Notes under the pieces: generated by a model | The model's input: the letters and a program-made list of their open reading frames with translations, nothing else | Told to the model about the DNA's origin: nothing | Databases searched by the model: none | Origin: a plasmid | Sequence record: NZ_CP033968.1 | Length of the DNA stretch: 64,000 nt | Direction: 5' to 3' (one strand) | Made by a program: the position numbers and the translations under genes | Shown: piece after piece, positions 1-64,000 of the stretch | Layout: the number at the start of each line of letters is the position of its first letter | How positions within the stretch are numbered: the first letter of the stretch is position 1

Positions 1-619
1 CAATATGCTCAAGTACATTCGTATGACGGCCAGTTCCAACTTTGGCAACGTGTTTTCGGTGTTGGTGGCAAGTGCGTTCTTGCCCTTCTTGCCGATGCTT
101 CCACTGCAGTTGTTGGTGCAAAACCTGCTCTATGACGTCTCGCAGATTGCAATTCCCTTTGACAAAGTGGACGACGAACTGGTGACGCGGCCGCTGCAGT
201 GGAATCCGGGCGATATCGGGCGCTTCATGGTGTTCTTTGGGCCGATCAGCTCGATTTTCGATATCACCACATACCTGGTGATGTGGTTTGTGTTTGCCGC
301 AAAGACAGGTGCCGACCAATCGCTGTTTCAATCCGGATGGTTTGTGGTCGGCCTTCTCACGCAAACGTTGATTGTGCACATGATTCGCACGCCTAAGCTG
401 CCTTTTGTCGAGAGCCGGGCAGCTTGGCCATTGATCGTGATGACTGCCCTGATCATGGCTCTTGGGGTGTTCTTGCCGATGGGGCCGTTAGCGGGCTACT
501 TCAAGTTGCAGGCATTGCCATGGGCATACTTCCCTTGGATGGTCGGCATCGTGGTCAGCTATGCCTTGTTGACCACCGCGATGAAGCGTTTCTATGTTCG
601 CCGTTTCGGTTGGCAGTAG
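1..619 (+). CDS. mgtA: Mg2+-importing P-type ATPase MgtA, C-terminal ~204 aa (5' end lies outside the window)
   Basis: Translation of frame 5..619 aligns almost residue-for-residue with the MgtA C-terminus (LPFLPMLP.QLL.QNLLYDVSQ.AIPFD.VDDE...WNP.D.GRFM.FFGPISSIFDI...SGWFVVGLL.QTLIVHMIRT...RRYGWQ*). No start codon in window. Confidence 0.9.
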   Translation, partial: NMLKYIRMTASSNFGNVFSVLVASAFLPFLPMLPLQLLVQNLLYDVSQIAIPFDKVDDELVTRPLQWNPGDIGRFMVFFGPISSIFDITTYLVMWFVFAAKTGADQSLFQSGWFVVGLLTQTLIVHMIRTPKLPFVESRAAWPLIVMTALIMALGVFLPMGPLAGYFKLQALPWAYFPWMVGIVVSYALLTTAMKRFYVRRFGWQ

Positions 620-715
620 GACTGCTACGGTCGATAACCCTCATCTGTGTGCTGCCAACTGCTTGTAACAATGGCATGACATGATCCGGCCCCCTCGGGG
701 GCCCAAAACCGATAC

Positions 716-1453
716 TTGATCAACGCGAATTTTCCCATGGAAGCTGTTACCAATATCAATCTGGAATCATTGCTCGCCACCTGCATCAGCCTGGCCGCGG
801 CATTTGTCCTGGGCACAGTAATAGGCTTCGAGCGGCAATATCGCCAGCGCACGGCGGGCTTGCGTACCAACGTACTGGTTGCCGTCGGCGCGGCCATTTT
901 TGTGGATATGGCGAACCGACTGGCGGGCCACGATGGGGCTGTGCGGGTAGTCGCCTATGTGGTTTCGGGAATCGGCTTTCTCGGCGCCGGCGTCATCATG
1001 CGGGAGGAAGGGAACGTGCGCGGGCTCAATACCGCGGCAACCCTGTGGGGATCAGCCGCTGTTGGCGCGAGCGCGGGTGCGGGGTTGATTCTGGAGGCTG
1101 CGCTTGCTTGCCTGTTCGTTCTTGCGGCGAACACGCTGCTGAGGCCAGTGGTCAATCGAATCAACCGTCAGCCTATTGATACCCACGCTGTCGAGGTCAC
1201 TAATACGGTCTACGTCATCGCCCCGCGGCAACGTCAGAGGGAGGCGATGCGCTTGCTTGAGGCGGCCCTTGAAGCTAGCGAGCACCACACTCGCGATCTG
1301 GTTGTGCACGCTTTTGGCGTACACGACGTCGAAATCGAGGCGGTGCTGATGGCAACTTCCGTGGATGGCGACGAACTTGATCGCATTGTCGCGCAATTGG
1401 CCAGTTCAGACGCCATCAATCAGGCCTTTTGGAGCCCGAGTACGACAGAGTGA
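716..1453 (+). CDS. mgtC: MgtC/SapB family Mg2+ transport accessory and virulence protein
   Basis: GFERQ.RQR.AGLRTN.LVA.GAA.F...VSGIGFLGAGVIMRE..NVRGLNTAATLW signature of MgtC. Lies immediately downstream of mgtA on the same strand. Start may be the internal Met at 737. Confidence 0.85.
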   Translation: MINANFPMEAVTNINLESLLATCISLAAAFVLGTVIGFERQYRQRTAGLRTNVLVAVGAAIFVDMANRLAGHDGAVRVVAYVVSGIGFLGAGVIMREEGNVRGLNTAATLWGSAAVGASAGAGLILEAALACLFVLAANTLLRPVVNRINRQPIDTHAVEVTNTVYVIAPRQRQREAMRLLEAALEASEHHTRDLVVHAFGVHDVEIEAVLMATSVDGDELDRIVAQLASSDAINQAFWSPSTTE

Positions 1454-1601
1454 ATTTGCCGCTCGTCGCCCCTGAGTGCTTGCGTCGCAATTTGCTCTTG
1501 AACGACTGCAACGTTTGTCGTTGCGCGCCGGCACTTGGGAGGAAAGTGAAATCTTGGCAGGCATTGAAACCGATACGGATCACCTCGGTCGTTAAGGCGC
1601 C

Positions 1602-1860
1602 GAGACCGGAACGCGGCTGACCTCATTATCGGCGTCCACGATGCGATTTAGCGTCTCGATGAATGCCTGTTTCTCGGCCTTCGTTAGACCTGTCAGCATT
1701 CGCTCTTGGGCGTGTTCAGAGCCCACATACATCTGTTCCAGCTATGATTCGACCAGCGCCGTGAGATAGAGCAACTTGGTGCGGCGATCCGTACCGGTCT
1801 CCCTGGAAATCAGTCCCTTCGTCTCGAGCCGTTCTACGCGCCCGAAGTTGTGTTGCTGTC
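1602..1860 (-). pseudogene. MarR-family transcriptional regulator remnant (in-frame stop and frameshift)
   Basis: Minus-strand translation gives ...VERLETKGLISRETGTDRRTKLLYLTALVES*LEQMYVGSEHAQERMLTGLTKAEKQAFIETLNRIVDADNEVSR. This is a MarR wing-helix region followed by a dimerisation helix. It is interrupted by TAG and lacks an N-terminal start. Confidence 0.45.
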
Positions 1861-2019
1861 AACGCCGATGGATTACGCTACCCTAAGCTGGTCAATGCCT
1901 GGGTGGGCGCGGATTGCGGCCAATGCCGCGTAACCGGAGTGGTATCGAACTCTGCGGTTTCCTTCAGACAAACGGTTGTGGCGATCTGCTGAAGCCGGCG
2001 GATCAGGTGTCCCGGTTTG

Positions 2020-2240
2020 TTGTACAGCACCTGCGTTTCCACGACAGCAGCAACAAGGCATGGCTGTTTGCGGCGCGCGCCAACCATGCGTTCTCCAAGC
2101 GCACCACTGCCTATGGCACTGTGGGGTATATCGATAGTCGAGGGACGCTCAACTACTCTGTGAGCTCTGCCGCGACTGGTTCGAGTCCGACGCCAGGAGG
2201 CAACCAGTTTGGCGCGATGCTGGGTCTCAAGACGATCTTC
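2020..2240 (+). pseudogene. Gram-negative (Burkholderia OpcP/Omp38-type) porin, C-terminal remnant
   Basis: KAWLFAARANHAFSKRTTAYGTVGYIDSRGTLNYSVSSAATGSSPTPGGNQFGAMLGLKTIF matches the C-terminal beta-strands of trimeric porins, which end in ...F. There is no stop after the terminal Phe, no N-terminal part, and the region is embedded in ORF 1914..2318. Confidence 0.55.
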
Positions 2241-2540
2241 TGGCAATGGGGCCGCATCGAGTCTCTTGGCCGTACACCCAATCCGGAACTCAAAGAGGTC
2301 GAAAAAAGGGCTAAGTAGGAAGCCCGTACTTAGCCCATGGTTGCCTAACTTACCCGTCTGCCGCATGGGATCGGTACGCCTGCGCGTCGATTCCATTGGC
2401 GGCGCGTCTGCTGCTTACGCAGCGGCTGATCGTCCTACGATCGTCAGTGAATCCCATTGGGCATCATAGGATGCGAAGCAGGTAACGAACGTGAACGAAG
2501 AAGGAATGAGCGCTAACTACCATCTCTTGCTCGAATTTGA

Positions 2541-2738
2541 TCAATGTCGCTTTCGTCGCTTTCGTTTCGATCCGCGCCGTGGTGGCCTGTGAGCTCTCCT
2601 TTGAGTCTCTTTTTTGCATGGTCCATACCTCCACCGTAAGTAGAGGGCAAAGGCGACTATTCCGAGAACAGCCACGATGAAGAAGACGACTAGCGTAGTC
2701 GCATAATCGTCGGACATATAAGGTGCTCGGAGCCTCGT
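2541..2738 (-). CDS. Possible small single-TM membrane protein with Arg/Lys-rich tail
   Basis: ORF MSDDYATTLVVFFIVAVLGIVAFALYLRWRY... has one clear hydrophobic helix. No homology recognised; could be spurious. Confidence 0.2.
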   Translation of the reverse strand, partial: TRLRAPYMSDDYATTLVVFFIVAVLGIVAFALYLRWRYGPCKKETQRRAHRPPRRGSKRKRRKRH

Positions 2739-3136
2739 TACTTGTTTCATAAGAGTGCTATGAGATCCTCGGGTACACCTCCTCTTTCGGGTATGCCAGG
2801 TGTCGCGCAAGGGAGGACGATGTCCCGCGGGTACTTTGGGGTAACGTACGATTAAAGAATCGTGAAATGTGCATCACTTACCTAGCGGTTTCGGTAGGCC
2901 TGAACTGAGTAAGGAATACGATGTGCTTCAAGTTTCCTTGGCGGAACCCAGTTAGCAGTGCGCGTACGTCGTTATAAGTCACGTTCGGAAGTGGACGCGT
3001 GAGACTGCCGACTGGCGTCACACGCATCCTGCAACAACGTTGGGCGTAATGCGGTCGGCCCAGCACGGCTATCAGTCAGTGACGCCATAGCGGCCCAGAT
3101 ACGTGGCACTTCGTGTCGCATCTGGGCCCCGCTTGC

Positions 3137-4411
3137 TTACCTGAAGACCGAATCAAGCTGCAATTCGAGCTTCAGCTTTTCTTCTGCTTCCAAGGCGCTG
3201 ACCACCGCGGTTCGGGCAGCGAGGGTGGTTTCGGCAAGGCTTCGCCGAACCACAAGCAGTTGGGCGACGCCGATCTCGCCAGCGGCGTAGGCCTTCTGAC
3301 TCCTTGCCGCGGCGCTAAGATCCAATTGCAAAGCCGAAAACTGAGCTTTTGCCGCAGCATTAAGTCCACTAAAGGACTTCGCCAGAACATCGTAGTCGGC
3401 TCCTGCAGCCTGCTCCGCGCCATAGCGTCGTTGCGCGGCACTCCCTGCGTCCGCTGCAGCAGCTACCGCAGACGCGCGCCGATACGATGAACCCAAGGGC
3501 ATCGAAATCGAAATGCCGGCAATTCTCTCTGTACCGCCGCGCTCAACGGTCACGAAGGCGCCGACCGTCGGATCTGGCTTGCGCTCGAGGTCGGTCCGAT
3601 GAGCGACACGTTGGGCCATCGCCTCTTCCGCCAGGGCGAGGCGCACTGCATAGCTTGAGCCTATGTAGCGGGCTCGGGCATCGTCACCAAGCAGTGTCGA
3701 TGCTGGCAGGGCCGTTTCGACGGGCAGCCCTCCCGGCATACCTAGCAGTGGATAGCGGGCGTGCAGGTCTGCCTCGGCGGCAGATTGCGCAGAACGCGCA
3801 CCTGCTGCCGCCGCTTCCGCACGGGCAAGCTCTGCTTCGATAATCTCAAGATCCATTCGAGACGCATCTTGTGCACGAGCACGCTTTCTCGTCGAGGAGA
3901 CCAGTTCTGCGGCCAATTCGACGTTTCGATTCGTTGCCTCAGTGGCTTCGCGTGCGCGTATGACATTGAACCAAAGCGCCAGCATTTGTCGGGACGCCTG
4001 GTGCCGGGCATCTGCCGCTGCTAGCGCACCGGCATCGATGGCTGCGTCCGCAATCGCGGCATCGGCATCCGCTTTCCCCCAAAGACGTAGCGGACGCTCG
4101 ATTGCAACCTGGCCTTCTGCGAAGTTTGCAGAAGGATTGGTCACATTCCGGTTCTGCCCCGTAGCACGTACGACAAACTCCGCCGTTCCGGCACGGATGC
4201 CGACGGCTCGGGCGTTGGCGCTATCTTGCCGAGCGATCGCCGCCGAGACGGACGGGGCTGCATTCAGCGCGGCTTCGACCGCACCGGGTGCGGGCAAGTA
4301 TCCCGCAGCCGCCCGTGAAAGGGTGGGGTTGCAGAGTAGGGCTGTCAGGAACAGCGCGTAGCTGCCAAATACAATTCGATTTTCCATTGCAAAGTTCTCG
4401 CGCTGGTTCAT
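3137..4411 (-). CDS. Outer-membrane efflux factor, TolC/CzcC/OprM family (metal-RND type)
   Basis: 424-aa ORF with signal peptide, Ala-rich paired coiled-coil and beta-barrel repeats typical of OEP family proteins. Its ATG overlaps the TAA of the upstream RND remnant by 1 nt (TAATG), so the two were an operon. Confidence 0.8.
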   Translation of the reverse strand: MNQRENFAMENRIVFGSYALFLTALLCNPTLSRAAAGYLPAPGAVEAALNAAPSVSAAIARQDSANARAVGIRAGTAEFVVRATGQNRNVTNPSANFAEGQVAIERPLRLWGKADADAAIADAAIDAGALAAADARHQASRQMLALWFNVIRAREATEATNRNVELAAELVSSTRKRARAQDASRMDLEIIEAELARAEAAAAGARSAQSAAEADLHARYPLLGMPGGLPVETALPASTLLGDDARARYIGSSYAVRLALAEEAMAQRVAHRTDLERKPDPTVGAFVTVERGGTERIAGISISMPLGSSYRRASAVAAAADAGSAAQRRYGAEQAAGADYDVLAKSFSGLNAAAKAQFSALQLDLSAAARSQKAYAAGEIGVAQLLVVRRSLAETTLAARTAVVSALEAEEKLKLELQLDSVFR

Positions 4412-4660
4412 TATTCAACCGAGGATCCGGCAGGCGTCCGGATGCTCGCCCGCTGAGAGCGTGCGGTTCCAAACCGCTCAAATAGCAGCGGAAGGAGTAG
4501 GAGAGTAAGCGCGGTCGAAGTCACCAGGCCGCCGGTCACTACGATGGCCAGAGGACGCTGAATCTCTGATCCTGGGCCGGTCGCCAGCAACAGCGGAATC
4601 ATGCCGAGTGCCGTGATGCATGCCGTCATGAGCACGGGGCGTAGACGATCCCGCACGCCA
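4411..4660 (-). pseudogene. CzcA/CusA-type heavy-metal RND pump, C-terminal ~80 aa remnant
   Basis: RLRPVLMTACITALGMIPLLLATGPGSEIQRPLAIVVTGGLVTSTALTLLLLPLLFERF is the conserved TM12 and C-terminus of HME-RND transporters. Upstream of about 4660 the frame carries unrelated sequence, i.e. roughly 950 codons have been lost at the junction with the mobile module. Confidence 0.75.
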
Positions 4661-4772
4661 CGTGTGCATAAGCAGCTTTCGTGATGCCGAAAGCGTGGGG
4701 ATTTGAGCAAGAACGGTGATGGACGCTGGAGGGGTTCCCTCAGGGAGCGTGCATGCACGCGCCTGAGGGAAG

Positions 4773-5342
4773 ATGTCGCCTTTATTGTGTCGAGCAATGA
4801 AGGAGACCTCAGCAGTGTGCCATGCCTTGCTACAAACGCCAGCGTTTTTTGCCCTGTTGCGCCGGATCGACGAAGACTTGATGAAGGTGGCGCGAGACAG
4901 GGGCTGCTGCCATTGCGGCTCTGTGCTGCACAGTGCCAACTATCCGCGTAAGCCGCGCGGATGCCCACCGGCAGCACACCCGGACTGCAATACGCGCCTG
5001 AGCCTGTGCTGTGCCGGATGCCGCAAACGCATGACGCCCGATTCGGTGCGCTTTCTCGGCCGGCGTGTCTGGCTGGCCATTGTCCTGGTACTGCGATCGA
5101 GCCGTGCCACTGGCGCCTGCCTGGACGGCCTGCCGGCGATCAGTTGGGCCACGCTCAAGCGCTGGCGTCAGTGGTGGACCGAGACCTTCCCCAAGACCCC
5201 CGTCGGTCGGTGGCTGCGTGGCCTCATCCCGCCAACGCCCGAGCCGTTCATCTATCCCGACTGCCTGCTGCAATCGGTCGAGCACGACAGCGAAGACGAG
5301 CGTCTGGCCGCGGTGTTGCTTCTGCTGCTGGGCCCGGCCTGA
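4773..5342 (+). CDS. Cys-rich hypothetical protein (putative zinc-binding), first gene of the transposition module
   Basis: 189-aa ORF with CHCGSVLHSANYPRKPRGCP...DCNTRLSLCCAGCRKRM cysteine clusters. Co-oriented with and immediately upstream of the transposase. Confidence 0.4.
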   Translation: MSPLLCRAMKETSAVCHALLQTPAFFALLRRIDEDLMKVARDRGCCHCGSVLHSANYPRKPRGCPPAAHPDCNTRLSLCCAGCRKRMTPDSVRFLGRRVWLAIVLVLRSSRATGACLDGLPAISWATLKRWRQWWTETFPKTPVGRWLRGLIPPTPEPFIYPDCLLQSVEHDSEDERLAAVLLLLLGPA

Positions 5343-5453
5343 CCACGCTGGCTGAGGGATGCGCCAGATAGGGGAATCTCCCGCAGAACATGTCGATGGC
5401 GGGTCACCCGCACTGCCCGTAGCCTGCTCCCGTTATCCCCCCAACGGAGAGTC

Positions 5454-6893
5454 ATGTCACTATCGATTGATCATCGCAACCGATGGGCGCGCTTGCGCTT
5501 CTCGGTCATTGGCCCTTTGCTGGCTTCGCCGCCTGCCAAAGGAGAATTGCAGCAAGCGTTCCAGGCACTGGCCGCCAAGGTCTGGCGGCACCCCATCACC
5601 GGCGCCGACGTTCAGTTCGGCGCGTCTTCCATCGAACGCTGGTATTACCGGGCCCGTCACGTCCAGGATCCGGTCGATCAACTCAAGAACCGACTGCGCG
5701 ACGATTGCGGCCACTTCGTCAGTCTGAGCCCAGCCATCATCGAAGCGCTGGTCGAGCAGTACCGTCAGCACCCCGGCTGGACCATGCAGTTGCATTACGA
5801 CAACCTGCGCGTCGCGACCAAGGATGGCCCGGACACGCTGCCGTCCTACACCACGGTGTGCCGGTATCTGAAGGCGCAGGGTCTGGTGCGCAAGCCAACC
5901 CCGCGCTCGAGCACGGATGGGGCCATCGCTGCTGCGGCTCGCCGCGAGGCACGCGAGGTGCGTAGCTACGAGGTCGACCACGTGGCCGCGCTCTGGCACC
6001 TGGACTTCCACCATGGTTCGCGCAAGGTGCTCACCCCCGATGGGCAGTGGCACAAGCCGCTGCTGCTCTGCATTATGGACGACCATTCGCGGCTGGTCTG
6101 CCACCTGCAGTGGTTCCTCGACGAGACCACTGCCTCGCTGGTGCACGGCGTCTCGCAGGCGATCATGAAGCGAGGGCTGCCGCGGGCCATCATGACCGAT
6201 AACGGCGCAGCCATGATGGCCGACGAGTTCGTCGAGGGGCTGGCCAGTCTGGGCATCCTGCACCAGACTACCTTGCCCTACAGCCCATACCAGAATGCCA
6301 AGCAGGAACGCTTCTGGGGACAGCTCGAGTCCCGGCTGATGGCCATGCTCGAAGGTGAGTCGCACCTCACCCTGGAGCAATTGAACCTCGCCACGCAGGC
6401 CTGGGTCGAGCAGGAATACCACCACAAGGAACACGCCGAACTCGAGGCGACGCCTCTGCAGCGCTACCTGTCCTGTGCCGACGTCTCGCGCCCCAGTCCC
6501 GAGGCGCTGGCCTTGCGCCGGGCCTTCCGTATCCGCCAGCATCGCCGCCAGCGCAGAACCGACGGCACCTTCACGTTGGACGGCGTGCGCTTCGAGATCC
6601 CCGGCGCTTACCGCCACCTCGAGCAAGTCTGCCTGAGCTACGCGCGCTGGGATCTCTCCCAAGTCGACCTGATCGATGCGCGCATCGGCGCGATCCTGGC
6701 CGCCGTGTTCCCGCTGGACAAGTCTGCCAATGCCGACGCACGGCGCGCGCATCTCACGGCCAAGGGTGCCTCGCCTGCTAACGAGGAACCCGCGCAGGCT
6801 GGCACTGCGCCGCTGCTGCGTCAGTTGCTCGCCGAACACGCCGCCACCGGCCTGCCGCCGGCCTATCTCCCACCCGCACCCACCAAGCTATGA
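5454..6893 (+). CDS. DDE (rve/Mu-type) transposase, TniA/IstA-like
   Basis: 479 aa with N-terminal HTH and a central integrase core (D..D..E spacing: LDFHHG...MDDHSRL...MTDNGAAMMADEF...YSPYQNAKQERF). 4-nt ATGA overlap with the downstream ATPase gene. Confidence 0.85.
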   Translation: MSLSIDHRNRWARLRFSVIGPLLASPPAKGELQQAFQALAAKVWRHPITGADVQFGASSIERWYYRARHVQDPVDQLKNRLRDDCGHFVSLSPAIIEALVEQYRQHPGWTMQLHYDNLRVATKDGPDTLPSYTTVCRYLKAQGLVRKPTPRSSTDGAIAAAARREAREVRSYEVDHVAALWHLDFHHGSRKVLTPDGQWHKPLLLCIMDDHSRLVCHLQWFLDETTASLVHGVSQAIMKRGLPRAIMTDNGAAMMADEFVEGLASLGILHQTTLPYSPYQNAKQERFWGQLESRLMAMLEGESHLTLEQLNLATQAWVEQEYHHKEHAELEATPLQRYLSCADVSRPSPEALALRRAFRIRQHRRQRRTDGTFTLDGVRFEIPGAYRHLEQVCLSYARWDLSQVDLIDARIGAILAAVFPLDKSANADARRAHLTAKGASPANEEPAQAGTAPLLRQLLAEHAATGLPPAYLPPAPTKL

Positions 6894-7723
6894 ATCAACC
6901 CAACCTGCTGGCCTTGTACGGTCTGAAGTTCAACCCCTTCGCCCAGGACATCCCCGTCGAGGCCGTGTTCGTGCCACCCAAGCTCGATCACTTCTGCTGG
7001 CGCATTGAGAACGGTATGGCCCGCGAAGGCGGCTTCGCCATGGTGCATGGCGACCCCGGTTGCGGCAAGAGCGTCACGCTGCGCCTGCTCCATCAGCGCC
7101 TCATGCGCGTCCCCGATCTGATGGTCGGCTCGATCGCTCACCCACAGAGCAATCTGGCGGACTTCTATCGCGAGCTCAGCGACATCTTTACCGTACCGCT
7201 CAAGCCCCACAATCGCTGGGGCGGCTTCAAGGCGCTGCGCGAGCGCTGGCTCACCCACATGGAGGCCAGCCGCCGCCGCTGCGTGCTGCTCATCGATGAA
7301 GCCCAGGAGATGGCGGTGCCAGCCCTCTCGGAACTGCGCCTGCTCGCACAGGCACGCTTCGACTCGCAATTGCTGCTGTGCGTGGTGCTTGCCGGCGACG
7401 CTCGCCTGCCGGAGAAGTTCAGCCGCGAGGACCTGATCCCGCTGGGCAGCCGCATCCGCTGCCGTCTGGCGCTGGAGAGTGCGAGCATCGACGAGCTGCA
7501 GGCCTGCCTGGACCACTTGCTGGCCGCCGCCGGCAACGCCACCCTGATGACCATGCCATTGCGCCAGACCCTGTGTGAGCACGCCGCCGGCAATTACCGC
7601 ATCCTGATGAACCTGGCGGGCGAGCTTCTGGCCCAGGCCGCGCAGCGGGAGCTACCGCAGATCGACGAGAAGCTCTATCTGGAAACCTACAGCGCAACCC
7701 TGAACCGCCGCGCCAGGCGGTGA
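6890..7723 (+). CDS. AAA+ ATPase transposition helper, TniB/ExeA-like (functional analogue of IstB/MuB)
   Basis: 277 aa with Walker A GDPGCGKS and Walker B LLIDEAQ. The gene order transposase-then-ATPase with overlapping stop and start is typical of Mu-like two-component transposition modules. Confidence 0.8.
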   Translation: MNQPNLLALYGLKFNPFAQDIPVEAVFVPPKLDHFCWRIENGMAREGGFAMVHGDPGCGKSVTLRLLHQRLMRVPDLMVGSIAHPQSNLADFYRELSDIFTVPLKPHNRWGGFKALRERWLTHMEASRRRCVLLIDEAQEMAVPALSELRLLAQARFDSQLLLCVVLAGDARLPEKFSREDLIPLGSRIRCRLALESASIDELQACLDHLLAAAGNATLMTMPLRQTLCEHAAGNYRILMNLAGELLAQAAQRELPQIDEKLYLETYSATLNRRARR

Positions 7724-7992
7724 GTGGCGCCGTTGGCCATCGCCGCCACGTCCATCAACACAACGACGACATCACCATGACCTTCCACCAGCCATCCGGC
7801 ATCGCCCAGGGGCTGCCCCTGCTCATTGATGCCAACTGGACGCCCGCGCAGGCCTGGGCTGTGATCGAATTGCTCGACGATCTGCGCGACCGTCTGCATG
7901 CTCACTATCAATTGGCCTTGGCCCAGTGGCTGGCCGAAGATCGGCAGGAGCATCCTGATGGCCTTGGCGATCTCGCAGATAACGACTTCTGA
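7720..7992 (+). CDS. Small hypothetical protein, ATGA-coupled to the ATPase gene (start may be Met at 7777)
   Basis: 90-aa ORF whose ATG overlaps the ATPase stop. Followed 5 nt later by a 31-nt perfect palindrome. No homology recognised. Confidence 0.3.
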   Translation: MSGAVGHRRHVHQHNDDITMTFHQPSGIAQGLPLLIDANWTPAQAWAVIELLDDLRDRLHAHYQLALAQWLAEDRQEHPDGLGDLADNDF

Positions 7993-7996
7993 TCCA

Positions 7997-8027
7997 GTAA
8001 CAAGGGGCCCGCCGGGCCCCTTGTTAC
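7997..8027. repeat. 31-nt perfect palindrome GTAACAAGGGGCCCG-C-CGGGCCCCTTGTTAC (hairpin or protein-binding site)
   Basis: Read directly from the sequence. No T-tract follows, so it is not a canonical intrinsic terminator. Sits at the end of the transposition module just before the porin N-terminal remnant. Confidence 0.7.
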
Positions 8028-8169
8028 ATCAGTGCCGCTGCTCCGCATCCGGTCCACCGCGATAGATCGCCACGTCCATCAGCGTTGCCCGACGGCACGC
8101 AACATTGGTGATGGACGGTGCCGCAGCCGACCATCAATTACCGTGCTCGCGCATCCATCGAATCTCGTG

Positions 8170-8396
8170 CTCACGCACACGCCGAGATCTTCAACGCCAC
8201 GCATGCCCCAGCGCGACGTCGACATATTGCCCGAGGTCATGCGGACCTGGCTTGAACCACCAGGCGAAGCAGACGGGACGTTGCTCAGATACTCGATACC
8301 AGCATCGGCGACACCGTAGAGCGTCACGGTGGATTGAGCGAAGGCTGTCGTGGCGAACAGACCAAACGATGCAACGGCAATGCGACTAATCTTCAT
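8170..8396 (-). pseudogene. Gram-negative porin, N-terminal remnant (signal peptide plus first beta-strands)
   Basis: MKISRIAVASFGLFATTAFAQSTVTLYGVADAGIEYLSN...SRWGMRGVEDLG is a typical Burkholderia-type porin N-terminus. Similarity stops after EDLG at about 8170. The rest of ORF 8079..8396 is unrelated. Confidence 0.6.
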
Positions 8397-8694
8397 GGAT
8401 TCTCCTCAGTAAGGCCAGAATGAATTTTTGTTGAGGGCGAGTATAGAAATCCGCAGATGACGCTCAGATTGCTTTGCAATTACACGGGGGAACTTCGTGG
8501 TTCAGCGACGACAGGTATGCAAGCACTATGGATTGCACGTGTTGACAAGGCTTCCAGCAAGCGCCGTCCTTCGACGTCGACGCGAACATTGCGAGTTGGT
8601 AATGGGAAACTCATGAAAAAGGGTCGTTGCTCTAACCACAGTGTCGAATGCCGCTGACATACGCTGCGCGCTCCGAACTAGTTGGAGAGTGGAA

Positions 8695-9117
8695 ATGGAT
8701 ACCCCATACATCGCAAAGTGGGCCCGTAGTGAAGACAGCGTTCACGAGCAGGCGCTGAGGCTTCGGACGCGGAGGTTCGAGCTGTTATCTGCAAACATCG
8801 CGAACGCGGACACACCGAATTTCAAGGCGCGTGATCTCGACTTCAGTGCCGAGTTGGAGCGGGTGATGGGGAGTGGGCAGAATTTCGCCGGCATGACGAT
8901 GACCTCGCCGCGACATATCGAAGCGAGCAAGTCGGCGCTGGAGGAGGACCTTATGTATCGGGTACCGCTTCAGTCGAGCATGGACGGCAACACCGTCGAG
9001 ATGGACGTCGAGCGCGTGGCGTTCGCGGAGAATGCGCTGCGTATGCGATTCTCCATTCAAAAGACCGCCGACGAGTACAAGGATATGCTCAAGCTTTACC
9101 AGGACATGCGGCCGTAG
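8695..9117 (+). CDS. flgB: Flagellar basal-body rod protein FlgB homologue (orphan)
   Basis: LLSANIANADTPNFKARDLDFSAEL and LMYRVPLQSSMDGNTVEMDVERVAFAENALR align with FlgB (ANIANADTPGYQARDIDF...[32 protein letters not shown]). GGAGAG RBS before the ATG at 8695. No flgC or other flagellar genes follow. Confidence 0.65.
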   Translation: MDTPYIAKWARSEDSVHEQALRLRTRRFELLSANIANADTPNFKARDLDFSAELERVMGSGQNFAGMTMTSPRHIEASKSALEEDLMYRVPLQSSMDGNTVEMDVERVAFAENALRMRFSIQKTADEYKDMLKLYQDMRP

Positions 9118-9604
9118 TGACAGACGTCAGTCGCCGTCAGATTACCTGAGATTGATGGCGGCGCTCGACGCGTCTCGAGATGATGCTTCTGGTGCGCTCG
9201 CCGGGGACTGCTTCTTCGGCGGATGCGTGGCCGTTCGATGTCTGGGGTTAGCGGCCTTTGCCTGAAGTTGAGCAGGTGCGGCGCATTTGGTGTAGGACTG
9301 GTTGGCCGGGACGACGCTGTTCTCGACAAGATCCGGGCAGTACCTTGTATCGGACAAGGGGCCTGGCGATGGGGACAGCAGCAAGGCCAGGTAGGCAACG
9401 ACACTGAGCATCTTGTAAATTACTAGAGTCTTCCGCGGTGGAAGCGTGTCCGTACGATAGACGCGCGAGATGACTGGCAGATTGCGAAGTAATTACGGGT
9501 CGGCAATGTTTGAGGTGATGGGTCGATTGGGAGTCAAAGGCAAGGCACACTGATTGCTAGTTGTGCGAGTCACTGCCGTCTCAGACCAACTGGAGCCCGT
9601 AACA

Positions 9605-12097
9605 ATGACCGAAAAGCTGCGCTTGGACATCCCTGTTTTACTTCCAGGCATCCCTGATTCCTCGGACCCCTGCGTCGAGCGGCTGCTTGCGGAACTGCGG
9701 GCCAAGGATGGCGTCGATGCGGCACATCTCAAGTCCGGCAGTCCGGGAGATGATCCCCAGCTCTGTGTGCATTACGATCCCGCGATCATTTCTCTTTCCC
9801 GTATCCGCGAACTGGTGACGAGCACTGGCGCGAAGCTTTCGTCTCGCTTTGGCCATGTTGTCTGGAATCTTAAGGGTATTACGCACGCGCGGCGGGCGAG
9901 GACGGTTGCAAGTCAGTTGCGTGATTTTCCGGGCGTCATCGAGGCAGAGGTCAGTGCGGCCGGCATGGCGCGCGTCGAATTCGACAACGAACGGACGTCG
10001 GCGGCGAAGATTCGGGAGGCGTTGGCACAACGGGGCCTTGCGCCGACGGACAGCAGCGCGCGGGGTGATCGTAGCCATGCCGGCCATGATCACGGCGAGG
10101 GTGCCGCGTCCCATGTTCATGGGGAGGAAAAGGGGCATGCCGGGCACGAGCACGGCGGAATGTTCGGGCCGAACACGGAACTGATTTTCTCCGTCATCTG
10201 TGGTGCCTTGCTCGGCGTTGGCTTCGCCATCGAGAAGCTGGTCGCCTATGCGCCTGGCTGGCTGCCGACCTCGCTCTTTGTTGTTGCCTACGTCTTTGGC
10301 GGCTTCTACACCGTACGCGAGGCAATCGAAAACCTTCGGTTGAAAAAGTTCGAGATCGATACGCTGATGCTAGTCGCCGCGGCGGGTGCGGCTTCGCTCG
10401 GCGCATGGGCTGAGGGCGCGCTACTGCTGTTCCTGTTCAGTCTCGGTCATGGACTCGAGCACTACGCGATGGGGCGGGCGAAGCGGGCCATCGAAGCCCT
10501 TGCCGAGCTCACGCCTGCTACGGCCAGGGTGCGCCGCGATGGCGATGTGAGCGAAGTACCGGTAGAGGAGTTGCGGGTCGGTGACGTGGTTGTTGTCCGA
10601 CCAAATGAACGTTTGCCCGTCGATGGATTCTTGGTGAGTGGGACGTCCTCGATCAATCAGGCGCCAGTGACTGGCGAGAGCATTCCCGTCGACAAGCAGC
10701 CGGTGGCTGATGTGCAAGCGGCTAGAACGAGGCCGGACGGTGTAGAGGCCAGCTCACGCGTGTTCGCCGGAACCATCAACGGGGCTGGGGCCATCGAAGT
10801 AGAAGTGACGCGTCTTTCCAGTGAGAGCGCATTGGCGAAAGTCGTCAAGATGGTCAGCGAGGCCGAGGCGCAGAAATCGCCCAGCCAACGATTCACCGAG
10901 AGGTTCGAGCGGATTTTCGTCCCGGCTGTACTTGTGCTGGCGGTATTGTTGCTGTTTGCAGGTGTGGTCGTCGATGAGCCGTTCAGCGCTAGCTTCTACC
11001 GCGCCATGGCGGTGTTGGTGGCTGCTAGCCCGTGCGCGCTTGCCATTGCTACACCTAGCGCGGTCCTCTCCGGGGTGGCACGGGCGGCCCGTGGAGGGGT
11101 ACTCATCAAAGGCGGGGCGCCGCTCGAGAATCTTGGCTCCCTCAAGGCGATCGCATTCGATAAGACTGGAACGCTCACCGAAGGGCGTCCTCGCATCACC
11201 GACGTGTTTGCTGCCGATGGCGTTTCCGAACAGGATTTGCTAACGGTGGCCGTGGCCGTGGAGTCTCTCAGTGACCACCCGCTGGCCGCCGCCATTGCGC
11301 GCGATGGCCGCAAGCGCCTGGAAGGAAGCCCCGTCCCGGAAGCGACGCATCTCCAAAGCCTGACCGGGCGCGGTGTCACGGCGACGTTGGGCAATGAAAC
11401 CGTGTGGATCGGCAAGCCGGACATGTTCGGTGCCGAGGGCATGGCCCCGCTGAGTGACGCGATGACGAAGGCCGCCCAGACGCTGCGGAGCAATGGTCGC
11501 ACGACGATGATCGTGAGGCAGGGGGACCGGGACCTTGGCGCTATTGGTCTGATGGATACACCACGCGCGTCGGCGCAATCCGCACTCCAGGCGCTGCGCG
11601 GTCTTGGTATTACGCGCATGATCATGATCTCCGGCGATCATCAGCGCGCGGCGGAGGCAGTCGCTAAGGAAGTGGGCATCGACGAAGCTTGGGGCGATCT
11701 GATGCCCGAGGACAAGGTCGAAGCGATTCAAAAACTGCGCGCGGAAGCCAAGGTGGCAATGGTAGGGGACGGCGTCAACGATGCGCCGGCGATGGCAAAT
11801 GCCACCGTGGGTATTGCTATGGGCGCTGCAGGTTCCGACGTGGCACTGGAAACGGCCGACGTGGCACTGATGGCCGACGATCTCAAGCACCTGCCGTTTG
11901 TGGTCGGGCTGAGCCGCCACACGCGGGCCATCATCCTGCAGAACGTCTATATCAGTCTGGGTGTCGTGGCTTTCCTACTGCCAGCGACGATCCTTGGTCT
12001 CGGCATCGGTCCCGCCGTCGCGATGCATGAGGGTTCGACCCTCATCGTCGTATTCAATGCACTTCGGCTGCTTGCTTATCGCGACAAGTCCAGATGA
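9605..12097 (+). CDS. Heavy-metal translocating P1B-type ATPase, SPC-motif (P1B-4/CzcP-like) with His-rich N-terminal stretch
   Basis: DKTGTLT, GDGVNDAPA and TGES motifs; transmembrane SPC (VAASPCALAIATP) instead of CPC; HAGHDHGEGAASHVHGEEKGHAGHEHGG His-rich segment; no CxxC HMA motif. The ORF is open from 9554 (TTG) but ATG 9605 has a GGAG RBS. Confidence 0.9.
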   Translation: MTEKLRLDIPVLLPGIPDSSDPCVERLLAELRAKDGVDAAHLKSGSPGDDPQLCVHYDPAIISLSRIRELVTSTGAKLSSRFGHVVWNLKGITHARRARTVASQLRDFPGVIEAEVSAAGMARVEFDNERTSAAKIREALAQRGLAPTDSSARGDRSHAGHDHGEGAASHVHGEEKGHAGHEHGGMFGPNTELIFSVICGALLGVGFAIEKLVAYAPGWLPTSLFVVAYVFGGFYTVREAIENLRLKKFEIDTLMLVAAAGAASLGAWAEGALLLFLFSLGHGLEHYAMGRAKRAIEALAELTPATARVRRDGDVSEVPVEELRVGDVVVVRPNERLPVDGFLVSGTSSINQAPVTGESIPVDKQPVADVQAARTRPDGVEASSRVFAGTINGAGAIEVEVTRLSSESALAKVVKMVSEAEAQKSPSQRFTERFERIFVPAVLVLAVLLLFAGVVVDEPFSASFYRAMAVLVAASPCALAIATPSAVLSGVARAARGGVLIKGGAPLENLGSLKAIAFDKTGTLTEGRPRITDVFAADGVSEQDLLTVAVAVESLSDHPLAAAIARDGRKRLEGSPVPEATHLQSLTGRGVTATLGNETVWIGKPDMFGAEGMAPLSDAMTKAAQTLRSNGRTTMIVRQGDRDLGAIGLMDTPRASAQSALQALRGLGITRMIMISGDHQRAAEAVAKEVGIDEAWGDLMPEDKVEAIQKLRAEAKVAMVGDGVNDAPAMANATVGIAMGAAGSDVALETADVALMADDLKHLPFVVGLSRHTRAIILQNVYISLGVVAFLLPATILGLGIGPAVAMHEGSTLIVVFNALRLLAYRDKSR

Positions 12098-12103
12098 TGC
12101 AAA

Positions 12104-12136
12104 GGTCGCGTTCAGGCAAGGATGCCGGACGCGACC
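12104..12136. terminator. Probable bidirectional stem-loop between the convergent ATPase and His-rich mini-protein genes
   Basis: GGTCGCG-N19-CGCGACC hairpin followed by a T-rich stretch (cacagttttt). Confidence 0.4.
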
Positions 12137-12153
12137 GCCCTCACAGTTTTTCC

Positions 12154-12462
12154 TTACTTGGCTTTGCCGCAACTGCCGCAGAACTTGGCATCTTGCGCAA
12201 GGGCGGTGCCGCATTGCGTGCACGGCGTGGGAACCAGCGAACTACCGCATTGTTGGCAGAAGCGTGCACCATTGACGCCCACAACACCGCAGGTTGGGCA
12301 GGGATGCCTGGCGTAGCTCTGCGGCGGCGCAGGGGGATTGCCGTAACCGTTGCCGGAATCACCATAACCATTGCCGTGATGGCCTCCGCCGTGACCGCGC
12401 CGCATTCCCTTGCCATGGTGGCCGCCGCCGTGACCGCTCAAGAGTCGTTCCAGGAAACCCAT
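12154..12462 (-). CDS. His/Gly-rich small protein with C-terminal double zinc ribbon
   Basis: 102 aa: GHGGGHHGKGMRRGHGGGHHGNGYGDSGNGYGNP repeats, then CPTCG...FCQQCG...CTQCG...FCGSCG (two CxxC-x-CxxC ribbons). Strong AAGGAGAG RBS. Convergent on the metal ATPase. Confidence 0.65.
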   Translation of the reverse strand: MGFLERLLSGHGGGHHGKGMRRGHGGGHHGNGYGDSGNGYGNPPAPPQSYARHPCPTCGVVGVNGARFCQQCGSSLVPTPCTQCGTALAQDAKFCGSCGKAK

Positions 12463-12703
12463 CTATTCTCTCCTTAGTGGATATGTGTCGTCGCGTTTGC
12501 GGGGCGCTCGGGACCTTCGCTTCGCTGTCCCGTAGCGCATCGCGTTGCCAATGACTGCAGTAGATAGTCTGTAGTAGCTACAGGGTCAACGGATGAAAAT
12601 GGCGAGGGGTGGTGAAAGTTGCTGGTATTTCACATTCTGTCAAAGACGTCATGATGCCGACGCTTGCTCGCCATCTGCGGGCGTCGCGCACGTCTTCAGC
12701 CGG

Positions 12704-13828
12704 CTAACGAACCGAGGCCAGCTTCTCGGTTAGAGCGGAGGCTTGGTGCCGGCCGTCCGCCAGATCCGGCTCTTCACCCTGAGATCTACCCGGTGCGTGG
12801 AAGATGGCTGCAGGCGCCATTGGGGTCCTTGCTGGCTGCCGCGGTTCCTGAACTACGCCGCTGACGCTAGGCTCGGTGCCTGCGGGCGCTGCATAGCTCG
12901 CAACGAGATACACCGGGCGTCGCTTGACCTCATTAAACAGCCGCCCGACATACTCCCCCAGTATTCCGAGAAAGACGAGTTGCAGCCCGCCAAGCATCAG
13001 CAGGACGGTCATCATCGATGGATAGCCGTGTACAGGGTCGCCATAGAGCAGCGTCTTGCCGACGATGTAAGCAGCCATGCCAAATGCAGGGATGGCGACA
13101 AGCAGGCCAATGGAGGTCGCGAACTTGAGCGGGACAGTGGAAAAGGCGGTAATGCCGTCCACCGCAAAGCGCAGGAGCTTACGGTAGTTGAACTTGGTCG
13201 TTCCCGATGCCCGTGCGTCGCGCCGATACATGACCGCGGTCTGACGGAATCCGATCCAGGAGTAAAGCCCCTTCATGAACCGGTGTTGCTCTCGAAGCTG
13301 CCCCAATGCAGCCACAGCACGCCGGCTCATGACACGGAAGTCACCGGTGTCGGCCGGGATCTCCGTGTCGCTGAGTTTGCCCATCAGTCGATAGAACCAG
13401 TGCGCGGTGAACTTCTTGAGGAACGACTCGCCGTCCCGAGAGGTACGCGTGGCATAGACCACGTCGAAGCCCTCTCGCCATTTGTCGACCAAGGCGGGAA
13501 TCAACTCCGGCGGATCTTGCAGGTCGGCATCGATGATCACCACGGCGTCACCGCCTGCCACATCGAGGCCTGCGGTCAGTGCGGCCTCTTTGCCGAAGTT
13601 GCGACTAAGTTCGACAATGCCCACGCGCGCTTCATCGGCCTTCAGACGGTGCGCCAGTTCCAACGATCGGTCTCGGCTGCCATCGTCGACATAGATGACT
13701 TCGTAGTCGGAACCCAGTCCCTCCATGACGCGGAGGAGCCGGAAATGAAACTGGGGCAGGACGGCCTCTTCATTGAAGAGCGGCACGACGACCGAAATCT
13801 TCTCGGTCGGCAGGGTGGGATCATTCAT
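12704..13828 (-). CDS. GT2-family polyprenyl-phosphate glycosyltransferase (ArnC/GtrB-like)
   Basis: KISVVVPLFNEE...YEVIYVDDGSRD...IIDADLQDPPE...two C-terminal TM helices. ATG 13828..13826 overlaps the TGA of the upstream GtrA-like gene (ATGA). The longer annotated ORF (to 14041) is an in-frame upstream extension. Confidence 0.85.
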   Translation of the reverse strand: MNDPTLPTEKISVVVPLFNEEAVLPQFHFRLLRVMEGLGSDYEVIYVDDGSRDRSLELAHRLKADEARVGIVELSRNFGKEAALTAGLDVAGGDAVVIIDADLQDPPELIPALVDKWREGFDVVYATRTSRDGESFLKKFTAHWFYRLMGKLSDTEIPADTGDFRVMSRRAVAALGQLREQHRFMKGLYSWIGFRQTAVMYRRDARASGTTKFNYRKLLRFAVDGITAFSTVPLKFATSIGLLVAIPAFGMAAYIVGKTLLYGDPVHGYPSMMTVLLMLGGLQLVFLGILGEYVGRLFNEVKRRPVYLVASYAAPAGTEPSVSGVVQEPRQPARTPMAPAAIFHAPGRSQGEEPDLADGRHQASALTEKLASVR

Positions 13829-14208
13829 CGCATCGCTCCATTCATGAACGTCCAGTTTGCATGGAGTACGTAGTTGACCAACATGACTAAAAGGGTCGAG
13901 GCGATCTGGGCAATCAGGTAATGCAGACCGACGGCCAGTCCTGCCCACATCAGAATTGAGTTGAGCAGGAATGCCAGGACCGAGACCAGGATGAACCGGA
14001 CGAAGGCGGCGCGCTCCGAGTGAGCACGTACGAACACCCATCGGCTGCTGATGAAATAGTGGCTCAGCAGTCCGACGACGCTACCGGCTGCCGACGCCGG
14101 TAACGCAGGCGCACCAAAGCTGACGAGCGCGATCAGCGCGGCATAGTGCAACGCAGTAGCCGTCGCGCCAGCGCCAAGAAATCGTACAAAACGCGCCGGG
14201 ATGGTCAT
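13825..14208 (-). CDS. GtrA-family small membrane protein (putative polyprenyl-P-sugar flippase subunit)
   Basis: About 127 aa, four hydrophobic helices (FVRFLGAGATATALHYAALIAL...YVLHANWTF), GtrA-like. ATG 14208..14206 overlaps the TGA of the ArnT-like gene (ATGA). Confidence 0.75.
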   Translation of the reverse strand: MTIPARFVRFLGAGATATALHYAALIALVSFGAPALPASAAGSVVGLLSHYFISSRWVFVRAHSERAAFVRFILVSVLAFLLNSILMWAGLAVGLHYLIAQIASTLLVMLVNYVLHANWTFMNGAMR

Positions 14209-15866
14209 GGCTTCTGCACGAGAACGTTGACGCCATGTCGGCTGAGCACGGTCGTATCCGCTCCGAGCAACGCCTTCAGTCGCTCGAACGTGTCCTTGCG
14301 CATGACGGCGAGCTTGTGGCCGGGGGCTGTCCATCGCTGTACAAACGCAGCTTCATCGGCGATCCACTTGTTGGGTTCGACCGTGAAGCCAAGATCCAGC
14401 TCGGATCTGGCCCCCACAATGGTGGGCTCCCGCTCGGCATAGAATGCCAGGCCCCGGTCAATCTGCCCGACGTTGAACAGTTCCGTGTTGATGCGGGCCG
14501 CAGCTTTGGCTTCAATGCCGATCGGCTTGATGGAAAGCGATTCAAATGCTCGCGACGCCAGCAGTCCCGTCTGTAGGCCGGCAAGTGTCGCCAGGGACGC
14601 GACGGCGACCGCGCATAGCCTGCGGCCACGCATAGCGATGCCAAAGGCCAGGAAGCCCCCCAGCACCAGGATCGCCATGGTGACGGAGCCCCATACCTGG
14701 AGCGATGCTGGGTCAGTGACGTCGCGCTTTAGCACCGCACCCGACAGTGTCGGGTGCCACAGCAGAAACGCGATCGCTACGCCAAGCAGCGGCAAGGAGA
14801 GGAAGCTCGCGGCAAGGGTGGGGCGACTCACGGCCATTGCCCGATGGGCAAGCAGTACGGCCGCCGGCGGAAAGGCGGGGAGGATATAGAGCGGCAGCTT
14901 GGAGCGGGAAATCGAGAAAAATCCAATCACCACGATCACCCATAGCGACAGAAATAGCTGGGAATCGAAGCTCCGCGTTGTCCGGGCCAATCCCGGCCGA
15001 GGTGCGATGGCGCCGGGAATCAGAGCGATGAACGGCAGGACGCCGGCGGCACCCACTGCAAGGAAGAACCAGACGGGCTTGTCTCGCTCATGCACCGAAG
15101 ACGAGAACCTTGCAAAATGCTCGTGGATGAAGAAGTAGTTTAGAAACTCCGGGTTGCGTACCGAAACCATGATGATCCACGGCACTGCAATCGCAACGGC
15201 GAGCAGGCTCCAGCGCCAGAATTTGGTGCTCAGGAAGCTGAAGATCTGCCCGGTCAGCAGTGCATAGAGCAACAACGTGATTGCTGGCAGCACCACGGCG
15301 ATCAAGCCTTTGGCGAGGAAAGCCAGTCCAACCAGCAACCAGACGGCTGGGAACAGGCGAGGCTCTCGCTTCTGGTAGGCGACCGTGAACATCAGGGCTG
15401 CGCTTCCGAGAAGCGCACCGACGCCAATGTCCGTCGTTGTCAGATTCGAGCCAAGAATCCAGAGCGGGGCGCCAACAAGTGCTAGTGCAGCAGCCAGGCC
15501 CATCTGGCTTCCGTAGAGCAATCGCGCCGCCCACCATGCGGCAGCGACGCCCAAGAGTCCTGCGAGGGCACTCCAGATCCGGGCGGTCCATTCGGAAGGG
15601 CCAAAGATCTCGTAGGCGGTAGCGGTCGCCCAGTACTGGAGCGGTGGTTTGTCGAAGAACTTGACGCCGTTCAGGCGTGGTGTGACCCAATCACCTGAGA
15701 CGTACATCTCGCGGGGAACCTCGGCGTATCGCCCTTCATCGGGCTCATACAGCGGGCGCATGGATAGCGTGGAAATCCAGAGGACCACCGTGATCGCGAT
15801 GGTCAAGGCCAAGAGAATCTTTCGCTTCAAGAGACTGCCCATCAAGGTTTCGGCGACAATCGCCAC
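14205..15866 (-). CDS. ArnT/PMT-family (GT39/GT83) lipid-linked glycosyltransferase, polytopic membrane protein
   Basis: RPLYEPDEGRYAEVPREM..GDWVTPRLNGVKFFDKPPLQYW signature of 4-amino-arabinose / dolichyl-type transferases; 553 aa with many TM helices. First gene of an ATGA-coupled three-gene operon. Confidence 0.85.
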   Translation of the reverse strand: MAIVAETLMGSLLKRKILLALTIAITVVLWISTLSMRPLYEPDEGRYAEVPREMYVSGDWVTPRLNGVKFFDKPPLQYWATATAYEIFGPSEWTARIWSALAGLLGVAAAWWAARLLYGSQMGLAAALALVGAPLWILGSNLTTTDIGVGALLGSAALMFTVAYQKREPRLFPAVWLLVGLAFLAKGLIAVVLPAITLLLYALLTGQIFSFLSTKFWRWSLLAVAIAVPWIIMVSVRNPEFLNYFFIHEHFARFSSSVHERDKPVWFFLAVGAAGVLPFIALIPGAIAPRPGLARTTRSFDSQLFLSLWVIVVIGFFSISRSKLPLYILPAFPPAAVLLAHRAMAVSRPTLAASFLSLPLLGVAIAFLLWHPTLSGAVLKRDVTDPASLQVWGSVTMAILVLGGFLAFGIAMRGRRLCAVAVASLATLAGLQTGLLASRAFESLSIKPIGIEAKAAARINTELFNVGQIDRGLAFYAEREPTIVGARSELDLGFTVEPNKWIADEAAFVQRWTAPGHKLAVMRKDTFERLKALLGADTTVLSRHGVNVLVQKP

Positions 15867-16334
15867 CGATATTCGTCAATTACTGTCAGCCCCAGCGAAG
15901 GGCCAGGGCCTCGGAGGTGTTGCGTTGCTCTCGTGACGTTGTGCGTGTGGCAGAACACGTGGCGCATTCTTGATCTCCGCGAGGAGTAGATGCGACTTGC
16001 ACTGGGAGTCGATTGGGTGGCGGCCGGCCGGAGTGTCGCTGGGCGTCCGAGCCCTCGATCCCTGGAAGCGAACAGGGGGATTCTAGGGGGCTTACCTGTC
16101 GGGGGGATTACGAAATGATGACGGCGTAGCCACTGACGAGTATCTAGCGAAAAGAAGGCGGAACGTCGCAGCGTTGGCCCCATACCAGTCGCAGGGGCTG
16201 TAATCGCTTCGCAATGCGCAAGCAATCTTTCTCATAGTAGACTCGCGCCGCTCCCGCTTTGACGTTGAACTTTCACGAAGGTCGACAGACCGCTCACAAG
16301 ACTAGGTGCGGACCGTTGCGGACTGCGATGCCTG

Positions 16335-16868
16335 GTGGTTTCCTCCACGCAGCAGAATGGCGAAATATTTCGGGTCATGCGGTCGATATTGACATCCGCT
16401 CTGTTGATGATCTCGGCCTATCAGGCGTGGGATTTCTACCATCTCGCTACCAAATCCACTGATTCCCATGCATTTGCGGAGGCAGGTGTCGGCGCGGCAG
16501 GGATAATGGCAATGGCCTGGCTCGTGATTCGTGAGCGACGGCGTCGCTCCTTACAGAAACTGCGCGCGGTTGCCGCCAGTGCGGCGGCGCGACAGCAGGC
16601 GATGATCGAGCGAGACGAAGCGTCCATCCAAGTCACGCGGAATTTCCTTCAGTCGATGCGAATTCAGTTCCAGCTGTGGAAATTGACGCCATCCGAGATG
16701 GATGTGGCAACGCTTCTGATGAAGGGGCTTTCCGTCGAAGAATGTGCGCATGCGTTACAGTGCGGTGATACGACCGTACGGGAGCATGCTGCCAGCCCGT
16801 ACAAGAAGGCGGGCCTCGCCAATCGCCATCAGCTTGTTGCCTATTTTTGGGGCGATTTGTTGGGGTGA
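16335..16868 (+). CDS. LuxR/GerE-family HTH regulator with N-terminal membrane segments
   Basis: C-terminal LTPSEMDVATLLMKGLSVEECAHALQCGDTTVREHAASPYKKAGLANRHQLVAYF is a GerE-type HTH. Two hydrophobic helices at the N-terminus. Start possibly Met 16377. Confidence 0.7.
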   Translation: MVSSTQQNGEIFRVMRSILTSALLMISAYQAWDFYHLATKSTDSHAFAEAGVGAAGIMAMAWLVIRERRRRSLQKLRAVAASAAARQQAMIERDEASIQVTRNFLQSMRIQFQLWKLTPSEMDVATLLMKGLSVEECAHALQCGDTTVREHAASPYKKAGLANRHQLVAYFWGDLLG

Positions 16869-17017
16869 ACCGATGATTACTGCGTCCCCGCTCATAGAGC
16901 GTGCTCTGTAGATTCGATACGGTTTGGCACGCCTTCGCACGAACGTGCGAGGTTGAATCAGGCAGCACCAGACTAACAAATTAGATTACCGGCACTGCGT
17001 CGCCGCGTGAGCAGGTT

Positions 17018-17596
17018 TTGTGTCGTGAGCGTATGAACAGACTTCTTCAAGCTATACACGATAGCCTTCCCCCGTGGATGGCAGATTGGTTCGATATTCT
17101 GGTCCCGGCAGTTGAGGTTGTTCTGATAGGCGCGGTTGCATGGCTAGCGGTGCGCATCGCAAGTCGGTTGCTCCGGAAGCTGACAAAAACGTATTTACTA
17201 CCGGCCAAGGTCGCCGCGCTTTCGTTGCGTGTCGTCGCGGCGATCGTCTACGTGGCGGCCACCCTGTGGGCTTTGGAGCGATTGGGTGTATCCGGTACCG
17301 TACTGTGGACGGCATTCACGGGCTTCGCGACCGTCGGTGCTGTCGCGTTCTTCGCGGCGTGGAGTGTGCTGTCGAACTTGTTCTGTGCGCTGCTGATCTA
17401 CTTTACCGGGGCATTCCGCATCGGGGAAACGGTTGAGCTGCTCGAGAATGGAGAAAAGCCAGGGATAAAGGGACGGGTACAGGACATCAACCTCGTCTAT
17501 ACGACGTTGCTGGAAGCTACCTCAGACGGACAGGAGGTCGTGCTACAGCTACCGAATAGCTTGGTGTTTCAGCGTGTTCTTCGACGATGGAAGTAG
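17018..17596 (+). CDS. MscS-family small mechanosensitive channel-like protein
   Basis: Three TM helices followed by a beta-domain GD.VE...G.V.DI.L..T.L (FRIGETVELLENGEKPGIKGRVQDINLVYTTL). Start likely Met 17033. Confidence 0.6.
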   Translation: MCRERMNRLLQAIHDSLPPWMADWFDILVPAVEVVLIGAVAWLAVRIASRLLRKLTKTYLLPAKVAALSLRVVAAIVYVAATLWALERLGVSGTVLWTAFTGFATVGAVAFFAAWSVLSNLFCALLIYFTGAFRIGETVELLENGEKPGIKGRVQDINLVYTTLLEATSDGQEVVLQLPNSLVFQRVLRRWK

Positions 17597-17811
17597 GATC
17601 GGACGATCACTCCGCACGACGATATATTGGAACTGGGAGGAAGGCCGACCGAACGCAAATGGTGACGCACTTTGGTCGCGCGGACTGACGGGTCGAACGT
17701 GTCTGCTGGCAGGATTCGAGGCAGCCCCCTTGCTTGCCAGATACCGTCACGCCTGGCATTTCCTTTGGCGCGGAAGGACAATGTGCTTACTCGGTTTGAG
17801 GTTCTACGGCA

Positions 17812-18867
17812 ATGTCTCTGCGTACCGCTTCCCCAGCACTATTGGCGGCACTCCTCTTCGGTGCCAGTACACCCCTTGCAAAATCCCTGACCGGCGCGGT
17901 CTCACCGATCCTGCTTGCGGGACTCTTGTATCTCGGGAGCGGCGTCGGGCTTGCCTTGGTGATCGTGGCGCGACGGCTGTGGCACCCACCCGCCTTGTCG
18001 AGTGAGCAGCTCGGCATACCTAAGGCTGATTGGACCTGGCTATTGGGCGCCATCCTAGCTGGTGGCGTCGCTGGCCCAGGGCTTTTGATGACCGGGCTCG
18101 TGTCAACCAATGCCGCGTCGGCATCACTCCTCTTGAACGTAGAGGGAGTGTTCACCGCGATGATTGCCTGGATCGTGTTCAAGGAAAACGCCGACCGGCA
18201 GATTGTGCTCGGCATGATTGCCATCGTTGCGGGCGGTATGCTGCTCTCCTGGCAGCCAGGAAGTCTGCAGTTGTCGATGGGCGCATTATTGATCGTCGCG
18301 GCTTGCCTGTGCTGGGCAGTGGACAACAACCTGACGCGCAAGGTGTCGAGCAACGATGCGCTCTTGCTGGCTTGTATCAAGGGGCTGGTCGCCGGGCTCT
18401 GCAATACAGCGTTGGCCCTGGCGCAGGGGGCGGCATTGCCTTCGCCAACGGTCCTAGCCGGTGCGATGTTGGTCGGATTCGCCGGCTATGGCGTTAGCCT
18501 TGCGCTGTTCGTGGTAGGGTTGCGCGTTCTCGGCACCGCCAGAACGGGAGCTTATTTCTCGGTAGCCCCGTTGATTGGGGTCGTGATCTCGTTCGCGATT
18601 TGGCCAGAGGTGCCGAGCGTGGCGTTCTGGCTCGCCGCAACGTTGATGATGCTGGGGGTGTGGTTGCACTTGCGGGAGCGGCACGAACATGAGCACACCC
18701 ACGAGCCGCTCGATCATATTCACGCGCACCGGCACGACGAGCACCACCAGCATACGCACGACTTTCCCTGGGACGGCCGAGAACCCCACCGGCATCGGCA
18801 CCATCACGAAGCGCTTGTGCACAAACACCCGCACTATCCAGACCTCCACCATCGCCATTCGCATTAG
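17812..18867 (+). CDS. DMT/EamA-family transporter with His-rich C-terminal tail
   Basis: Ten predicted TM helices with duplicated EamA halves. The C-terminus is EHEHTHEPLDHIHAHRHDEHHQHTHDF...HRHRHHHEALVHKHPHYPDLHHRHSH, about 30 His in 70 aa. Confidence 0.75.
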   Translation: MSLRTASPALLAALLFGASTPLAKSLTGAVSPILLAGLLYLGSGVGLALVIVARRLWHPPALSSEQLGIPKADWTWLLGAILAGGVAGPGLLMTGLVSTNAASASLLLNVEGVFTAMIAWIVFKENADRQIVLGMIAIVAGGMLLSWQPGSLQLSMGALLIVAACLCWAVDNNLTRKVSSNDALLLACIKGLVAGLCNTALALAQGAALPSPTVLAGAMLVGFAGYGVSLALFVVGLRVLGTARTGAYFSVAPLIGVVISFAIWPEVPSVAFWLAATLMMLGVWLHLRERHEHEHTHEPLDHIHAHRHDEHHQHTHDFPWDGREPHRHRHHHEALVHKHPHYPDLHHRHSH

Positions 18868-18964
18868 GAAACCGCACAATTCCGTTGGCGATAGCTATCG
18901 CGCGAAAACAGGGAGCCGCGCCACCAAGCTGCATCTGCTCGACGAACTGGTCGACGTCGTTACG

Positions 18965-19489
18965 CTAGGCTGCCAAGCGCGTCGCGAGCGTGGCCCACTC
19001 AATTTTATGCCCCGTGGATGAAAGAAACGCCTCCAGATCCAGCCTGGAAATTGAGAGCGTCGCTGCGCTATCCAAAGGATGAAAGAGGAAGGTCGGCTCG
19101 CCTTGCAGTTCGGCATCGACTACCAGGTCAATGGATGGCTCGACATCGTTGATCAATGCCAGAGGGCTAAGCGAACCTGGGAGCACGCCCAGCATGCCTT
19201 GCATACGTTCGGCAGACGCGAAAGACAGCCTTTTGCTGCCGATGCTCTTTGCCGCGGCGGAGAGATCCAAGGCCTTCTCGGAGGTTGTCACAACGAGGTA
19301 GACATGTCCCTGTTTGTCCTGCAGGAGCAGATTCTTGCAGCGAGTGCCCTCCAATGAAAGTCGGAGTTCACTGGATTCCGCCATGTTGAGCACGCGCTCA
19401 TGATCTTCGTAGGCAAAGGGAATGTTCCTTGCCTTCAGAATCGAAAGTAGTTCTTCCTTTTCAACCATTCTTCTGTCGTCAAAATTCAT
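18965..19489 (-). CDS. YbaK/ProX-family aminoacyl-tRNA deacylase (trans-editing domain)
   Basis: 174 aa; CKNLLLQDKQGHVYLVV...GSLSPLAL matches the YbaK/ProX deacylase fold motifs. Confidence 0.65.
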   Translation of the reverse strand: MNFDDRRMVEKEELLSILKARNIPFAYEDHERVLNMAESSELRLSLEGTRCKNLLLQDKQGHVYLVVTTSEKALDLSAAAKSIGSKRLSFASAERMQGMLGVLPGSLSPLALINDVEPSIDLVVDAELQGEPTFLFHPLDSAATLSISRLDLEAFLSSTGHKIEWATLATRLAA

Positions 19490-19532
19490 TAAAAACCCGC
19501 CGCCATTTCTAGCCTGGCGGCGGTTACACCAC

Positions 19533-20945
19533 TCAGGGGTTGAAGACCGGATGCGAGGCCTTCTTGATCGCCTCGAGGGTTTCCTGTTTTGAAAGCAGGC
19601 CGGTTTCCTCGAGAATGCTCACCAGTGGCCGCCCTTCGGCCACGGACTGGCGGGCAAGTTTGCTGACCTTTGCGTAGCCAATCGTCGGGACGAGCGCAGT
19701 GGCGACTGCCATGGATTCGAGCAGATGCTTCTCGTTACGGGCCACATCTGCCTGGATGCCGACGACGCACTTCTCACCAAATCGCTGGATGCCGTTCTTC
19801 AGAAGCGTGATGCTATCAAAGACGCGGGATGCCACGACGGGTTCAAAATGATTGATTTCCAGTTCGCCATACTGCACGGCTTGCGCGACTGCGACGTCGT
19901 TACCGACCACAGCAAAGCTCAGTTGGATCATCGCCATGGGTAGGACCGGGTTCACCTTGCCGGGCATGATGGACGAACCCGCCTGCGCTTCGGGAAGGCG
20001 CAGTTCACCGACACCACCAACAGGCCCGGAAGACAGTACGGTAAGGTCTGCTGCCACCTTGGCCAGCGAGGTCGCACAGGTGCGGAGTTCTGCCGACACA
20101 CGGGAGAACACGTCCATGTTCTGCATCGCGTCGAACGGGTCCGCAGGCGGCTGGTATTCCACCCCGGTAACGCGGCTGAGGTGCGGATATACTGCAGCGC
20201 GATAGCCTGCCGGGGCTCCGAAGCCCGTGCCGATAGCGGTGCCACCAAGGGGCAGAGTGCGAAGCTTGTCGCGCACTGCGACCAGTTCCTCCGCGAGGCG
20301 ATGGGTCAGGGAGGCATATCCGCCAAAGAGTTGGCCGAGACGCATAGGCTGTGCATCCTGAAGGCACGTTCTGCCGAGGTGCAGAATGTCGGCGAACTCG
20401 TACGCCTTGCGATCGAACAACCGTGCCAACATCCTGACTTCATCGATCAGCGGACCAAGCATCGCGTAGGTCGCGATCTTCATCGCTGCCGGATAGACAT
20501 CGTTGGTCGACTGGGACCGATTGACATGATCATTCGGATGGATGAGCTCGTAGTTACCCGGCTCGCTCCCCATGAGTTGCTGAGCGCGATTGGCAATCAC
20601 CTCATTGAAGTTCATGTTGGTCGAAGTGCCGCCCGATCCTTCCATCAGGTCGACGATGAGCGAGTCGGAAAACGCGCCGCTAACAATGTCATCGCACGCA
20701 CGCGTGATGGCATCGCATTCCTCAGCGGTGATGACGCCCGTGTCGCGATTGGCCAGCGCGGCCGCCCACTTGCACTGGGCAAATGCCGTACTGAACTCAG
20801 GAAAGTGAGCGACGTTCAGAGGCGAGACCGTCAGGTTTTGGAAGCCTCGCACCGTATTCACACCGTAGAGCATGTCGGCGGGGATGCTGACCTCGCCGAC
20901 ATAGTCGCGCTCGGTACGGCCGTCGTTGTTGAGGGTATTACTCAT
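19533..20945 (-). CDS. aspA: Aspartate ammonia-lyase (aspartase)
   Basis: Fumarase/aspartase family with GSSIMPGKVNPV signature, TNMN and NDHVNRSQSTND motifs. GAGGA RBS before the ATG at 20945 (ORF open to 20960). Confidence 0.85.
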   Translation of the reverse strand: MSNTLNNDGRTERDYVGEVSIPADMLYGVNTVRGFQNLTVSPLNVAHFPEFSTAFAQCKWAAALANRDTGVITAEECDAITRACDDIVSGAFSDSLIVDLMEGSGGTSTNMNFNEVIANRAQQLMGSEPGNYELIHPNDHVNRSQSTNDVYPAAMKIATYAMLGPLIDEVRMLARLFDRKAYEFADILHLGRTCLQDAQPMRLGQLFGGYASLTHRLAEELVAVRDKLRTLPLGGTAIGTGFGAPAGYRAAVYPHLSRVTGVEYQPPADPFDAMQNMDVFSRVSAELRTCATSLAKVAADLTVLSSGPVGGVGELRLPEAQAGSSIMPGKVNPVLPMAMIQLSFAVVGNDVAVAQAVQYGELEINHFEPVVASRVFDSITLLKNGIQRFGEKCVVGIQADVARNEKHLLESMAVATALVPTIGYAKVSKLARQSVAEGRPLVSILEETGLLSKQETLEAIKKASHPVFNP

Positions 20946-21936
20946 GGTTTGTCCTCTCATTTAGAGTGATCAGTTTGTCGACCCCACTTCCAATATCCCG
21001 CAGTCGGGGTAGAAGGGAGGTCTCGATGACTTCGCGCGCGATCGTGCACGCGTCTTCGAAAAAGGTGGTGTACTCGTCGCGACGGGCGACCAGATAAAGA
21101 GACCGTTCCAGGCCCATACCTTCCACCACGTGGATCGAGACGCGATCGGCATAGGCGACGGCCTGCAAAAGGCACATGGGGGATGTCAGCGCCCAGCCGA
21201 TTCCCTCGGCCACCATTGAGGTGAGGGCGTCGGCGTTGTCGAGCTCCAGTCGGTTTGGCATCCGCAAGTCGATCCGACGGAGATAGCGATCGACCTGCAT
21301 TCCGACCTGCGAGTTCCGGTTGAACCGGACAATCGGCAGGGCGTTGGCAAGGGGTCGCAGGTCGTCTAGCGTCTTGATCGGATGCCGTTGGTCACGCGGC
21401 GTAATTACCAGATAGCGCTCGGAAAACAAGCGATATCTGACTACCTCGTTGGCGTCCATCAGCGGGTCGCTGGTGACAACCAAGTCAAGGTCTCTTCGCA
21501 ACAGCGCCTCGCCTTGTTGGGGACTCAGACCCGTGCGGATCGAGAGCTGGGACGTCTTGCCGAGCAATCGCTTAATCAGAAGAGAGCCACAGGTTGCAGC
21601 GAATGAGTCCACCAGACCGATACGGAGATCCGGGTTGATGCCGCGCCCCGCTTCGACAACCTGTGCCTTGAGATTTGCGATCTCCTCAGTGAGGATCGCG
21701 CCACGGTTCTTCAACGCGATACCAAAAGGCGTCAAGGACAACGGACGTCGCGTACGGTTCACCAGAATGACGCCCAGGTCGTCCTCCAGTTGCCGGACCA
21801 TCTGGGAGACGCCCGACTGGGAAATGCCCAGGCGGGTTGCTGCGCCGGACATGCTTCCTTCTTCGGCCACTGCTACGAACACCTGCACCGCGTTCATGTC
21901 GATGGGCTTGCTAAAGGACATTTGGTCTCCTTGCAA
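20938..21936 (-). CDS. LysR-family transcriptional regulator
   Basis: N-terminal HTH (FVAVAEEGSMSGAATRLGISQSGVSQMVRQLEDDLGV) plus LysR substrate-binding domain. Same strand as, and 8-nt overlap with, aspA. Confidence 0.85.
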   Translation of the reverse strand: MQGDQMSFSKPIDMNAVQVFVAVAEEGSMSGAATRLGISQSGVSQMVRQLEDDLGVILVNRTRRPLSLTPFGIALKNRGAILTEEIANLKAQVVEAGRGINPDLRIGLVDSFAATCGSLLIKRLLGKTSQLSIRTGLSPQQGEALLRRDLDLVVTSDPLMDANEVVRYRLFSERYLVITPRDQRHPIKTLDDLRPLANALPIVRFNRNSQVGMQVDRYLRRIDLRMPNRLELDNADALTSMVAEGIGWALTSPMCLLQAVAYADRVSIHVVEGMGLERSLYLVARRDEYTTFFEDACTIAREVIETSLLPRLRDIGSGVDKLITLNERTNHE

Positions 21937-21950
21937 CCGGAAGTGTCGTG

Positions 21951-23327
21951 TCAGCGCGCGACGGAGTGGTTCAGGGGCGTGGTGGATGCGACTGGGCGAG
22001 GCTCTTCGGAGTCGTTCGCACCGCCTACGTCCGACAGGTTGTCATTGCCGGTCTCGGGAGCGAGCATGTGGCAGAACACCCCGCCGAACACCAGCACCGC
22101 CACGCACGCGCCAAGCGCTGCGTGAATCCCTACTTGCTGAACGGCAATCGGCAGCAGGAAGGTGCTGATTGCAGAGCCGAATCGGCTGGACGCCACAGCG
22201 AGGCCGACCCCGGATGCGCGCAGATGAGTGGGAAACAGTTCCGGCGGGTAGACGAATTCAAGGTTTGCCGCTGCGGAAAGGACACACGCGAAAACACCGA
22301 AGACGAGCATTGTCCCGATCGGGCCAAAGTGTCCGAATGCGAGGAGAGCCAGCGCGATCGCCGCAAGATAGAACGTCCCGATCAGGAACGCACGGCGTGA
22401 CAGACGATCGATCAGGAGCAGACCAATGATGGCTCCAATGAAGAGCAGGACGTTGTACACGACGCCACCGGCGAAGCTGTCCTTGACCTGGAGGGCCTCA
22501 AGAACACGCGGTGAGAATGTGCCGAGCGCAAAGAACGGAATGACCTGGCACGTATAAAAGACGCAACCCACGAGGGTGTTGCGACGCCAACGAGGCGAGA
22601 ACAGTTGCGCCCAGGCGCCCTTTCGCTGCTGCATTGCCACCGGTTCGGGTTGAACGAGGTCAACCTCCGGTCCGAGCTTGCGACGGACAATTTCCAAGGC
22701 TTCGTCGCGACGGCCCCGCTTCATCAGCCACAGTGGCGATTCGGGAACTCCCATGCGCAACGGGAAAATAAGCAGCGCTGGCAATCCGCTGGCAACGAGC
22801 ATATAACGCCAGGCATCAGGACCCAGGTCGCGCATCATGAAGCCGACAAGGTAAGCGCCCACGTAGCCGGCGGCCCATGCTGCCGCCAGCACGCTCAACA
22901 GACGCCCCCGATAGCGGCGCGGTGCGTATTCGGTGACGAGCGATTTGCTGACCACGTAGTCGGCGCCAAGAATCAGACCGAGCAGCAGCCGCAGGATAAG
23001 CAACTGCGTCGGGGAGGTGACAAAGAACTGCGCTGCCGAGATAGCGGCGAACAAGACCATGTCATAGGCGAAAATCGAGCGTCGGCCATGCTTGTCGGCG
23101 AAGGGACCCGCAAAGATACTTCCGAGGAAGAGGCCAGCGAGCGATGCCGCGCCAAGAAGCCCCATCCACATCGCGTCGAGTTGCAGCGGGCCGGCGGCCA
23201 TGCTTACCGCGATACCGATAATCCCAAGGACGAAGCCGTCGCTGAACTGACCGCCCGTGCCACTGAATGCGACTTGCGCATGAAACCTGCGCAAGGGCAG
23301 GTCTTCCAACAGAACCTTATTACTCAC
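21951..23327 (-). CDS. MFS transporter (metabolite/sugar:H+ symporter family)
   Basis: 12 TM segments and a G.LaD..GRR-like loop (FADKHGRRS). Probable GTG start at 23327 preceded by AGGAGA; the 6-frame ORF is open to 23588. Confidence 0.8.
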   Translation of the reverse strand: MSNKVLLEDLPLRRFHAQVAFSGTGGQFSDGFVLGIIGIAVSMAAGPLQLDAMWMGLLGAASLAGLFLGSIFAGPFADKHGRRSIFAYDMVLFAAISAAQFFVTSPTQLLILRLLLGLILGADYVVSKSLVTEYAPRRYRGRLLSVLAAAWAAGYVGAYLVGFMMRDLGPDAWRYMLVASGLPALLIFPLRMGVPESPLWLMKRGRRDEALEIVRRKLGPEVDLVQPEPVAMQQRKGAWAQLFSPRWRRNTLVGCVFYTCQVIPFFALGTFSPRVLEALQVKDSFAGGVVYNVLLFIGAIIGLLLIDRLSRRAFLIGTFYLAAIALALLAFGHFGPIGTMLVFGVFACVLSAAANLEFVYPPELFPTHLRASGVGLAVASSRFGSAISTFLLPIAVQQVGIHAALGACVAVLVFGGVFCHMLAPETGNDNLSDVGGANDSEEPRPVASTTPLNHSVAR

Positions 23328-23589
23328 AACTGTCTCCTGACTTTCTTCGTAGAGCTGCTGACGCTTGCCGCTGTCGATGCAAGCTTGGAGATCAGTGTAG
23401 TCAGCGAACTTCAGGAAAACAGCATGTGTGATGACACTATTACTCAACGTGATAGTAGTTAGCGCTGGACGTAAAGTTGCGCGTCCAGTATCAGGGTTTA
23501 CGCATGTGTCAGGCGTAAAAAGAAGAAGGGCCGCCTTGTTTGAAGCGGCCCTTAATGCCCTTTGGATTTGGCGCGCTAGCGCGGTCAAT

Positions 23590-23676
23590 AGGTGTGGAAG
23601 TACTCCTGGATGCGCTTCGGATCCTTGGTAAGAGTCAGTGCCAGCATCAGCAGAATGCGGGCCTTCTGCGGGTTCA
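23590..23676 (-). pseudogene. ansB: ansB 3' fragment (last 28 codons of L-asparaginase II), separated from the rest of the gene by the transposon
   Basis: Minus-strand translation [30 protein letters not shown] equals the canonical AnsB C-terminus. It abuts the left transposon terminal repeat. Confidence 0.8.
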
Positions 23677-23722
23677 GAGGGTCGGCCGGAATTCGTGAAA
23701 TTTTCGCCAAAGTGATCTTAAG
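23677..23722 (+). repeat. Transposon terminal inverted repeat, left (Tn3-family type: GGGTC tip ... TTAAG inner end)
   Basis: Direct sequence comparison with 39372..39417. Confidence 0.85.
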
Positions 23723-24051
23723 TATTTGATCCGAAATGAGAAAGCCATTCTCCACCTCGGGCCAAGGTGCCGTTCCCTAGTCTTACTTCGCCTAATCTGA
23801 CGGTGTGGGTATCGTGAAAATCCGCCACACCTCCACATCTCAGCTAACCCGATAATTGGAAAGGAAACTTCGGTTCCGATGCGCGCTAGCGGGGCAGACG
23901 CCGGTGGCTGTCAAGGCAGGGCGGCGTAGCAACTTTGCCGCCGACACCAAGAGCCGAGCAGTGCAGCGCTAGAGTGGCCGTAGTAGCAGCAGCGCGTTCT
24001 TGGTAATCCCATCAAGCTCTGTACATTGTGGGGATTCGACATCAAAATATT

Positions 24052-24934
24052 TCAAGATCCACTCTCATCCGGACGAAGGTGAGCATGCTGTTTAGTGCTC
24101 CATAATTCGGCCCAAGATTGGACTTGCTCTGCTGGCATGGGCTTGGCGACAAAATACCCTTGTGCAACGTCACACCCTATAGCTCCCACGTAGTCCCAGT
24201 CTGCCTGATCCTCTACACCTTCGGCAACGATGCGCAGGCCGAGTCGGTGAGCCAGAGATACTGTAGCCTCTATGATTGATTGGGAAATCGCTTTGCCTTC
24301 ATGGCCGGCATTACGCACGAAACTTCGATCTAATTTAAGTTCAGTGAAAGGGATATCTCTTAATTTGGTCAAAGTCGAATGACCAGTGCCGAAATCGTCA
24401 ATTGACAGGGTTACCCCCATGAGCTTAAGTCGGGCCAGCACTTCAAGCGATACAATCGGGTTAGCCATTATCTGCGATTCGGTAAGCTCGATCGTCAAAC
24501 ATGAGATATCAGCTCCTGCCGCGGCGGCATCCTCCAAGTCATCAAGAAATCCGAATGTGCTAAGGCTTTCCATCTGCACGTTCAGTGCAATCGGCAAGTC
24601 GAAATCCAAGTCCTGCCAGCTTTTCGCCTGAAGGAGCACTTGGGCAAGCATCGACTTGTCCAGTAATCTGGCATGGCCATGAGCCTCAACAGCATTCATA
24701 AATTGCGAGGCTGGCAAAACGCCACCGTGTGAGTGCTTCCATCGTGCCAGCGCCTCAACGCCAACCAGCGTCGCATTCGCCAAGTCGACCTTTGGCTGGT
24801 AATACGCGACAATTTCAGACTCTTCAATCGCGGCCTCCAGATCTGCACTTGTAAAGCGGGGTGCTGGTATCTTGGGCGGACGCCAGGCAGGCCCAAGCCT
24901 TCTATCGCGCAGGACCCTCTCCAACGACGCCTTA
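24052..24934 (-). pseudogene. EAL-domain (c-di-GMP phosphodiesterase) half of an IS-split REC-EAL response regulator (RocR/PvrR-like)
   Basis: EAL signature YQPK....EALARW, ELTES, DDFGTG.S, EGVE...Q. Reading frame is open up to the IS5 insertion point. After removing 918 bp (IS plus one TSD) it is in phase and contiguous with the REC half (...LPKPVTK|ASLERVLRDRR...). Confidence 0.85.
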
Positions 24935-24943
24935 GAGACTGTT

Positions 24944-25732
24944 TCAAAAAGACGGCTCAGCGCGCCTGAAGATGTTCCAGCAGACGAGAGAGCAGCCGAG
25001 TTTTAGGAACGCTTCGTGAATGTCGGCTCGACGTTCGAAGCGAATGCGAAGACGACGAAAGTTGTGAAGCCACGCGTGAGTACGTTCGACAACCCAGCGG
25101 AATTTGCCCAAGCCACTGCCGTGTTCTGTCCGGCGCTTGGCGAGCACCGGTTTGATGCCGCGCTCGCGAAGCCGCTGACGATGCGGCTCGGAGTCGTAGC
25201 CACGGTCTGCGTAGATGACTTTGGGCTTTTGAAGCGGGCGACCGCGCACGCCGCGAATTGGCGGGATCGCGTCGACGAGCGGCAGCAGTTGGGTGACGTC
25301 GTTGCGGTTCGCCCCGGTCAGGATTGCGCTGATGGGGACGCCATTTGCGTCGACGAGGATGTGATGCTTGGAACCTGGTCGCGAGCGATCCGTGGGGTTC
25401 GGACCAGTTTTTCGCCCGCCCCAACGGCTCGCACAGACGATGAATCGACGGCTGCTCGGGAGAAGTCGAGTTCGCCGGCCTCGCGTAACTTCGCCAGCAG
25501 TAGCTCGTGCAATCGCTTCCAAACGCCGGCCTTCTGCCAATCGCGCAAGCGCCTCCAGCAGGTCGGCCCCGACCCGAATCCCAACTTGGTCGACAGGTCG
25601 CACCAGCGTATGCCAGTCTTGAACACGAACAGGATGCCGTTCAGTGCAGCCCGGTTCGAAACCGGGAGCCGCCCTGGATATTTCTTGCGTCGCGGTTTCG
25701 GCGGCGGCAGCAAAGGTTCGATCAGTGCCCAC
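24944..25732 (-). CDS. IS5-family transposase OrfB (DDE domain)
   Basis: 262-aa ORF with DDE_Tnp_1-like motifs (ILVDANG...YADRGYDS...ERTHAWL). Overlaps OrfA in the -1 frame. Confidence 0.8.
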   Translation of the reverse strand: MGTDRTFAAAAETATQEISRAAPGFEPGCTERHPVRVQDWHTLVRPVDQVGIRVGADLLEALARLAEGRRLEAIARATAGEVTRGRRTRLLPSSRRFIVCASRWGGRKTGPNPTDRSRPGSKHHILVDANGVPISAILTGANRNDVTQLLPLVDAIPPIRGVRGRPLQKPKVIYADRGYDSEPHRQRLRERGIKPVLAKRRTEHGSGLGKFRWVVERTHAWLHNFRRLRIRFERRADIHEAFLKLGCSLVCWNIFRRAEPSF

Positions 25733-25761
25733 AGTTCATCATCAATGATCGGCGCGCTCAT
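25318..25761 (-). CDS. IS5-family transposase OrfA (HTH, N-terminal part of frameshifted transposase)
   Basis: 147-aa ORF DDELWALIEPLLPP...GRLPVSNRAALNGILFVFKTGIRWCDL, typical of IS427/IS5 OrfA. Confidence 0.75.
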   Translation of the reverse strand: MSAPIIDDELWALIEPLLPPPKPRRKKYPGRLPVSNRAALNGILFVFKTGIRWCDLSTKLGFGSGPTCWRRLRDWQKAGVWKRLHELLLAKLREAGELDFSRAAVDSSSVRAVGAGEKLVRTPRIARDQVPSITSSSTQMASPSAQS

Positions 25762-25852
25762 CCCCTCGGTTCCAGTTGTTCAGATGGCCAAGGTTAACAG
25801 CTTGCCGAAAAGGTTAACAGCCCCCCGGGGCTCTTTTTGAAACGGTCTCTTA

Positions 25853-26205
25853 GTAACCGGCTTTGGCAAGCTGGCGATAACCTGTAGTCCGTGCAATTTG
25901 GCAAGCTGCTCCGCAGTCTGGAGAATTCCCGCGCCTTCACCGCTGACCAGTAACAGGGCACCGGTATAACCGGCGGCGGAAAGGTGGCGGAGGAATTCGA
26001 TGCCGTCCATTTCGGGCATCTGCAGATCTGCGATCACTAACCGAAATGCACGTGGCTCTTTTTGGATCAGCGCGAGGGCACCATTGGCCCGTTCAAATGT
26101 AGTAACCTTGTCGTAACCAATCTGCTCAAGCTGCCGGCTCAGCAGTCTGAGGCTGAATACATCATCGTCAATAAGAGCAACTTCCGCGGCAAGCGTGGTT
26201 TTCAT
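25853..26205 (-). pseudogene. Receiver (REC) half of the IS-split REC-EAL response regulator
   Basis: ALIDDDVFSLRLLSRQLEQIGY...LVIADLQMPEMDGIEFLRHL...LLVSGEG: phospho-acceptor Asp and the full REC fold. Frame runs into the IS right end, where it terminates. Confidence 0.85.
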
Positions 26206-29200
26206 TGTAAGTTCCTTCCTTCGGCTATCGCTATGCTAGCCTGAATCTCGTGCTGCAATGTTGAAAGTGCATGCGTAACTCGTAATGCCTCGTCCTCGAA
26301 CGATGCAAGAAGCTCGCCCAAGTCCAAATCCTCCTTGCAGGCGCGCTCTATTTGCGTGCAAAGCTCGCCCAAGGACAAAGCGCCAACCGATCGCGAGGAG
26401 GACTTCAACCGGTGAGAGAGGTAGCTGGCCTCGTTGCGGTTATCGTTTCTCAGTGCCTGATGCAGTCTGGGCTGCATCTCTCGCAGTTGTTCAGCATAGG
26501 CAGATAGCAATTCAGAAACGACCTGGGGATCGTCGCCGATCATCTCATGAAGAACAGACACATTCATGGAGCGGTCGTACCCTCTTTGCTCTTCCTGAGT
26601 CAGTACAGCGCCCCGTGACGCAGGCTTAAGCCATCGTTCGAGAGCGGCTTTCAAGCTATTGAGATGCAGTGGTTTGGTCAGGTAGTCGTCCATGCCTGCC
26701 GCTAAGGCACGTTGTTTCTCGCCAAGCATGGCATTGGCTGTCAGTGCCACAATTGGCGTCTCCCCGCCATTGCCCTCGGCATCCCGGATCGCCCCAACTA
26801 GCGCGTAGCCGTCCATGATTGGCATGTGTATATCGGTCAGGATCAGTCCATAGTGGGACCGTCGCCACTCCTCAATCGCTTCGGCACCGTTGTTCACCAA
26901 TTTGGCTTGGTAACCGAGAAGCTCCAATTGAGCACATATCACTTTCTGGTTGATAGGATCGTCTTCAACAACCAGGATCTTGCTAGATTCGGCGGCCGAT
27001 GTCCGATGGTGTTTGGCGGTCATTTCATCGCGCTTGGCAGCAGCGGGTGCTATCGGGAACGAAAGCATCGCTGAAAAGGCCGAACCGATCCCGACCTCAC
27101 TTGTCACCGAGATCTGTCCGCCCATGGCTCTGACTAAACGCTGACAGATCGCCAAGCCCAGGCCTGTACCGCCGTAGCGCCGCGTGGTCGACGCTTCGGC
27201 CTGCGTAAACGGCTCGAACAGATGAGGAATCGCATCGCCTGCGATGCCGATGCCGTTGTCCGTCACAGAGAAAGTGATGGTTTGCGCGGCAGGTTCTCCT
27301 TCGCTGGCTCCAATAACATCGACGCTGATCTCTACAGATCCCGCTACCGTCGGTCGGCCGGTCGAAAACTTGATGGCGTTGCCGACCAGGTTATACAGCA
27401 CCTGACGCAAGCGCGTTTCGTCTGCAAGTACCCATTCAGCCACGTTGTCTGAGACACCACAATGCAGACTGACATCTGCTGCATTGGCCACAGGAAGCAG
27501 GGCAAGATACACTCCCTCCACGACTTGACGCGGTGACACGGGGTTGCTTTCAATTTCCATTCGCCCCGCTTCAATCTTGGAGAAATCGAGGATGTCATCA
27601 ATGAGACGAAGCAGCGTTGCAGCAGACTGGCGGATCGTCGAAGCGATATCGGATTGATTCTCGCTTAGCCCACTGCGACTTAACACCTCGATCATGCCGA
27701 CCACTCCATTCATTGGTGTCCGAATTTCATGGCTCATGGTCGCTAGGAAGGCGCTCTTCGCTCGCGACGCGGACTCTGCCTCGGCTTTGGCGAGCAACAT
27801 CTGGTCACGCGCGGCGCGGATGTCGGTGACGTCACGCGCAATCGCATAAATATACCCATCCGGTTCTCGTACTGCATTCCAGGCCAGCCAACGATATGTG
27901 CCATCCTTGCAGACGTAGCGGTTCTCAAAATGCTCAGCTAGCACTCCGACATTGCTCGAGGCCACAATCTCAAAGGTTCGCGGGCGGTCTTCCGGATGGA
28001 CGAAATTAATATAGGGCTGGCGGGCAATTTCGTCAGATGTCCACCCCAGAACTTGGGTAAAGGCACGGTTCACACGTTTTAGATAACCGTCTTCGCTCGC
28101 GATGCACTGCAAGTCTATCGATAGTTCGAAAAACCGATCCCGCTGGGTTTCGGCCATTCGGCGGGCACTTATATCCTGCAGGAGCACCAGTGCTGAAGAT
28201 TCACCGTCCCAGTCATAAGGCACCGCTGTTACCTCACATTCCAGTAAGGAGCCGTCAAGGCGTATCCAACGCTCCGCGGTGGTTGGCACACTGATGCGCT
28301 GCTTGCGTAGCAAACTAATGCGTGATTTGACCAGGTCACGGTCCGTGCAATGGACTAGTTCGAGGATGTTTCGATCCAGCAGTGCATCAACGGAAGACGC
28401 CCTGAGCATACTGACGGCCATTGGGTTGGCGTAGCAGATCTTGTCGTTGCGTTGCACGATGACGGCATAGGGCAAAAACTCGATGAGTCTGCGATAACGA
28501 TCCTCGCTTGCTTGAAGGGCCTTCTCCGCAGCACGTTCGACGCTGACATCGCGCATCACCAGCACGGTGCCCTGGAAAACCCCGGCATCATTGCGCAGAG
28601 GCGCCGCGCCAAGAATGATGTCAACTGGTGTCCCTCTTGCTGCGCCATGCAGCGTCAAGTCTGAGCGGTTAAGCGGTAGCCCGGTGCGCGAGACCTCGCT
28701 GACGGGATCCACGAAGGTCCCACCATCGTCTGCGCATGTCAAACGCAGTACTTCGGTCACCTGTCTGCCTACCGCCTCGCCCCATCCCAGACCGATGAGT
28801 TGGCTGGCCATGCCGTTTATACGCTTCACGTTTCCCACTGCGTCCGTGGAAATGACCGCATCGCTGATGGCATGCAATGTGATGTGAAGATCCCGCTCGC
28901 TTTCCTGTAAATCGGCGTGGCTGGTGATATCGCGGATGAGCAGCAACGTTCCGCCATCACGGCGCGAATCGACCTGGATTTCATACACAACAGTCGTTTG
29001 ATCGGCGATAGGGAAAATCAGTGTTTGTTTTTCTTCTCCTTGCAGAGCCTCGCAAAGCGACTGTACCTTGGATGTTCGATCGAGGCTGCCGTCATGCCGA
29101 AAGAGCGTTTTGGCAACGCTCTCAATTCGAGTCCCTATCAGTTCTGCCCGGCTAGCCTCTAGAAGCAGCAGCGCATGGCTATTGAGGCCGTCGACGCACC

Positions 29201-29360
29201 CGCCCCTGTCAAATCCCATTGCCGGATAGGGAATCGCCTGGAAAAGTGCATCAATGCGCTCAGCCTTTCCCATTTCACGGTCTCTGGCGGCGTTTGCGGC
29301 GAGCGTGGCGCCGAGCATGCTATCCATCAGGGCGGTCTGCTTTGCACGGGCTGACCTTGC
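26202..29360 (-). pseudogene. Hybrid sensor histidine kinase (PAS x3 - HisKA - HATPase_c - REC - HPt), cytoplasmic part; the N-terminal sensor part is separated from it by an IS3-family insertion (RocS1-like)
   Basis: MSHEIRTPMNGV H-box; HATPase G-boxes ([15 protein letters not shown]); REC (ILVVEDDPINQKV...DIHMPIMDG); C-terminal HPt (SHRLKSSSRSVGA). In-frame translation stays open upstream of Met 29327 all the way to the IS3 boundary, so the native start is missing. Confidence 0.85.
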
Positions 29361-29391
29361 CCCTGTTCCACGAATCCCATAACCGAGGGAA

Positions 29392-30285
29392 TTAGGCAGC
29401 CCGGTGTTGCTGAGCTGCGGACCAGTTTTTCTCGAACGTCATGGGGCTGACGTAGCCCAGCGTCGAGTGGAGTCGGCTGGCATTATAAAAGCCAAGCCAG
29501 TCAATTACCTCGTCCATTGCGGCGCGGCGGGTAGCGAACTGGCGACCGTGCAGGCGAGCGACCTTCAACGACCCCCACAGACTCTCAGTCGGCGCGTTGT
29601 CCCAGCAATCGCCCCTGCGGCTCATTGACGAGCGCATGCCATACGCCTTCAGGGCGTCTTGAAACAGATGGCTGCAATACTGGCTTCCCCGGTCGGTGTG
29701 CACAATCACACCGGCTTCCGGGCGGCGCCGGAACCAGGCCATGCGCAGCGCGTCCGTGACCAATTCGGCCTTCATGTGTGGTTGCATCGACCAGCCAACC
29801 ACCTGCCGGCTGAACAGGTCGATGATGACCACCAGGTAGAGCCAGCCTTCGGCGGTCGCCACATAGGTTATGTCGCTCGTCCAGACTTGATTGGGTGCTG
29901 CTGGGCTAAAGTCGCGTTGCAGCAGATTGGGGGCCACCGGCAAATCGTGGTTCGAGTTGGTTGTCGCGATGTACTTGCGCTTGTGGCGGGCACGGATGCC
30001 GTGCAGCGCCATCAGCTTGCGAACACGCTCCTTGCCCACCCGCACCCCACGCGCCAGCAGTTCCTTCCACATGCGCGGCCAGCCGTACTCCCCCTTGACC
30101 CCGGCGTGAATCGCCTTGATGTGGGCCAACAAGGCATCGTCACTGAGTCGGCCTCTATCTGGCCTGTCGGTGCTTACTGTGCGTTGCTTGCGCTGGTGAT
30201 AGCCGCTGGGGCTGACCCCTAACAGCTCACACAGGACCGAGACCGGCCAGTAACGTCGGTTTCGCTCGATGAACGCATACCTCAC
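29392..30285 (-). CDS. IS3-family transposase OrfB (integrase core)
   Basis: 297 aa; VWTSDITYV...IDLFSRQVVGW...HTDRGSQY...DNAPTES DDE motifs. Confidence 0.85.
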   Translation of the reverse strand: MRYAFIERNRRYWPVSVLCELLGVSPSGYHQRKQRTVSTDRPDRGRLSDDALLAHIKAIHAGVKGEYGWPRMWKELLARGVRVGKERVRKLMALHGIRARHKRKYIATTNSNHDLPVAPNLLQRDFSPAAPNQVWTSDITYVATAEGWLYLVVIIDLFSRQVVGWSMQPHMKAELVTDALRMAWFRRRPEAGVIVHTDRGSQYCSHLFQDALKAYGMRSSMSRRGDCWDNAPTESLWGSLKVARLHGRQFATRRAAMDEVIDWLGFYNASRLHSTLGYVSPMTFEKNWSAAQQHRAA

Positions 30286-30581
30286 ACCGACTCCTTCGCA
30301 AAGTATGCTGCGGCTTTTTTTAAAATATCGCGCTCCATCTTCAAGCGCGCCACCTCCGCCCGAAGCCGGGCCAGCTCCATCTGCTCCGGGCTGACCGGCT
30401 TCATACCCGCACCAGTCAGCTTGCCTTCCCGCTCCGCCTTGACCCAGTTATGCAGCGTCTGCGCTCTGATGCCCAGGGTCGCGCTAACCACTGCCATGCT
30501 CTGCCCGCTCTTCACCAGCCGTACCGCTTCCAGCTTGAATTCCAGCGTGTACTGCGCCCGCTTTGTCTTGCTTGTCATCAC
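30282..30581 (-). CDS. IS3-family transposase OrfA (HTH)
   Basis: 99 aa; RAQYTLEFKLEAVRLV...LGIRAQTLHNWVK HTH_Tnp_1 plus coiled-coil. Confidence 0.85.
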   Translation of the reverse strand: MMTSKTKRAQYTLEFKLEAVRLVKSGQSMAVVSATLGIRAQTLHNWVKAEREGKLTGAGMKPVSPEQMELARLRAEVARLKMERDILKKAAAYFAKESV

Positions 30582-30636
30582 ATCTCTCCTTGCTTCAGTT
30601 TAACCTCAGCAAGGGATTCGTTTTGCGGGGGCAAGC

Positions 30637-31500
30637 TCAGGCATATAAAATCAGCGCCGTCATCAAGATTCCTACGATGAGCAGAAAGGTGCGTCGCGCA
30701 CGATACCCGGCAAGGTACTCTGGTTCGGAGAGGCCAACTGCTACAGCGAGCGGGTAATCTTTGATCGATCGGAAGGCGATGGCCTGGGTCGTACCGTCCA
30801 CGAAACTGGGACCCCGAAAATTTCCAGCGGTGGAAGACGCCGCAAATGCCCGTCCTAAAGCGCTAGTTAATGGGATTTTCGCGCCGAAGTGCGAGTCCGG
30901 GTACGAGCGTTCTGCCCGTATGATGAAATCCCTTGCACCAAACACCAGTACCTGGCCATGTTCTCCCACTCTCAACTGATCGAACAACTGTATCAGGTAG
31001 GCCGGGTCCAGGGAAACCACTACCACGCCGAGGAAATCGCCCTCACTGTCTTCAATTCGCTTGGATAACTGAATGGATGGTTTGCCGCTCGCGCGGCCAA
31101 TGAGAGGCTCACTGATATACAAGCCGGATGCCGGAGCATTAACGTGCGCGCGAAAATGCGGCCTGTCACTAAGATCAACTGGCTTGAATCCTGGGACGGT
31201 GGAGGCTCGCAAAATGCCACGCTGATCGATTACTGCAACTTGCAGAAATAGGCCTAACTGGACCGCTTTTGCCTGGACATAAGGGACCAAGGCTATATTA
31301 GGCCCAGATTTCAGCACTTCCTGCGTGACCATCCAGGCCAGTTGATCCGCTTGTCGCAGCACACGGGTTGTGTGTGCTGCTAAGAGATCGCTTAGTGCAG
31401 CAGCCCGTTCTTCAGCAGCATCCCGCTCCGAGTCCTGATCCCACATCATGGCCGACGCAAGGGCGACCCACAATGCCAGTACGAGCATCCCTCCCCGTCC
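30637..31500 (-). pseudogene. N-terminal periplasmic sensor domain (Cache-like) plus TM helix of the IS3-split hybrid kinase
   Basis: Signal/TM (MLVLALWVALASAMMW), extracytoplasmic domain of about 250 aa, then a second TM (RTFLLIVGILMTALILYA). Terminates at the IS3 boundary. Start coordinate uncertain. Confidence 0.6.
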
Positions 31501-32219
31501 TAGGGCTCTAAAGTGTTTCTTGTTTAACAATTGATCGTGTGGTCCGCTGGCGGACGGTCGGTGGTGCCAGACTGTTGGCAGTACTTTGAACTTTAGAGTG
31601 ATTTTACTAACAATGCGTGGTGGTGACCAAAACGGTGCGGAGGGCAAAGCAGGACGGGGAGGAAGGGCATAAATCCACTCCAATAGCCGCAAATGATGCA
31701 ACCAAAAGCGTGCCATGAGCGGTGCCGCCCGCGGCCAGAGCAGTATCGCCAGCACCGTGGTGACGTTGAATGTGGCGTCGTTGTCACTGTGCAGCACGGC
31801 TTAGCCGCCATGGCGTCAATACTCTCGGCCTGCGCTGTGTGCGTTTGACCGGATGCGTGGCATAGTCCGCGTCGTCGCGATGAATACCCACCGCGCTTCC
31901 GCGCCGACGTTCCAATTGGTCACAATACCCGCCGGCGAAAACATGAAAATCGCGTCGTCAGTGACGCCCTGAACCAGAATCCGGAACTGCCCCTCTGTTT
32001 CGCGGGTGCCGACCTGGCTAGTGTCTTCTCTACATGTTTGCGCCTACAAGTCCCCCGAAGACTCAGTTCCGGTTTGACGCTTCGGAGAGTTGAACTGTCC
32101 CACTAAACTGCCTGTGTGGTGCAATGTGCATCTACGAGCGCCAGGTTACCGGTAGCGGAACTGTTTCTTGGTAAGTCTTCGAACTACAGCTTCATTCTTA
32201 AGCCCATCGACCGATGTCC

Positions 32220-32809
32220 CTATGCATCGTCGCCTGCCGTTGCGTGGCCCATTTGCACGGTGTGGAACCGCGACTCCGCTTCGCGGAACAGCAACTTAAC
32301 CTTGTCGACGTCCCAGGGCCGTTCGGCCAAGGTCTCATGATCCCACTGACTGCGGGGCTCGGTCGGATGGAAGAAGTCACCACCATAGACGTGGATGGCG
32401 CACGTCATCTTGCCGATCGGATTCAGCACAGAATGGATCGCCTCCCGGTCGAGCACAGCGACGTCGCCCACTCCAAGAGATCTAGCTGTCGTTGCCTCGA
32501 TACCCGATGCCGTCCGCCGCCAGAAGACATTATCCTCGCGTCCCGCATAGATGCCCACTGCCGAGAACATCCGGTGATTGTGGGGCATGAGGCTCATGCA
32601 CGGTGCCCAGACGAAATTGATGACCGTGACCTCGGGCGAGGTGTAGAGCGGTAAGAGGCCGGCGTGTTCCGGCTCGCCGAGCCCGGCGAAGATACCGGCG
32701 CCGTCGGCAACAGCTTCTGCCACCACCTCGCGCACGGCCTGCGAGCCTTCGGCGACGGCCTTGACGCAATCCTCGATGAAGCGGTCCTTATCGAACACGA
32801 TCCTAACCT
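32220..32809 (-). CDS. Cupin-fold thiol dioxygenase-like protein (cysteine dioxygenase type / COG5553 family)
   Basis: 196 aa from GTG 32809 (AGGAGG RBS). His-x-His cupin motif LMPHNHRM plus downstream His (AIHSV). Conserved VINFVWAPCMSLMP and HVYGGDFF strands. Confidence 0.6.
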
Positions 32810-33352
32810 CCTGCGCTGAGTTTTTGGTCCGAGATCGTCCCGCATTCGAACCGCGCGCTCGGAGCGGAATGATGGCATTCCCGCGTTCGTCGATCGGGTA
32901 CGCATATTTGAAAAAGGCGGCCGGGAGCCGTTCCTGTCCTCCAGGAGGGCGACAGCCAAGGCCGAGTTGCAAGAGCAGGCCGGCGGACAGGTTTCGGAGC
33001 CCTGCCTTTGCTCGAACGACTGGGATGCCAGGCCAGCGAACGACAACTCTTGGCTGGGAAGCGGCCTTCGAGGTTCGAAGTGGCCATCGATCTGCGACGA
33101 CACAAGTCCCGGGTCATGCTCGCAGTATAGATGTGCGGGGAGACCAATGGGTTCCGACATGAGCTTTGGCGCGCCGTGATCGATGAGCGCCGCATTGGGG
33201 CAACGGCGGTGCGTACGCCTGTAGGTAGTCGCGCAAGCGCGGCGCTTTGGGCAGTGCGCATGGCGGCGGCGCCCTCCAGCGCAAACCGGCGAGGCCGATC
33301 CATTCGAGGCCGATGGTCCGAGCGATTCACGAACGCCAGGGCCAATACGCGC

Positions 33353-34537
33353 CTACTGTGGCGGGGCGGGCGCGGTGGGTGGTTGAGCTTGTTGCTCGCC
33401 CACGGTGTGCGCATGCCGCCGGTCGTCCTCGGCGTGCAGGTAGATGCCGGTCGTCTCGATCGAGGCGTGCCGCAGGTTCTTCTGAATAAAGCGGATATCG
33501 GTACCCGCGTCGGCCTGGTGCGAAGCCGCGGAATGGCGCAGCCAGTGCGTCGAGGCACGCGCCAGCGTCGCCGCGCCGGCCGGATCGCTCGCCTCCAACA
33601 CGGCGGCCGCCCGCCGGAACACTTCCTTCGCGATCAGATAGACCGCCGTCGGCGTGAGGTGCCGCTGCGCGTCCCCGGCGACGCTCAGGATGGCCGGGCT
33701 CAGGTCACCGGGCCCCGGCATCGGCGGCAGGCCGTGGAACGCGCGATAGCGAGCAAACTCGGCCATCAACGCGTCGCTCACTGGTACCTCGCCCTCGGCG
33801 CCGCCCTTGCCGACAACGTACAGCCACCAGCGCCCGCGCCGCTGGACAAAGTCGGCTGCCTTCGCGTGGGCGGCTTCGCTCGCGCGCAGCGCCGTATGGT
33901 AGAGGAAGCGCATCACCCAGCGGCTGCGCTCGTAATGCTGGCACTCGCGCGGCGTGCCCTGCGGCCAGCCCTCCATCGACGCGAGCACCACCTGCCACAG
34001 CGCATGATCGAGATAGCGCTCGACGCGTCGCGCGCGCGAGCCACGCGTTGAACGGCTGCGGCGCAGGGCAAGCGGATTGCCTGCGAGGTAGCCGGCCGTG
34101 ACAAGGTAGTCCAACAGACCCGAGAGGATGCCGAGCGCTTGACGGCGGCTGCCCTCGGCGAGCGGCCCCCCGAACAGGCGCCGAGCGCCGCCGCGGCGCG
34201 GCAGCGCCGGGTCGATCCAGTCCGCCGTTGGCGCGGCAAGGAAACGTTCGTACAGGAGGAAATCCTCGCGCGTGAGGCTAGAGAGCGGCTTGCCCAACGT
34301 GCGCGTTGCCCAGATGAGCAGCCGTACTACTTCCTTTCGGTAGCTGCGCAGCGTGTGCGGCGAGCTGGCGTACTCGGCAAGCCACAGGCGTACGGCCTCG
34401 ATATCGGTGTCGGCGGCGATCTGGCGGTGGCCGCCGCGCGCGCGGTTGGTACCGTCATGGCCGTCGAGTGCGGCGGGCAGCGCGACGAGCAGAAGCGATT
34501 CGGGGGCTGGGGCAGGCAGGTTCATGGGGTTCCGCAT
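33353..34537 (-). CDS. tnpS: Tyrosine recombinase, TnpS-like (cointegrate resolvase of Tn4651-type transposons)
   Basis: 394 aa; catalytic R...HWLRHSAAS...R..GIYLH (R-H-R-Y tetrad region). Divergent from a TnpT-like gene with a 133-bp palindromic intergenic res-like region. Lies inside the Tn3-family element. Confidence 0.7.
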   Translation of the reverse strand: MRNPMNLPAPAPESLLLVALPAALDGHDGTNRARGGHRQIAADTDIEAVRLWLAEYASSPHTLRSYRKEVVRLLIWATRTLGKPLSSLTREDFLLYERFLAAPTADWIDPALPRRGGARRLFGGPLAEGSRRQALGILSGLLDYLVTAGYLAGNPLALRRSRSTRGSRARRVERYLDHALWQVVLASMEGWPQGTPRECQHYERSRWVMRFLYHTALRASEAAHAKAADFVQRRGRWWLYVVGKGGAEGEVPVSDALMAEFARYRAFHGLPPMPGPGDLSPAILSVAGDAQRHLTPTAVYLIAKEVFRRAAAVLEASDPAGAATLARASTHWLRHSAASHQADAGTDIRFIQKNLRHASIETTGIYLHAEDDRRHAHTVGEQQAQPPTAPAPPQ

Positions 34538-34670
34538 CGTACACCTAGTAACCTTACGATTATGCGCGTTATCGTAAATTTCTACGGCTTGTGATTACAG
34601 ATATAACGTAATACGATCATATACATCAGTCAGATTCACGAAATTCCACCCTCTCAGCCCGCTTCCGCCC
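34538..34670. promoter_or_regulatory. Putative res/recombination site and divergent promoter region between tnpS and tnpT
   Basis: AT-rich segment containing the inverted repeat TTACGAT-N10-ATCGTAA plus additional ACGTAATACGAT half-sites. This position corresponds to the res site in TnpS/TnpT-type transposons. Confidence 0.5.
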
Positions 34671-35618
34671 ATGAGCCGTATCAGCGATACCCGTCTACGC
34701 ACCCGCGACGCCGCCGCGCGCTTGGTTTCCGCGGGCCGGCACCCGCATGAACTCACCGTCGACCTGATCTACGCCGAGATCCGCCAGGGCAGCCGCACCA
34801 CCATCAACGACGAGCTGAAGCTGTGGAAGGACGAGCAGGCGCGCAACGACGCGCTCTCCGCCGCACTGCCGCCAGCAGTCGCCAACGCCATGCTGTCGGT
34901 CTGGGCGTTGGCCGTCGAACAGGGGGAACAGGTCTTCGCGCAGCGCAGCGGGGAGTTTGAGGCCGAAGCGACCGCCGCCATCACGCGCGCCGAATCGCTG
35001 CAGGCCGCCAACACAGGGTTGCAGGCGGAAGTGCAAACGCTTCGCGCCCAGGTTGACGACCTGCAGGCGCGGCTCGCTACCGCGCTGGCCGCTCACGCCC
35101 GGGGCCAAGCCGAACTGGAGGCTGCCATCCGACGGGCCGAAGCCGCCGCGGCTGAGGGCGATGCCGTGCGCGCGCAAGCAGAGCAGGCCTTGCGCGAAGC
35201 GCAGTCCGCCCATGCCCGCGAACTGGAAGCACTGCGGACCGCCCGCGCCGAACACGAGGCCGCCCTGCGGGTGGAGGTCGACCAGGCTACCGCCCGGCTC
35301 GAAGGCGTGCAGAAGCTCGTCATGCTGCAGACCGAGGAAGCGCGCGAAGCCCAGCGTCGCGCGGAAGCTGCCCTTGCGAAGACCCGCCAGCGCAACGAGC
35401 AACTTGTGGCTGACGGGCAGCGGCTCAGCGCCGACGCTGCTGAACACCGCCGGCTGGCCGAACGGCATGAAAAACAGCTCGCCAGTGTCATGGAAGAGAC
35501 GCGCGAACTGCGGCGTGAGCGCGATTCCCTGACCCAACAGGTCGCCCTGCTGCAGGGCCAGCTCAAGGGTCGCGACGAGTCTGCGCCAGCGCGTACAGCC
35601 AGGCGTCGCGCCGGCTGA
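34671..35618 (+). CDS. tnpT: TnpT-like recombination accessory protein (KfrA-N-like DNA-binding head plus Ala/Glu/Arg-rich coiled coil)
   Basis: 315 aa; N-terminal LVSAGRHPHELTVDLIYAEIRQGSRTTINDELKLWK resembles KfrA_N. The remainder is a long alpha-helical AEAR repeat region. Orientation and position match Tn4651 tnpT. Confidence 0.6.
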   Translation: MSRISDTRLRTRDAAARLVSAGRHPHELTVDLIYAEIRQGSRTTINDELKLWKDEQARNDALSAALPPAVANAMLSVWALAVEQGEQVFAQRSGEFEAEATAAITRAESLQAANTGLQAEVQTLRAQVDDLQARLATALAAHARGQAELEAAIRRAEAAAAEGDAVRAQAEQALREAQSAHARELEALRTARAEHEAALRVEVDQATARLEGVQKLVMLQTEEAREAQRRAEAALAKTRQRNEQLVADGQRLSADAAEHRRLAERHEKQLASVMEETRELRRERDSLTQQVALLQGQLKGRDESAPARTARRRAG

Positions 35619-35713
35619 GCCAACAGCGAGCAACGGTTTTCGGACTACCGCGGAGCGCGTCAGCGCCCGCGCTACAATCGGGCCTTCGGTCATCGCCTGC
35701 GGGCGCTGGACCG

Positions 35714-36190
35714 ATGCAGTGCCATGAGCAACCGCCCGACAGGAAACCGAGCCTCATGAACACGAACGAACCACAGCCACCAGCCTGGCAGCCGATCGCT
35801 GCGCTGCCGGTCATTCTGGATCTCGCCGGCGCGCAGATTGATGAGGTACAGGCCACCTTCGACGCCCTGACCCGGTGCCGGTCGCGACCCCATGTGCTTG
35901 ACGACGCCACCCTGGCCCGGACGCGCCAGGTCTACGGCGAACAACGGGATTTTCTGCCGATCCAGCGCGAGCAGGTGGCACGGTGGCGATCCGGGCCGCT
36001 CACACCGCAGGAGCGCGAAGCCCTTGCTCATCTGAGCGCGCGGATCGACCGGCTGGCGGCGCTGCTCGACGATCTGCTCGCGCTGGCAGACGAGCTGTCG
36101 CACGGCACGATCGACCGGATCATGGGCATGAGCGATGCGGACCTTGCCACTGCGGTGTTATCGGGCGCGCTCAGATTGCCGCAACGCTGA
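35714..36190 (+). CDS. TnpC-like small protein upstream of tnpA (possible transposition regulator)
   Basis: About 145-158 aa ORF directly between tnpT and tnpA, co-oriented. No recognisable catalytic motif. Assignment by position only. Confidence 0.35.
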   Translation: MQCHEQPPDRKPSLMNTNEPQPPAWQPIAALPVILDLAGAQIDEVQATFDALTRCRSRPHVLDDATLARTRQVYGEQRDFLPIQREQVARWRSGPLTPQEREALAHLSARIDRLAALLDDLLALADELSHGTIDRIMGMSDADLATAVLSGALRLPQR

Positions 36191-36241
36191 CAGGCGGAAA
36201 ATGCAGCAACGGTACCGGCTGGCTCGATTCGCGCGGCACCT

Positions 36242-39223
36242 ATGAACCAGATTTCCGAAACCGCGTACCCGTTACTGCCAGCGGAGATCACCGCAGACGA
36301 GTTGCGGGCAGTCTACACGCCCAGCGCCGCCGAAATCCGCTTCGTGTATGGCCAGTTCCGGCAAGCGCCAACACGCGTGCTGATTCTGACGCAGCTCAAA
36401 CTGCTTCAGCGTCTGGGATACATGCCGCCAATGTCAGACGTGCCACCCGAAATCGTCGCCCATATTTGCTCGGTGCTCAAGGTCCGATCGCCGCCCCGCA
36501 CGACAATCAAGCGCTATGACAGGTCGGGCAGCAAGTCTCGGCACCAGAAGGTGCTGCGCGAATTTGTCGGCATCCGCGTCGTTGATGCGCTTACCCATGA
36601 ATGGCTTGCTGTCGTCGCGGCCATCGCGGCGCGCACGAAGGCAGAGTTGCCGGACATCATCAACGTTCTGCTCGAAGAGCTCATCAGGCAGCGCTACGAA
36701 CTGCCGCCGCTGGCAACCCTCTCGCGCATTGCGGCTTCCGCCCGCAGCCGGCTTCACGAGACCATCTACCAGGCCTTCTCCGACGCGTTGGACGAACCGC
36801 TCAGAGCCCGCCTCGACGCTCTCTTCAGCAACCGGGCGGGACGCACGCCCTGGGACGAACTGAAGCGGGAACCAAAACGGCCGAGGCCGCGCGAGGTCGC
36901 AAGCTTCCTCAAACACATTCAGGCCTTGAACGAGCTGGCCGACGGCCTACCGCCGCCGCCGGAAATGCTCTCGGTCCCCAAGCGCATGCAACTCGTCCTT
37001 GAAGCACGGGCCCTCGACGTCCATGAGATGCGCATGCTCAAGCCGGCGAAGCGCTACACGCTTGCTGTGCTATTCATCCTCGCGCAGCTGCAGAAGGCAC
37101 TTGATGACGTCGCGGAAATCTTCATCAAGACGGTCCGCAACCTGGAAGGCACGGCGGAACTGCGCATGAAACAGTATCGGCTGGCGCACGCTGACGAGCT
37201 CGAATCGCTCGTCAGTCAGTTTCGCGATGTGCTCCACATCCTGCAAGACGACGAGGCGCCGCCCGCCGAGCGCATTGCGCGCATGAGGGCATCCCTCAAT
37301 GACGATCCCGGCAACGCCCTGAGCCGATGCAACGAGCACATCGCATATACCGGCAATCACGCCATCCCGTTTCTGCTGGCCCCATACAGGAATCTGCGGT
37401 CACTGCTGTTCCAGTGCCTCGATCTCCTGTCACTGCGCTCGAGCTCCCAGGACGATGCCCTGCTCGGCGCGCTCGCTTGGGTCCAGCAATACCGGGCCTC
37501 ACGTCGCGAATACCTGCTGCTGGGCGACGCCGACCTCGCAGAGCTGCCGCTCGACTGGATGCCAGAGAAGTGGGAGAAATTTGTCTTCCCGGACGGGCGG
37601 ACCGCCCGACTGCTGCACCGGAAATATTTCGAGTTATGCGTGTTCAGCCAGCTCAGGCGTGAACTCAACTCCGGGGACGTTTACGTCGAGCACAGCGACC
37701 AGTACGATGATCCCCGCGAACACCAGGTATCGTGGGACGAATTCCGCGAAGAACTGCCGCGCTATGGCGAACTCGTCGACTTCCCGGTCGATAGCCGGGC
37801 CTTCGTCCAGCAACTGAAGGACCAACTCAGCGCACTGGCCGACGAGGTCGACGCTGCCTTTCCGGAGAACGACTACGTCGAGATTGGCGACCAAGGTCTG
37901 ATTCTCCACAAGCTCGAGAAGAAGCCCGACCCGCCAAACAAGATGTTAATCGACCAGGCCATCACGGCGTCGATGCGGCCGGTCAGCATCCTTGACATCC
38001 TGACCGAAACCGAACAGTGGCTCGACCTGCACCGGCTGTTTGGCCCGTTATCCGGCTTCGAGGCGAAGATCGACGAGCCGCGCAAGCGCTTCATCACGAC
38101 GCTGTTCTGCTATGGGTGCAATCTCGGACCGGCGCAGACGGCGCGCTCGGTAAAGAACCTCAGCCGCAAGCAGGTCGCCTGGCTGAATCTGCGCCACGTG
38201 ACCGAAGAGCGCCTGGACAAGGCCATCGTCCGGGTCATCAACGCCTACAACCAGTTTGCGTTGCCGAAGTTCTGGGGTTCCGGAAGCCGAGTTTCGGCCG
38301 ACGGCACGAAATGGAATCTCTACGAGCAAAATCTGCTGTCCGAATATCACATCCGGTACGGCGGCTATGGCGGTATTGGTTACTACCACGTGTCGGACAA
38401 GTACATCGCGCTCTTCAGCCACTTCATTCCGTGTGGCGTGCATGAAGCCGTCTACATCCTCGACGGGCTGATCAAGAATACCTCCGACGTGCAGCCGGAC
38501 ACGGTCCATGGCGATACCCAGGCGCAGAGCGCGCCGGTCTTCGCACTCGCACACCTGCTCGGCATCAAACTAATGCCCCGCATCCGCGACATCAAGGAAC
38601 TGCGCTTCTACAAAGCGGACCGGCGCCGTCGCTACACCAACATCGAATCACTGTTCCGCGGCAACGTCGACTGGGCCCTCATCGAAAGGCACTTGTCGGA
38701 CATGCTGCGCGTCGCCATCTCAATCAAAGCCGGCCGGATGACGCCATCGACGATCCTGCGGCGCCTCGGCTCCGAGAGTGTCAAGAACAAGCTGTATTTC
38801 GCGTTCCGCGAGCTCGGGCGGGTAATCCGCACGCTGTTCCTGCTGCGCTACATCAAGGACCCCGAAATGCGCCGGACGATCCATGCCGCGACGAACAAGA
38901 GCGAACAGTTCAACGATTTTGCGAAATGGCTGATGTTCGGCGGTGACGTCATCGCGGAAAACGTCCGGCACGAACAGCGCAAAGTCATCAAGTACAACCA
39001 GCTCGTCGCGAACATGGTCATCCTCTACAACGTGCAGTGGATGTCGCGCAAACTGAAGGAGTTGCAAATGAAGGGCCATCCTGTCGACGCCGAGGTGCTC
39101 CAGGCGCTGTCGCCTTACCGGAAGGACCACATCAACCGGCTCGGGTCTTATTTGGTGGATCTCCAGCGGAAGGTGCCGCCGCTCGATACGTCGATCGATT
39201 TCGTTTTCGGATCGGCGGCATAG
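36242..39223 (+). CDS. tnpA: Tn3-family transposase TnpA
   Basis: 993 aa; N-terminal DUF4158-like region and C-terminal DDE_Tn3 core (...GSGSRVSADGTKWNLYEQNLLSEYHIRYGGYGGIGYYHVSDKYIALFSHFIPCGVHEAVYILDGL...). The 3' end lies 149 bp from the right terminal repeat. Confidence 0.9.
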   Translation: MNQISETAYPLLPAEITADELRAVYTPSAAEIRFVYGQFRQAPTRVLILTQLKLLQRLGYMPPMSDVPPEIVAHICSVLKVRSPPRTTIKRYDRSGSKSRHQKVLREFVGIRVVDALTHEWLAVVAAIAARTKAELPDIINVLLEELIRQRYELPPLATLSRIAASARSRLHETIYQAFSDALDEPLRARLDALFSNRAGRTPWDELKREPKRPRPREVASFLKHIQALNELADGLPPPPEMLSVPKRMQLVLEARALDVHEMRMLKPAKRYTLAVLFILAQLQKALDDVAEIFIKTVRNLEGTAELRMKQYRLAHADELESLVSQFRDVLHILQDDEAPPAERIARMRASLNDDPGNALSRCNEHIAYTGNHAIPFLLAPYRNLRSLLFQCLDLLSLRSSSQDDALLGALAWVQQYRASRREYLLLGDADLAELPLDWMPEKWEKFVFPDGRTARLLHRKYFELCVFSQLRRELNSGDVYVEHSDQYDDPREHQVSWDEFREELPRYGELVDFPVDSRAFVQQLKDQLSALADEVDAAFPENDYVEIGDQGLILHKLEKKPDPPNKMLIDQAITASMRPVSILDILTETEQWLDLHRLFGPLSGFEAKIDEPRKRFITTLFCYGCNLGPAQTARSVKNLSRKQVAWLNLRHVTEERLDKAIVRVINAYNQFALPKFWGSGSRVSADGTKWNLYEQNLLSEYHIRYGGYGGIGYYHVSDKYIALFSHFIPCGVHEAVYILDGLIKNTSDVQPDTVHGDTQAQSAPVFALAHLLGIKLMPRIRDIKELRFYKADRRRRYTNIESLFRGNVDWALIERHLSDMLRVAISIKAGRMTPSTILRRLGSESVKNKLYFAFRELGRVIRTLFLLRYIKDPEMRRTIHAATNKSEQFNDFAKWLMFGGDVIAENVRHEQRKVIKYNQLVANMVILYNVQWMSRKLKELQMKGHPVDAEVLQALSPYRKDHINRLGSYLVDLQRKVPPLDTSIDFVFGSAA

Positions 39224-39371
39224 AGGAATTCTGGATACCGGGCCGCTCCTGCACGGGGCAGTTCAGCTGCTGACACATCCGTACGCGATAGCTGCGTCAC
39301 GGCTCGGCATCGCCCACACAACCGTGCCTTGGCCCGAGGAAGAGAACCACTTTTACGTTTCGGATCACATA

Positions 39372-39417
39372 CTTAAGGCAACTTTGGCGAAAATTTCACG
39401 AATTCCGGCCGACCCTC
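39372..39417 (-). repeat. Transposon terminal inverted repeat, right
   Basis: Reverse complement matches 23677..23722 (35/35 outer nt identical, inner TTAAG conserved). Followed by the GTTCA direct repeat. Confidence 0.85.
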
Positions 39418-40446
39418 GTTCAGGCTATCTGCGACGAGGCCAGGGTATGCCGGATCATCTGGCACAAAGCCACCACCGGTCCGTGACGAACGCACGACGA
39501 CGATGCCTTGCCCCATCGCCTTTTTGATGGAGGGGATGGCGCGCAGCGAAACACTACCGGCGCCTACACCTGAGGCAATGATGCCTTTGATGCCGTTGTT
39601 TGCTGCGGCTTCGTACATGAATCCGGAGTCACTTTGATAGTGCGCGATCACCGCGACTTCGGGCAAGACATCGAGTTTTGCGACGTCGAATGGCGTGGCT
39701 TTGGTGTGAGGCTTTGCCGTGGTGGTTTCGAAGTAGGGGACTTGATCGACCAGTGTTCCGAGGTAGCCCGCGTCCTGCCCCTTGAAGGTGTCCAAAGAAT
39801 TGGCATTGGTCTTCGTGACATACCGCGCAGCGCCAATACGATCATTCAACACGATCATGACACCGCGTCCGCGGGCAGACGGGGCTGCGGCGACCGTAAC
39901 GGCCTGGAGGATGTTACTGGGCCCATCCGCGCTAATCGCCGTCGAGGGGCGCATCGCGCCGGTCACGACCACCGGCTTGTCGCTCTTGACCACCAGATTC
40001 AGGAAGTAAGCCGTCTCCTCCAACGTGTCGGTGCCGTGTGTGATGACAACGCCGGCGATATCGGGCTGCGCCAGGAGGGCGTTCACGCGCTTTGCGAGTT
40101 TCAGGAGAATCTCGTTGGTCATGTTGTCACTGCCAACGTTTGAGATCTGTTCACCCGACACGCGTGCGACTTTTTCGAGCGATGGCACGGAACGAAGCAG
40201 CGCGTCGGCGGTCAGCACGCCAGAGGTGTATGCGGTCGTTTGGGTCTCGCTTGCGCCGGTACCCGCGATGGTGCCTCCCGTAGCCAGCACCGCCACACGG
40301 GGCAATGCAGCTTCTGTGGGCTGGGCATGCGCACCCGTCGAAAGCGTAGCGGCAAGGATGAAGCATTGAGTAATCAGCCAGCGAAAACGGCCTGGAAGGG
40401 TGCGTTGTTGTGTCACAGAGTGCTCCACTGATTTCAGTTTGAACAT
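39418..40446 (-). pseudogene. ansB: L-asparaginase II (periplasmic), N-terminal 343 codons. Interrupted after ...VADSLN by the transposon. The ORF-track C-terminus [13 protein letters not shown] is encoded by the transposon repeat
   Basis: Signal peptide, TGGTIAG and HGTDT active-site motifs, GVVITHGTDTLEETAYFLNL. Joining to 23676..23590 across one copy of the TSD restores ...[15 protein letters not shown]... Confidence 0.85.
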
Positions 40447-40469
40447 GTCAATTGATTTGACACGCAGAC

Positions 40470-41237
40470 TCAGGCCAGTACGTGGCCCAGGAACTCGCGT
40501 GTGCGGGAGTCCTGCGGATCATCAAAAAATGCGTCCGGTTTGCCGTGCTCCACGATAAGTCCTTTGTCGGTGAAATAAATGTGGTGGGCCACTTCCCGGG
40601 CGAACCTCATCTCGTGGGTCACGAGGACACAGGTCATGCCTTCCTGCACCAGCTCTCGGATCGTGATCAGGACTTCTTTGACGGTCTCGGGATCCAGTGC
40701 TGCAGTGACTTCGTCGAACAGCATTACACTAGGCCGCATGGCCAATGCTCGTGCGATTGCCACGCGTTGCTGTTGCCCGCCCGAGAGGTGGCCGGGGTAG
40801 GCGTTCTCTTTGCCAGTCAGTCGGACTTTTGCAAGCAGCGTCATGGCGCGCTCGCGGACTTCGTCGGGGCGCTGCTTCAGAACCTGGACGGGCGCAAGCA
40901 TGATGTTCTCGAGCACCGTCATATGAGGGAAGAGGTTGTACTGCTGAAACACCATGCAGACGTCCTTGCGCAAGGCAATGCGTCTCGCACTGTCGGAAAG
41001 GTCATGGACCCTGTGCCCCGCGGCATAGATCTCGCCGCTATCCGGCTGAACGAGACCATTGATGCAGCGCAGCAACGTCGACTTGCCGGAACCCGATGGC
41101 CCAATCAGCGCCACGGCTTCCCCTTTGCCCACGGTCATCGAAACGCCCTTGAGCACCTGATTTGCGCCGAATGCCTTCGTCACGCGGTCGACTTTCACGA
41201 TGGTCTCGCGAGTATTGTTAGTCACGAATGTCTCCAT
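40470..41237 (-). CDS. Polar amino-acid ABC transporter ATP-binding protein
   Basis: GPSGSGKST Walker A, LSGGQQQRVAIARAL signature, LLFDEVTAALD Walker B. Confidence 0.9.
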   Translation of the reverse strand: METFVTNNTRETIVKVDRVTKAFGANQVLKGVSMTVGKGEAVALIGPSGSGKSTLLRCINGLVQPDSGEIYAAGHRVHDLSDSARRIALRKDVCMVFQQYNLFPHMTVLENIMLAPVQVLKQRPDEVRERAMTLLAKVRLTGKENAYPGHLSGGQQQRVAIARALAMRPSVMLFDEVTAALDPETVKEVLITIRELVQEGMTCVLVTHEMRFAREVAHHIYFTDKGLIVEHGKPDAFFDDPQDSRTREFLGHVLA

Positions 41238-41246
41238 TTTTATGTG

Positions 41247-42014
41247 TCATGCCACGGCGAAGCGGGCTTCGAGCCGTCTTGTCCAGCGCGCAATGGGCGC
41301 GCAATAGGCAAAGAAGAGAATGAGGAGGAGCCCATACACAGGCATGAGGAGTGCCGGGCTGTTCTCAGCCGACAACACGGCCCGTGCCACGGTCACGCTA
41401 TCCTCGACGCCAACGATGGACACCAGCGGCGTGGCCATCATCAGGATGGCGTAGACGTTCATCCAAGGGGGAACCATCCGCTTGACGGCCTGGGGCAACA
41501 CCACCAGACGAAGAATCTGCCAGCGGCTCAACGCCAAGGAGTCCGCGGCCTCCCACTGGCCGGAAGGAATCGACTGAATGCCGCCACGCACCACCTCGGA
41601 GACGTTCCCCATGACCGGTAGTGCAAGACCAATGATGCCTTTGGCCCAGCCAGGAAAGGGTATGTCCGTGCCCAAGAGCGTGAACTGGTTGGGGAGCAGT
41701 AAGACGCAGAAAAACAGCAGGACGAGCCATGGCGCATTGCGGAAGAACTGCGTCACCCACTGTGAAGCGACTCGAAGCTGGCGACGCTGCGCGATCTGCC
41801 CCAGTCCCAGCCCTGCGCCGAGGAGGGTTCCGATGGCCATCGATGCCGCGCTGATGCCTACGTCGACGGCGAAGCCTTGCAGGAGTAATGGGAGCCACTT
41901 GCCCAGCGCCGCGGCGCCGGCCTCACCATCCTTTGCCAGGGCGGAACCTGCGTAGGCCGAGAGCGCGAGCGCCGGCCACCATTTTGACGTTGCACACTTC
42001 ATGTATGGGCTCAT
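41247..42014 (-). CDS. Polar amino-acid ABC transporter permease (HisMQ family)
   Basis: EAA-like loop and 5 TM helices. Stop/start overlap with the next permease gene. Confidence 0.8.
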   Translation of the reverse strand: MSPYMKCATSKWWPALALSAYAGSALAKDGEAGAAALGKWLPLLLQGFAVDVGISAASMAIGTLLGAGLGLGQIAQRRQLRVASQWVTQFFRNAPWLVLLFFCVLLLPNQFTLLGTDIPFPGWAKGIIGLALPVMGNVSEVVRGGIQSIPSGQWEAADSLALSRWQILRLVVLPQAVKRMVPPWMNVYAILMMATPLVSIVGVEDSVTVARAVLSAENSPALLMPVYGLLLILFFAYCAPIARWTRRLEARFAVA

Positions 42015-42748
42015 GCTTTTCCCCAGCCAGGTACTGCGACGGCATGCTCGATCCTGTGCATCAGCCAGGTGAAAACGCCAATAACGGCGATGTAGAAGAC
42101 GAGGAGAAAGACCATCATCTCCAGCGCGTTCAAGCTTTCTGACCAGATTTGCGAGGACGCATAAAGCAGCTCAGGCACGGCAATGGCGAAGGCGTTGGTC
42201 GACGTCTTGATCAGGTTCACCAGGTTGTTATTCAGGCCGGCGAAGCTGATGCGCAACGACAGCGGCAGCACCACCTTGCGAAACGTCTGACCCTTGTTCA
42301 TCCCAAGTGCATCGGCTGCTTCAAGCGTAGAGTTGGGGACGGCCTCCATGCCAGCACGAAAGATTTCCACGTTGAACGCACCGGCATAGAACGTCAGCGA
42401 GACGATCGCCCAAGTTACGTTGCTCAGGACGGGGGAGGTGCCGCCGAGCAAACCGGTTAGCGCAGGGCCCAGCGCAAAGTAGAAAAAATAGAGCTGGACA
42501 AGCGGGGGCGTGTTTCGGAAAGCCTGCACGTAGAGGTCGACGGCACTCCTGGCGAATTTTCCACCCGAAAACTGGAGGTAGGCGCCGATCGCCCCCACAA
42601 CCAGGCTTCCCACGATCGACGCCACCGACAGCCAGGCGGTGTAGCGTATGCCCTGGAGAAGAAGCTCCTTGTCGAACTGGTCGTAAAAGAACGAGAAATT
42701 GATGCCTTGAGTGCTGTTTAGGCCGCGAAAGAGTTCTGCGATGTCCAT
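42011..42748 (-). CDS. Polar amino-acid ABC transporter permease
   Basis: Paralogous permease, 5 TM helices. 4-nt overlap with the downstream permease gene. Confidence 0.8.
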   Translation of the reverse strand: MDIAELFRGLNSTQGINFSFFYDQFDKELLLQGIRYTAWLSVASIVGSLVVGAIGAYLQFSGGKFARSAVDLYVQAFRNTPPLVQLYFFYFALGPALTGLLGGTSPVLSNVTWAIVSLTFYAGAFNVEIFRAGMEAVPNSTLEAADALGMNKGQTFRKVVLPLSLRISFAGLNNNLVNLIKTSTNAFAIAVPELLYASSQIWSESLNALEMMVFLLVFYIAVIGVFTWLMHRIEHAVAVPGWGKA

Positions 42749-42756
42749 CTTGCCTC

Positions 42757-44133
42757 CTAGGCGTGCGCAGCTGGTCGCAGAAGATCGCGCGCTTCAGGCA
42801 GACTGGCTATGCTCATCAGCCGATCCCACAATGCCTCGCGGCCAGAAGCTTCCAGCACTTGCGCCGTGCAGTCCTTGAACTTCGTGCACAAGGTGTCGAT
42901 CGACGCGGGCTTTTGGGGCATGCCTTCGGCCGCAAGAATGGTCTCGCTGTAGCGTTCGCCGTTGGCGAGCGTAATTTCAACGCTGGCACCTTCCGGATAG
43001 TCTGCCCGCTCGCGCGGATCCACGAGTTCCGCATCGGCAATCATTTCGATGTGCGTCATCAGAACGCGAAGTCGTTCGTCGCGCAGCGTTTCCATATTGA
43101 GATGGTTGATAGAGACCGGCCCGTACAACAGCGCGCAGGCGATCGCGAACGTCATCGAGAACTGAGCTTCTGACGGCGCCGTCGGTTCCAGATATGGCAG
43201 GCAGCTAGCGGCCAGCGGCGTGGTTCGACAACGGATCCGGACGATATCGGCGACACGCGGTCGCAAGGTGGTGGCAATCATCAGCGTGGCCTCGATCGCG
43301 GCCTGAGTCGCGGAGCACAGGGGGTATAGCTTGAAAGCGATTCCTGGTGAAATCAGTGCAAAGCGGGTTCCAAGTCCGGCGATGGCGTCTTCATGAAACC
43401 GTCCGCCGTTCACCGTATTAATGAAGCCGAAAGCGTGATGTGTGGTATTGGTGCTCCCCGCGATGCCGGCCTTGGCCGCAAGCGCCATCTCGACGCCCAG
43501 TCGGGCTGCCATACCGCAGAGGAACGGTTTGCCGGTGGAGCCGTGTGTCGCGCGCAGCCCCAGGGGAATGTTCATCGAGAGACGAATGGCGTTCGCGACT
43601 TCCTCCACGCCTAAACCGTAGAGCTTGCAAGCCCCGACGGTCGCCCCCAGGATGCCCAACGTCGCCGTCGTCCAGTGTCCGCGGGCGTACAGCGTCTCGG
43701 TGAGCGCCAGGCCCAGGGTGTACTCGACTTCGGCTGCACAGATGAACGCTTCCAGCAGTTGGCGGCCGTTGGCACCGATTTCCTCGGCGACAGCCAAAAC
43801 GGCAGGAAGTATGACGGCAGACCCATGGACGATTCCAGCGTAGCTTGTGTCGTCAAAGTCCAGGACATGCGAGGCCACTGCATTCAGGTACGCTGCTGAC
43901 GGTGCATCAGCAGTCGCGCCCGTGCCGATAACCGTGCAACCGCCTTGATGAAATCCAGTGCGGGAACAAAGGCCGTAGGTCTCAGTGCGCGACCCGGCGT
44001 GAGCGACGCCCATGACGTCTGCAATACATAGCGTGGCTGCGCCGATGGCGCCTGCCGGTGCTTGATCGATGGAGAAACGGTGTACCCATCGGGCGATGGT
44101 CGTTTCCAGGTCCATTTGGTCGGCTTCCAGCAT
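42757..44133 (-). CDS. MmgE/PrpD-family protein (2-methylcitrate dehydratase-like fold; function here unknown)
   Basis: About 459 aa from Met 44133; family-typical N-terminal helical domain (AIGAATLCIADVMGVAHAGS...ASHVLDFDDT) and C-terminal domain. Embedded inside the amino-acid ABC operon. Confidence 0.7.
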   Translation of the reverse strand: MLEADQMDLETTIARWVHRFSIDQAPAGAIGAATLCIADVMGVAHAGSRTETYGLCSRTGFHQGGCTVIGTGATADAPSAAYLNAVASHVLDFDDTSYAGIVHGSAVILPAVLAVAEEIGANGRQLLEAFICAAEVEYTLGLALTETLYARGHWTTATLGILGATVGACKLYGLGVEEVANAIRLSMNIPLGLRATHGSTGKPFLCGMAARLGVEMALAAKAGIAGSTNTTHHAFGFINTVNGGRFHEDAIAGLGTRFALISPGIAFKLYPLCSATQAAIEATLMIATTLRPRVADIVRIRCRTTPLAASCLPYLEPTAPSEAQFSMTFAIACALLYGPVSINHLNMETLRDERLRVLMTHIEMIADAELVDPRERADYPEGASVEITLANGERYSETILAAEGMPQKPASIDTLCTKFKDCTAQVLEASGREALWDRLMSIASLPEARDLLRPAAHA

Positions 44134-44135
44134 TG

Positions 44136-44960
44136 TCACTTTCCTGCAGCCAACTTCGTCTGGTTTTCCTTCAGGAACTCGGTGGGCTTGAGACCCCACT
44201 TCTTTTCCTCTTCGATCAGATAGCCGCTTGCGTGCCACTGTGTCACGGTCTTGCGTACGAAGTCGCCGTATGCCGTGTTGAGTTCACCGATGGGGACAGC
44301 GATTGCCCAGGGTTGAAGGTCCTGAACGGGCAACGGCGTCGTGTAGTCATTCCACTTCGCTTCGCCGCTTGAAATGATGGAGGCCAGGAGGGTGCTGTCC
44401 TGCACGAAGCCGACGCAGGAGCCCGTCAACAAGGCGTTCAGTGCTTCGACGTTCCCAGGGAATGCCACGATGTTCGCCCCGTACTTCTGCGCCACTGCCC
44501 GGTTGTAGTACGCGCCTTGCGTGCCACAAATGTCTTTGCCTCGGACATCTTCCCAAGTCTTGATGCCGGCGGACTTTCGGGCGAGCAGGCTCGTCCCGCC
44601 TGCGTAATAGAAGGGCTCGATGACGCCGACCACTTTCCGACGTTGGTCGTTGACCGACATGGTGGCAATCATGAGATCGATGCGGCCTTGCTGCAGGAAC
44701 TCGATGCGGTTGGCGGTCTGGACCGGAACCAGTTCCAGCTTTACCTTCAGTTTCTGCGCCAGATCTGCAGCCAAGTCCGGTTCCAGGCCAACGACGGCAC
44801 CCTTCGGATCGAGGTACCCGAACGGTTTGTAGTCGGTCTTCACGCCAACGCGTAGCACACCGGAGTTCTTAATACGATCCAGCGCGGGGCTTTGTGCATA
44901 GGCCTGAACCACAGTCAAAGCGGACAGGGCGGCGGTTGCCCATACGATCAGTTTCCTCAT
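44136..44960 (-). CDS. Polar amino-acid ABC transporter periplasmic substrate-binding protein (family 3)
   Basis: Signal peptide MRKLIVWATAALSALTVVQAYA plus SBP_bac_3 fold motifs (LRVGVKTDYKPFGYLD). Confidence 0.85.
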   Translation of the reverse strand: MRKLIVWATAALSALTVVQAYAQSPALDRIKNSGVLRVGVKTDYKPFGYLDPKGAVVGLEPDLAADLAQKLKVKLELVPVQTANRIEFLQQGRIDLMIATMSVNDQRRKVVGVIEPFYYAGGTSLLARKSAGIKTWEDVRGKDICGTQGAYYNRAVAQKYGANIVAFPGNVEALNALLTGSCVGFVQDSTLLASIISSGEAKWNDYTTPLPVQDLQPWAIAVPIGELNTAYGDFVRKTVTQWHASGYLIEEEKKWGLKPTEFLKENQTKLAAGK

Positions 44961-46008
44961 TGTCTTGTCTCCTTTTTTAATACCGCCAGAATGGCGGTGC
45001 GCTGTCGCGCGGTGTCAGGCGGCAGGCAGGGCGGATCGAAGCACAATGGCGTTGATCGGAGGCCGGAAAATCTGCCGCGTGATTTCAGTTTATGGGCTGT
45101 TGCATAAGCCAAGGGCGGTCGGCGTCCCGTATCAGGAAATCTAATACTGGCTAGCTGCAAGGCGTGCTAGTGGGGGAGGTCAATGCGGGTTTACCGAATT
45201 GGTGGATTCCCTATCTGATAGGAGGGTCACGGCAAGCACGGCTGCGCTTCCTGCGTGGTGCATAAGGCGGTGGGGGATTTTGGGGTCAGCGTGTGAGTAG
45301 ATTGCGCTCAGGGTGGCAGGTCTGAATGGGCAAGCGCGACCTCGGAATTCTCCCTATCCGACGTGGGTGGGTGGAAGAAGTTGCCTAGGATATTGAACGA
45401 GTAAACCTTGGCGGTAGACCGCCAGCGGAAGGTGAGGGCCAATGTTGGACTGTGTCCCCCTGTCCCGTTAGGCACCCGGCAGGTCTGCAAAGGGCGCGTT
45501 GATCCGCGAGAGGTTGGCGACCGCGCCTTTGAATGCAGGGTTCAATCGACATCCGGGAAGAGGCGTGCTTGCGTCCGGTGTTCTCTGCCGACGTCAGAAG
45601 CCGGGCAGGGGCACGAGCGGCGGCATTTTTCCCAAAGCAGGCCAAAACGCGAGAAGGGCGGGTGCCGAGAGATCGAAATCGATCTTTGCTTTTCGCTGGA
45701 ATAAGGCGAGCTGCATGATGGGCATTGAGGCGATGTGGCGAAACTGTCCTTCTAGAGTATGCGCCAGTAGGCCATGTCAAGTGCGCGTTGTCCTGTGCAA
45801 CAGCGTGGGATGCGATCCTTCTACCATGGCAGGGTGCATTTGCTTCGCCGAGCTTTTGCAGGGAACAGGAAGACGCCGTGGCGCCGCGGTCTGGGCTAAC
45901 CCGCGCTTCGCACTACCTGATCTGCAGGATGATCCAGCGCCAGCCGTTCATGCTTGACCTCGTCACCATGAACGGCAATACGACGATCGCGGATTTCGAA
46001 TACTGGCG

Positions 46009-47028
46009 TTACGTCGATGCGCTGCCGGCGGCCTGAAGCGGTGCGCTGCCCGCGGGCACCGGACTGGCATGGGTGACGTAGTGGATTGCCTGCAGCACCC
46101 CGTCGACCGAAGGCGGTGCGCCGTTATCGCCGACCGACACCGACTGGCCTGGCTTGTTGACGCCAAAATGCGGACGCGATGTCGCGGTGAACAGCATCAC
46201 CGTTGGCTTGCCAAGCGCGTCCGCCAGATGCACGAAGCCGGTGTCCATGCCGACAACCAGTGACGCCGCGTCGACGCGCTGCGCACACTCGGTGATCGAC
46301 ATGCGGGGCAGCACCTCGGCGCCGGGGATGGCCGCAGCCAGCGCCTGGGCTTCCTGCTGCTCCTTCTGCGAGCCCCAGGGCAACTGCACGCGATAGCCGC
46401 GCCGGGCCAGCTGATGCCCAACTTCCACCCAGTTCGCCTGTGGCCATTTCTTGATTTCGAGTGACGTCGCGTGGAACAGCAGCGCACGTGGCACGCCGTC
46501 GGCATTCAGCGGCGTGGCCGGTGCCGGCACCCGAAGCTCGGCCGTTTCGTGCGGCTCGATGTCGTAGCCCAGCGCGTTGGCCACCACCATGCGCATTTTC
46601 TGCCGGCAGTTGGCATCGCCATGCGGCCCGAAAATCTCGGTGTAGGCGAACACCGCCTTTGCTTCGCCAAGGAACTCGGCGGCATAGCCGAGGCGCCGCT
46701 TTGTCCGGGCGAGCCTGGCCGCAATGGCACTCTTGTAGACACCGTGAACGTCAATGGCCACGTCATAGCGCTCGCGGCGCAGCGACATCAGTGCGCTGAA
46801 TATGCCGCGCAGGTCGCGCCATTTGCGGCCATTCTTCTTGAACTGGCGCAGGGGCGGCGCAATGACACGATCGACGCCTACCGCCCAGTTGGGGATATCC
46901 GCGCACGACGCGTCGGCAATCCAGTCGATTTTGGCTTCCGGATAGGCGCGCCGCAGGTCGTACAGCAGCGGCAGGGTATGCACCATGTCGCCAAGCGACG
47001 TGATCTTGATTACCAGGATGCGCTTCAT
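46009..47028 (-). CDS. ADP-heptose:LPS heptosyltransferase (GT9; WaaC/WaaF/WaaQ family)
   Basis: MKRILVIKITSLGDMVHTLPLL N-terminal signature and C-terminal GMDTGFVHLADALGKPTVMLF motif of GT9 heptosyltransferases. ORF is open to 47133 but the family start is Met 47028. Confidence 0.8.
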   Translation of the reverse strand: MKRILVIKITSLGDMVHTLPLLYDLRRAYPEAKIDWIADASCADIPNWAVGVDRVIAPPLRQFKKNGRKWRDLRGIFSALMSLRRERYDVAIDVHGVYKSAIAARLARTKRRLGYAAEFLGEAKAVFAYTEIFGPHGDANCRQKMRMVVANALGYDIEPHETAELRVPAPATPLNADGVPRALLFHATSLEIKKWPQANWVEVGHQLARRGYRVQLPWGSQKEQQEAQALAAAIPGAEVLPRMSITECAQRVDAASLVVGMDTGFVHLADALGKPTVMLFTATSRPHFGVNKPGQSVSVGDNGAPPSVDGVLQAIHYVTHASPVPAGSAPLQAAGSAST

Positions 47029-47752
47029 GCGGGGGACGGCTTGATTGAGCGAGCGCGGCCGGATCTGCCCGCGGCGGGCCAGTATGCCCCAGGCCGCCGC
47101 TCCAGCGCGTGACAATTGCGTAATGAACGACACACTCTCAGCTCGCCATTCGGCCCTGCGTCGAGCGGGCCGTTGGCGCGTTGTTTACAGGGCAGGCTGG
47201 TCCGGTCAAAAAGTGCGTACTTCGGTATTGCGCTTCGTACCCTTGGTAAGCGTTGGCGTCGCCATCCGCAGAATGCGCCTCTGCAGACCGCGACAAGGCC
47301 GGAGCCTACCGGCAGTTTTCCGAATTGTTCACTATCGTGCCTCCGGAGACTCCTCGCCGTGAAAGGCATTGCGCTTCCATTGGGCGCGAGGTTGCTGCAC
47401 CCAAAAAGGCTCACTCGAAAATTCCTGCCTTGCCCCTGGACGGGTTGGCGGGCGACGCCGCCTTCAAAATGCGCCTGGACACGCCGCACTCCCCAAACCC
47501 TTCTATATATAGAGGGCGGGAAACTCGCCGGCGCAGTCGTCGCGCCGCCCGCCGCCCGCCTCCCTCGTCGGCCCGTCATCTCGCGCAGCATCGGCATCGG
47601 CGGGCTGAGGTTGGCGCGATCCCCGTCTCAAACTAAATGGGCACACTTGCAAAATGCCTCATAAGGTACTTTTCGTGCCAGTCCCCGCCAAAAATGCACT
47701 TTTTATGTGTGCATGATAACTACACTTATCAAGCATAGAAAAAATAAGGTAC

Positions 47753-47812
47753 GGGTCACCTAGTATCCCGCACAGGGCAGGGCCTATAATGTGACCCATT
47801 CGCGCGTGACCC
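47753..47812. promoter_or_regulatory. Inverted/direct repeats GGGTCAC-N31-GTGACCC-N8-GTGACCC overlapping a TATAAT -10 box, 50 bp upstream of the island's first gene
   Basis: Read directly: GGGTCAC 47753..47759, TATAAT 47785..47790, GTGACCC 47791..47797 and 47806..47812. The region immediately 5' (47640..47750) is conspicuously AT-rich. Confidence 0.4.
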
Positions 47813-47861
47813 GCGCCGGCGCTGGGCTGGCGGGTGGCAGCGCCCACCGACCCTGAACCAC

Positions 47862-49136
47862 ATGGACCGCGATCCCGACACTCTGCAGCAGGTCACCCAA
47901 TCCCACCTGGAGGCCGCCGCCGACGCATGGCAGGCGGGCGAGCGGGTCCCCGGGCTGGCGTCACATTCGCCGTGGGAGGCGCTGATCGCGGGGCAGTGGT
48001 ATCCGAACAAGGCCATTCTGGCGCTCGCGCACCGCCTGGCGGGTTTCGGCGACCTCACGGCAAAAACGCTGGCCGGCGCCGCCGTCCGCCGGCGACTGGT
48101 GGCGCTGGATATCCCGCTGCGGAATGCCAGACAGGAGACGAGCTCCGACACGCGTCCGGATTGGTCGCGGCTCCAGGCGCACCACGTGGAAGCCGGCGCC
48201 GCCGAACTGTCCCGGGAACTGGAACACTTGATCTCGATAAAACAGATTGCCCACAAGCCGCACGAGACCGGCTGGCGGGTAGGCGTGAATGGGCTCTGGA
48301 TCGGGCCATATACGCTTGGCACCGCGGCCTGTGACGTGGCGGGGCTGCGTTTCGAGCGGGAGATGACACCCGTCGAATATGCGCAGTACCGCGCGCACCT
48401 GGAGTCGCTCGGCTTTCCGGTGAAACGTGGCCGGACACCGACCCGCACCAAACCCACCTGGGGCGCCGGCGAATTGCGCGCCGCGGCAGCGGCGCTGGTC
48501 GGGAGGGATCTTGAAGCCGCAGACGCCGCCGAAGGCGAAAGCGAACCGCTCCAAGTGGTCCTGGACGGCCGGGCGTACCCAGCGTCCGACCTGCTCGGTC
48601 TGCCGGCCGGCCAAACGCCCTCTGCGCAAGACCTGACCGCGATCGCCGAAGCCGGGGGCGCCTTGCGTGCCGCTCCTGACCCTGTTGACGACGCGCTGGA
48701 AGCCTTGGCCGCCCAGAGCGGGTTGCCCACGGAAGCGGCGCGTCAGGTGCGGGGCCGGATCGGGCAGGGACGGTTCCGCGACGCGCTGCTCCAGGTCCAC
48801 GGCCGCTGCGTCCTGACCGGCATCGCGACCCCGGCCGTCCTGCGCGCGGCGCACATTCATCGCTGGGCGGACTGCGCCGACACACCGACCGCCCGCCACG
48901 ACATTGACAACGGCCTGCTGCTGGCCGCGAACCTCGACTGCCTGTTCGAGACCGGGCTGATCGCCTTCCACGACGACGGCCAGATCCTGATTTCACCCGA
49001 ACTGGACGAAGCCGCGCGTGACGCGCTGGGCCTCAGACCGGAACTGCGGCTGGCGGTCGTACCATCGGCTGGCCAGCGCGGTTACCTCGCCAAGCACCGC
49101 GCACGCACCCGGGCCATGCGCGGGGCTTCGGCATGA
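47862..49136 (+). CDS. Two-domain protein with C-terminal HNH_2-type nuclease domain (restriction/Abi-like)
   Basis: C-terminus GQGRFRDALLQVHGRCVLTGIATPAVLRAAHIHRW...DIDNGLLLAANLDCLFETGLIAF fits the HNH_2 pattern (Q-G-x-FR...C.ITG....L.AAHI.P.....N..NGL.L....H..FD.G). The N-terminal roughly 300 aa is uncharacterised. Stop overlaps the start of the recombinase (ATGA). Confidence 0.65.
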   Translation: MDRDPDTLQQVTQSHLEAAADAWQAGERVPGLASHSPWEALIAGQWYPNKAILALAHRLAGFGDLTAKTLAGAAVRRRLVALDIPLRNARQETSSDTRPDWSRLQAHHVEAGAAELSRELEHLISIKQIAHKPHETGWRVGVNGLWIGPYTLGTAACDVAGLRFEREMTPVEYAQYRAHLESLGFPVKRGRTPTRTKPTWGAGELRAAAAALVGRDLEAADAAEGESEPLQVVLDGRAYPASDLLGLPAGQTPSAQDLTAIAEAGGALRAAPDPVDDALEALAAQSGLPTEAARQVRGRIGQGRFRDALLQVHGRCVLTGIATPAVLRAAHIHRWADCADTPTARHDIDNGLLLAANLDCLFETGLIAFHDDGQILISPELDEAARDALGLRPELRLAVVPSAGQRGYLAKHRARTRAMRGASA

Positions 49137-51277
49137 CGGCGCCGGCGACTGCCGTCGATACGCCCCTGCGGCGACGCCGGTCCGTCACGCGCCGGCAGCT
49201 GCATCGCGGACACTTCGGGTTCCTGCGGGCCATCATCCAGGGGCTGCACGCGCGGGCCATGTGGGAACGCTATCTGATGGAGGAGGGCGAGATCGAGGCC
49301 GATCAGGAGTTGCTGGCCCGATCCCCGGAGGGCGAGGAGAGCGAGGCGGCCAACGACGAAGCGGATCCCGCCGCCCGCGCGTTCGCCACCCACCCCAAGG
49401 TCCGCCGGGTCACGGCGTGGCTGCGCAGCGAGCTCATCGCTGCGGCAACCCGGGCCCAGCGCCCCGGTACCGCCCGCCGTTTGAAGCTGGAAGCCCGGGA
49501 CCTGCGGAAGATCGGCCAGAAGGGGCTGGGCCTGCCGTCGCTCGAGGAATTTGTGGCCGAGACCGGCATGGACGGCTTTGGCGAGTCCGAGCAACTGGCC
49601 GCCTACGAGGAGCGCTATGGCAACGCCCTCAAACGGGAATCCAAGCGCGCCAGGATGATGCGTCGCCAGCTCGAGGCGATCGACTGGCTCGAAGAACGGT
49701 ACGCCCAGCCCGTCCTCGCCGGCGACGCTTGCCGGGCGTGGCTGGCCGAGCCCCTCGCGGAGCGCCTGGAGGCGGCCGGGGCCCTGACGCTCGCAGATCT
49801 GCTCGATCGCATCGATGGACTGGGCACCGGCTGGGCCCGCGGCCTGCCAGCGATCGGCGCCGGCAAGGCAAGGGCGATCGAAGCCTTCCTGGCCACCCAC
49901 GCCGAGACGCTGGGCCGGGTGATCGGCAACCACGTGGCGGTGCCGCGCAGGAAGCGTTATGCGCATGAGATGGCCACGGTCGTTCCCCGCGGCAAGGAAA
50001 ACGCCCTGGTCCCGCTCGACAAGCTGCTGCTGCCCGCCCATCTGGACGGTCGGGACGGCGCCTACCGCCTGCCGCAGGCCCGCTGCCTCATCAACGCCCA
50101 CAACGACTACGAAGCCGTGCTGTCCTGGCTCCGGTCCAAACCCGGCCTGGCGCCGGATCGGATCTTGCGCCTGCGGGAAAAGCGCAAGGATGTCGGCACA
50201 GGGCAGGGGCCCTACGACTGGCTGCATTACCTGTCGAATACCCAGCGCGCGTACCGGAAGGAGGCGGAGCGCTTCCTCCTGTGGTCGATGTTGGCCCGCG
50301 GGAAGCCCCTGTCCTCCATGGACACGGACGATTGCATGGCCTACCGGGACTTCCTCGCCGACCCGCCGAAGGAATGGTGTGGCCCGCGCTCGCGGGAACG
50401 ATGGACACCCCTGTGGAGGCCTTTCGAGGGACCGCTCAATCCCCGTGCCCAAGGCTACGCGATCGGTGTGCTGACCAATCTCTACACCTACCTGAACGCC
50501 AAGAACTACCTGGCGGGCAACCCGTGGCAGGGCATCCACGTGCCGACGAGCGCCAAACCCGAACTGGACGTCAGCCGCAGCCTGACCGAAGACCAGTGGG
50601 CCTTCGTCAAAGGGTGTCTCGCCCGCCTGCCGGCGACGTCCATCCATCGCCGGTTGCAGGTTGCCTTGCCCCTGCTGTACGCGACGGGCCTGCGCCTGTC
50701 GGAGCTGGTCGCCGCCAGCACGGATGACCTGGAGTGGGTGAGCCTCGCCCAACCCGGTACCGGCGAGCGGGAGGAGGGCTGGTGGCTCACGGTGATCGGC
50801 AAGGGAAACAAGCTGCGCCGCGTGCCGGTACCGGACGCCACGGTCAACGCCTTGGGCGGGTACCTGGAATCGCGCGGATTCGCCAGTGATCCTGCCCGGT
50901 GCCGCGGGGTGGCGCTGCTAGGCCACGCAACCGACCAGGTCGAACGGGCAGGGGGCTGGGCAAAGGTGGACATGGCTCCCGCCGAGGCAGGATTGGCGGC
51001 AACCACGTTGTACCGGCAGATCAAGCGGTTCTTCCAGGCCTGTGCGACCGAATTGGAAGCGGTCGACGCCCGGGGCGCTGCGCGCCTCGCGGCAGCCAGC
51101 ACGCACTGGATGCGGCACACCCATATTTCCCATGCATTGGCCGCTGGCGCACCGCTCGAGGCCGTCAAGCAAAACGCGGGGCACGCATCGCTTGATACCA
51201 CCACCCGCTACGTCACGACCGAGGACGCCCGCCGCCGAGCTGCAATGAGGAAGTTCTGGGATTCGCAATCAACGTAA
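49133..51277 (+). CDS. Large (714 aa) tyrosine recombinase with N-terminal extension containing an HhH-like motif
   Basis: C-terminal catalytic region LPLLYATGLRLSEL...AASTHWMRHTHISHALAAGAPLEAVKQNAGHASLDTTTRYV (R..H..R..Y), paralogous to the transposon tnpS-like recombinase at 33353..34537. Long N-terminal domain with LPAIGAGKARAIEAFL helix-hairpin-helix-like motif. Confidence 0.8.
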   Translation: MTAPATAVDTPLRRRRSVTRRQLHRGHFGFLRAIIQGLHARAMWERYLMEEGEIEADQELLARSPEGEESEAANDEADPAARAFATHPKVRRVTAWLRSELIAAATRAQRPGTARRLKLEARDLRKIGQKGLGLPSLEEFVAETGMDGFGESEQLAAYEERYGNALKRESKRARMMRRQLEAIDWLEERYAQPVLAGDACRAWLAEPLAERLEAAGALTLADLLDRIDGLGTGWARGLPAIGAGKARAIEAFLATHAETLGRVIGNHVAVPRRKRYAHEMATVVPRGKENALVPLDKLLLPAHLDGRDGAYRLPQARCLINAHNDYEAVLSWLRSKPGLAPDRILRLREKRKDVGTGQGPYDWLHYLSNTQRAYRKEAERFLLWSMLARGKPLSSMDTDDCMAYRDFLADPPKEWCGPRSRERWTPLWRPFEGPLNPRAQGYAIGVLTNLYTYLNAKNYLAGNPWQGIHVPTSAKPELDVSRSLTEDQWAFVKGCLARLPATSIHRRLQVALPLLYATGLRLSELVAASTDDLEWVSLAQPGTGEREEGWWLTVIGKGNKLRRVPVPDATVNALGGYLESRGFASDPARCRGVALLGHATDQVERAGGWAKVDMAPAEAGLAATTLYRQIKRFFQACATELEAVDARGAARLAAASTHWMRHTHISHALAAGAPLEAVKQNAGHASLDTTTRYVTTEDARRRAAMRKFWDSQST

Positions 51278-51302
51278 TTGAAATCAACCTATGGGGGAAG
51301 CG

Positions 51303-51632
51303 ATGTTCGAAGTTCGTCGAGCACGCCTGCTAGCGAAGATGCTAGCGCGTGCCTACCGCATTGAAATGCGGCTCGGCAAGAGGCTGGTCACTACCGTCAG
51401 CGGCTGGGCTTTACAACGTCGCACAGTGAGCGTGGACATTGCAGAGACCGCGTGGGTTGCTAGTGACAAGCCTCGCGTGCGCCTAGTCGTTGACTTCATC
51501 AACGAGCGCATCGAAGTTCGGCAGTACGCAAGTGGCAGAGGCGACGAACTGAAGTTCATGGTTACGTCACTTGAGCAGTTCAACACCGTTGGCCACCAAA
51601 TCGTCGCGTACCTGGTACGCACCTTCCCCTAA
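51303..51632 (+). CDS. Hypothetical small protein
   Basis: 113-aa ORF directly after the recombinase. No recognisable motif. Confidence 0.35.
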   Translation: MFEVRRARLLAKMLARAYRIEMRLGKRLVTTVSGWALQRRTVSVDIAETAWVASDKPRVRLVVDFINERIEVRQYASGRGDELKFMVTSLEQFNTVGHQIVAYLVRTFP

Positions 51633-51704
51633 GTTATTGGGGGTTGGAAGATCGGTACTGCCAACAGCTTGATTCGGGTCCACGATAGACAAAGGGCAGG
51701 GGAC

Positions 51705-52325
51705 ATGAAAGAAGACATTCTGGAGCAGATGGTCGACGAGTACCTCCAGCACAAGGGGTATTTCACCCAGCACAACCTGAAGTTCCGACCAGCCAAAGAC
51801 CATGTCGACTATGTCGCCCAAGCCGATGCGGTTCACAGCGACGTCGACGTGATCGGCATTCACCCGCTAATGCAGGGGCCCGAACGGGTGGTGGTAGTCA
51901 GTTGCAAGAGCTGGCAGCAAGGCTTCAGCCCGCAGTATTGGAGTGATGCGATCGCCAAGAACAAGAAGGTGAATGGTAGGGAAGCATGGCTGGCATTTCG
52001 CGAGCTCGCCAGGCCGAAATGGGCGCAGGCGTTTCGCGCTGAGGTGGAGCGAGCCACGGGCGCAAAGGCATTCACGTACGTAACGGCCGTGACGCGGCTC
52101 ACTGCCCAAGCAGATCGGACTGCTTGGGAACAGCACCCAGAGTTCCGCCAGAGCTTGAATGGAAACCCCATCAGGATACTGACGTTCGACGATATGTTGA
52201 GTGAGCTATTTCCGACGATCAACCAGACAGTCGCCTCCTCACAACTCGGTCGCCTGCTTCAACTGATCAAGGCATCAGGTTGGGCGCTAGCTTCGAGGAA
52301 TGAAAATGGGCCATCCTTGGTCTAG
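51705..52325 (+). CDS. Hypothetical protein with PD-(D/E)xK (restriction-endonuclease-like) fold motifs
   Basis: GGGGA RBS. Helix with conserved acidic residue (EDILEQMVDEYL), then strands ...SDVDVIGIHP... and ...RVVVVSCKSW... This gives the D...D...(S/E)xK arrangement of PD-(D/E)xK nucleases. Confidence 0.45.
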   Translation: MKEDILEQMVDEYLQHKGYFTQHNLKFRPAKDHVDYVAQADAVHSDVDVIGIHPLMQGPERVVVVSCKSWQQGFSPQYWSDAIAKNKKVNGREAWLAFRELARPKWAQAFRAEVERATGAKAFTYVTAVTRLTAQADRTAWEQHPEFRQSLNGNPIRILTFDDMLSELFPTINQTVASSQLGRLLQLIKASGWALASRNENGPSLV

Positions 52326-52439
52326 GTCACGGTCACTGCCAAAGCCTCGCGCCGTACTCCGGACGTGTCATGATCGCCGATCGCCGCGCGGCAATTCAGT
52401 TACATTGCGCCTAACCGTACTAGCTGACAATTGACCCTA

Positions 52440-53249
52440 ATGAATACCAAGGTTTTTGACTGGAGAATGCGCCGGAACTGGCTGGCTAGCATCCGCCACT
52501 ATGCAGGCCATGTGCTAACCGTCGAACTGCGACAGCATCTCTCGCAAGAGCGGCCGAAATGCTGGTCGGACGACTTTGCCTGGCTACCCGACTCGGAATA
52601 CGTCCTACCCGAATTCGTCGCTGGCTTAACCAGCTACTACACGCATTTCAAGGGCTTTCATGGCTGCCGCCCGTTGAAGCTGGCCAGCTACTACGAGCGC
52701 GGCTTGCTCGGGCAAGACAGCGAACTTCTTTGCGACGCGTTCCGCGAGATTTTTTCGGATGTACCCAAGGAGGACGTGGATAGTGCCATCAAGCAGTTCG
52801 CCGACCGCAGCGATAGGGAGCGGGGCAAAATGTGGCTCGTGGGAAGTGACGAATTTCTAGTAAAACAATGCGGCCATTACCTCATCCAAGGTAGTGAATA
52901 TTTGATGGCGCTCGCGGCGCATCTGGGCCGTCCCCTGAGTGGTGAAGACTACCGCTTCCGGCTTCGCAACTATGGCATCCCGACAATTCTGGAGGTCGAT
53001 GTCCCAGTAGGCCTCGTGCCTGCGGCGCAGCATGTTGAAGTGGCGAAGATGATCTTGTCCGAGTGGGGGCAACTAGCCGCTCGGCGCCCCTTGGGTTTTG
53101 GGGGTGAGCCCCCCTGCTATGTCGTTCGCCAAGACATCCCCCCCGATTGCGTTCAGGGCCATTACCATCCCAAACAGATTGTTGACCCCCATCAGGGAAA
53201 CCGGCCGTACATCAATGGCCTGCTGACCTGCGATGTGTGCGGCGGGTAA
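52440..53249 (+). CDS. Hypothetical protein (about 270 aa)
   Basis: Co-directional ORF, no recognised motif. ORF track starts at TTG 52431. Confidence 0.4.
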   Translation: MNTKVFDWRMRRNWLASIRHYAGHVLTVELRQHLSQERPKCWSDDFAWLPDSEYVLPEFVAGLTSYYTHFKGFHGCRPLKLASYYERGLLGQDSELLCDAFREIFSDVPKEDVDSAIKQFADRSDRERGKMWLVGSDEFLVKQCGHYLIQGSEYLMALAAHLGRPLSGEDYRFRLRNYGIPTILEVDVPVGLVPAAQHVEVAKMILSEWGQLAARRPLGFGGEPPCYVVRQDIPPDCVQGHYHPKQIVDPHQGNRPYINGLLTCDVCGG

Positions 53250-53306
53250 ATCCGCCGCCAAGCGTGTGGCGACAACACAGACCGGCTTTGAAGAGATACG
53301 AGACTA

Positions 53307-54497
53307 ATGGAGCAACTTGCACAGGTTTTGAGGCAGATCGGGGACCTGCCCCAGATGGAATCGCCGGAACTCAACTTCTACGCGGTTGGCGGCGCGGGGT
53401 ATTTGGAGAACCCTACGTCCGACCTGATGGCTCTTTTCATGGGTGCGGAACCACAAGCGCCGCGATGGCTAGCAAAAGCACTTCTATCGTGTCTCGCAAA
53501 TAGAGGCCTGGCTGAAGGGATCATAGTCGAGTCGGTCGACTGGGACGGCGTTACCGCTGAACGGGAAGTTGCCCAGACCGATCAAGAGAGTGATTCTGTA
53601 AAACGCCTTGATCTCGTGATTTCTGACGGGGACTTCGTTCTGGGCATCGAGAATAAGGTCTACGCCACCGCACGCGGAAACCCGTTCCACGTTTACGACC
53701 GGCTGCTTGCTGAACGCGCAGCCGGTGGGCCAATTATCAAATGCGTACTCCGCCCGACCGATAGGACCTCCGATGTTCCATTGGGATGGCCGGTGGTCAC
53801 CTATCCCGATCTCGTGAAGACAGCGCTCGATCTTCTAGGCCAGGAATTCGTTCGGGCACCGGTATCAAAGTGGCACTTTTTCTACAGAGAATTTCTCAAC
53901 CACCTAGAGTCACTCGCCAACCCAGAGAGCGGCACCATAATGTCAGACGCAGCATTCAGCTTTGCCCTGAAAAACTTCCATGCACTTAGCCAGGCCGCCG
54001 ATCTCCTAGGCGAGTTCAAATCGCAGCTTGAGCACGATGCCACGGCACGCGTGCGAGAACGTCTATCGGCTATGACACTAGAAGGGTCCGTCGCGCTGAC
54101 TTCGAAACAGCAGGTCTGGCGATCCCTTAACCAGCATGTAGTCGAGATTTATCCTGCTAGCTGGGGAAAATATTCGAAGGTGGTACTGGCTTATGGTGAA
54201 GATGAAACGGATGAAGATCATGCGCTGTACTTCTACGTTCTCGGCTACATCAGCTTCGGTACCGAAAAGCAAAGCATCGAAGAGATCAAACAAAGGTTTT
54301 ACGCCGACACGAAGAACGAAGTCAGTTCATGGCGTACCCACTCGGACCCGGCAGACAATTTGTTTGAGGAGGGTCGATCGACCAAGTATCTCGGAATCAG
54401 CGGCATGCCCAAGGATGCGACGCTGAGCGGGGCGTTGCAAGCGCTGGAAGACCTTGCAGCCTGGATGCAGCAGTTTGTATTCACCCCGGCGCAATGA
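53307..54497 (+). CDS. Hypothetical protein with PD-(D/E)xK-like core (PDDEXK_4-like organisation)
   Basis: 396 aa; N-terminal NFYAVGGAGYLENPTSDLMALFM followed by RLDLVISDGDFVLGIENKVYA. The D-x-D ... E-N-K arrangement resembles nuclease-superfamily proteins common in defence islands. Confidence 0.45.
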   Translation: MEQLAQVLRQIGDLPQMESPELNFYAVGGAGYLENPTSDLMALFMGAEPQAPRWLAKALLSCLANRGLAEGIIVESVDWDGVTAEREVAQTDQESDSVKRLDLVISDGDFVLGIENKVYATARGNPFHVYDRLLAERAAGGPIIKCVLRPTDRTSDVPLGWPVVTYPDLVKTALDLLGQEFVRAPVSKWHFFYREFLNHLESLANPESGTIMSDAAFSFALKNFHALSQAADLLGEFKSQLEHDATARVRERLSAMTLEGSVALTSKQQVWRSLNQHVVEIYPASWGKYSKVVLAYGEDETDEDHALYFYVLGYISFGTEKQSIEEIKQRFYADTKNEVSSWRTHSDPADNLFEEGRSTKYLGISGMPKDATLSGALQALEDLAAWMQQFVFTPAQ

Positions 54498-54604
54498 CTT
54501 CGGCAATTAAGCCCGGCGCGACGGAGGTAATCTAGCCGCCCCCCATGTGCGCCCTGTGACACAGATCAAGACCAACCATCACCAGAATCGCAAGACGATC
54601 AACA

Positions 54605-55297
54605 ATGACGAATTCTCTCATTCGACCCACAGTCGGCGAGGTGTATCAACTCCTCCAAGGCGTCAGTGGCCTGCTCGTACATTTTTCTGGGGCGCCGAAA
54701 GGCGCGGGGAAAACTGACGCTGAAAGATTGTGGTTCCCTGACGACCTGCAGAAGGTACTTGACGGGAAAGCGCAAGGAGGACTCTCCGCGTCGGTGGTCA
54801 TGCCAGGCGACCGGTTTGGGCAACACTATGCGAGCAATGCGGTTGGTTGCGTTGGTGTGATTCTCGGCCTGCACTCTCCGCAATCCCTACGGTGTGCAGA
54901 TGCGGCAGATTGTGGCTCGTGGACTGACCAGACGGGAAGCCGAATGTGCGACGCGCCAGCGAGCCTCTCAATTCAAGAATTGGCGCTGACGATTTCCAAT
55001 CGGCGCCAAGGTTGCTACAACGAATGGGTGATTGCCGACTACATCCCGCTTGGAATTCTCGCGATGCCTCCGTTTGAGGTGCGAACCGGAGGGTCGCCTT
55101 CTGACTTGCCAGGCGGCGGCGACCTTTCGCCCGAACTCGCCGGAGACAGCCCCGTTGAGGTTCCAAAGTTTCTCGATCTGGCAAGCGTGCGCAGGGTCTT
55201 TCCGAGTCAGCCGCTCTACACGATGACTGGAGAAGGCATTGCCTTGGTAGGGCCAGACGACAGTACCTCAATCATTCTTCACGACCAGATCTATTGA
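54605..55297 (+). CDS. Hypothetical protein with N-terminal P-loop-like motif
   Basis: 230 aa; HFSGAPKGAGKTDAE fits [AG]xxxxGK[ST] Walker A. Possible small NTPase or kinase. Rest unrecognised. Confidence 0.35.
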   Translation: MTNSLIRPTVGEVYQLLQGVSGLLVHFSGAPKGAGKTDAERLWFPDDLQKVLDGKAQGGLSASVVMPGDRFGQHYASNAVGCVGVILGLHSPQSLRCADAADCGSWTDQTGSRMCDAPASLSIQELALTISNRRQGCYNEWVIADYIPLGILAMPPFEVRTGGSPSDLPGGGDLSPELAGDSPVEVPKFLDLASVRRVFPSQPLYTMTGEGIALVGPDDSTSIILHDQIY

Positions 55298-55550
55298 GCA
55301 GGGGCGGGCCAGCCAATGGCGGCATGACATGGCAGGGGAACGGCCGGTCACCCAGACCAATGATCAGACCACTTGATCTTCTGCCGACGATGAGTATCAT
55401 GCTTGGAGCGCTGCCCAAGCCTTCCGTGCACCCGCCGACTCGGCGGATGGTAAAACAGGGCCTATTCCACCTCCTCATTCTCGTGCTGACTTCTGTCGCG
55501 GCCGAGGCAATGTGCACACCTCTCACGCCGCGCAAAATGGAAGACTCAGC

Positions 55551-57098
55551 ATGCCTGCTCTTGCACACCCCTATGGGTCCAACGGGTTCTGGAACGATCT
55601 GGCCAGACGACTCGAGCCTTTCTTGGGCAACGTCAAAGTCTGTCTGGGTGGGAATTGGTACGACCGCTTCGAAGACCTGTTCACCAAGCCTGATTTCGAG
55701 ACTGTCGCAATCGCCGAAGGCGGTCTGCCCCAAGCACGCTATCTGATTGAGCTGCAAAACTCAGCAGATGTCCTGGCGAGTCGCTACGACTGGCTAATGG
55801 CAGGAGCATCGGAGGCAGAGTGTGTCGCCGCTCTGCTAGATATGTGTCGAGACTCCGATCAATGGCCAACCGCTATATCTCGAGCCCACAATATCCTTGC
55901 ATTCTCGCGCGACAACGTCCCGTTTGCAGAGATTAGACCAGTCCCTGAGCCGCCTCGCTGGTCCAGCGCGACACTTGACCGCGCCGAGCACGCGCTAGGT
56001 CGGTTGCACAAGAACGGCGACTCGGAAAAGGAGTTCGCCAATCGAATCAAGCGATGGCCGGGATTCGAATCAGTCCAGGTAGGTGATCGCGAGCAAACGA
56101 CGCCGCAGTGGGGTCACTGGCCTAGCCCGGCGGAGTGGCTGATATTGGCTCGACAGCTTCTCAGCATCGCGGGAGCAACCGAAGCCGGCACTGCGCAAGC
56201 GCAGGCGCTGGTTGCCGCCATCTTTGACGTGGCCAGCTGGCATCACCTTTGCGGGCTGATGCCTGGTTGTCGCGATGCCCAGTGGTGGGCATTGCAGGGC
56301 CCGTTTTTAACTTCTCTCGGACGGAATTCTGAGGACGAACGGGTGTTCCCTGGCCCTGTAGAGGCCTTCATGGATTTCATTACTCGCGGGACAAAGCTTA
56401 GTCCTGATGATGGCCCTTGGACCGCCCGTATAAGCTGGCCTTTGGAAATGCCCTATATAACGCTTGAATCCGAACGCCGCCACGATGGAGGGCCCTATCC
56501 GTTGCCAATTTTGGGGGCGAGCATGGAGGCGGTGTGCCATACCTCTGCTAGACCAGAGAGCCTTGCTGCCATAGCGTCGCCACTGAGCACTAACGACCTT
56601 GAAGGGGTGTTAGCGTGCTTTGTGATCGACCCTAACGACGACAGCTACTCCACCCGCATTTTCCACAGAGCGAACTTTGGTGGGCTGCTCTGCAAAGGCT
56701 TCGTTACGAGCGATGGCCCATATATCACTTGCGGAGACGGCTGGATGGACAGCACTCCGCTCGGCGTCTCGATGCTTCGGAAGTTTCAGCCCCATCCAAA
56801 GAATGGCCGCCCCCAGAAAGAGGGATGGTGGCTGGTGAAGTACTCCAGTGAGGCCAGGGTTGATCTGACGCGGTTCTCGGAAACACAGATCCAGCAGCTC
56901 AGTAAAGAGTTTGGCATCGTGGTTGCCGGTGAAGCCGAGTACGGGGACGACGAAGAGCGGTTCTTTTCCTCACCTGCCTGGTCAGCTCTGCAGGACTGGG
57001 CACGGTCACACCCTGAGTTGGCGAAAGACTTAGCCGAAGGGGCGTCCTACTTACCAGGCTGGTACCAGCGAGCAAAGCGCAAGGCGGCGTTGCACTGA
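55551..57098 (+). CDS. Large hypothetical protein (about 515 aa)
   Basis: Long uninterrupted co-directional ORF with GGAAGA RBS before Met 55551. No recognised domain. Confidence 0.45.
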   Translation: MPALAHPYGSNGFWNDLARRLEPFLGNVKVCLGGNWYDRFEDLFTKPDFETVAIAEGGLPQARYLIELQNSADVLASRYDWLMAGASEAECVAALLDMCRDSDQWPTAISRAHNILAFSRDNVPFAEIRPVPEPPRWSSATLDRAEHALGRLHKNGDSEKEFANRIKRWPGFESVQVGDREQTTPQWGHWPSPAEWLILARQLLSIAGATEAGTAQAQALVAAIFDVASWHHLCGLMPGCRDAQWWALQGPFLTSLGRNSEDERVFPGPVEAFMDFITRGTKLSPDDGPWTARISWPLEMPYITLESERRHDGGPYPLPILGASMEAVCHTSARPESLAAIASPLSTNDLEGVLACFVIDPNDDSYSTRIFHRANFGGLLCKGFVTSDGPYITCGDGWMDSTPLGVSMLRKFQPHPKNGRPQKEGWWLVKYSSEARVDLTRFSETQIQQLSKEFGIVVAGEAEYGDDEERFFSSPAWSALQDWARSHPELAKDLAEGASYLPGWYQRAKRKAALH

Positions 57099-57210
57099 TC
57101 TCCGGTCAGCATTCTGGATGTACATGCGCGAGAGAGGGGTAAGGGAGGCAAGGCCACGGCCAGAGTTGATTGGTACAATCCGCCGTGAGCCTTAGCCACC
57201 TACTTTCGAT

Positions 57211-57543
57211 ATGAAACAGTTCACGTTTGAGGATGTTCTGAGTCTGACTTTCGACGAGCTTGGCGCCATAGAAGACCCCATGCAATTGGCCGCCACCGCG
57301 CAAGTCTCACCGATGCTTGTACGGTACGTCATCAGAACGGACCAACTCGAAGAGAGGTACCGCGGCGTCCGAATGCGCACCTTGCTCGGTGCAATCGACG
57401 TAGCTGCCGCGGCAGTAAAATGGCCAAACGTGGTCGGGCAGAAAGCTCTGTTGGCACAGAAGGATGCCGACGTTGATGCCTATTTGGATGAGCTACAACC
57501 GCATGTAGCCAAGGCAATCGAATTGGCGCCCAAGTACCACTGA
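57211..57543 (+). CDS. Hypothetical small protein (last gene of the co-directional cluster)
   Basis: 110-aa ORF followed 8 nt later by a strong hairpin terminator. Confidence 0.35.
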   Translation: MKQFTFEDVLSLTFDELGAIEDPMQLAATAQVSPMLVRYVIRTDQLEERYRGVRMRTLLGAIDVAAAAVKWPNVVGQKALLAQKDADVDAYLDELQPHVAKAIELAPKYH

Positions 57544-57550
57544 CCCATGA

Positions 57551-57580
57551 AAAAAGGCCCGCGACTTAGCGGGCCTTGGT
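57551..57580. terminator. Bidirectional intrinsic terminator-like hairpin
   Basis: AAAAA-GGCCCGC-gacttag-GCGGGCC-TTGGTT. Perfect 7-bp GC stem flanked by an A-run and a T-containing tail, between convergent genes. Confidence 0.55.
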
Positions 57581-57605
57581 TCATCAAACGGTAGGTTGCG
57601 TACGA

Positions 57606-57973
57606 TTACTTCATCGAGGGCCAGCCCATCGGCTCGGCCTCGTTCAGCGCAACATCTGCCTCATTGACCATGGTCGTCACGACCGCAAACTGTTCCTCCG
57701 TCAACTTCTTTGCGGAAGCCAATCCGATGGCTTCCGAGTACTTGCGAGCAGCTTGCTCGCACTGCGTCTTTTGCTCGCCCAAGGTCTGAAGTTCCTCAGG
57801 GTCCGTATCGTCGTCAGAGTTGTCCAGGGCTTTATCGAAGGCGCTGGTGAGGTGACCGTCAAGGCGTGCCAGATGACGCTGGCACTTGCGGATGTGTCGT
57901 TTAACGTGGTTGACTTCGGCTCGATCTGCGAGAGCCACCGGCTCGCTAGATGAACCACCCGTGTCAGTTGTCA
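57606..57973 (-). CDS. Hypothetical protein
   Basis: ORF 57606..58055. Probable start Met 57973. Predicted mostly helical with an acidic patch. No homology recognised. Confidence 0.3.
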
Positions 57974-58192
57974 TAATCAACTCCAGGAAAGAGACTATTG
58001 CTCTGAGCTGGCGCCAATTCAAGTTGAGAGGGTGATCAATCCTCCTGGTCGACAATCTACCCGAAGGTTACGCCGTTTGGAAGGCGGCAGATGCGTCCGG
58101 GAACCCAAGCTCTGAGCGCCGGCCCACACGGCAATCCCCGGGCTCTCCTGCCGTGCTAGATTGCAGAAATCTATAGGCCAGAGGTACAAACC

Positions 58193-58369
58193 ATGGAAGT
58201 GGAAGGTCAAGTCCTATACGTCTACCGCTGTCCGACGTGCGGCCACCGTGGCGAAGTTCATTTCGCCGACGACTCGCATGATGCCGCTTCCCATACTTGC
58301 GCTTCGTGTGGTGGTCAGGTCTCGCTCGAGTGGGATGGCGGCGTGACGTTCGATGTTGTGCCAAAGTCC
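58193..58369 (+). CDS. Small (58 aa) zinc-ribbon protein, not in the >=60 aa ORF track
   Basis: Manual translation: MEVEGQVLYVYRCPTCGHRGEVHFADDSHDAASHTCASCGGQVSLEWDGGVTFDVVPKS*. It has two CxxCG knuckles (C-P-T-C-G and C-A-S-C-G). Confidence 0.4.
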
Positions 58370-58623
58370 TGATCTACCTACCAAGGGCACGCCCCAAAAT
58401 CCTTCACCTCCACGCCCCAAATCTGTTCCCCTTTGCGCCGGCGGTGGCGTCAAGTTGCACAGATGCGCCTTCGCCGCTAATATCTTGCGGTGGATGGCCT
58501 CCCAACCTGCCGACGGGTTAAACGGCCTGCGATACCTACGGACACTCGTCCTCGGCATGTGAATCTCCATTTCATTGTGCCCGCATGTAATCGTCGGTTG
58601 TGGGCAAGAAACGGAGTTTTCCC

Positions 58624-59238
58624 ATGTTGCTGCTATTCCCATCCGCTCTCACTCAGAACTCAGCTGGCGAACACAAGAAGGCCGCGCGAGAGCAATTTTC
58701 TGGCATCAAATCGTCGCACTTGAGCGAAGCCATCGCGTCTGGTTTTGGCTATCAGTCCCATGCGGCTCTGCTCGCCGCGCTGGGTAGCAACGCCCGCCCG
58801 CGCAGTAATTTCTCTTTGATTGGTTTCGGGAAGCGGTTGACTGAACTCGGATACGAACGCCCAGCGGATTTCCTGGCCGACCAGGACGTGCCCTGGGCAG
58901 TTCAATGCCTGGTGTCCCTCATGATCGAGGCGGGATTTCGAGACTCTCTTGCTAGCAACAGTTCACGGATCGGCGTCACCAAGACAATTGATGCGCTCAA
59001 TGTCGCCGGTTGCACCGAGTTCAATTTCAAGGCCCTAGGCCGGCAAGCGCAACAGCAACAGACCCGAGCCTTGCGCGAACTCTTCAGCACGGTTATCGAG
59101 TTGCAAGTCTCGGTGCGAGACGGCGATCGCGTATTGAGATCGCCGATTGTCCGAGAGGTAGGAATCGAGACGCCAACCAACTGCATATTGTTCTCGCTAG
59201 CGGACGTTATTGTCCGAGCGGCCCGGTTAGCAGCTTAG
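58624..59238 (+). CDS. Hypothetical protein
   Basis: About 205-aa ORF (track 58600..59238). No recognised motif. Confidence 0.3.
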   Translation: MLLLFPSALTQNSAGEHKKAAREQFSGIKSSHLSEAIASGFGYQSHAALLAALGSNARPRSNFSLIGFGKRLTELGYERPADFLADQDVPWAVQCLVSLMIEAGFRDSLASNSSRIGVTKTIDALNVAGCTEFNFKALGRQAQQQQTRALRELFSTVIELQVSVRDGDRVLRSPIVREVGIETPTNCILFSLADVIVRAARLAA

Positions 59239-59622
59239 CGCCCTACGTGTGACGCTTGATGCACATAACGTCTATTATGTTAAATGCGCCAAGCAAACCA
59301 GCCGGGGAGATGCGAGATGGTTAAAAGGCGGGTATGATGCCCATTTTCCCGGCTTCGGTGCCGTGTCTGGCACATTGTTGATCGGGGACTTCCTCAGCGG
59401 ATGTCTGGTGTTGTTTGCTTCCTTGTTTATGGTGTTCGAGGTCGAGATCGGCGTCGAGGCTCATTTGAAAGGAAAAAAATGAAACTGAGATTCAAGCTGA
59501 AAAGCAATCGAAGGGGCGCGGGGTTACTGGGGGTATGCGCACTGGACACTGCAGGGGAGTCACGATCGCATACGTGGCAGACTTAGGCCCAAAGAGTGCC
59601 TCAGCCCCCGCCAATTCCAAGA

Positions 59623-59648
59623 AACGCTCCACTGGGGCGTTTTTTTTC
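59623..59648 (+). terminator. Rho-independent terminator
   Basis: AACGC(T)CC-ACTG-GGGCGTT followed by TTTTTTT. Confidence 0.5.
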
Positions 59649-59703
59649 GACCCTCGTCAGCTGGCGGGCGTCGCACGAAGGATGAACTAGTAGGAGTAAC
59701 AAG

Positions 59704-60102
59704 ATGAGTTTTCATTTTCATCCGATTCCGGCTGCCGGGAACGGCGGCGGCGTATCGGTCGTGGCCGCATACGCGAGTTTCAACCCCCAACACGATAAAA
59801 CCTGGGAATTCTCCGGCTGGCTCGAATCGGTGCGAACACGAGCCCTCGACTACTTCCCAGACCTCAGCGAGCAGGTGTACTTGCGGATGTACCTGCCGCA
59901 GAATGTGCTCAACCTATACAGCAAGGGTGGCGGAGTCCGGGAAATGGCTCTGCGTCACCTCATCCCTGGCAATTCAAGACGTCATACTCGCATCGCGTAC
60001 TTCGACTGGGTCACGAGCGACCAAATCTTTGACGTTGAGGCTGACTTTGACCAGTTCATCCAGTTCGTGCAAATGAACTGGCCGAGGCTCCGGAGCTACT
60101 GA
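59704..60102 (+). CDS. Hypothetical protein
   Basis: 132-aa ORF with GGAG RBS (gtaggagtaacaagATG). No recognised motif. Confidence 0.4.
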   Translation: MSFHFHPIPAAGNGGGVSVVAAYASFNPQHDKTWEFSGWLESVRTRALDYFPDLSEQVYLRMYLPQNVLNLYSKGGGVREMALRHLIPGNSRRHTRIAYFDWVTSDQIFDVEADFDQFIQFVQMNWPRLRSY

Positions 60103-60483
60103 TCTGGCATTGGCCGAGCGCCCCAGAACAGAGGCCACTCTGGCCGGCGCTGGCCGCACAAAACTAATGTCAGCAGGCCATTGTTAATCAACACCCGGCT
60201 CGCGTTCGAAAAACCGACAGGAGAGCGCCCGAATCGGCGCATATGGCACAGCATGCGGGCAGTCCATCCATAGCCGAGGGTGAGGAAATTCTGGCCGGAC
60301 GCCGAACTGCAGCCGCGAGCAGGTGCGGCAGATGGAATCCTCTGGCACGACATAGGATGGCATCGGCAGGGGTGGGGGCTCAAAACCGGCACTCACGAAA
60401 TTGAACTGGATATTTGTACAGTACTCCCATTGTAGATCGGCATCTGGCCGCGCCCTTGCGACCCGGGTGGTGCTTACGGCGGT

Positions 60484-61455
60484 CTAGCGGTCATCTTCTT
60501 CGTCGGCTTCTGCACATCCATCGTTGTACCGCTGCGTTGGTACAGAAACATAGTTCACGGCGGAGAGATTGATCGCAACTTGCTTATACGAGCCCTCGAC
60601 ATCGAGAGTCACAAATGGCACGTCCTGGTAGGGATACTCGAGAGTGAAGCAGAATGCGTTGTAAATCGAGCAATCATCCTCCACGTCGACATCATGTTGA
60701 CCGATGCATGGCAGGTTCCAGACCACACAATTTGCGCGATCCATATACCGATCCAAGATCTTCTTGTCCACCGAAGCAACAACTGCGTCCCAATCCAAAC
60801 CCTCGAATTCAACTCTGCTAGGCGTCCCGCCCAAAGCGGGCGAGGATGGTCGAATATGAGTGAAAACCGCCAGAACCTCTTCTTCGGTGAATTCAGCCTT
60901 CGCCAGAAGATCATGGGGGGAGTCCAGTTGTGACACTATCCTCCAAAACGTATCATCCGGAGCAACACCAAGGTACTGGTCACCATATTCCTCTGGCCCA
61001 CCCTCGCCCACTTCATGGCCGGTTAGGTACATGTCGCCCATCGCTGCGCGACGGATGTACACGGTCCTGTTATCCAATGATTGGATGACAATCCCTAGCG
61101 TGTCGGCATCATCCAGCTGTATCAGGATGCGACTGCGTTCTCCATCAGATATCGGCAGTAGCAACGGCGGACAGCCGGTACTAAAGTGAATCGCTGCGAA
61201 TCCGTAGTTCTTCCTGTCTGCAGGAAGTTGCTCATCCATTCCCTCGATATCAAATGGCTCAGGCTGCCCTCGCAAGTACTCTACAGATACCCCGAGTGCC
61301 TCCGACAGAGAAATCACCTTCGCCTCTGGAACCTCGATCTCGCCGGACTCCCACCTGTGATAGGTCGATTGGCTCAGGCCGAGCCGCTTTGCAATTTCGC
61401 TTTGCGTCAAGCGCGCAAGACGCCTCGCTCTTTTCATCGCGTTTTTGCGGACCAT
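60484..61455 (-). CDS. XRE-family HTH regulator fused to an uncharacterised ~250-aa acidic C-terminal domain
   Basis: N-terminal LTQSEIAKRLGLSQSTYHRWESGEIEVPEAKVISLSEALGVSVEYL is a Cro/C1-type HTH. The remainder has no recognised motif. Confidence 0.65.
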   Translation of the reverse strand: MVRKNAMKRARRLARLTQSEIAKRLGLSQSTYHRWESGEIEVPEAKVISLSEALGVSVEYLRGQPEPFDIEGMDEQLPADRKNYGFAAIHFSTGCPPLLLPISDGERSRILIQLDDADTLGIVIQSLDNRTVYIRRAAMGDMYLTGHEVGEGGPEEYGDQYLGVAPDDTFWRIVSQLDSPHDLLAKAEFTEEEVLAVFTHIRPSSPALGGTPSRVEFEGLDWDAVVASVDKKILDRYMDRANCVVWNLPCIGQHDVDVEDDCSIYNAFCFTLEYPYQDVPFVTLDVEGSYKQVAINLSAVNYVSVPTQRYNDGCAEADEEDDR

Positions 61456-61684
61456 GATTCACCTCCATGTCGACGCATCCTATGCGAATAATATGCGTCA
61501 AGATGGAATGATCAAGGATAGGAATGAGTTCTCTCGCACTTTCATTGCTGTGATCCTGATGGATGGCGCTGGGTTCGAAAACCCGCAGCCGCGGCTGGCT
61601 GTCGTTGGCGCCTCGCCTGGCGTAGACTCGCGTTGGCCGGCACCAATCATCAGAGAGCCGATAGCAGAGCAAGGGGGAAGTCAG

Positions 61685-62056
61685 ATGGCTCGGCACTTTA
61701 GGCTTGGCATGTGGAATCGGCTAGCGATTGTTCTGACAGTGATCCTCTCGCTTGGGGTGCCGACGTACTTCCATTTTGCCCGCGGTTTGCAGTTGCAGAT
61801 CGATTTCGACAAGTCTTTGCAGGACTGCAAGGACATTGCCATCAGCAAGGGGCTGCAGCTTGACCCCGCAGCGGACTACATCGGGGTTTGCCAGAAGCAA
61901 ACCAAGATGATGTACGCATGGGAAGAACAGCATGAGCCGTACATGTATGTCAGACACATTGTCGCCATGTTCGCCCTTTCAGTGGCTGCCTATTTGCTCA
62001 TTTGGGCCGGCGCGGCAGTGGCACGGTGGATCTTGCGCGGGCGCACGCGCGCATAG
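61685..62056 (+). CDS. Small two-TM membrane protein, divergent from the XRE regulator
   Basis: AAGGGGGAAG RBS before Met 61685. Two hydrophobic helices (LAIVLTVILSLGV..., VAMFALSVAAYLLIWAGAAV). Confidence 0.4.
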   Translation: MARHFRLGMWNRLAIVLTVILSLGVPTYFHFARGLQLQIDFDKSLQDCKDIAISKGLQLDPAADYIGVCQKQTKMMYAWEEQHEPYMYVRHIVAMFALSVAAYLLIWAGAAVARWILRGRTRA

Positions 62057-62117
62057 CTGCTAGCAAGGGCCCGCCGTGCCGCGCCGGCAACTGCTCGAGC
62101 TCGAGGATATTCAGCCG

Positions 62118-62690
62118 ATGCTGGCGGTAGCCAGTAAGGCCCTGCCGCGTACGGGCACCTGGCAGTATTCCCCGTAGCACGATGGTTACCGCACGCTGGC
62201 CACACGGGATCGGTTGCGCACGCGCGGCGGCGCGGATGCCACGACATGGTTTCCGGAGATTCCTGCCACGCTAACCGGTCTGCCCGCTGGCCATCACATC
62301 ATCGACGGCGAGATGTGCGTGCTGGTCAACGGGCGCTCCGACTTCGTACAGTTGCACGAGCGCGCTATGCGGCGCCGCTGGTATCCGGGCGCACCACCAG
62401 TGGTGCTGTGTGCGTTCGATCTGCTGGTGCATGCCGGCACGGACATTCGTGGCAAACCCATCGAGGAGCGCCAGGCACGCTTGGCGGCGTTGGTGTCGGG
62501 TTTGCCTGGCGTGCTGTATGTGAGCGCCATCGATGACGGCGCGGCGATGTGGGCTGCCGTGATTGCGCTGCAGCTTGAGGGAATGGTGGCGAAGCGCGTA
62601 GGCAGCGCCTACGTGGCTGGGCCCTCGCGCGACTGGCTCAAGATCAAGAGACCGGGCGCCACCCTTCCCGGCTTCAAGCGCGATATCTGA
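62118..62690 (+). pseudogene. LigD-type ATP-dependent DNA ligase, adenylation-domain remnant with in-frame TAG at the catalytic-lysine position and no OB/Pol/PE domains
   Basis: MLAVASKALPRTGTWQYSP*HDGYRTLATRDRLRTRGG... then DGEMCV (motif III), LCAFDLL (IIIa), EGMVAKR (IV), DWLKIK (V). The TAG at 62175..62177 sits exactly where the KxDG lysine is expected. Confidence 0.6.
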
Positions 62691-62888
62691 TGCACCAAAG
62701 CAAAACGGCCGCACGCGACCGTTTCTAAAGGCACTCCTGGCGGCTAGCGTCCGTCCGAGGAGGGAGCAGCTAGCCGTTGGTCCAAGGCGCCAAGTGACAT
62801 GACAGGATAACACCGATGCAGACCAGCCGGGCCACGTTGGTGATGCTGCGGGACGAGAACCTGATAGATCACACTTCAGTGGCTCAGC

Positions 62889-63374
62889 GTGCCGGTTCTC
62901 TTGCATTGTTCACGAGCAATCTCATTCCAACGCACTGCCTCGCCCGCCCCTTCGATACTGTATATTTATACAGTGCTATTCGAAGTCATGAAACTCTGTC
63001 AGGAGGGGCGCCGACTACACCGTGGATGGTGGGGCGGGCAGTCGCTATGGCGCGGCCAGGTGTTGATCGAGGACCGCATGGATACGCGCGCCCATCGCGT
63101 GATGGCTCATGCGTTCATGGCCTACAGCAAGCACCAGGACGTGGCGGAGCTCGGCGTTCTGTACGACGCGCGGATAGTGAAACTCACCTCCGACGACATG
63201 ATCCTGACGGGGTTTGAGCGGGCCGACTTCGATCTGAGGGAGTACCGCCAGGCCTGGCTGCTGCGGCCGATCACGCAGGCAGAAATGGACACGCCCATCC
63301 GCGCTGACGTGGTACGCGGGCGCGGCAAGGTACCATCACCACCACCCGACAACGGAGACAAGTCATGTGCGTGA
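62889..63374 (+). CDS. Hypothetical protein, possibly 3'-truncated by the IS66-family element
   Basis: 161-aa ORF ending 40 bp before the IS66-type terminal repeat. No recognised motif. Confidence 0.25.
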   Translation: MPVLLHCSRAISFQRTASPAPSILYIYTVLFEVMKLCQEGRRLHRGWWGGQSLWRGQVLIEDRMDTRAHRVMAHAFMAYSKHQDVAELGVLYDARIVKLTSDDMILTGFERADFDLREYRQAWLLRPITQAEMDTPIRADVVRGRGKVPSPPPDNGDKSCA

Positions 63375-63413
63375 ATTACGCCCCCGTGCAACGCCAGGTG
63401 TTACGGGACGTGT

Positions 63414-64000
63414 GTAAGCGCTCAATTGACGACGTCTGGTATTGAAGGCTGAACGTTGGCAGGCTAGCGTCCGCAAAGACTTTGCGGACGCAAACATGAT
63501 CCAAGACGAGATTGACCTATTTCCGCTGCAGGCGGTGCGAGTCCGCTCCAATGGGAAGCGCGACTACGAGCCAGCGGCCAAGCGGCGTCTGATTGAGTTC
63601 TGTCTTCAATCGGGAGCATCGGTCTCGGGCACGGCGCTCAAGGCCGGTATCAACGCTAACCAGTTGCGCAAATGGATTCGGGACTACCGAGATTCAGTGC
63701 AGGCGCGAGGTGCGTTGCCGGCATTCGTGCCGGTTGTCCAGGAGGTTCAGGATTCGCGGCCAATCGAGACACTTGCAAAGGTTGCGGTGCCGCGTCACGA
63801 AGCGGCATCAGCGACTGGCGATCCGCCACCGCGGCAAGCGCAACCGCTGGCGCTCTTGAGCGCAAAGCTGCCCAACGGTGTATCACTTGAGCTCGAATGC
63901 AGCGAGCGAGACGTTGGGCTCGTAAAGGCAATGATCGAAGCACTGAGTGGAGACCGTTGATGTTTCGGCTCGACGCTGAGCTGCGGGTGTATCTGCATCG
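63414..64000 (+). mobile_element. IS66-family insertion sequence, left end (continues beyond the window)
   Basis: Terminal repeat begins GTAAGCGCTC (IS66-family hallmark 5'-GTAAGCG). It is followed by tnpA-like ORF 63442..63960 (HTH; C-terminal LPNGVSLELECS...AMIEAL) and the start of a tnpB-like ORF at 63957 (MFRLDAELRVYLH...). Confidence 0.7.
63442..63960 (+). CDS. IS66-family accessory protein TnpA (Orf1)
   Basis: KRRLIEFCLQSGASVSGTALKAGINANQLRKWIRDYR HTH_Tnp-like region. 4-nt overlap with the next ORF, as in IS66 operons. Confidence 0.65.
   Translation: MKAERWQASVRKDFADANMIQDEIDLFPLQAVRVRSNGKRDYEPAAKRRLIEFCLQSGASVSGTALKAGINANQLRKWIRDYRDSVQARGALPAFVPVVQEVQDSRPIETLAKVAVPRHEAASATGDPPPRQAQPLALLSAKLPNGVSLELECSERDVGLVKAMIEALSGDR

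Follow-up and report, generated by a model that had tools for sequence, protein, structure and literature searches.

The question raised by this locus is whether three genes, encoding an SPC-type P1B ATPase, a small histidine- and glycine-rich zinc-ribbon protein (the mini-protein) and a DMT transporter with a poly-histidine tail, make up an unusual metal-homeostasis neighbourhood, as a preliminary description had proposed. All three are present where they had been placed in the window (the whole 64,000-nucleotide stretch analysed), which matches plasmid p1 of Cupriavidus metallidurans BS1 at 100% identity. The neighbourhood itself proved to be well known, as it is the tail end of a pMOL30-type czc determinant with the gene order czcA–czcD–czcR–czcS–czcE–porin–flgB–czcP followed by gtr genes, and the ATPase (CzcP type) and the transporter (CnrT type) are also of known types, leaving the mini-protein as the real lead among the three. 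In the BS1 window the three genes do not make up a dedicated system; in two other genera, a CnrT-like DMT gene, a MerR gene, a CPC ATPase gene and the mini-protein gene form a single compact divergon.

The ATPase open reading frame is listed as 9554–12097 (+ strand) from a TTG at 9554, with the ATG at 9605 the likely start, giving an 830 aa P1B-4 heavy-metal ATPase (9605–12097) recognised from Pfam (E1-E2_ATPase and Hydrolase) and NCBIfam matches, its motifs, and 84% identity with the ATPase at the czcP position of pMOL30-type loci, where it also adjoins a mini-protein homolog. The SPC assignment was borne out, with SPC at residue 475 in TM4, DKTGT at 519 and HEGST at 808 in TM6 as in CzcP, and the gene likewise follows flgB in the terminal part of the czc determinant. 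What had been described as an HxH-rich loop is indeed a His-rich stretch (residues 157–188, 8 His), though not a loop, as it lies in the N-terminal cytoplasmic part ahead of TM1, after an HMA-like domain without CxxC. CzcP of pMOL30 (Rmet_5970) is a P1B-4 ATPase for Zn, Cd and Co (Scherer & Nies 2009, through PMC9045368 and PMC11580412), from which the window ATPase differs as a second, diverged copy carried by the BS1 plasmid. No functionally new feature came to light, and judged by homology the window protein is simply a CzcP orthologue.

The transporter (351 aa; 17812–18867, + strand) has two Pfam EamA repeats and shares 80% identity over its full length (all 351 residues) with the product of a gene annotated as "cnrT: nickel diffusion facilitator CnrT" (match H57), an identity by which it is classed as a CnrT-type transporter. 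The tail is real and slightly poorer in histidine than the earlier figure of about 30 in 70 residues, with 25 His in the C-terminal 66 residues (38%; residues 286–351, 18667–18864), and it is kept in sequence, not in composition alone, in homologs from three other genera (L063, L066 and L073). As CnrT is listed as a DMT-family inner-membrane Ni(II) exporter (PMC7019866, PMC11647595), the suggestion that the protein might export metal chelates is unnecessary. The two EamA repeats and the conserved His-rich tail are shared with CnrT of pMOL28 (Rmet_6211); unlike CnrT, the window gene does not end a cnrYXHCBA cluster but stands alone by MscS-like and LuxR-type genes, and its putative substrate is assigned by analogy.

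The mini-protein gene (102 aa; 12154–12462, − strand) is convergent on the ATPase gene, as first described, with 56 bp between the two stop codons (12098–12153), and a scan of 11900–12800 found no terminator-like site. Its near-consensus ribosome-binding site, AAGGAG (12470–12475, − strand), was read directly from the sequence 7 nt ahead of the ATG and is kept in the pMOL30 alignment. The gene is not a chance open reading frame, because it has 58 homologs, shows a dN/dS of 0.26 against the pMOL30 orthologue and is annotated by PGAP as "zinc ribbon domain-containing protein"; it is protein-coding and under purifying selection. The protein contains 7 His, 24 Gly and 8 Cys, and divides into a conserved amphipathic N-terminal helix (residues 1–9, MGFLERLLS), a disordered His/Gly-rich arm (residues ~10–52) carrying GHGGGHHG twice, and a double zinc ribbon (residues 55–99) with eight Cys in four CxxC pairs, in agreement with its description as half repeat and half double ribbon. 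The ribbon covers the whole 45-position Pfam DZR model (PF12773; E = 1.6e-11, 44.6 bits against a gathering cut-off of 27.3), and the AF2 model places a helix at residues 4–9, gives pLDDT values below 50 for residues 24–49 and 70–80 for the ribbon domain. Neither a signal peptide nor a TM-like segment was detected in the sequence, making a periplasmic location implausible, so that of the periplasmic or cytosolic buffer or chaperone envisaged earlier it is the cytosolic version that stays plausible.

Further analysis of the homologs indicates that this architecture recurs in 53 or more clusters at 50% identity. Of the 150 best representatives at this level, 54 are no longer than 150 aa, and these include 53 with the architecture, 45 with the strict N-terminal motif and 51 with exactly four CxxC pairs; the same layout is seen in all 70 distinct genomic copies of the gene that we recovered. 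The Cys residues are invariant and the N-terminal motif (MG-hydrophobic-hydrophobic-x-x-hydrophobic-hydrophobic, predicted to form an amphipathic helix) is kept in the family alignment, which ranges over the Burkholderiales, Enterobacterales and Pseudomonas, and the median number of His before the ribbons is five. It should be noted that DZR is a generic domain with no assigned role and thousands of architectures, to which the family adds the N-terminal motif and the His/Gly arm, both of which lie outside every Pfam and NCBIfam model. The earlier remark that this is not a described family holds, as our literature search found no paper on it, and by sequence we consider the mini-protein to belong to a conserved and undescribed family with a fixed architecture of N-terminal helix, His/Gly arm and Cys4+Cys4 double zinc ribbon.

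The gene is associated with metal exporters across loci, and the co-occurrence with metal ATPases proposed as a check extends from P1B-4 and P1B-2 ATPases to CzcCBA and CDF systems. A P1B ATPase lies within 10 kb in 52 of 80 loci, and after dereplication at 80% identity into 41 genomic clusters, a P1B ATPase, CzcA-type RND or CDF gene was found within 6 kb in 31 and an exporter within 700 bp in 26, the background rate against which these counts are set being an estimate (in four of the ten clusters with no exporter within 6 kb, the flank on one side is shorter than 3 kb). The gene occurs in five or more independent arrangements: it may be convergent on a P1B-4 ATPase, precede a P1B-4 ATPase by 29–54 bp, follow a CPC-ATPase gene which is divergent from a MerR gene, follow czcCBA, or precede a CDF gene. 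A Variovorax contig, annotated with Pfam, independently gives the order OEP–CzcB–CzcA–126aa–mini-protein.

Upstream of the window gene we identified a candidate MerR-type (ZntR/CadR/PbrR-like) operator-promoter (12552–12589, − strand) from its sequence, conservation and zntAp geometry. It has a −35 element TTGACC (12589–12584), a 19-bp spacer (12583–12565) with the dyad CTGTAG-CTA-CTACAG, a −10 element TCTACT (12564–12559) and a predicted start at the A at 12552, and it stands unchanged in four Cupriavidus loci whose intergenic DNA has otherwise diverged; the pattern occurs once in the window against zero expected. The dyad-containing TTGACC-N19-T(C/T)TACT promoter is conserved among loci, the same type of operator sits between MerR and CPC ATPase genes elsewhere, and Paraburkholderia ATPase–mini-protein operons have TTGACC-N19-TTTACT adjoining a divergent MerR gene, while no MerR gene was found within the window. 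The −35 element, half-site, 19-bp spacer and TSS offset are shared with CH34 zntAp, which is controlled by ZntR (PMC11580412), and the left half-site TTGACCCTGTAG is identical; zntAp and PpbrA of pMOL30 likewise have a −35 of TTGAC(C/T), a dyad starting directly after it, a TTnAnT-like −10 and a TSS 7 nt further on. Promoters with a 19-bp spacer and dyad are a hallmark of the MerR family (PMC3431237). Unlike the ZntR, CadR and PbrR operators, this predicted site has a degenerate outer right palindrome half (ACTA, not GGTC), and with a 17-bp spacer it could pass for a conventional sigma-70 promoter (TATCTA); the pMOL30 start was classed as RpoD-type by its authors (PMC11647585). The promoter looks metal-sensing and of MerR type, with a ZntR/CadR/PbrR-class protein as its putative regulator.

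Published data for pMOL30 provide the metal-dependent expression that had been suggested as a second check, and neither this outcome nor that on conservation beside metal ATPases goes against the earlier idea. TSS_92535(−) is the seventh nucleotide after the equivalent −10, with the ATG of the mini-protein orthologue 81 nt further downstream, and the score of this start rises from 277 ± 12 unchallenged to 167,358 ± 14,211 with a metal mix of eight elements, an approximately 600-fold induction which is not assignable to a single metal (PMC11647585). The promoter of the orthologue is therefore strongly metal-induced, with an output far above the czcP promoters (2,639) and that of cnrY (28,233) (PMC11647585), and an output this high is easier to reconcile with a stoichiometric buffer than with a catalytic factor.

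We suggest that the mini-protein is a cytoplasmic, metal-inducible small protein which most likely acts as an abundant, fast-exchanging metal buffer, a functional reading to which we give an even chance. The Cupriavidus gene would be driven by a MerR-type (ZntR/CadR/PbrR-class) operator-promoter of its own, and such a promoter implies that it would be switched on, together with inner-membrane exporters, by excess cytoplasmic Zn or Cd (possibly Co or Pb). The His arm, perhaps together with the thiolate ribbons, would take up excess Zn(II), Cd(II) and Co(II) and keep them in a loosely bound pool open to exporters drawing from the cytoplasm (CzcP, ZntA/CadA-type P1B ATPases and CzcD-type CDFs), and the short N-terminal helix may serve as a docking element for the membrane or a pump. 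We infer the metal binding by the arm, the buffering or hand-off role and the direct pump contact from these features. Against a buffer, His is only moderately frequent (7 of 102 residues in this protein) and the eight Cys may hold only two structural Zn ions.

It is also possible, although we think it unlikely, that the mini-protein is a regulatory adaptor whose zinc ribbon and N-terminal helix bind a partner (the cytoplasmic domain of a pump, ZntR/CadR or CzcS/CzcR), tuning export flux or feeding back on a sensor with the His arm as a metal-dependent switch. Zinc ribbons commonly serve in protein and nucleic-acid interactions, the eight-residue N-terminal motif (MGFLERLL here) is the most conserved non-Cys feature of the family and resembles a short docking peptide, and CPC ATPases encoded directly upstream of the gene have His-rich, CxxC-free N-termini (9–45 His compared to 1–6 in non-adjacent CPC pumps). 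Small Czc accessory proteins of CH34 also have regulatory roles, with CzcI for example acting as a quencher (PMC9045368). However, an extremely high promoter output would be unusual for a regulator, and the neighbours vary by locus (P1B-4, P1B-2, CDF and RND) and imply no single partner, a specific one being disfavoured because three exporter classes are involved, including RND operons which draw from the periplasm.

We consider it improbable that the mini-protein is instead a generic double-zinc-ribbon protein hitch-hiking on mobile metal-resistance islands, with the His/Gly tract as filler. Many of the loci do belong to plasmids, transposons or islands, unrelated taxa share identical copies (L028–L037; L001–L008), the DZR domain is found very widely (28,350 representatives at E ≤ 0.001), and the surroundings of a Dickeya homolog and of a more distantly related DZR protein from P. 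aeruginosa have nothing to do with metals. Passive carriage does not sit well with the proximity of exporters (within 700 bp in 26/41 dereplicated clusters) in several unrelated gene orders, with a predicted MerR-type metal promoter of its own or a position inside MerR-controlled operons, or with the ~600-fold induction. Moreover, the minimal Tn3-type transposon TnShfr1, which carries only genes for the mini-protein, a resolvase and a CDF, has kept just two as cargo, the mini-protein gene and the CDF gene.

The convergent arrangement raises the matter of whether the RNA is the functional product, with the metal-induced promoter mainly making an excludon-like antisense RNA which controls czcP and the open reading frame being secondary. 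A metal-induced antisense transcript runs across czcP in pMOL30, verified by RT-PCR and up 76-fold with metals, and the authors took the TSS_92535(−) region as czcP 3'UTR/antisense; no TSS was found immediately upstream of this long RNA, and TSS_92535(−) is the strongest on that strand (PMC11647585, Table 9). The 56-bp gap without a terminator-like site would allow this, yet we regard it as very unlikely given the purifying selection (dN/dS 0.26), the strong ribosome-binding site, the eight invariant Cys and the N-terminal motif kept from the Burkholderiales to the Enterobacterales and Pseudomonas, and the many loci, a majority, where the gene is co-directional with or far from the ATPase and antisense control is impossible. 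Antisense control of czcP would be at most an added, Cupriavidus-specific side effect of convergence, as unterminated transcription of the mini-protein gene runs into czcP. Finally, we find it scarcely credible that the gene is the last of a gtrM–gtrA–gtrB (GT39/GtrA/GT2) operon acting with glycosyltransferases in envelope modification, for while it lies 241 bp downstream of the GT2 gene on the same strand in the window and pMOL30-type loci, C. pinatubonensis (L048) retains gtr and the mini-protein gene without the ATPase, and GT2 or EptA-like genes are nearby in Herminiimonas and other loci, the gtr linkage is seen only in Cupriavidus (11/80 loci), the mini-protein promoter lies between gtrB and the ATG, and for most members of the family no glycosyltransferase gene lies alongside.

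The proposed buffer can be compared with two groups of known proteins. CopZ/Atx1-type chaperones and GolB of the Salmonella GolS–GolT–GolB system are small cytoplasmic proteins encoded beside a P1B ATPase and induced with the pump through a MerR-type sensor; they consist of HMA domains of the ferredoxin fold, in which a single CxxC site takes Cu(I) or Au(I). The mini-protein resembles them in its small size, predicted cytoplasmic location, P1B ATPase neighbour and putative MerR-type promoter, and differs in having two Cys4 ribbons and a disordered His/Gly arm (no HMA match was found in the Pfam/NCBIfam search) and in its linkage to divalent-metal exporters of several classes. The SmtA/BmtA metallothioneins, Hpn and Hpn-like are small Cys/His metal binders of the cytoplasm, induced through a cytoplasmic metal sensor and thought to buffer excess metal, and SmtA also has a zinc-finger-like element. 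There was no metallothionein or Hpn sequence match, the Pfam search giving zinc-ribbon families only, and the Cys (8%) and His (7%) densities of the mini-protein are far lower than those of SmtA/BmtA and Hpn. Its N-terminal helix, disordered arm and double ribbon set it apart from these proteins. As a member of a conserved family found beside metal exporters in many bacteria, with a promoter that looks metal-sensing, it is a promising candidate for a new Zn/Cd/Co buffer of the cytoplasm or a hand-off protein.

The window matches plasmid p1 of Cupriavidus metallidurans BS1 (NZ_CP037902.1) at 100% identity; this is a conjugative plasmid of the pMOL30 type and of gold-copper mine origin. When the deposited annotation was mapped onto it, the gene order ran from a partial czcA through a czcD-type CDF gene, czcR, czcS, czcE, a small hypothetical gene, a porin gene and flgB to the ATPase gene (9605–12097, + strand), the gene for the 102-residue His/Gly-rich double-zinc-ribbon protein, referred to here as the mini-protein (12154–12462, – strand), an operon of GT2, GtrA and GT39 genes (gtr), a LuxR-type gene, a small MscS-like gene and the gene for the His-tailed DMT transporter (17812–18867, + strand), followed by unrelated metabolic genes. 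The three genes singled out in the preliminary description (ATPase, mini-protein and DMT) are all present and the metal-homeostasis neighbourhood it proposed is real, but since the gene order around czcP is the same in pMOL30 of strain CH34, this neighbourhood is the tail of the well-studied czc determinant. The deposited circular record starts inside the czcP-like gene (the origin corresponds to window positions 10653/10654, at about codon 350 of 830) and the reading frame is uninterrupted across this point in the window; that the gene spans the record start may be an effect of the point at which the circle was opened for deposition.

From its probable ATG at 9605, the ATPase has 830 residues with SPC at residue 475, DKTGT at 519 and HEGST at 808, scores 573 bits with TIGR01525, and shares 84% identity with the ATPase found at the czcP position of pMOL30-type loci. 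By the P1B-4 signature of Argüello's classification, which comprises DKTGT, SPC in TM4 and HEG(G/S)T in the final TM, the protein is by sequence a CzcP-type P1B-4 heavy-metal ATPase, for which Zn, Cd and Co export is predicted from orthology only. The SPC motif had been noted correctly, but the HxH-rich loop attributed to this pump is not a loop: the His-rich stretch (8 His) belongs to an N-terminal extension, where it follows an HMA-like segment lacking CxxC. The DMT protein has two EamA repeats (Pfam, two stretches), 25 His in its last 66 residues, and 80% full-length identity to a gene annotated as ‘cnrT: nickel diffusion facilitator CnrT’, and CnrT is listed as an inner-membrane Ni(II) exporter of the DMT family (PMC7019866, PMC11647595). 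With its two EamA repeats (10 TM), His tail and CnrT similarity it is classed as CnrT-type, with Ni(II)/Co(II) efflux as the predicted activity, and the earlier suggestion of a metal-chelate exporter was dropped for that of a CnrT-type cation exporter because of the close similarity to the annotated cnrT. Homologues from Thiobacillus, Albidiferax and Aquitalea also keep the His tail at the sequence level. The ATPase, the DMT and the czc neighbourhood are, then, ordinary and already known.

A number of other genes in the window can be described briefly. An orphan FlgB-like gene (8695–9117, +) has the Flg_bb_rod motif only and lies far from any flagellar cluster; such genes recur next to mini and czc-type genes at 11 of the 71 distinct loci, in several genera (L015, L024, L026, L039, L048, L058 and L074, and the pMOL30-type L001, L006, L007 and L009, where L numbers denote genomic loci carrying mini-protein homologues), and the CH34 copy is named flgB with function unknown (PMC9045368). 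The GT39 (ArnT-like)/GtrA/GT2 operon at 12704–15866 (–), a set of envelope-modifying genes, accompanies czc clusters and is also found in L001–L010 and L048; its GT2 reading frame (445 aa) is over-extended N-terminally when compared to the annotated 374-aa product. A second type of envelope-modifying gene, a candidate phosphoethanolamine-transferase-like one (EptA/sulfatase-type, about 560 aa, called from reading its sequence), lies near the czc clusters of L011, L014, L017, L024, L026, L039, L047 and L078. The gtr operon is separated from the CnrT-like gene by genes for a LuxR-type solo regulator (16335–16868, +; GerE HTH and a weak match to the LIC13292 family) and a truncated-looking MscS-like protein of 192 aa (17018–17596, +), both of which are kept in pMOL30-type loci (52% and 89% identity, respectively). 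Regions farther away (about 51200–58700, 63100–64000, 33400–35500 and 47700–48500, from the record annotation) hold an mdc/madLM malonate decarboxylase/transporter cluster, a RES-Xre toxin-antitoxin pair, a phage-type integrase with an HNH gene, and two H-NS-like genes, and are unrelated to the mini-protein.

The mini gene has an AAGGAG ribosome-binding site 7 nt ahead of its ATG and its product, labelled by PGAP only as ‘zinc ribbon domain-containing protein’, has eight cysteines in four CxxC pairs, seven histidines, and a full-length match to Pfam DZR (PF12773) at residues 55–99 (44.6 bits against a cut-off of 27.3; model positions 1–45 of 45). Among 5.8 billion proteins searched, 58 homologues were found, mainly from the Burkholderiales and none with a specific name. 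Alignments of the family show an N-terminus of M-G-F/I/L-L/F-E/D-R/K-L-L and then GGHH. A variable arm rich in His and Gly, about 40–50 residues long, comes next and closes with a Pro-rich stretch, and the two Cys4 ribbons carry the motifs (A/S)RFCQQCG and AKFCxQCG, with cysteines that are invariant or nearly so. We therefore define the family as proteins of about 85–115 aa with M-[GS]-hydrophobic-hydrophobic-x-[KRNHQ]-hydrophobic-hydrophobic, a G/H-rich low-complexity region, and two Cys4 ribbons with (A/S)(R/K)FCxxCG, all of which are found in the window protein. The layout is common to 70 genomic copies, and as the pattern used in our locus scan (one genome per GTDB species, giving 80 mini loci) lay within the ribbon, the common N-terminal architecture cannot have been imposed by the search. 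In a profile search of 1.84 billion representatives (50% identity), 54 of the best 150 matches were no longer than 150 aa, and among these short representatives 53 shared the architecture, 45 had the strict N-terminal motif and 51 exactly four CxxC pairs; their median content ahead of the first ribbon was 5 His and 11 Gly. The AlphaFold2 model (mean pLDDT 62.7) predicts a helix at residues 4–9, a disordered arm at 24–49 (pLDDT <50) and a ribbon domain of moderate confidence. Neither a signal peptide nor a hydrophobic segment was found in the sequence, so the protein is predicted to be cytoplasmic and the periplasmic location once entertained for it was rejected. A search of solved structures gave only marginal, generic zinc-ribbon matches, no Pfam or NCBIfam model spans the full architecture, and we found no paper discussing the gene beyond the abbreviation ‘zrb’ in a figure legend (PMC7019866). 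The mini gene is a real gene which defines an undescribed family, belonging to the generic DZR domain family only.

The expected conservation of the mini gene beside metal ATPases was borne out when its homologues were located in genomes. In the window it is 56 bp from czcP, and in 52 of the 80 loci a P1B ATPase lies within 10 kb. These linked pumps are of two kinds, one with SPC and HEGST (P1B-4; 50–84% identical to the window ATPase) and one with CPC (P1B-2, ZntA/CadA-like; 38–41% identical). The mini gene is convergent on the P1B-4 pump gene in Cupriavidus, or precedes it by 29–54 bp, usually directly past czcCBA; in Paraburkholderia, Paracidovorax, Albidiferax and Aquitalea a MerR gene is divergent from a CPC pump gene and the mini gene follows the pump after 43–270 bp; elsewhere it follows czcCBA or precedes a CDF gene. 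Rubrivivax has the same CPC pump–mini pair, and the MerR-like match there was not grouped with that MerR family by clustering. After collapsing mini sequences at 80% identity to 41 clusters, 31 had an ATPase, CzcA-type RND or CDF gene within 6 kb and 26 had one within 700 bp; from typical gene counts we estimate that in genomes of this kind a random gene would lie within 6 kb of such an exporter in only a few percent of cases. The linkage does not extend to every member of the family. An independent, Pfam-annotated Variovorax contig has the order OEP–CzcB–CzcA–126-aa protein–mini-protein. In two loci, L066 (5949–10141) and L073 (4202–8575), a single divergon has a CnrT-like DMT gene and a MerR gene opposed to a CPC ATPase and the mini gene on the other strand, with the same conserved His-rich tail on both DMTs, so at some loci the mini-protein and the His-tailed DMT fall within a single regulatory unit. 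CPC ATPases encoded directly upstream of the mini gene (L013, L023, L027, L042, L046, L051, L056, L066, L073, L076 and L079) have His-rich N-termini with 9–45 His and no CxxC, compared to 1–6 His for CPC pumps farther from it in the same locus set, in a sample that is small, phylogenetically clustered and mostly from Paraburkholderia; this is suggestive of His-to-His transfer.

Near-identical mini genes of 97 codons, in two variants separated by one substitution, occur in L028–L037 in Thiobacillus, Limnohabitans, Aquabacterium, Rhodocyclaceae, a Planctomycetota bin and others (both MAGs and isolates). They are accompanied by czcCBA and by genes for a His-rich periplasmic protein of 132 aa and an LspA-like membrane protein of 158 aa, and in many cases by a further czcCBA. 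Their presence across unrelated taxa points to a widely spread mobile element. A separate case is TnShfr1, a Tn3-family transposon on an Enterobacter plasmid (L083, 6869–8703) with tnpA, the mini gene, a resolvase gene, a CDF gene and nothing else.

The promoter of the mini gene (12589–12559, –) reads TTGACC CTGTAGCTACTACAGACTA TCTACT, with a weak –10 element and a 19-bp spacer holding the dyad CTGTAG-N3-CTACAG (6-3-6) which begins right after the –35 element. The pattern has one match in the window against none expected, and is an invariant island in the diverged intergenic DNA of BS1, pMOL30, another Cupriavidus plasmid and C. pinatubonensis, the last of which keeps the promoter at a locus with no ATPase. 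A –35 hexamer, a 19-bp spacer with a dyad and a weak –10 is the layout of MerR-family promoters (PMC3431237), and is seen again in the CH34 zntA promoter, TTGACC CTGTAGCGACTAAAGGGTC TTCAAT, which has its published transcription start site (TSS) 7 nt past the –10 and is controlled by ZntR (PMC11580412). Operators of this type also separate MerR genes from CPC pump genes at several loci, and at loci of Bordetella, Pseudomonas and Collimonas one stands immediately upstream of the mini gene. A strict operator regular expression had no match in the Paraburkholderia MerR–ATPase intergenic regions, where direct reading of the sequence found TTGACC-N19-TTTACT in the pump–mini operons beside the divergent MerR gene. 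An ordinary promoter, TTGACC-17-TATCTA, was considered first and is judged the less likely reading, as a consensus scan did not accept it; the published mini TSS fits the 19-bp spacer better (7 rather than 9 nt past the –10), and the 17-bp reading is also disfavoured by the 19-bp layout of the zntA and MerR-adjacent promoters. On these resemblances the mini promoter is predicted to bind a MerR-type regulator. No MerR gene was found in the window by tblastn with an E. coli ZntR query, so the regulator, predicted to be of the MerR type, must act in trans; C. metallidurans has the genes for ZntR, CadR and PbrR elsewhere (PMC11580412, PMC3431237).

The pMOL30 orthologue of the mini gene is RMET_RS33240 (92152–92454, –), the locus tag of which is out of numerical series and suggests a late addition to the annotation. 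The gene is missing from the older CH34 annotation behind the transcriptome and proteome studies, and its signal was therefore read as czcP 3′UTR or as antisense RNA. An RpoD-type start site, TSS_92535 (–), is reported to have a score of 277 ± 12 in unchallenged cells and 167,358 ± 14,211 with a mix of Zn, Cu, As, Hg, Cr, Cd, Ni and Co (PMC11647585, Table 9), an induction of about 600-fold that bears out metal-dependent expression of the gene. As the coordinates of that paper match RefSeq (czcP at 89605–92094 in both), TSS_92535 lies 81 nt upstream of the RMET_RS33240 ATG and on the seventh base after the TTTACT –10, which is consistent with a long-spacer promoter and metal activation in this pMOL30 orthologue. 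The same paper gives 1,202 and 2,639 for the induced czcP promoters and 28,233 for that of cnrY, and the score of the mini orthologue is by far the highest reported for the region under metal stress. Its authors list the interval as czcP 3′UTR, and describe a czcP antisense RNA induced 76-fold for which they found no directly upstream TSS (PMC11647585). We found no terminator-like site between the mini stop codon and czcP in a sequence scan, and read-through from the mini promoter would thus be a simple source of at least part of the antisense signal. The mini-protein is not mentioned in the companion proteome paper (PMC11647595).

Our analysis has shown a small cytoplasmic protein, built of a flexible His/Gly arm and two Cys4 ribbons, which is encoded beside exporters that draw on the cytoplasm and behind a zntA-like sensor promoter, the pMOL30 counterpart of which is induced about 600-fold to a very high output. 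We infer that this metal-induced protein is a cytoplasmic accessory with predicted metal binding. Such a protein would capture surplus Zn, Cd and Co with its His arm, perhaps also through thiolates, would act as an abundant buffer that maintains an exchangeable pool of metal on which CzcP, ZntA/CadA and CDF pumps can draw, and might be docked to the membrane or the pumps by its N-terminal helix. The high promoter output and the variety of neighbouring exporter classes favour a general buffer or hand-off protein over a dedicated chaperone for one pump. CzcP has been described as an exporter of zinc that is ‘loosely bound’ in the cytoplasm (PMC11580412), and it is our speculation that the mini-protein contributes to this pool.

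Several rival explanations need to be weighed against a buffer. The mini-protein might be a regulatory adaptor, against which stand the very high promoter output and the different exporter partners from locus to locus. The locus might function through antisense RNA only, in keeping with the transcript over czcP; against this, the coding sequence has a dN/dS of 0.26 between BS1 and pMOL30, and for more distant pairs synonymous sites are saturated with pN at about 0.3. A generic ribbon protein that hitch-hikes with metal genes would suit the ten of 41 clusters with no exporter within 6 kb (including Variovorax, Caballeronia and Dickeya loci, four of the ten having <3 kb of flank on one side) and the non-metal contexts of the Dickeya homologue and of a more distant DZR protein on a P. 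aeruginosa plasmid, and has to be set beside the exporter linkage of the other 31. An accessory of the gtr operon, which lies upstream of the mini gene, sits poorly with the mini gene having a promoter of its own and a gtr operon beside it in Cupriavidus only. The fullest reading, that the family is a new cytoplasmic Zn/Cd/Co buffer or metallochaperone, co-induced with exporters by ZntR/CadR-type regulators and feeding the loosely bound pool of P1B-2, P1B-4 and CDF pumps, and that the mini promoter is also the main source of the C. metallidurans ‘czcP antisense RNA’, is put forward tentatively, as a possibility that we would not yet call probable.

Zn/Cd/Co exporters have to take their metal from a cytoplasm that is tightly buffered. 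Cu(I) pumps have CopZ-type partners, and we know of no comparable partner established for divalent-metal pumps in bacteria. If the buffer reading is true, the mini family would be the divalent-metal counterpart of CopZ. The lead is testable, as the gene travels with three exporter classes in many genera and in minimal transposons, and has a zntA-like sensor promoter with the top regional TSS score in the field's model organism, where existing CH34 transcriptome and proteome data can be re-read directly for the mini gene and this undescribed family offers a direct experimental handle.

Comparison with known systems sets the mini-protein apart. Unlike HMA/CopZ-type metallochaperones, which have a ferredoxin-like fold and MxCxxC, it has no HMA match in Pfam or NCBIfam, and the AlphaFold2 model predicts a short helix and ribbon hairpins only; in contrast to bacterial metallothioneins and Hpn-like proteins, it matches zinc-ribbon families only and has a low density of ligands (8 Cys and 7 His in 102 residues). 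It does not belong to the CopZ/HMA, metallothionein or Hpn-like families. In function its closest analogues are CopZ and GolB, small cytoplasmic partners of MerR-controlled P1B pumps, together with bacterial metallothioneins and His-rich storage proteins. Within C. metallidurans, the cad determinant of the CH34 chromosome encodes two possible paralogues of the mini-protein, Rmet_2300 and Rmet_2305, small cytoplasmic proteins of unknown function near cadA and cdfX which are co-transcribed with cadR–cdfX and cadA–cadC (PMC11580412).

Follow-up and report, generated by a model that had tools for sequence, protein, structure and literature searches.

An Apparently Unnamed Tn3-Family Transposon in the L-Asparaginase II Gene of a pMOL30-like Megaplasmid

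The ansB Gene Is Split by an Interval with Inverted Repeats at Its Ends

The window (i.e., the whole 64-kb stretch of plasmid DNA that was analysed) contains a type II asparaginase gene, ansB, in two separate parts, both on the minus strand. The 5′ part (39418..40446) comprises codons 1-343, while the 3′ fragment (23585..23676) comprises the last 28 codons and the stop codon, in addition to a split proline codon. Read on the plus strand, the sequence GTTCA occurs at the inner edge of both parts (23672-23676 on the left and 39418-39422 on the right). The span of the transposon described below is 23677-39417, with an inverted repeat at each end. A first-pass annotation of this DNA had proposed that the two halves rejoin as an L-asparaginase II. 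They do: joining 40446..39423 to 23676..23585 (minus strand) yields an uninterrupted open reading frame of 371 amino acids that matches Pfam Asparaginase (E = 1.9e-64), and in which the Asparaginase_C domain is aligned through to the final position of its profile (114/114). The insertion point falls in the codon region for AnsB residues 343-344. In the interrupted reading frame, the last 28 residues are exchanged for 14 others translated from the inverted repeat, by which the enzyme has very probably been inactivated.

An uninterrupted ansB, which the same annotation had suggested should be sought in related genomes, is found in plasmid p1 of Cupriavidus metallidurans BS1 (NZ_CP037902.1). The left flank of the insertion (16000-23676 in the window) corresponds to 351384-359060 of p1, and the right flank (39418-47000) to 343806-351388, both at 100% identity. 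In p1, the two flanks overlap by exactly 5 bp, a lone GTTCA, within an annotated, intact “type II asparaginase” of 371 amino acids (WP_080711477.1). Leftward of the insertion, the window and p1 are identical over 13 kb. By this sequence comparison, the p1 locus is a true empty site, and the plasmid that carries the interrupted ansB is a pMOL30-like megaplasmid, almost identical to p1. Since flanks and empty site have kept 100% identity, the insertion appears to be very recent. The junctions between ansB and the transposon do not occur in PLSDB plasmid records or in species-representative genomes; the window is the only sequence found to have them.

The two plasmids are so nearly identical that the direction of the change cannot be read from their divergence, and p1 could in principle be a derivative that arose by precise excision rather than the ancestral empty site. 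We regard this as highly improbable. Tn3-family elements transpose replicatively, and precise excision is not known from this family; moreover, a deletion that restores exactly one GTTCA as well as the intact reading frame would be a rare event. Whichever the direction, the structure in the window is that of a transposon insertion.

Terminal Inverted Repeats and Target-Site Duplication

The left end of the element (IRL, plus strand, 23677..23774) starts with a GAGGG tip and has a 46-nt core at 23677-23722, which reads GAGGGTCGGCCGGAATTCGTGAAATTTTCGCCAAAGTGATCTTAAG. The right end (IRR, minus strand, 39320..39417) has its core at 39372-39417 and its outer boundary at ...GACCCTC. When the left core is aligned with the reverse complement of the right one, 43 of the 46 positions are identical: the outer 37 nt match perfectly and the three mismatches are all on the inner side. 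The 46-bp inverted repeats of the first-pass annotation are thus upheld, with three inner mismatches in place of the four reported there. Within the 64-kb window, this 37-mer has exactly two copies, inverted relative to each other, where the expected number is 0.00 (100 shuffles). The similarity between the ends extends further inward, over 98 nt at 85% identity (83 matches in the first 100 nt); the corresponding similarity in TnXax1 covers 92 bp (PMC4337579).

These ends have the length typical of Tn3-family repeats (about 38 bp or more), and the GAGGG tip is found together with homologous repeat sequence in TnXax1 as well as at 11 ends in eight Burkholderiaceae genomes. A 5-bp target-site duplication is likewise characteristic of the family, and GTTCA is present on either side of the element and only once in BS1 p1. 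The ends, the GTTCA pair and the empty site agree with each other, and they bear out the proposal that a Tn3-family transposon is located precisely inside ansB and that it is flanked by a GTTCA duplication.

The Transposase and Its Place in the Tn3 Family

The right part of the element harbours a transposition module in the order that had been described from the sequence: a tnpS-like gene on the minus strand, a palindromic spacer, a tnpT-like gene, a small open reading frame (here called orfX) and tnpA. The tnpA gene (36242..39223, plus strand) encodes a large transposase of 993 amino acids with the DDE catalytic domain typical of the Tn3 family. It matches Pfam DUF4158 and DDE_Tnp_Tn3, the latter over the complete profile (1-389 of 389; E = 2e-148), and scores 712.8 bits against NCBIfam NF033527 (cut-off, 500). 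Its alignment with the TnpA of Tn4430 (PDB 7QD4) spans the full length and places the candidate catalytic residues D687, D758 and E888 opposite D679, D751 and E881, which are reported to be the catalytic residues of the Tn4430 enzyme.

TnXax1 is the closest named relative of this transposase (52.6% identity over the full length), followed by Tn4651 (36%) and Tn4653 (27%), while the similarity with the TnpAs of TnAs1, Tn21, TnAs3 and the ISPa38 type is restricted to the C-terminal half (~31% identity). Tn4651 is not the nearest named kin of this TnpA. Within the Tn3 family, TnXax1 has been assigned to the Tn4651 subgroup (PMC7157771), and the TnpA described here groups with that subgroup and not with those of Tn21, Tn3 or Tn4430, as judged from pairwise identities to the transposases just listed.

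The element is not the transposon Tn6050 of C. metallidurans CH34, which has a tnpA-tnpR core like that of mercury transposons and carries sulP, uspA and dksA (PMC2864759). In a paper on the mobilome of strain CH34 (PMC6210171), neither Tn3 nor Tn4651 nor asparaginase is mentioned, and searches of the literature for c-di-GMP cargo and for Cupriavidus TnpS brought up no name for this element or an equivalent one. By its sequence, it is a Tn3-family transposon, apparently unnamed.

A Putative Resolution Module with an Xer-like Recombinase

The tnpS-like gene (33353..34537, minus strand) specifies a tyrosine recombinase of 394 amino acids (Pfam Phage_integrase) with a complete R-K-H-R-H-Y set of candidate catalytic residues (R218, K244, H331, R334, H357 and Y366). 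The divergently oriented tnpT-like gene (34671..35618, plus strand) specifies a protein of 315 amino acids with an N-terminal KfrA_N DNA-binding domain (Pfam, 2e-14), followed by a coiled coil. The two genes are separated by a palindrome-bearing spacer of 133 bp (34538..34670; 44% G+C), a putative rst-like resolution site. Its candidate core at 34554-34577, TTACGATTA-TGCGCG-TTATCGTAA, is a 9-6-9 palindrome, and a second conserved block is located at 34593-34624. Both the core and this accessory block are identical in the sister element of C. taiwanensis (see below); the Ralstonia, B. multivorans and Zoogloea relatives keep the right arm of the core and an ATTTC invariant, and their 6-bp spacer varies. 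A scan of the region between tnpS and tnpT for sigma-70 promoters returned none.

Divergent tnpS and tnpT genes with the resolution site between them have been described for Tn4651 (as related in PMC7157771 and PMC4337579), and the designation of the present pair as “Tn4651-like” holds with respect to this gene architecture and to the KfrA_N domain, which is also present in the TnpT proteins of Tn4651 and TnXax1. It does not extend to the recombinase, which shows no significant pairwise similarity to the TnpS of Tn4651 (BLASTP E = 0.64) or of TnXax1, two proteins that are 54% identical to each other. According to NCBIfam, the recombinase is Xer-like, with XerC/XerD as its best solved relatives, whereas the best solved relative of Tn4651 TnpS is Cre; it does not appear to be an orthologue of the Cre-related TnpS. 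Similarity of the tnpT-like protein to Tn4651 TnpT is weak and confined to the N-terminus (E = 7e-4), and there is none at E < 0.01 to TnXax1 TnpT. By its position, the recombinase would serve as a TnpS, yet it belongs to a different clade of tyrosine recombinases. It is presumed to be the cointegrate resolvase on the grounds of gene architecture and association rather than orthology. In each of the three organisms sampled (Ralstonia, Burkholderia and Zoogloea), the divergent pair of tyrosine recombinase and KfrA_N genes adjoins a Tn3 transposase gene. The module is abundant, with 1330 protein clusters (E <= 1e-10), of which the top-scoring are mostly from Burkholderiaceae.

orfX, a Small Gene Upstream of tnpA

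Just upstream of tnpA, orfX (35756..36190, plus strand) encodes an all-helical protein of 144 amino acids, and it is kept in that position in the Burkholderia relatives. The first-pass annotation had called it tnpC-like. We reject this identification: orfX has no match to the TnpC_regulator family (NF041282), which Tn4651 TnpC matches at 3.1e-39, its BLASTP comparison gives E = 2.0, and it is located upstream of tnpA and not downstream. The element thus does not have the TnpC known from Tn4651/Tn4652; membership of their group is nevertheless compatible with this, since TnXax1 also has no TnpC.

The AlphaFold2 model of the orfX product (pLDDT 85.8) is a generic helical bundle, for which a Foldseek search of the PDB gave no fold match (best E = 0.46). 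The family to which it belongs is large (1399 cluster representatives) and consists of uncharacterised helical proteins; ten of its longer members carry no Pfam domain. A general association with Tn3-family elements can be discarded, as no Tn3 transposase adjoins the gene in six distant plasmids (from Bacillus, Acaryochloris, Streptomyces, Salmonella, Clostridium and Legionella). Members of the family otherwise occur in plasmid maintenance or transfer neighbourhoods.

We tentatively suggest that the Xer-like recombinase and its KfrA_N partner could constitute a resolution module distinct from the Cre-like TnpS/TnpT, with a core of its own (TTACGATTA-N6-TTATCGTAA), and that the tnpA lineage described here may have co-opted orfX as a novel accessory factor of transposition or of anti-defence, a speculative scenario that is rather less likely to be right than wrong.

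The Cargo: A Predicted c-di-GMP Phosphorelay Broken by Two Insertion Sequences

The cargo can be read best by comparison with Logan contig L003 (13,518 bp), which extends from repeat to repeat, is 100% identical to the element and is free of two insertion sequences present in the window; the contig was recovered from four samples. The first, ISJP4 (24935..25849, minus strand; 915 bp; IS5 family), the boundaries of which were set by this comparison, has inverted repeats of its own and open reading frames with DDE_Tnp_1 and DUF4096 domains; it matches the ISJp4 copy of pJP4 at 100% identity and is flanked by a TTA duplication (24932-24934 and 25850-25852). The second (29352..30639, minus strand; 1288 bp) is an IS3-family element with TG...CA ends, labelled “ISRme13 family” in RefSeq and 100% identical to copies on pMOL30 and the chromid of CH34; its duplication is GGC (29349-29351 and 30640-30642). 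The interval of 15.7 kb that had been given for the transposon includes these two later insertions; the native element, reconstructed from sequence, measures about 13.5 kb.

ISJP4 splits cargo gene 1 (24052..26205, minus strand) after approximately codon 118. The two halves match Pfam EAL and Response_reg, and the gene is intact in L003 (411 amino acids). Its product is a RocR-like REC-EAL response regulator of the c-di-GMP phosphodiesterase type, the best solved relative of which is RocR (3SY8; E = 5.8e-54, full length). The IS3-family element splits cargo gene 2 (26202..31488, minus strand) after approximately codon 283. This gene, which in L003 encodes 1331 amino acids, specifies a hybrid sensor kinase whose two halves together contain dCache, three to four PAS, HisKA, HATPase, REC and Hpt domains (Pfam). 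A third cargo open reading frame (32220..32798, minus strand; 192 amino acids) has no matches in Pfam and NCBIfam; gene calling picks it up in L003 and L004.

The cargo is thus a predicted two-gene phosphorelay, consisting of a dCache/PAS hybrid kinase with an Hpt domain and a RocR-like REC-EAL phosphodiesterase. It resembles the RocS1/RocR phosphorelay of Pseudomonas aeruginosa in the full-length alignment of the REC-EAL protein to RocR and in the adjoining hybrid kinase, which contains REC and Hpt domains. It differs in the dCache sensor and the several PAS domains of its kinase, in the absence of a RocA-type DNA-binding regulator, and in that its genes are borne by a transposon and broken in the present copy. 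The two insertion sequences inactivate both signalling genes, so that, in this copy, only the transposition module looks functional. In one full-text search of a collection of papers, we found no report of a Tn3-family transposon that carries a complete c-di-GMP phosphorelay.

Other Copies and Sister Elements

In a metagenome contig (L005), the right 4 kb of the element occur with one mismatch and end at the same terminal base, joined to a different interrupted open reading frame; the same right end at another site implies that the element moved on more than one occasion. A sister element of 12.8 kb is present on plasmid NZ_CP016951.1 of C. taiwanensis SWF66294 (L001 5696-18541) and also in C. 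neocaledonicus STM6070. The C. taiwanensis sister has the same terminal repeats and a closely related transposition module (identities of 95.6% for TnpA, 92% for TnpS, 91% for TnpT and 93% for orfX), but similarity at the DNA level does not continue beyond the end of tnpA and its cargo is different (MgtC, an ABC transporter and a porin). Its flanks do not show a matching 5-bp duplication (GTCAG versus GTATA); hence, not every copy bears the simple signature of insertion. In a relative from B. metallica, a 5-bp CCCTC duplication is present.

Tn3-family elements are highly modular, and one may ask whether the 15.7 kb form a mosaic, in which the signalling genes and a small transposition module were acquired independently, or in which two unrelated fragments with inverted repeats happen to bracket the region. 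The sister elements, which share the ends yet carry other cargo, the C. taiwanensis relative with its unmatched flanks, and the Burkholderia TnpAs (81-82% identity) that adjoin a serine recombinase could all be cited in favour of such an origin. Against this, the entire interval sits between the two copies of the 5-bp duplication, all of it is missing from the empty site in BS1, and the same repeat-to-repeat unit, insertion sequences excepted, was recovered at 100% identity in the 13.5-kb contig from four samples. The mosaic explanation is largely refuted by these observations, and we attach a very small probability to it.

A second alternative accepts that the element arrived by transposition and holds that it is now an immobile relic, be it on account of the mismatches in its repeats, a regulatory defect or the loss of orfX, tnpS or tnpT function. 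The three mismatches between the 46-nt repeats and the decay of the cargo by two insertion sequences would fit with this. We nonetheless consider it unlikely: all four open reading frames of the transposition module are full-length, a 100% identical TnpA is encoded in three other assemblies, the copy at another site differs by one mismatch in 4 kb, the two repeats match without exception over the outer 37 nt, and the flanks identical to the empty site argue for a very recent insertion.

With these alternatives weighed, it is very likely that 23677-39417 represents one copy of an apparently unnamed Tn3-family transposon (natively about 13.5 kb), inserted into ansB of a pMOL30-like megaplasmid with duplication of GTTCA.

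Comparison with TnXax1 and Tn4651

The element is most readily compared with TnXax1 of Xanthomonas citri (pXAC64), with which it shares homologous repeats with a GAGGG tip, the TnpA similarity given above, a divergent pair of genes for a tyrosine recombinase and a KfrA_N protein, a spacer that contains a palindrome, and passenger genes placed terminally. They differ in gene order, as tnpS is directly upstream of tnpA in TnXax1 whereas the order here is tnpT-orfX-tnpA, with orfX as an extra gene. The recombinase and its partner in TnXax1 have no BLASTP similarity to those of the element, its cargo consists of type III effectors instead of a signalling module, and the host of the present element is a betaproteobacterium, unlike that of TnXax1. 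Tn4651 of Pseudomonas putida pWW0, likewise of the Tn3 family, has repeats of the 46-bp class and a 5-bp duplication, and its TnpT has the same KfrA_N and coiled-coil structure as the tnpT-like protein. It differs in its more distant TnpA (36%), in a Cre-like rather than Xer-like TnpS, in a TnpT that is similar in the N-terminal domain only, and in having a TnpC regulator; furthermore, its resolution and transposase genes are ~50 kb apart in pWW0, while here they are adjacent.

Transposition Model and Implications

In the Tn3 family, replicative (copy-in) transposition is driven by TnpA bound at the terminal repeats and passes through a cointegrate. By analogy with the family, TnpA of the present element would bind the GAGGG-tipped repeats and promote replicative transposition by way of a cointegrate, which the tnpS-like recombinase and the tnpT-like helper would resolve, with the crossover falling in the palindrome's 6-bp spacer. 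The genes tnpT, orfX and tnpA would probably be co-transcribed from the spacer between tnpS and tnpT.

The element does not overturn current understanding; as an insertion, it is clean yet ordinary. Together, the window and BS1 p1 form a natural before-and-after pair, with boundaries exact to the base, a 5-bp duplication and a broken host gene, which makes the annotation of the region unambiguous. Of possible interest to specialists are the widespread module of an Xer-like recombinase and a KfrA_N protein tied to Tn3 transposases, and the large unannotated family of orfX. This copy illustrates the rapid decay of cargo by nested insertion sequences while the transposition module stays intact. 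With this element, the TnXax1-like TnpA lineage reaches metal-resistant Cupriavidus, where the phosphorelay cargo, once acquired, could alter biofilm or motility behaviour.

Precise Insertion into ansB and Its Empty Site

The Tn3-family transposon at 23677-39417 interrupts ansB, a gene for a type II asparaginase, and its empty site is extant in plasmid p1 of Cupriavidus metallidurans BS1 (NZ_CP037902.1). The left flank (window 16000-23676) is 100% identical to positions 351384-359060 of that record and the right flank (window 39418-47000) to positions 343806-351388; the two matches share exactly 5 bases, within the annotated "type II asparaginase" WP_080711477.1, and local BLAST agrees. At the ansB locus, the window and BS1 p1 differ only by a 15,741-bp insert and one extra GTTCA. 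Leftward, the 100% identity holds over 13 kb, until the end of the circular record, while rightward the window runs on into a pMOL30-like backbone; the flank identity and the backbone match identify the window as a close relative of BS1 p1. The uninterrupted ansB in this related plasmid is direct evidence of a precise insertion with a 5-bp duplication, and of a recent one, as the first-pass annotation had proposed.

The left end, from 23672, reads GTTCA followed by GAGGGTCGGCCGGAATTCGTGAAATTTTCGCCAAAGTGATCTTAAG, and the right end, reverse-complemented, is GAGGGTCGG...AAAGTTGCCTTAAG, with GTTCA following on the plus strand at 39418-39422; the element is thus bounded by GTTCA on both sides, as had been noted. 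The 46-nt terminal repeats described earlier are present, with three inner mismatches instead of the four then counted (43 of 46 positions identical in a position-by-position comparison). The outer 37 nt of both inverted repeats align without mismatch, and the likeness extends to approximately 98 nt at 85%. This 37-mer occurs in the window twice, at the two ends and in inverted orientation (none expected by chance). Deleting the interval and one GTTCA regains an ORF of 371 amino acids whose matches to the two asparaginase domains of Pfam run through to the final position of the profiles, so that the two halves of ansB do rejoin as predicted. In the window, the last 28 residues of AnsB are exchanged for 14 residues read from the inverted repeat, and the enzyme has very probably been inactivated by the insertion.

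Further along the plasmid, window 47700-64000 matches pMOL30 of strain CH34 and related Cupriavidus megaplasmids at approximately 97%, and includes genes for phage-integrase-family, HNH endonuclease and PD-(D/E)XK nuclease proteins. The ansB/ABC-transporter/aspartase region has a high-identity match in BS1 p1 only, the sole other matching record being an Aminobacter plasmid (aspartase gene, 70%); therefore, it has the appearance of an accessory island carried by a pMOL30-type backbone. The 3.5-kb stretch at 4661-8180 (annotated IS481-family transposase/AAA ATPase/transposase) shares 99.9-100% identity with multi-copy elements of pMOL30 and the chromid of CH34 and of other Cupriavidus plasmids; its size and ATPase gene fit the description of Tn6049 (PMC2864759), a candidate name.

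Native Cargo and Nested IS Elements

An exact lookup of the TnpA sequence in public assemblies retrieved a 13,518-bp contig (L003) from four samples. It matches the window with 100% identity, two gaps excepted, over an interval whose ends lie 7 bp within the respective inverted repeats. The first gap corresponds to ISJP4 (24935-25849; 915 bp, IS5 family, TTA duplication), 100% identical to ISJP4 of pJP4, and the second to an IS3-family element (29352-30639; 1288 bp, GGC duplication), 100% identical to copies in CH34 that RefSeq labels "ISRme13 family". In L003, two genes are intact that are both split in the window: one for a REC-EAL response regulator of 411 amino acids, whose best solved relative is RocR (E=5.8e-54, full length), and one for a 1331-amino-acid hybrid kinase (dCache/PAS/HisKA/HATPase/REC/Hpt). 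Therefore, the native transposon measures approximately 13.5 kb and has as cargo a predicted c-di-GMP-degrading phosphorelay plus a 192-amino-acid ORF with no assigned function. The left 9.7 kb, previously taken as cargo, does carry cargo genes but also the two later ISs; the window copy has lost the cargo function and kept the transposition module.

Ralstonia solanacearum CP115950.1 carries two related module copies (L028 and L029) about 41 kb apart, each with KfrA_N, Xer-like recombinase, SNF2-family helicase, CcbP-like protein and Tn3 transposase genes. Their left-hand cargo differs, and one includes a CHASE8-GGDEF-EAL protein gene, a further c-di-GMP gene carried by a similar transposon.

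Transposition Module and Family Placement

From right to left, the module consists of tnpA, orfX, a KfrA_N protein gene, a spacer and a divergent tyrosine recombinase gene. TnpA (993 amino acids; Pfam DUF4158 and a complete DDE_Tnp_Tn3) scores 712.8 bits with the NCBIfam Tn3 transposase model (cut-off 500) and aligns end to end with the solved Tn4430 transposase, D687, D758 and E888 falling on D679, D751 and E881. The recombinase (33353-34537, minus strand; 394 amino acids) has the usual motifs, with R218, K244, H331, R334, H357 and Y366, and, as judged from the sequence, the catalytic motifs of both enzymes are intact. The TnpT-like protein (34671-35618, plus strand; 315 amino acids) combines an N-terminal KfrA_N domain with a coiled coil. 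The 133-bp spacer has a G+C content of 44%, against 60% over the entire element.

TnpA is 52.6% identical to that of TnXax1, 36% to that of Tn4651 and 27% to that of Tn4653. In the plasmid collection, identity declines from 95.6% in C. taiwanensis through 80-90% (48 records) to 71% in Ralstonia, 51% in Xanthomonas and 36% in a P. aeruginosa plasmid; in the Burkholderia loci examined, it is 81-82%, and TnAs1, Tn21, TnAs3 and ISPa38 types yield partial matches of roughly 31%. TnXax1, which has been placed in the Tn4651 subgroup (PMC7157771) and described with GAGGG tips and long repeats (PMC4337579), has a repeat sequence visibly homologous to that of our element. In the papers searched, we found no name for this transposon.

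A Putative Xer-Like Resolution Module

The first-pass annotation had called the module Tn4651-like TnpS/TnpT. This holds for the KfrA_N and coiled-coil architecture that TnpT shares with the window's partner protein, albeit with marginal similarity to Tn4651 TnpT, at the N-terminus only (E=7e-4), but not for orthology of the recombinase. While TnXax1 and Tn4651 are 54% identical in TnpS and 43% in TnpT, BLASTP detects no significant similarity between the TnpS of either and the recombinase in the window; Tn4651 TnpS matches Cre, whereas the best solved relatives of the window's enzyme are XerC/XerD. Its family comprises 1330 clusters at E<=1e-10, and in the sampled contexts (Ralstonia solanacearum, B. 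multivorans, Zoogloea), the recombinase gene is divergent from a KfrA_N gene, with a Tn3 transposase nearby.

The spacer holds a candidate core, TTACGATTA-TGCGCG-TTATCGTAA, at 34554-34577 and a second block at 34593-34624, both identical in the C. taiwanensis copy. In more distant relatives, the 6-bp centre varies, while the right arm and ATTTC are invariant, the pattern expected for a tyrosine-recombinase core site. Given a recombinase unlike TnpS, a similar architecture and a conserved site, we read the module as one that may work like TnpS/TnpT and their recombination site, rst: a functional counterpart, with a recombinase that is not an orthologue of characterised TnpS. One Burkholderia plasmid has a serine recombinase near TnpA proteins 81-82% identical to the window's, which shows module exchange within the TnpA lineage.

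The orfX Family

The ORF at 35756-36190 (plus strand; 144 amino acids), orfX, had been called tnpC-like. Against the TnpC model it yields no hit, although Tn4651 TnpC itself scores 3.1e-39; the ORF lies upstream of tnpA and is not TnpC. Burkholderia relatives keep orfX upstream of tnpA (59% along its entire length at two loci). An exhaustive profile search gave 1399 cluster representatives (50% identity), which range from Firmicutes to cyanobacteria and actinomycetes; the family has no Pfam or NCBIfam model, and no Pfam domain was found in 10 longer members. Structure prediction confidently gives a helical bundle, without a match among solved folds. In distant plasmids, the family occurs near ssb, HU, AbrB, DUF932, toxin-antitoxin pairs and traJ/traK, not beside transposases, a maintenance or leading-region-like context that may point to a role in establishment or anti-defence.

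Sister Elements and Mobility

A metagenome contig (L005) matches the right-hand 4 kb with a single mismatch, and at the same terminal base it passes into other DNA, a secreted-protein ORF that has been interrupted. L005 shows a second insertion site of the transposon. Another contig (L004) starts 29 bp inside the IS3 element, at the same junction. A sister element with the same ends resides in a C. taiwanensis plasmid (TnpA 95.6%, TnpS 92%, TnpT 91% and orfX 93% identical); its cargo is MgtC, an ABC transporter and a porin, in contrast to the signalling genes in the window. Among the Burkholderiaceae species representatives, 8 carry the repeat motif, at 11 ends in total, and the B. metallica copy has a CCCTC duplication.

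In the C. taiwanensis plasmid (NZ_CP016951.1; L001 2523-5740), the sister transposon has its left repeat, at 5696, within the 3' end of a further gene for a KfrA_N "DNA-binding protein". This gene is divergent from a second tyrosine recombinase gene (48% identical to the window's), with a VapC/Phd-YefM toxin-antitoxin pair between them and a 9-6-9 spacer palindrome, TAGACATAA-GCGGAT-TTATGTCTA; one TnpS/TnpT-type module is here inserted within another. In B. multivorans (L030/L031), a single recombinase/KfrA_N pair, together with a merR-merT fragment, is surrounded within 14 kb by three genes for Tn3-family transposases (998, 1005 and 971 amino acids), an arrangement that suggests nested or tandem Tn3-family insertions.

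By analogy with Tn3-family biology, TnpA would act on the GAGGG-tipped repeats to form a cointegrate by replicative transposition, which the recombinase and its KfrA_N helper would resolve through the palindrome in the spacer. The genes tnpT, orfX and tnpA likely form a single transcription unit that starts from the spacer. Structure, boundaries, duplication, empty site and nested ISs are directly observed, the insertion event is well documented, and the behaviour of the element conforms to known Tn3-family biology. The signalling cargo is unusual, and there are two side leads, one being the Xer-like resolution module and the other the orfX family.

Follow-up and report, generated by a model that had tools for sequence, protein, structure and literature searches.

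The window analysed here, a 64-kb stretch of a Cupriavidus pauculus plasmid (NZ_CP033968.1), contains a Tn3-family transposon whose cargo is a two-gene operon, a sensor kinase gene followed by a c-di-GMP phosphodiesterase (REC-EAL) gene. Each of the two genes is split by an insertion sequence (IS). The ORF products of this plasmid window correspond exactly to AZG11934-AZG11938.

The Tn3-family carrier and its insertion site

The transposon spans positions 23677..39417 (15,741 bp), or 13,532 bp once both IS and the extra copies of their target-site duplications (TSDs) are subtracted. It is bounded by imperfect terminal inverted repeats of 98 nt (23677-23774 and 39320-39417; 85% complementary), of which the outermost 37 nt are identical at both ends, and it is flanked by a 5-bp target duplication, GTTCA (23672-23676 and 39418-39422). 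Plasmid p1 of C. metallidurans BS1 (NZ_CP037902.1) has the corresponding site unoccupied, with one GTTCA only, and in contigs L088 and L089 the transposon end at 23677 is joined to other flanking DNA. Together with the 993-aa transposase gene tnpA (36242..39223, plus strand), whose product scores 712.8 bits against NF033527 (transpos_Tn3; cut-off 500) and covers 950 of the 954 profile positions, these features bear out the assignment to the Tn3 family made in the first-pass annotation.

Upstream of tnpA lie a 144-aa ORF (35756..36190, plus strand) and a gene for a DNA-binding protein in which a domain search identified KfrA_N (34671..35618, plus strand). The latter is divergent from a tyrosine recombinase gene with a Phage_integrase match (33353..34537, minus strand). 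We presume that the recombinase would act as the cointegrate resolvase of the transposon, and the KfrA_N protein as its accessory protein. Tn21 and Tn501 use TnpR, whereas the present transposon has this tyrosine recombinase module; its recombinase lacks DUF3701, a domain present in the recombinase of the C. laharis element. A transposition module with the same four components (tyrosine recombinase, KfrA_N protein, 144-aa ORF and tnpA) and 92.5% nucleotide identity is present on the C. taiwanensis plasmid NZ_CP016951.1, where the adjoining DNA carries porin, ABC transporter and MgtC genes and not the kinase/REC-EAL pair.

Two features of the element had been passed over previously. The transposon itself interrupts a type II asparaginase gene of the host, with the 5' part of the gene at 39418..40446 and the final 92 nt, stop codon included, at 23585-23676 (both minus strand); the gene is uninterrupted in NZ_CP037902.1 (350360-351475). 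The other is an additional 192-aa ORF in the cargo (32220..32798, minus strand), also called as a gene in contigs L085, L089 and L090, in which a Pfam search recognised no family.

ISRme13 splits the sensor kinase gene

The kinase gene, on the minus strand, is divided by ISRme13, an IS3-family element of 1288 bp with TG...CA ends (29352..30639, minus strand). The 5' gene fragment (30640..31530) encodes residues 1-283, comprising TM1, a periplasmic dCache_1 domain and TM2, and has two candidate starts: ATG 31488, used in the RefSeq model (1331 aa when restored), and TTG 31530 (1345 aa), which is the start annotated in C. necator and the point at which homology to C. laharis also begins. The 3' fragment (26202..29351), an exact match to AZG11936, encodes residues 284-1331 and holds four PAS domains, HisKA, HATPase_c, REC and Hpt. 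Its longest ATG-started ORF covers 26202-29327 (1041 aa), and the frame 5' of this ATG stays open up to the ISRme13 boundary. The IS is flanked by the TSD GGC (GCC on the minus strand; 29349-29351 and 30640-30642) and contains orfA (30581-30282) and orfB (30285-29392) in the same orientation as the operon, with HTH_Tnp_1 and rve domains in the products. Over its 1288 bp the element is 100% identical to ISRme13 of pMOL28, pMOL30 and other Cupriavidus plasmids.

With one copy of the TSD, ISRme13 measures 1288 + 3 = 1291 bp, which is 1 mod 3, the remainder that had been named beforehand for frame restoration. In silico removal of this length joins ...ALILYA/RAKQTALMDSMLG... in frame, and the restored kinase is 100% identical to WP_194946585.1 (1331 aa) of Cupriavidus sp. 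U2. Pfam places dCache_1 at residues 74-251, followed by the four PAS domains, HisKA (813-878), HATPase_c (926-1046), Response_reg (1074-1186) and Hpt (1229-1313); dCache_1, at 53 bits versus a cut-off of 45, is the sole periplasmic domain found. The phosphorelay motifs were located at H823, D1122 and H1262. The first-pass annotation had recognised the IS3-family interruption of a hybrid kinase gene, the open frame of the 1041-aa ORF and, beyond the IS, a Cache-like periplasmic domain with flanking TM helices, and all three observations stand.

ISJP4 splits the REC-EAL regulator gene

The ATG of the regulator gene, at 26205, overlaps the kinase stop codon (ATGA), so that kinase and regulator are probably translationally coupled. 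This gene, also on the minus strand, is interrupted by ISJP4, an IS5-family element of 915 bp (24935..25849, minus strand) that matches the annotated ISJp4 on pJP4 at 100% identity. The TSD, TTA, is at 24932-24934 and 25850-25852, and the inverted ends measure approximately 18-22 nt; because the target reads CTAAG, the end position is ambiguous by one base on each side. The transposase frames (25761-25318 and 25732-24944) have the same orientation as the operon, and a domain search found DUF4096 and DDE_Tnp_1 in the products. The 5' regulator fragment (25850..26205), an exact match to AZG11935, encodes residues 1-119, a REC domain that lacks helix alpha5: the gene is interrupted after K119, and the Pfam REC domain runs to residue 123. 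The corresponding ORF (25780-26205) continues for 22 codons into ISJP4, giving a total of 141 aa. Residues 120-411 and the stop codon are in the 3' fragment (24052..24934), which codes for REC helix alpha5, the linker and the complete EAL domain, and which appears in the database as a stand-alone EAL protein (AZG11934/WP_172965988).

In silico removal of 918 bp (ISJP4 plus one TSD) yields ...LPKPVTK/ASLERVLRDRR... without a stop. The 915-bp IS5-family element with its TTA duplication, and a fusion product of about 410 aa after its removal, had both been anticipated; the restored regulator has 411 aa and is 100% identical to WP_153949581.1 of Cupriavidus sp. U2. A domain search of the restored ORFs, which had been proposed as a check, returned REC and EAL for the regulator (Response_reg 9-123, EAL 149-383), alongside the dCache_1, PAS, HisKA, HATPase_c, REC and Hpt order of the kinase given above. 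Within REC, residues D13, D14, D60, S88 and K115 are invariant among 116 homologues. EAL loop 6 reads DFGTGHST versus the usual DFG(T/A)GYSS, a departure that could bear on activity; histidine at that position is the norm of this subfamily (105 of the 116). The combined match of IS ends, TSDs, restored frames and natural proteins is far beyond chance. The locus is a clean case of nested elements, made up of known kinds of IS, transposon and kinase/REC-EAL operon.

Relation to the Roc system and other acquired EAL genes

The pair had been described as RocS1/RocR-like, a likeness that holds for the architecture, for the best structural match and for the catalytic residues, but not for overall identity, the sensor, the RocA1 partner or gene order. 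As in RocS1/RocR of P. aeruginosa, a single operon combines an unorthodox H1-D1-H2 kinase with a REC-EAL regulator, and among solved structures RocR (PDB 3SY8) matches the restored regulator best, over its full length (383 residues aligned, E 5.8e-54). The seven catalytic and four substrate-binding residues of RocR, as listed in PMC2952852, are all kept: E178, N236, E267, E270, D297, K318 and E356 correspond to the catalytic residues E175, N233, E265, E268, D295, K316 and E352 of RocR, and Q164, R182, D298 and D320 to its substrate-binding residues Q161, R179, D296 and D318. Identity to RocR is 32% overall, with 28% in REC and 35% in EAL.

The RocS1 sensor consists of two periplasmic SBP_bac_3 domains and one PAS domain (PMC12051241), whereas the kinase described here has one dCache_1 and four PAS domains, and Pfam gave no SBP_bac_3 match in the restored protein. 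In the Roc system, RocA1 is encoded divergently and shares the kinase; by contrast, no RocA1-type DNA-binding regulator (GerE) was found when the larger ORFs of 23677-39417 were compared with Pfam or NCBIfam. The Roc genes are ordered rocR-rocS1, while here the kinase gene comes first and the regulator gene second, and the transposon has none of the cup fimbrial genes that are the targets of Roc. The transposon-borne pair sits in Burkholderiaceae, and Roc1 in Pseudomonas aeruginosa. Of 45 distant loci, 26 have an H1-D1-H2 kinase gene immediately upstream of a REC-EAL gene. The pair, with a kinase that resembles RocS1 in its H1-D1-H2 architecture, is better placed in this broad and widespread class of unorthodox-kinase/REC-EAL operons than in the Roc system.

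Tn21 and Tn501, also of the Tn3 family, likewise carry a passenger gene for an EAL-domain protein. To our knowledge, these EAL genes have neither a cognate kinase nor a REC domain, unlike the cargo here, which is a complete kinase plus REC-EAL phosphorelay. For the Tn21 EAL protein, function and biological role are still undemonstrated according to a review (PMC10333796). Two-component genes that include one for a REC-EAL protein (PvrR) are also found on an acquired element in P. aeruginosa PA14, where the PvrS/PvrR-RcsC/RcsB genes reside on PAPI-1 (PMC3842833, PMC2696094). We liken the two loci by description: PAPI-1 is an integrative island with four signalling genes and the cupD target cluster, whereas the present carrier is a Tn3-family transposon.

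IS-free relatives and the order of insertions

Uninterrupted copies of the operon occur in Cupriavidus sp. U2, C. necator and C. laharis and in contigs L085 (4 samples), L086 and L088. One contig of 13,518 bp, equal to the transposon minus both IS and less 7 nt at each end, carries an IS-free copy in which the 11.6 kb compared show no mismatch. The L085 and L086 copies match the window at 100% identity and lack precisely the two IS, as does the C. laharis locus, at 76% identity. Comparison with the C. laharis orthologues gives dN/dS values of 0.135 (kinase) and 0.088 (regulator), so that both genes have long been maintained as functional. Most copies elsewhere are intact and, by these ratios, have been under purifying selection.

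The first 29 nt of contig L087 (SRR31513849) are from the end of ISRme13 and form the junction that is seen in the window, and the regulator gene of this contig is uninterrupted, indicating that the kinase gene was hit first and the regulator gene second. The other ISRme13 junction was independently confirmed in L090. These copies show the disruption of the operon to be very recent and stepwise, starting with the kinase. The same contigs bear on whether the IS copies were simply misplaced during assembly or annotation, with both genes really intact in the strain. Multi-copy IS are a classic source of misassembly, but both insertions have perfect TSDs, the ISRme13 junctions on both sides recur in independent short-read contigs from other runs (L087 and L090), and a Logan assembly also contains the 141-aa ORF that fuses REC to the IS, making such an artefact very improbable.

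Consequences and origin of the double insertion

In the intact module, a periplasmic or PAS-sensed signal would lead to kinase autophosphorylation at H823, from where the phosphoryl group would be transferred to D1122, then to H1262 of Hpt and finally to D60 of the regulator, a relay that we infer. This would tune the EAL phosphodiesterase, the activity of which would lower c-di-GMP; from its architecture and catalytic residues, the phosphodiesterase is predicted to be catalytically competent when intact. Insertion of ISRme13 into the kinase gene directly after TM2, as the first step, would have cut the link between sensor and catalytic core and left the promoter separated from the remainder of the operon by 1.3 kb of IS. 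The second step, insertion of ISJP4 after K119 of the regulator, would have cut REC before helix alpha5 and separated it from EAL. Judged from its structure, the whole module is most likely non-functional in the present copy. Since the second hit occurred in an already broken operon, the simplest reading is ordinary decay in an IS-rich host. We therefore favour, with a probability of roughly 0.78, two recent sequential hops, of ISRme13 and then of ISJP4, that broke the operon as part of the ordinary IS-driven decay of dispensable cargo.

It is unlikely that the insertions were instead non-random, either as a selected stepwise dismantling of the phosphodiesterase relay or as a source of new stand-alone parts in the c-di-GMP network of the host. 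If either were true, the locus would offer a natural illustration of how resident IS elements edit signalling circuitry that was gained by horizontal transfer. All copies of ISRme13 and ISJP4 within the 64-kb window are in the one 5.2-kb operon, which is suggestive of non-randomness as a post-hoc observation that applies to this window.

Rewiring would mean that the split parts still act, as a membrane sensor, a soluble PAS kinase that has lost its sensor, a REC fragment and an EAL phosphodiesterase free of regulation, one outcome being a constitutive phosphodiesterase driven by IS read-through. ISRme13 lies precisely where TM2 meets the cytoplasm (after A283), and every cytoplasmic domain stays whole downstream of an in-frame ATG (M291). 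The 3' regulator fragment retains the entire EAL domain, and all four gene fragments are annotated as ordinary CDSs. Moreover, both IS point the same way as the operon, so that read-through transcription could possibly allow expression of the downstream fragments. However, there is no Shine-Dalgarno-like sequence ahead of ATG 29327, and those ahead of the TTG/CTG starts of the EAL fragment are weak. Neither IS has a promoter-like site at its outward end, with promoter counts overall equal to those of shuffles. In addition, the REC fragment is probably unstable without helix alpha5, and EAL without REC cannot receive the relay. Taken together, we regard rewiring as quite improbable.

Adaptive silencing, in which a foreign kinase and phosphodiesterase are costly via c-di-GMP homeostasis (biofilm or motility), would involve a knock-out of the kinase followed by removal of the residual unphosphorylated phosphodiesterase; we consider it unlikely too. 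The two hits in the operon are independent and were stepwise, with the regulator still intact after the first, and the EAL residues point to a phosphodiesterase that is potentially active even without the kinase. In metagenome scaffold L089, the same regulator gene has a different lesion, a net 125-nt deletion, but this scaffold contains Ns and the deletion may be an assembly error. The chance of both hits falling in 5.2 of the 13.5 kb of the transposon is approximately 0.15 and hence not significant, while the majority of observed copies are intact and dN/dS is well below 1. The regulator was also probably poorly expressed once the polar ISRme13 was in place, so that the second hit may have been neutral. 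As between selection and neutral decay, nothing distinguishes the two, and the data favour neither.

For the IS-driven decay that we favour, there is ample precedent in Cupriavidus of regulatory genes being inactivated by IS (PMC4803752). In C. metallidurans, inactivation of cnrYX by IS insertions was adaptive under zinc stress (PMC4803752), and in pJP4, ISJP4 truncated tfdT (PMC11507517). As in the operon described here, a resident IS disrupts regulatory genes on Cupriavidus plasmids in both cases, although the target genes differ.

Two insertion sequences split the kinase and regulator genes

On the minus strand between 23.7 and 31.8 kb we find the kinase/regulator operon as four ORFs of 386, 1041, 141 and 290 aa with two transposase-bearing segments between them. 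The first segment has 22-nt inverted ends (24931-24952 and 25832-25853), and base-level reading places the IS5-family element ISJP4 at 24935-25849 (915 bp), between two copies of TTA, which reads TAA in the coding direction. Pfam assigns its frames to DUF4096 and DDE_Tnp_1, and its sequence matches the ISJp4 annotated on pJP4 at 100% identity. The second is the IS3-family element ISRme13 (29352-30639, 1288 bp), which starts with TG, ends with CA, has 28-nt inverted ends and GGC flanks and encodes HTH_Tnp_1 and rve frames (Pfam); pMOL28 and pMOL30 are among the many Cupriavidus plasmids that carry copies 100% identical to it. No further copy of either element is found elsewhere in the 64-kb window, and both are co-oriented with the operon.

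ISRme13 parts the TM1-dCache-TM2 portion of the kinase from every cytoplasmic domain and moves the remaining operon 1.3 kb further from the promoter region. ISJP4 cuts the regulator after K119, ahead of REC helix alpha5, and separates REC from EAL; the Pfam REC match extends to residue 123, beyond the cut. Functional fission at a clean domain boundary was considered for the regulator and rejected, since the cut removes helix alpha5.

In public records, the four fragments (24052-31797) are annotated as ordinary CDSs: a cache domain protein, a PAS domain protein or 'RpfC', a response regulator and an EAL protein. These separately deposited CDSs are really pieces of two IS-disrupted genes, i.e. 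two pseudogenes, which is of practical use for annotation.

Excision restores a complete sensor kinase and a REC-EAL regulator

In silico removal of each element together with one copy of its target-site duplication (TSD), 918 bp for ISJP4 and 1291 bp for ISRme13, leaves two uninterrupted open frames. The regulator (411 aa) rejoins ...LPKPVTK to ASLERVLRDRR..., and the kinase (1331 aa from the ATG at 31488) rejoins ...ALILYA to RAKQTALMDSMLG.... An alternative TTG start at 31530, where homology to Cupriavidus laharis begins, fits a 1345-aa C. necator annotation. Pfam finds dCache_1, four PAS stretches, HisKA, HATPase_c, Response_reg and Hpt in the kinase, and Response_reg and EAL in the regulator. 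The first-pass annotation had described two IS elements splitting two genes whose frames and domains would reappear on excision; the mapped ends, TSDs, rejoined frames and domain content confirm this structure.

The first hydrophobic segment of the kinase spans residues 1-16, and a strong one at 267-283 lies directly ahead of the ISRme13 cut. The relay residues of an unorthodox kinase are H823, D1122 and H1262, and the kinase stop codon overlaps the regulator start. The regulator retains the REC acidic pocket, D60, S88 and K115 and, by sequence comparison, all EAL residues that define the active site in RocR (residue list from PMC2952852). Its EAL loop 6 reads DFGTGHST, with a histidine that is the subfamily norm (105 of 116 homologues). 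In comparison with C. laharis, the kinase has a dN/dS of 0.135 and the regulator one of 0.088, from which we infer that both genes were long maintained as functional. In the intact module, a signal-dependent phosphorelay to D60 would tune c-di-GMP hydrolysis, and loss of this regulated relay would be the straightforward consequence of two split genes.

Because both elements are co-oriented with the operon, read-through from them might instead express the fragments and rewire the module functionally. We consider this improbable, as no ribosome-binding or promoter-like signals support fragment expression. A consensus scan for promoters and terminators returned one weak -35/-10 match, approximately 110 nt ahead of the kinase ATG, with no match at the outward ends of either IS; the counts equal those of shuffled sequences, so that the scan weighs neither for nor against.

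Intact copies resolve the order of events

The four ORFs have exact matches in AZG11934-AZG11938, from a 312,343-bp Cupriavidus pauculus plasmid contig. To the same 90% clusters a Cupriavidus sp. U2 plasmid contributes two intact proteins, WP_153949581.1 (411 aa) and WP_194946585.1 (1331 aa), both of them exact substrings of the restored translations. At the DNA level, the contig L085 (SRR8668046; four samples) matches the window at 100% identity across 11.6 kb, skips both elements cleanly and has one TSD copy at each site. Its length of 13,518 bp is that of the transposon without the two IS and without 7 nt per end, as fits k-mer assembler output for a unit whose bounding inverted repeats are identical over 37 nt. 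A further copy, L086, also lacks both elements. By contrast with these IS-free copies, L087 (SRR31513849) has 29 nt of ISRme13 end sequence at its start, joined at the same point, and an uninterrupted regulator gene, showing that ISRme13 inserted first and ISJP4 second; L090 (SRR8180820) independently contains the opposite ISRme13 junction. There are zero substitutions between IS-free and IS-bearing copies, so both insertions are very recent. A megablast search of PLSDB plasmids matched the IS but not the cargo, and an exact query for the EAL fragment P0003 of the database gave no record.

The nested-element history is well resolved: empty plasmid site, intact transposon, kinase::ISRme13 and double mutant are four observed states with identical DNA, forming a natural time series. 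A complete sensor-kinase/c-di-GMP phosphodiesterase relay can evidently travel among Cupriavidus plasmids as Tn3-family cargo and be lost again with essentially no divergence in sequence. As a case of nested mobile elements this is tidy but ordinary, and neither a new mechanism nor a new type of system.

Ordinary decay is favoured over adaptive silencing

Two hits in one operon could reflect adaptive silencing of the module, and the first-pass annotation had suggested either selection against it, a reading that is unproven, or a mere IS landing pad. Two random hits would both fall within the 5.2-kb operon of the 13.5-kb transposon with a probability of about 0.15, most other copies of the operon are intact, and the second insertion landed in an operon that was already broken. 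Adaptive silencing is on these grounds unlikely, if slightly less so than rewiring by read-through. We favour ordinary decay, and put the probability of the loss-of-function account as a whole at roughly 0.78; the scaffold L089, with its run of Ns, was also weighed in this preference.

L089 (JGI 3300013375) carries the transposon at a different insertion site and without either IS. At its positions 8434-8442, corresponding to window 24418-24551, a net 125 nt are deleted from the regulator gene, giving a truncated 254-aa product (P0123), and its kinase gene has a 12-nt in-frame insertion at the position of window 27083. We rejected this copy as a third, independent inactivation: the apparent split of the kinase is a run of Ns, and the regulator deletion, like the other lesions, may be an assembly error, making it weak evidence of a third lesion.

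Insertional inactivation of regulators in Cupriavidus is already known (PMC4803752; PMC11507517), as are c-di-GMP genes on transposons and plasmids: Tn21 and Tn501 carry EAL genes, and c-di-GMP turnover genes occur on 6-10% of plasmids (PMC10333796).

Relation to the Roc system and to homologous pairs

The best solved-structure match of the regulator is RocR (E 5.8e-54, aligned 12-394), at 32% identity. RocS1 combines two SBP_bac_3 domains with a single PAS domain, the partner RocA1 is of GerE type, and the gene order is rocR-rocS1 (PMC12051241); the window pair has none of these three features (RocS1-type sensor, RocA1-type partner, gene order). The earlier label 'RocS1/RocR-like' thus holds for the combination of an unorthodox kinase with REC-EAL and for the RocR active-site residues, but not for the sensor, RocA1 or the gene order. 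On this comparison, the pair would work as RocS1 does towards RocR, yet is not a member of the Roc system.

The synteny of kinase followed by REC-EAL is widespread. Of 45 distant loci with a full-length REC-EAL homologue, 26 have an H1-D1-H2 kinase immediately upstream; conservation does not extend to the sensor part, a pattern that marks a cognate pair whose inputs are interchangeable. Close intact homologues were also sought among one-genome-per-species contigs, where the best match is just 48% identical and of use solely for synteny.

The C. laharis homologue of the pair (76% nt, 79% aa identity) adjoins a different Tn3-type module, with tnpA, TnpC_reg and a DUF3701 recombinase. On this contig (L081), the pair is bracketed by a direct repeat of approximately 200 nt (5652-5851 and 11576-11776, 78-94% identical) that corresponds to the 3' end of the DUF3701 tyrosine-recombinase gene, which suggests acquisition as a cassette by recombination beside the resolution module. 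The public record gives the C. laharis regulator the erroneous label 'Sensor histidine kinase RcsC'.

The Tn3-family carrier and its insertion site

The transposon is bounded by 98-nt inverted repeats (23677-23774 and 39320-39417; first 37 nt identical) with GTTCA flanks. Ahead of its Tn3-family transposase gene tnpA (36242-39223; NF033527, 712.8 bits) come a 144-aa ORF, a KfrA_N protein and, in divergent orientation, a tyrosine recombinase. The transposition module of a C. taiwanensis plasmid is 92.5% identical, but its adjacent genes differ (porin, ABC transporter, MgtC), and the ends of that element are unmapped. Terminus 23677 adjoins other DNA in L088, a further transposon copy, and in L089, showing that the transposon has moved.

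On plasmid p1 of C. metallidurans BS1 the flanks are contiguous, with a single GTTCA, within an intact type II asparaginase gene (NZ_CP037902.1, 350360-351475), so the window transposon interrupts that gene. The cut lies approximately 30 codons ahead of the stop (39418-40446 and 23585-23676, both minus strand), in a cluster of amino-acid ABC transporter, asparaginase, MFS, LysR and aspartate ammonia-lyase genes.

Besides the operon, the cargo comprises a 192-aa ORF (32220-32798, minus strand) between recombinase and kinase. It occurs in all IS-free transposon copies (L085, L089, L090) and is missing at the C. laharis locus; it matches no Pfam family even at E<=5, and a PHNH...H motif looks cupin-like by eye. 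Upstream of the kinase, a 75-aa ORF (31819-32043, minus strand) without a Pfam match starts out like a PAS domain (FRILVQGVTDDAIFMFSPAGIVTNWNVGAEA) before degenerating; judged by eye, this may be what is left of an earlier kinase gene.

Mobile elements are evidently abundant on the replicon. At approximately 4661-8180 lies a 3.5-kb multi-copy element with IS481-family/DDE transposase and AAA ATPase genes, of which CH34 pMOL30, the CH34 chromid and further Cupriavidus plasmids carry copies at 100% identity. The backbone is 100% (10653-23676) and 97.5% (39418 to approximately 59286) identical to BS1 plasmid p1, and its distal part, from approximately 47.7 kb, is approximately 97% identical to pMOL30. 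These identities indicate that C. pauculus and C. metallidurans have a common megaplasmid backbone.
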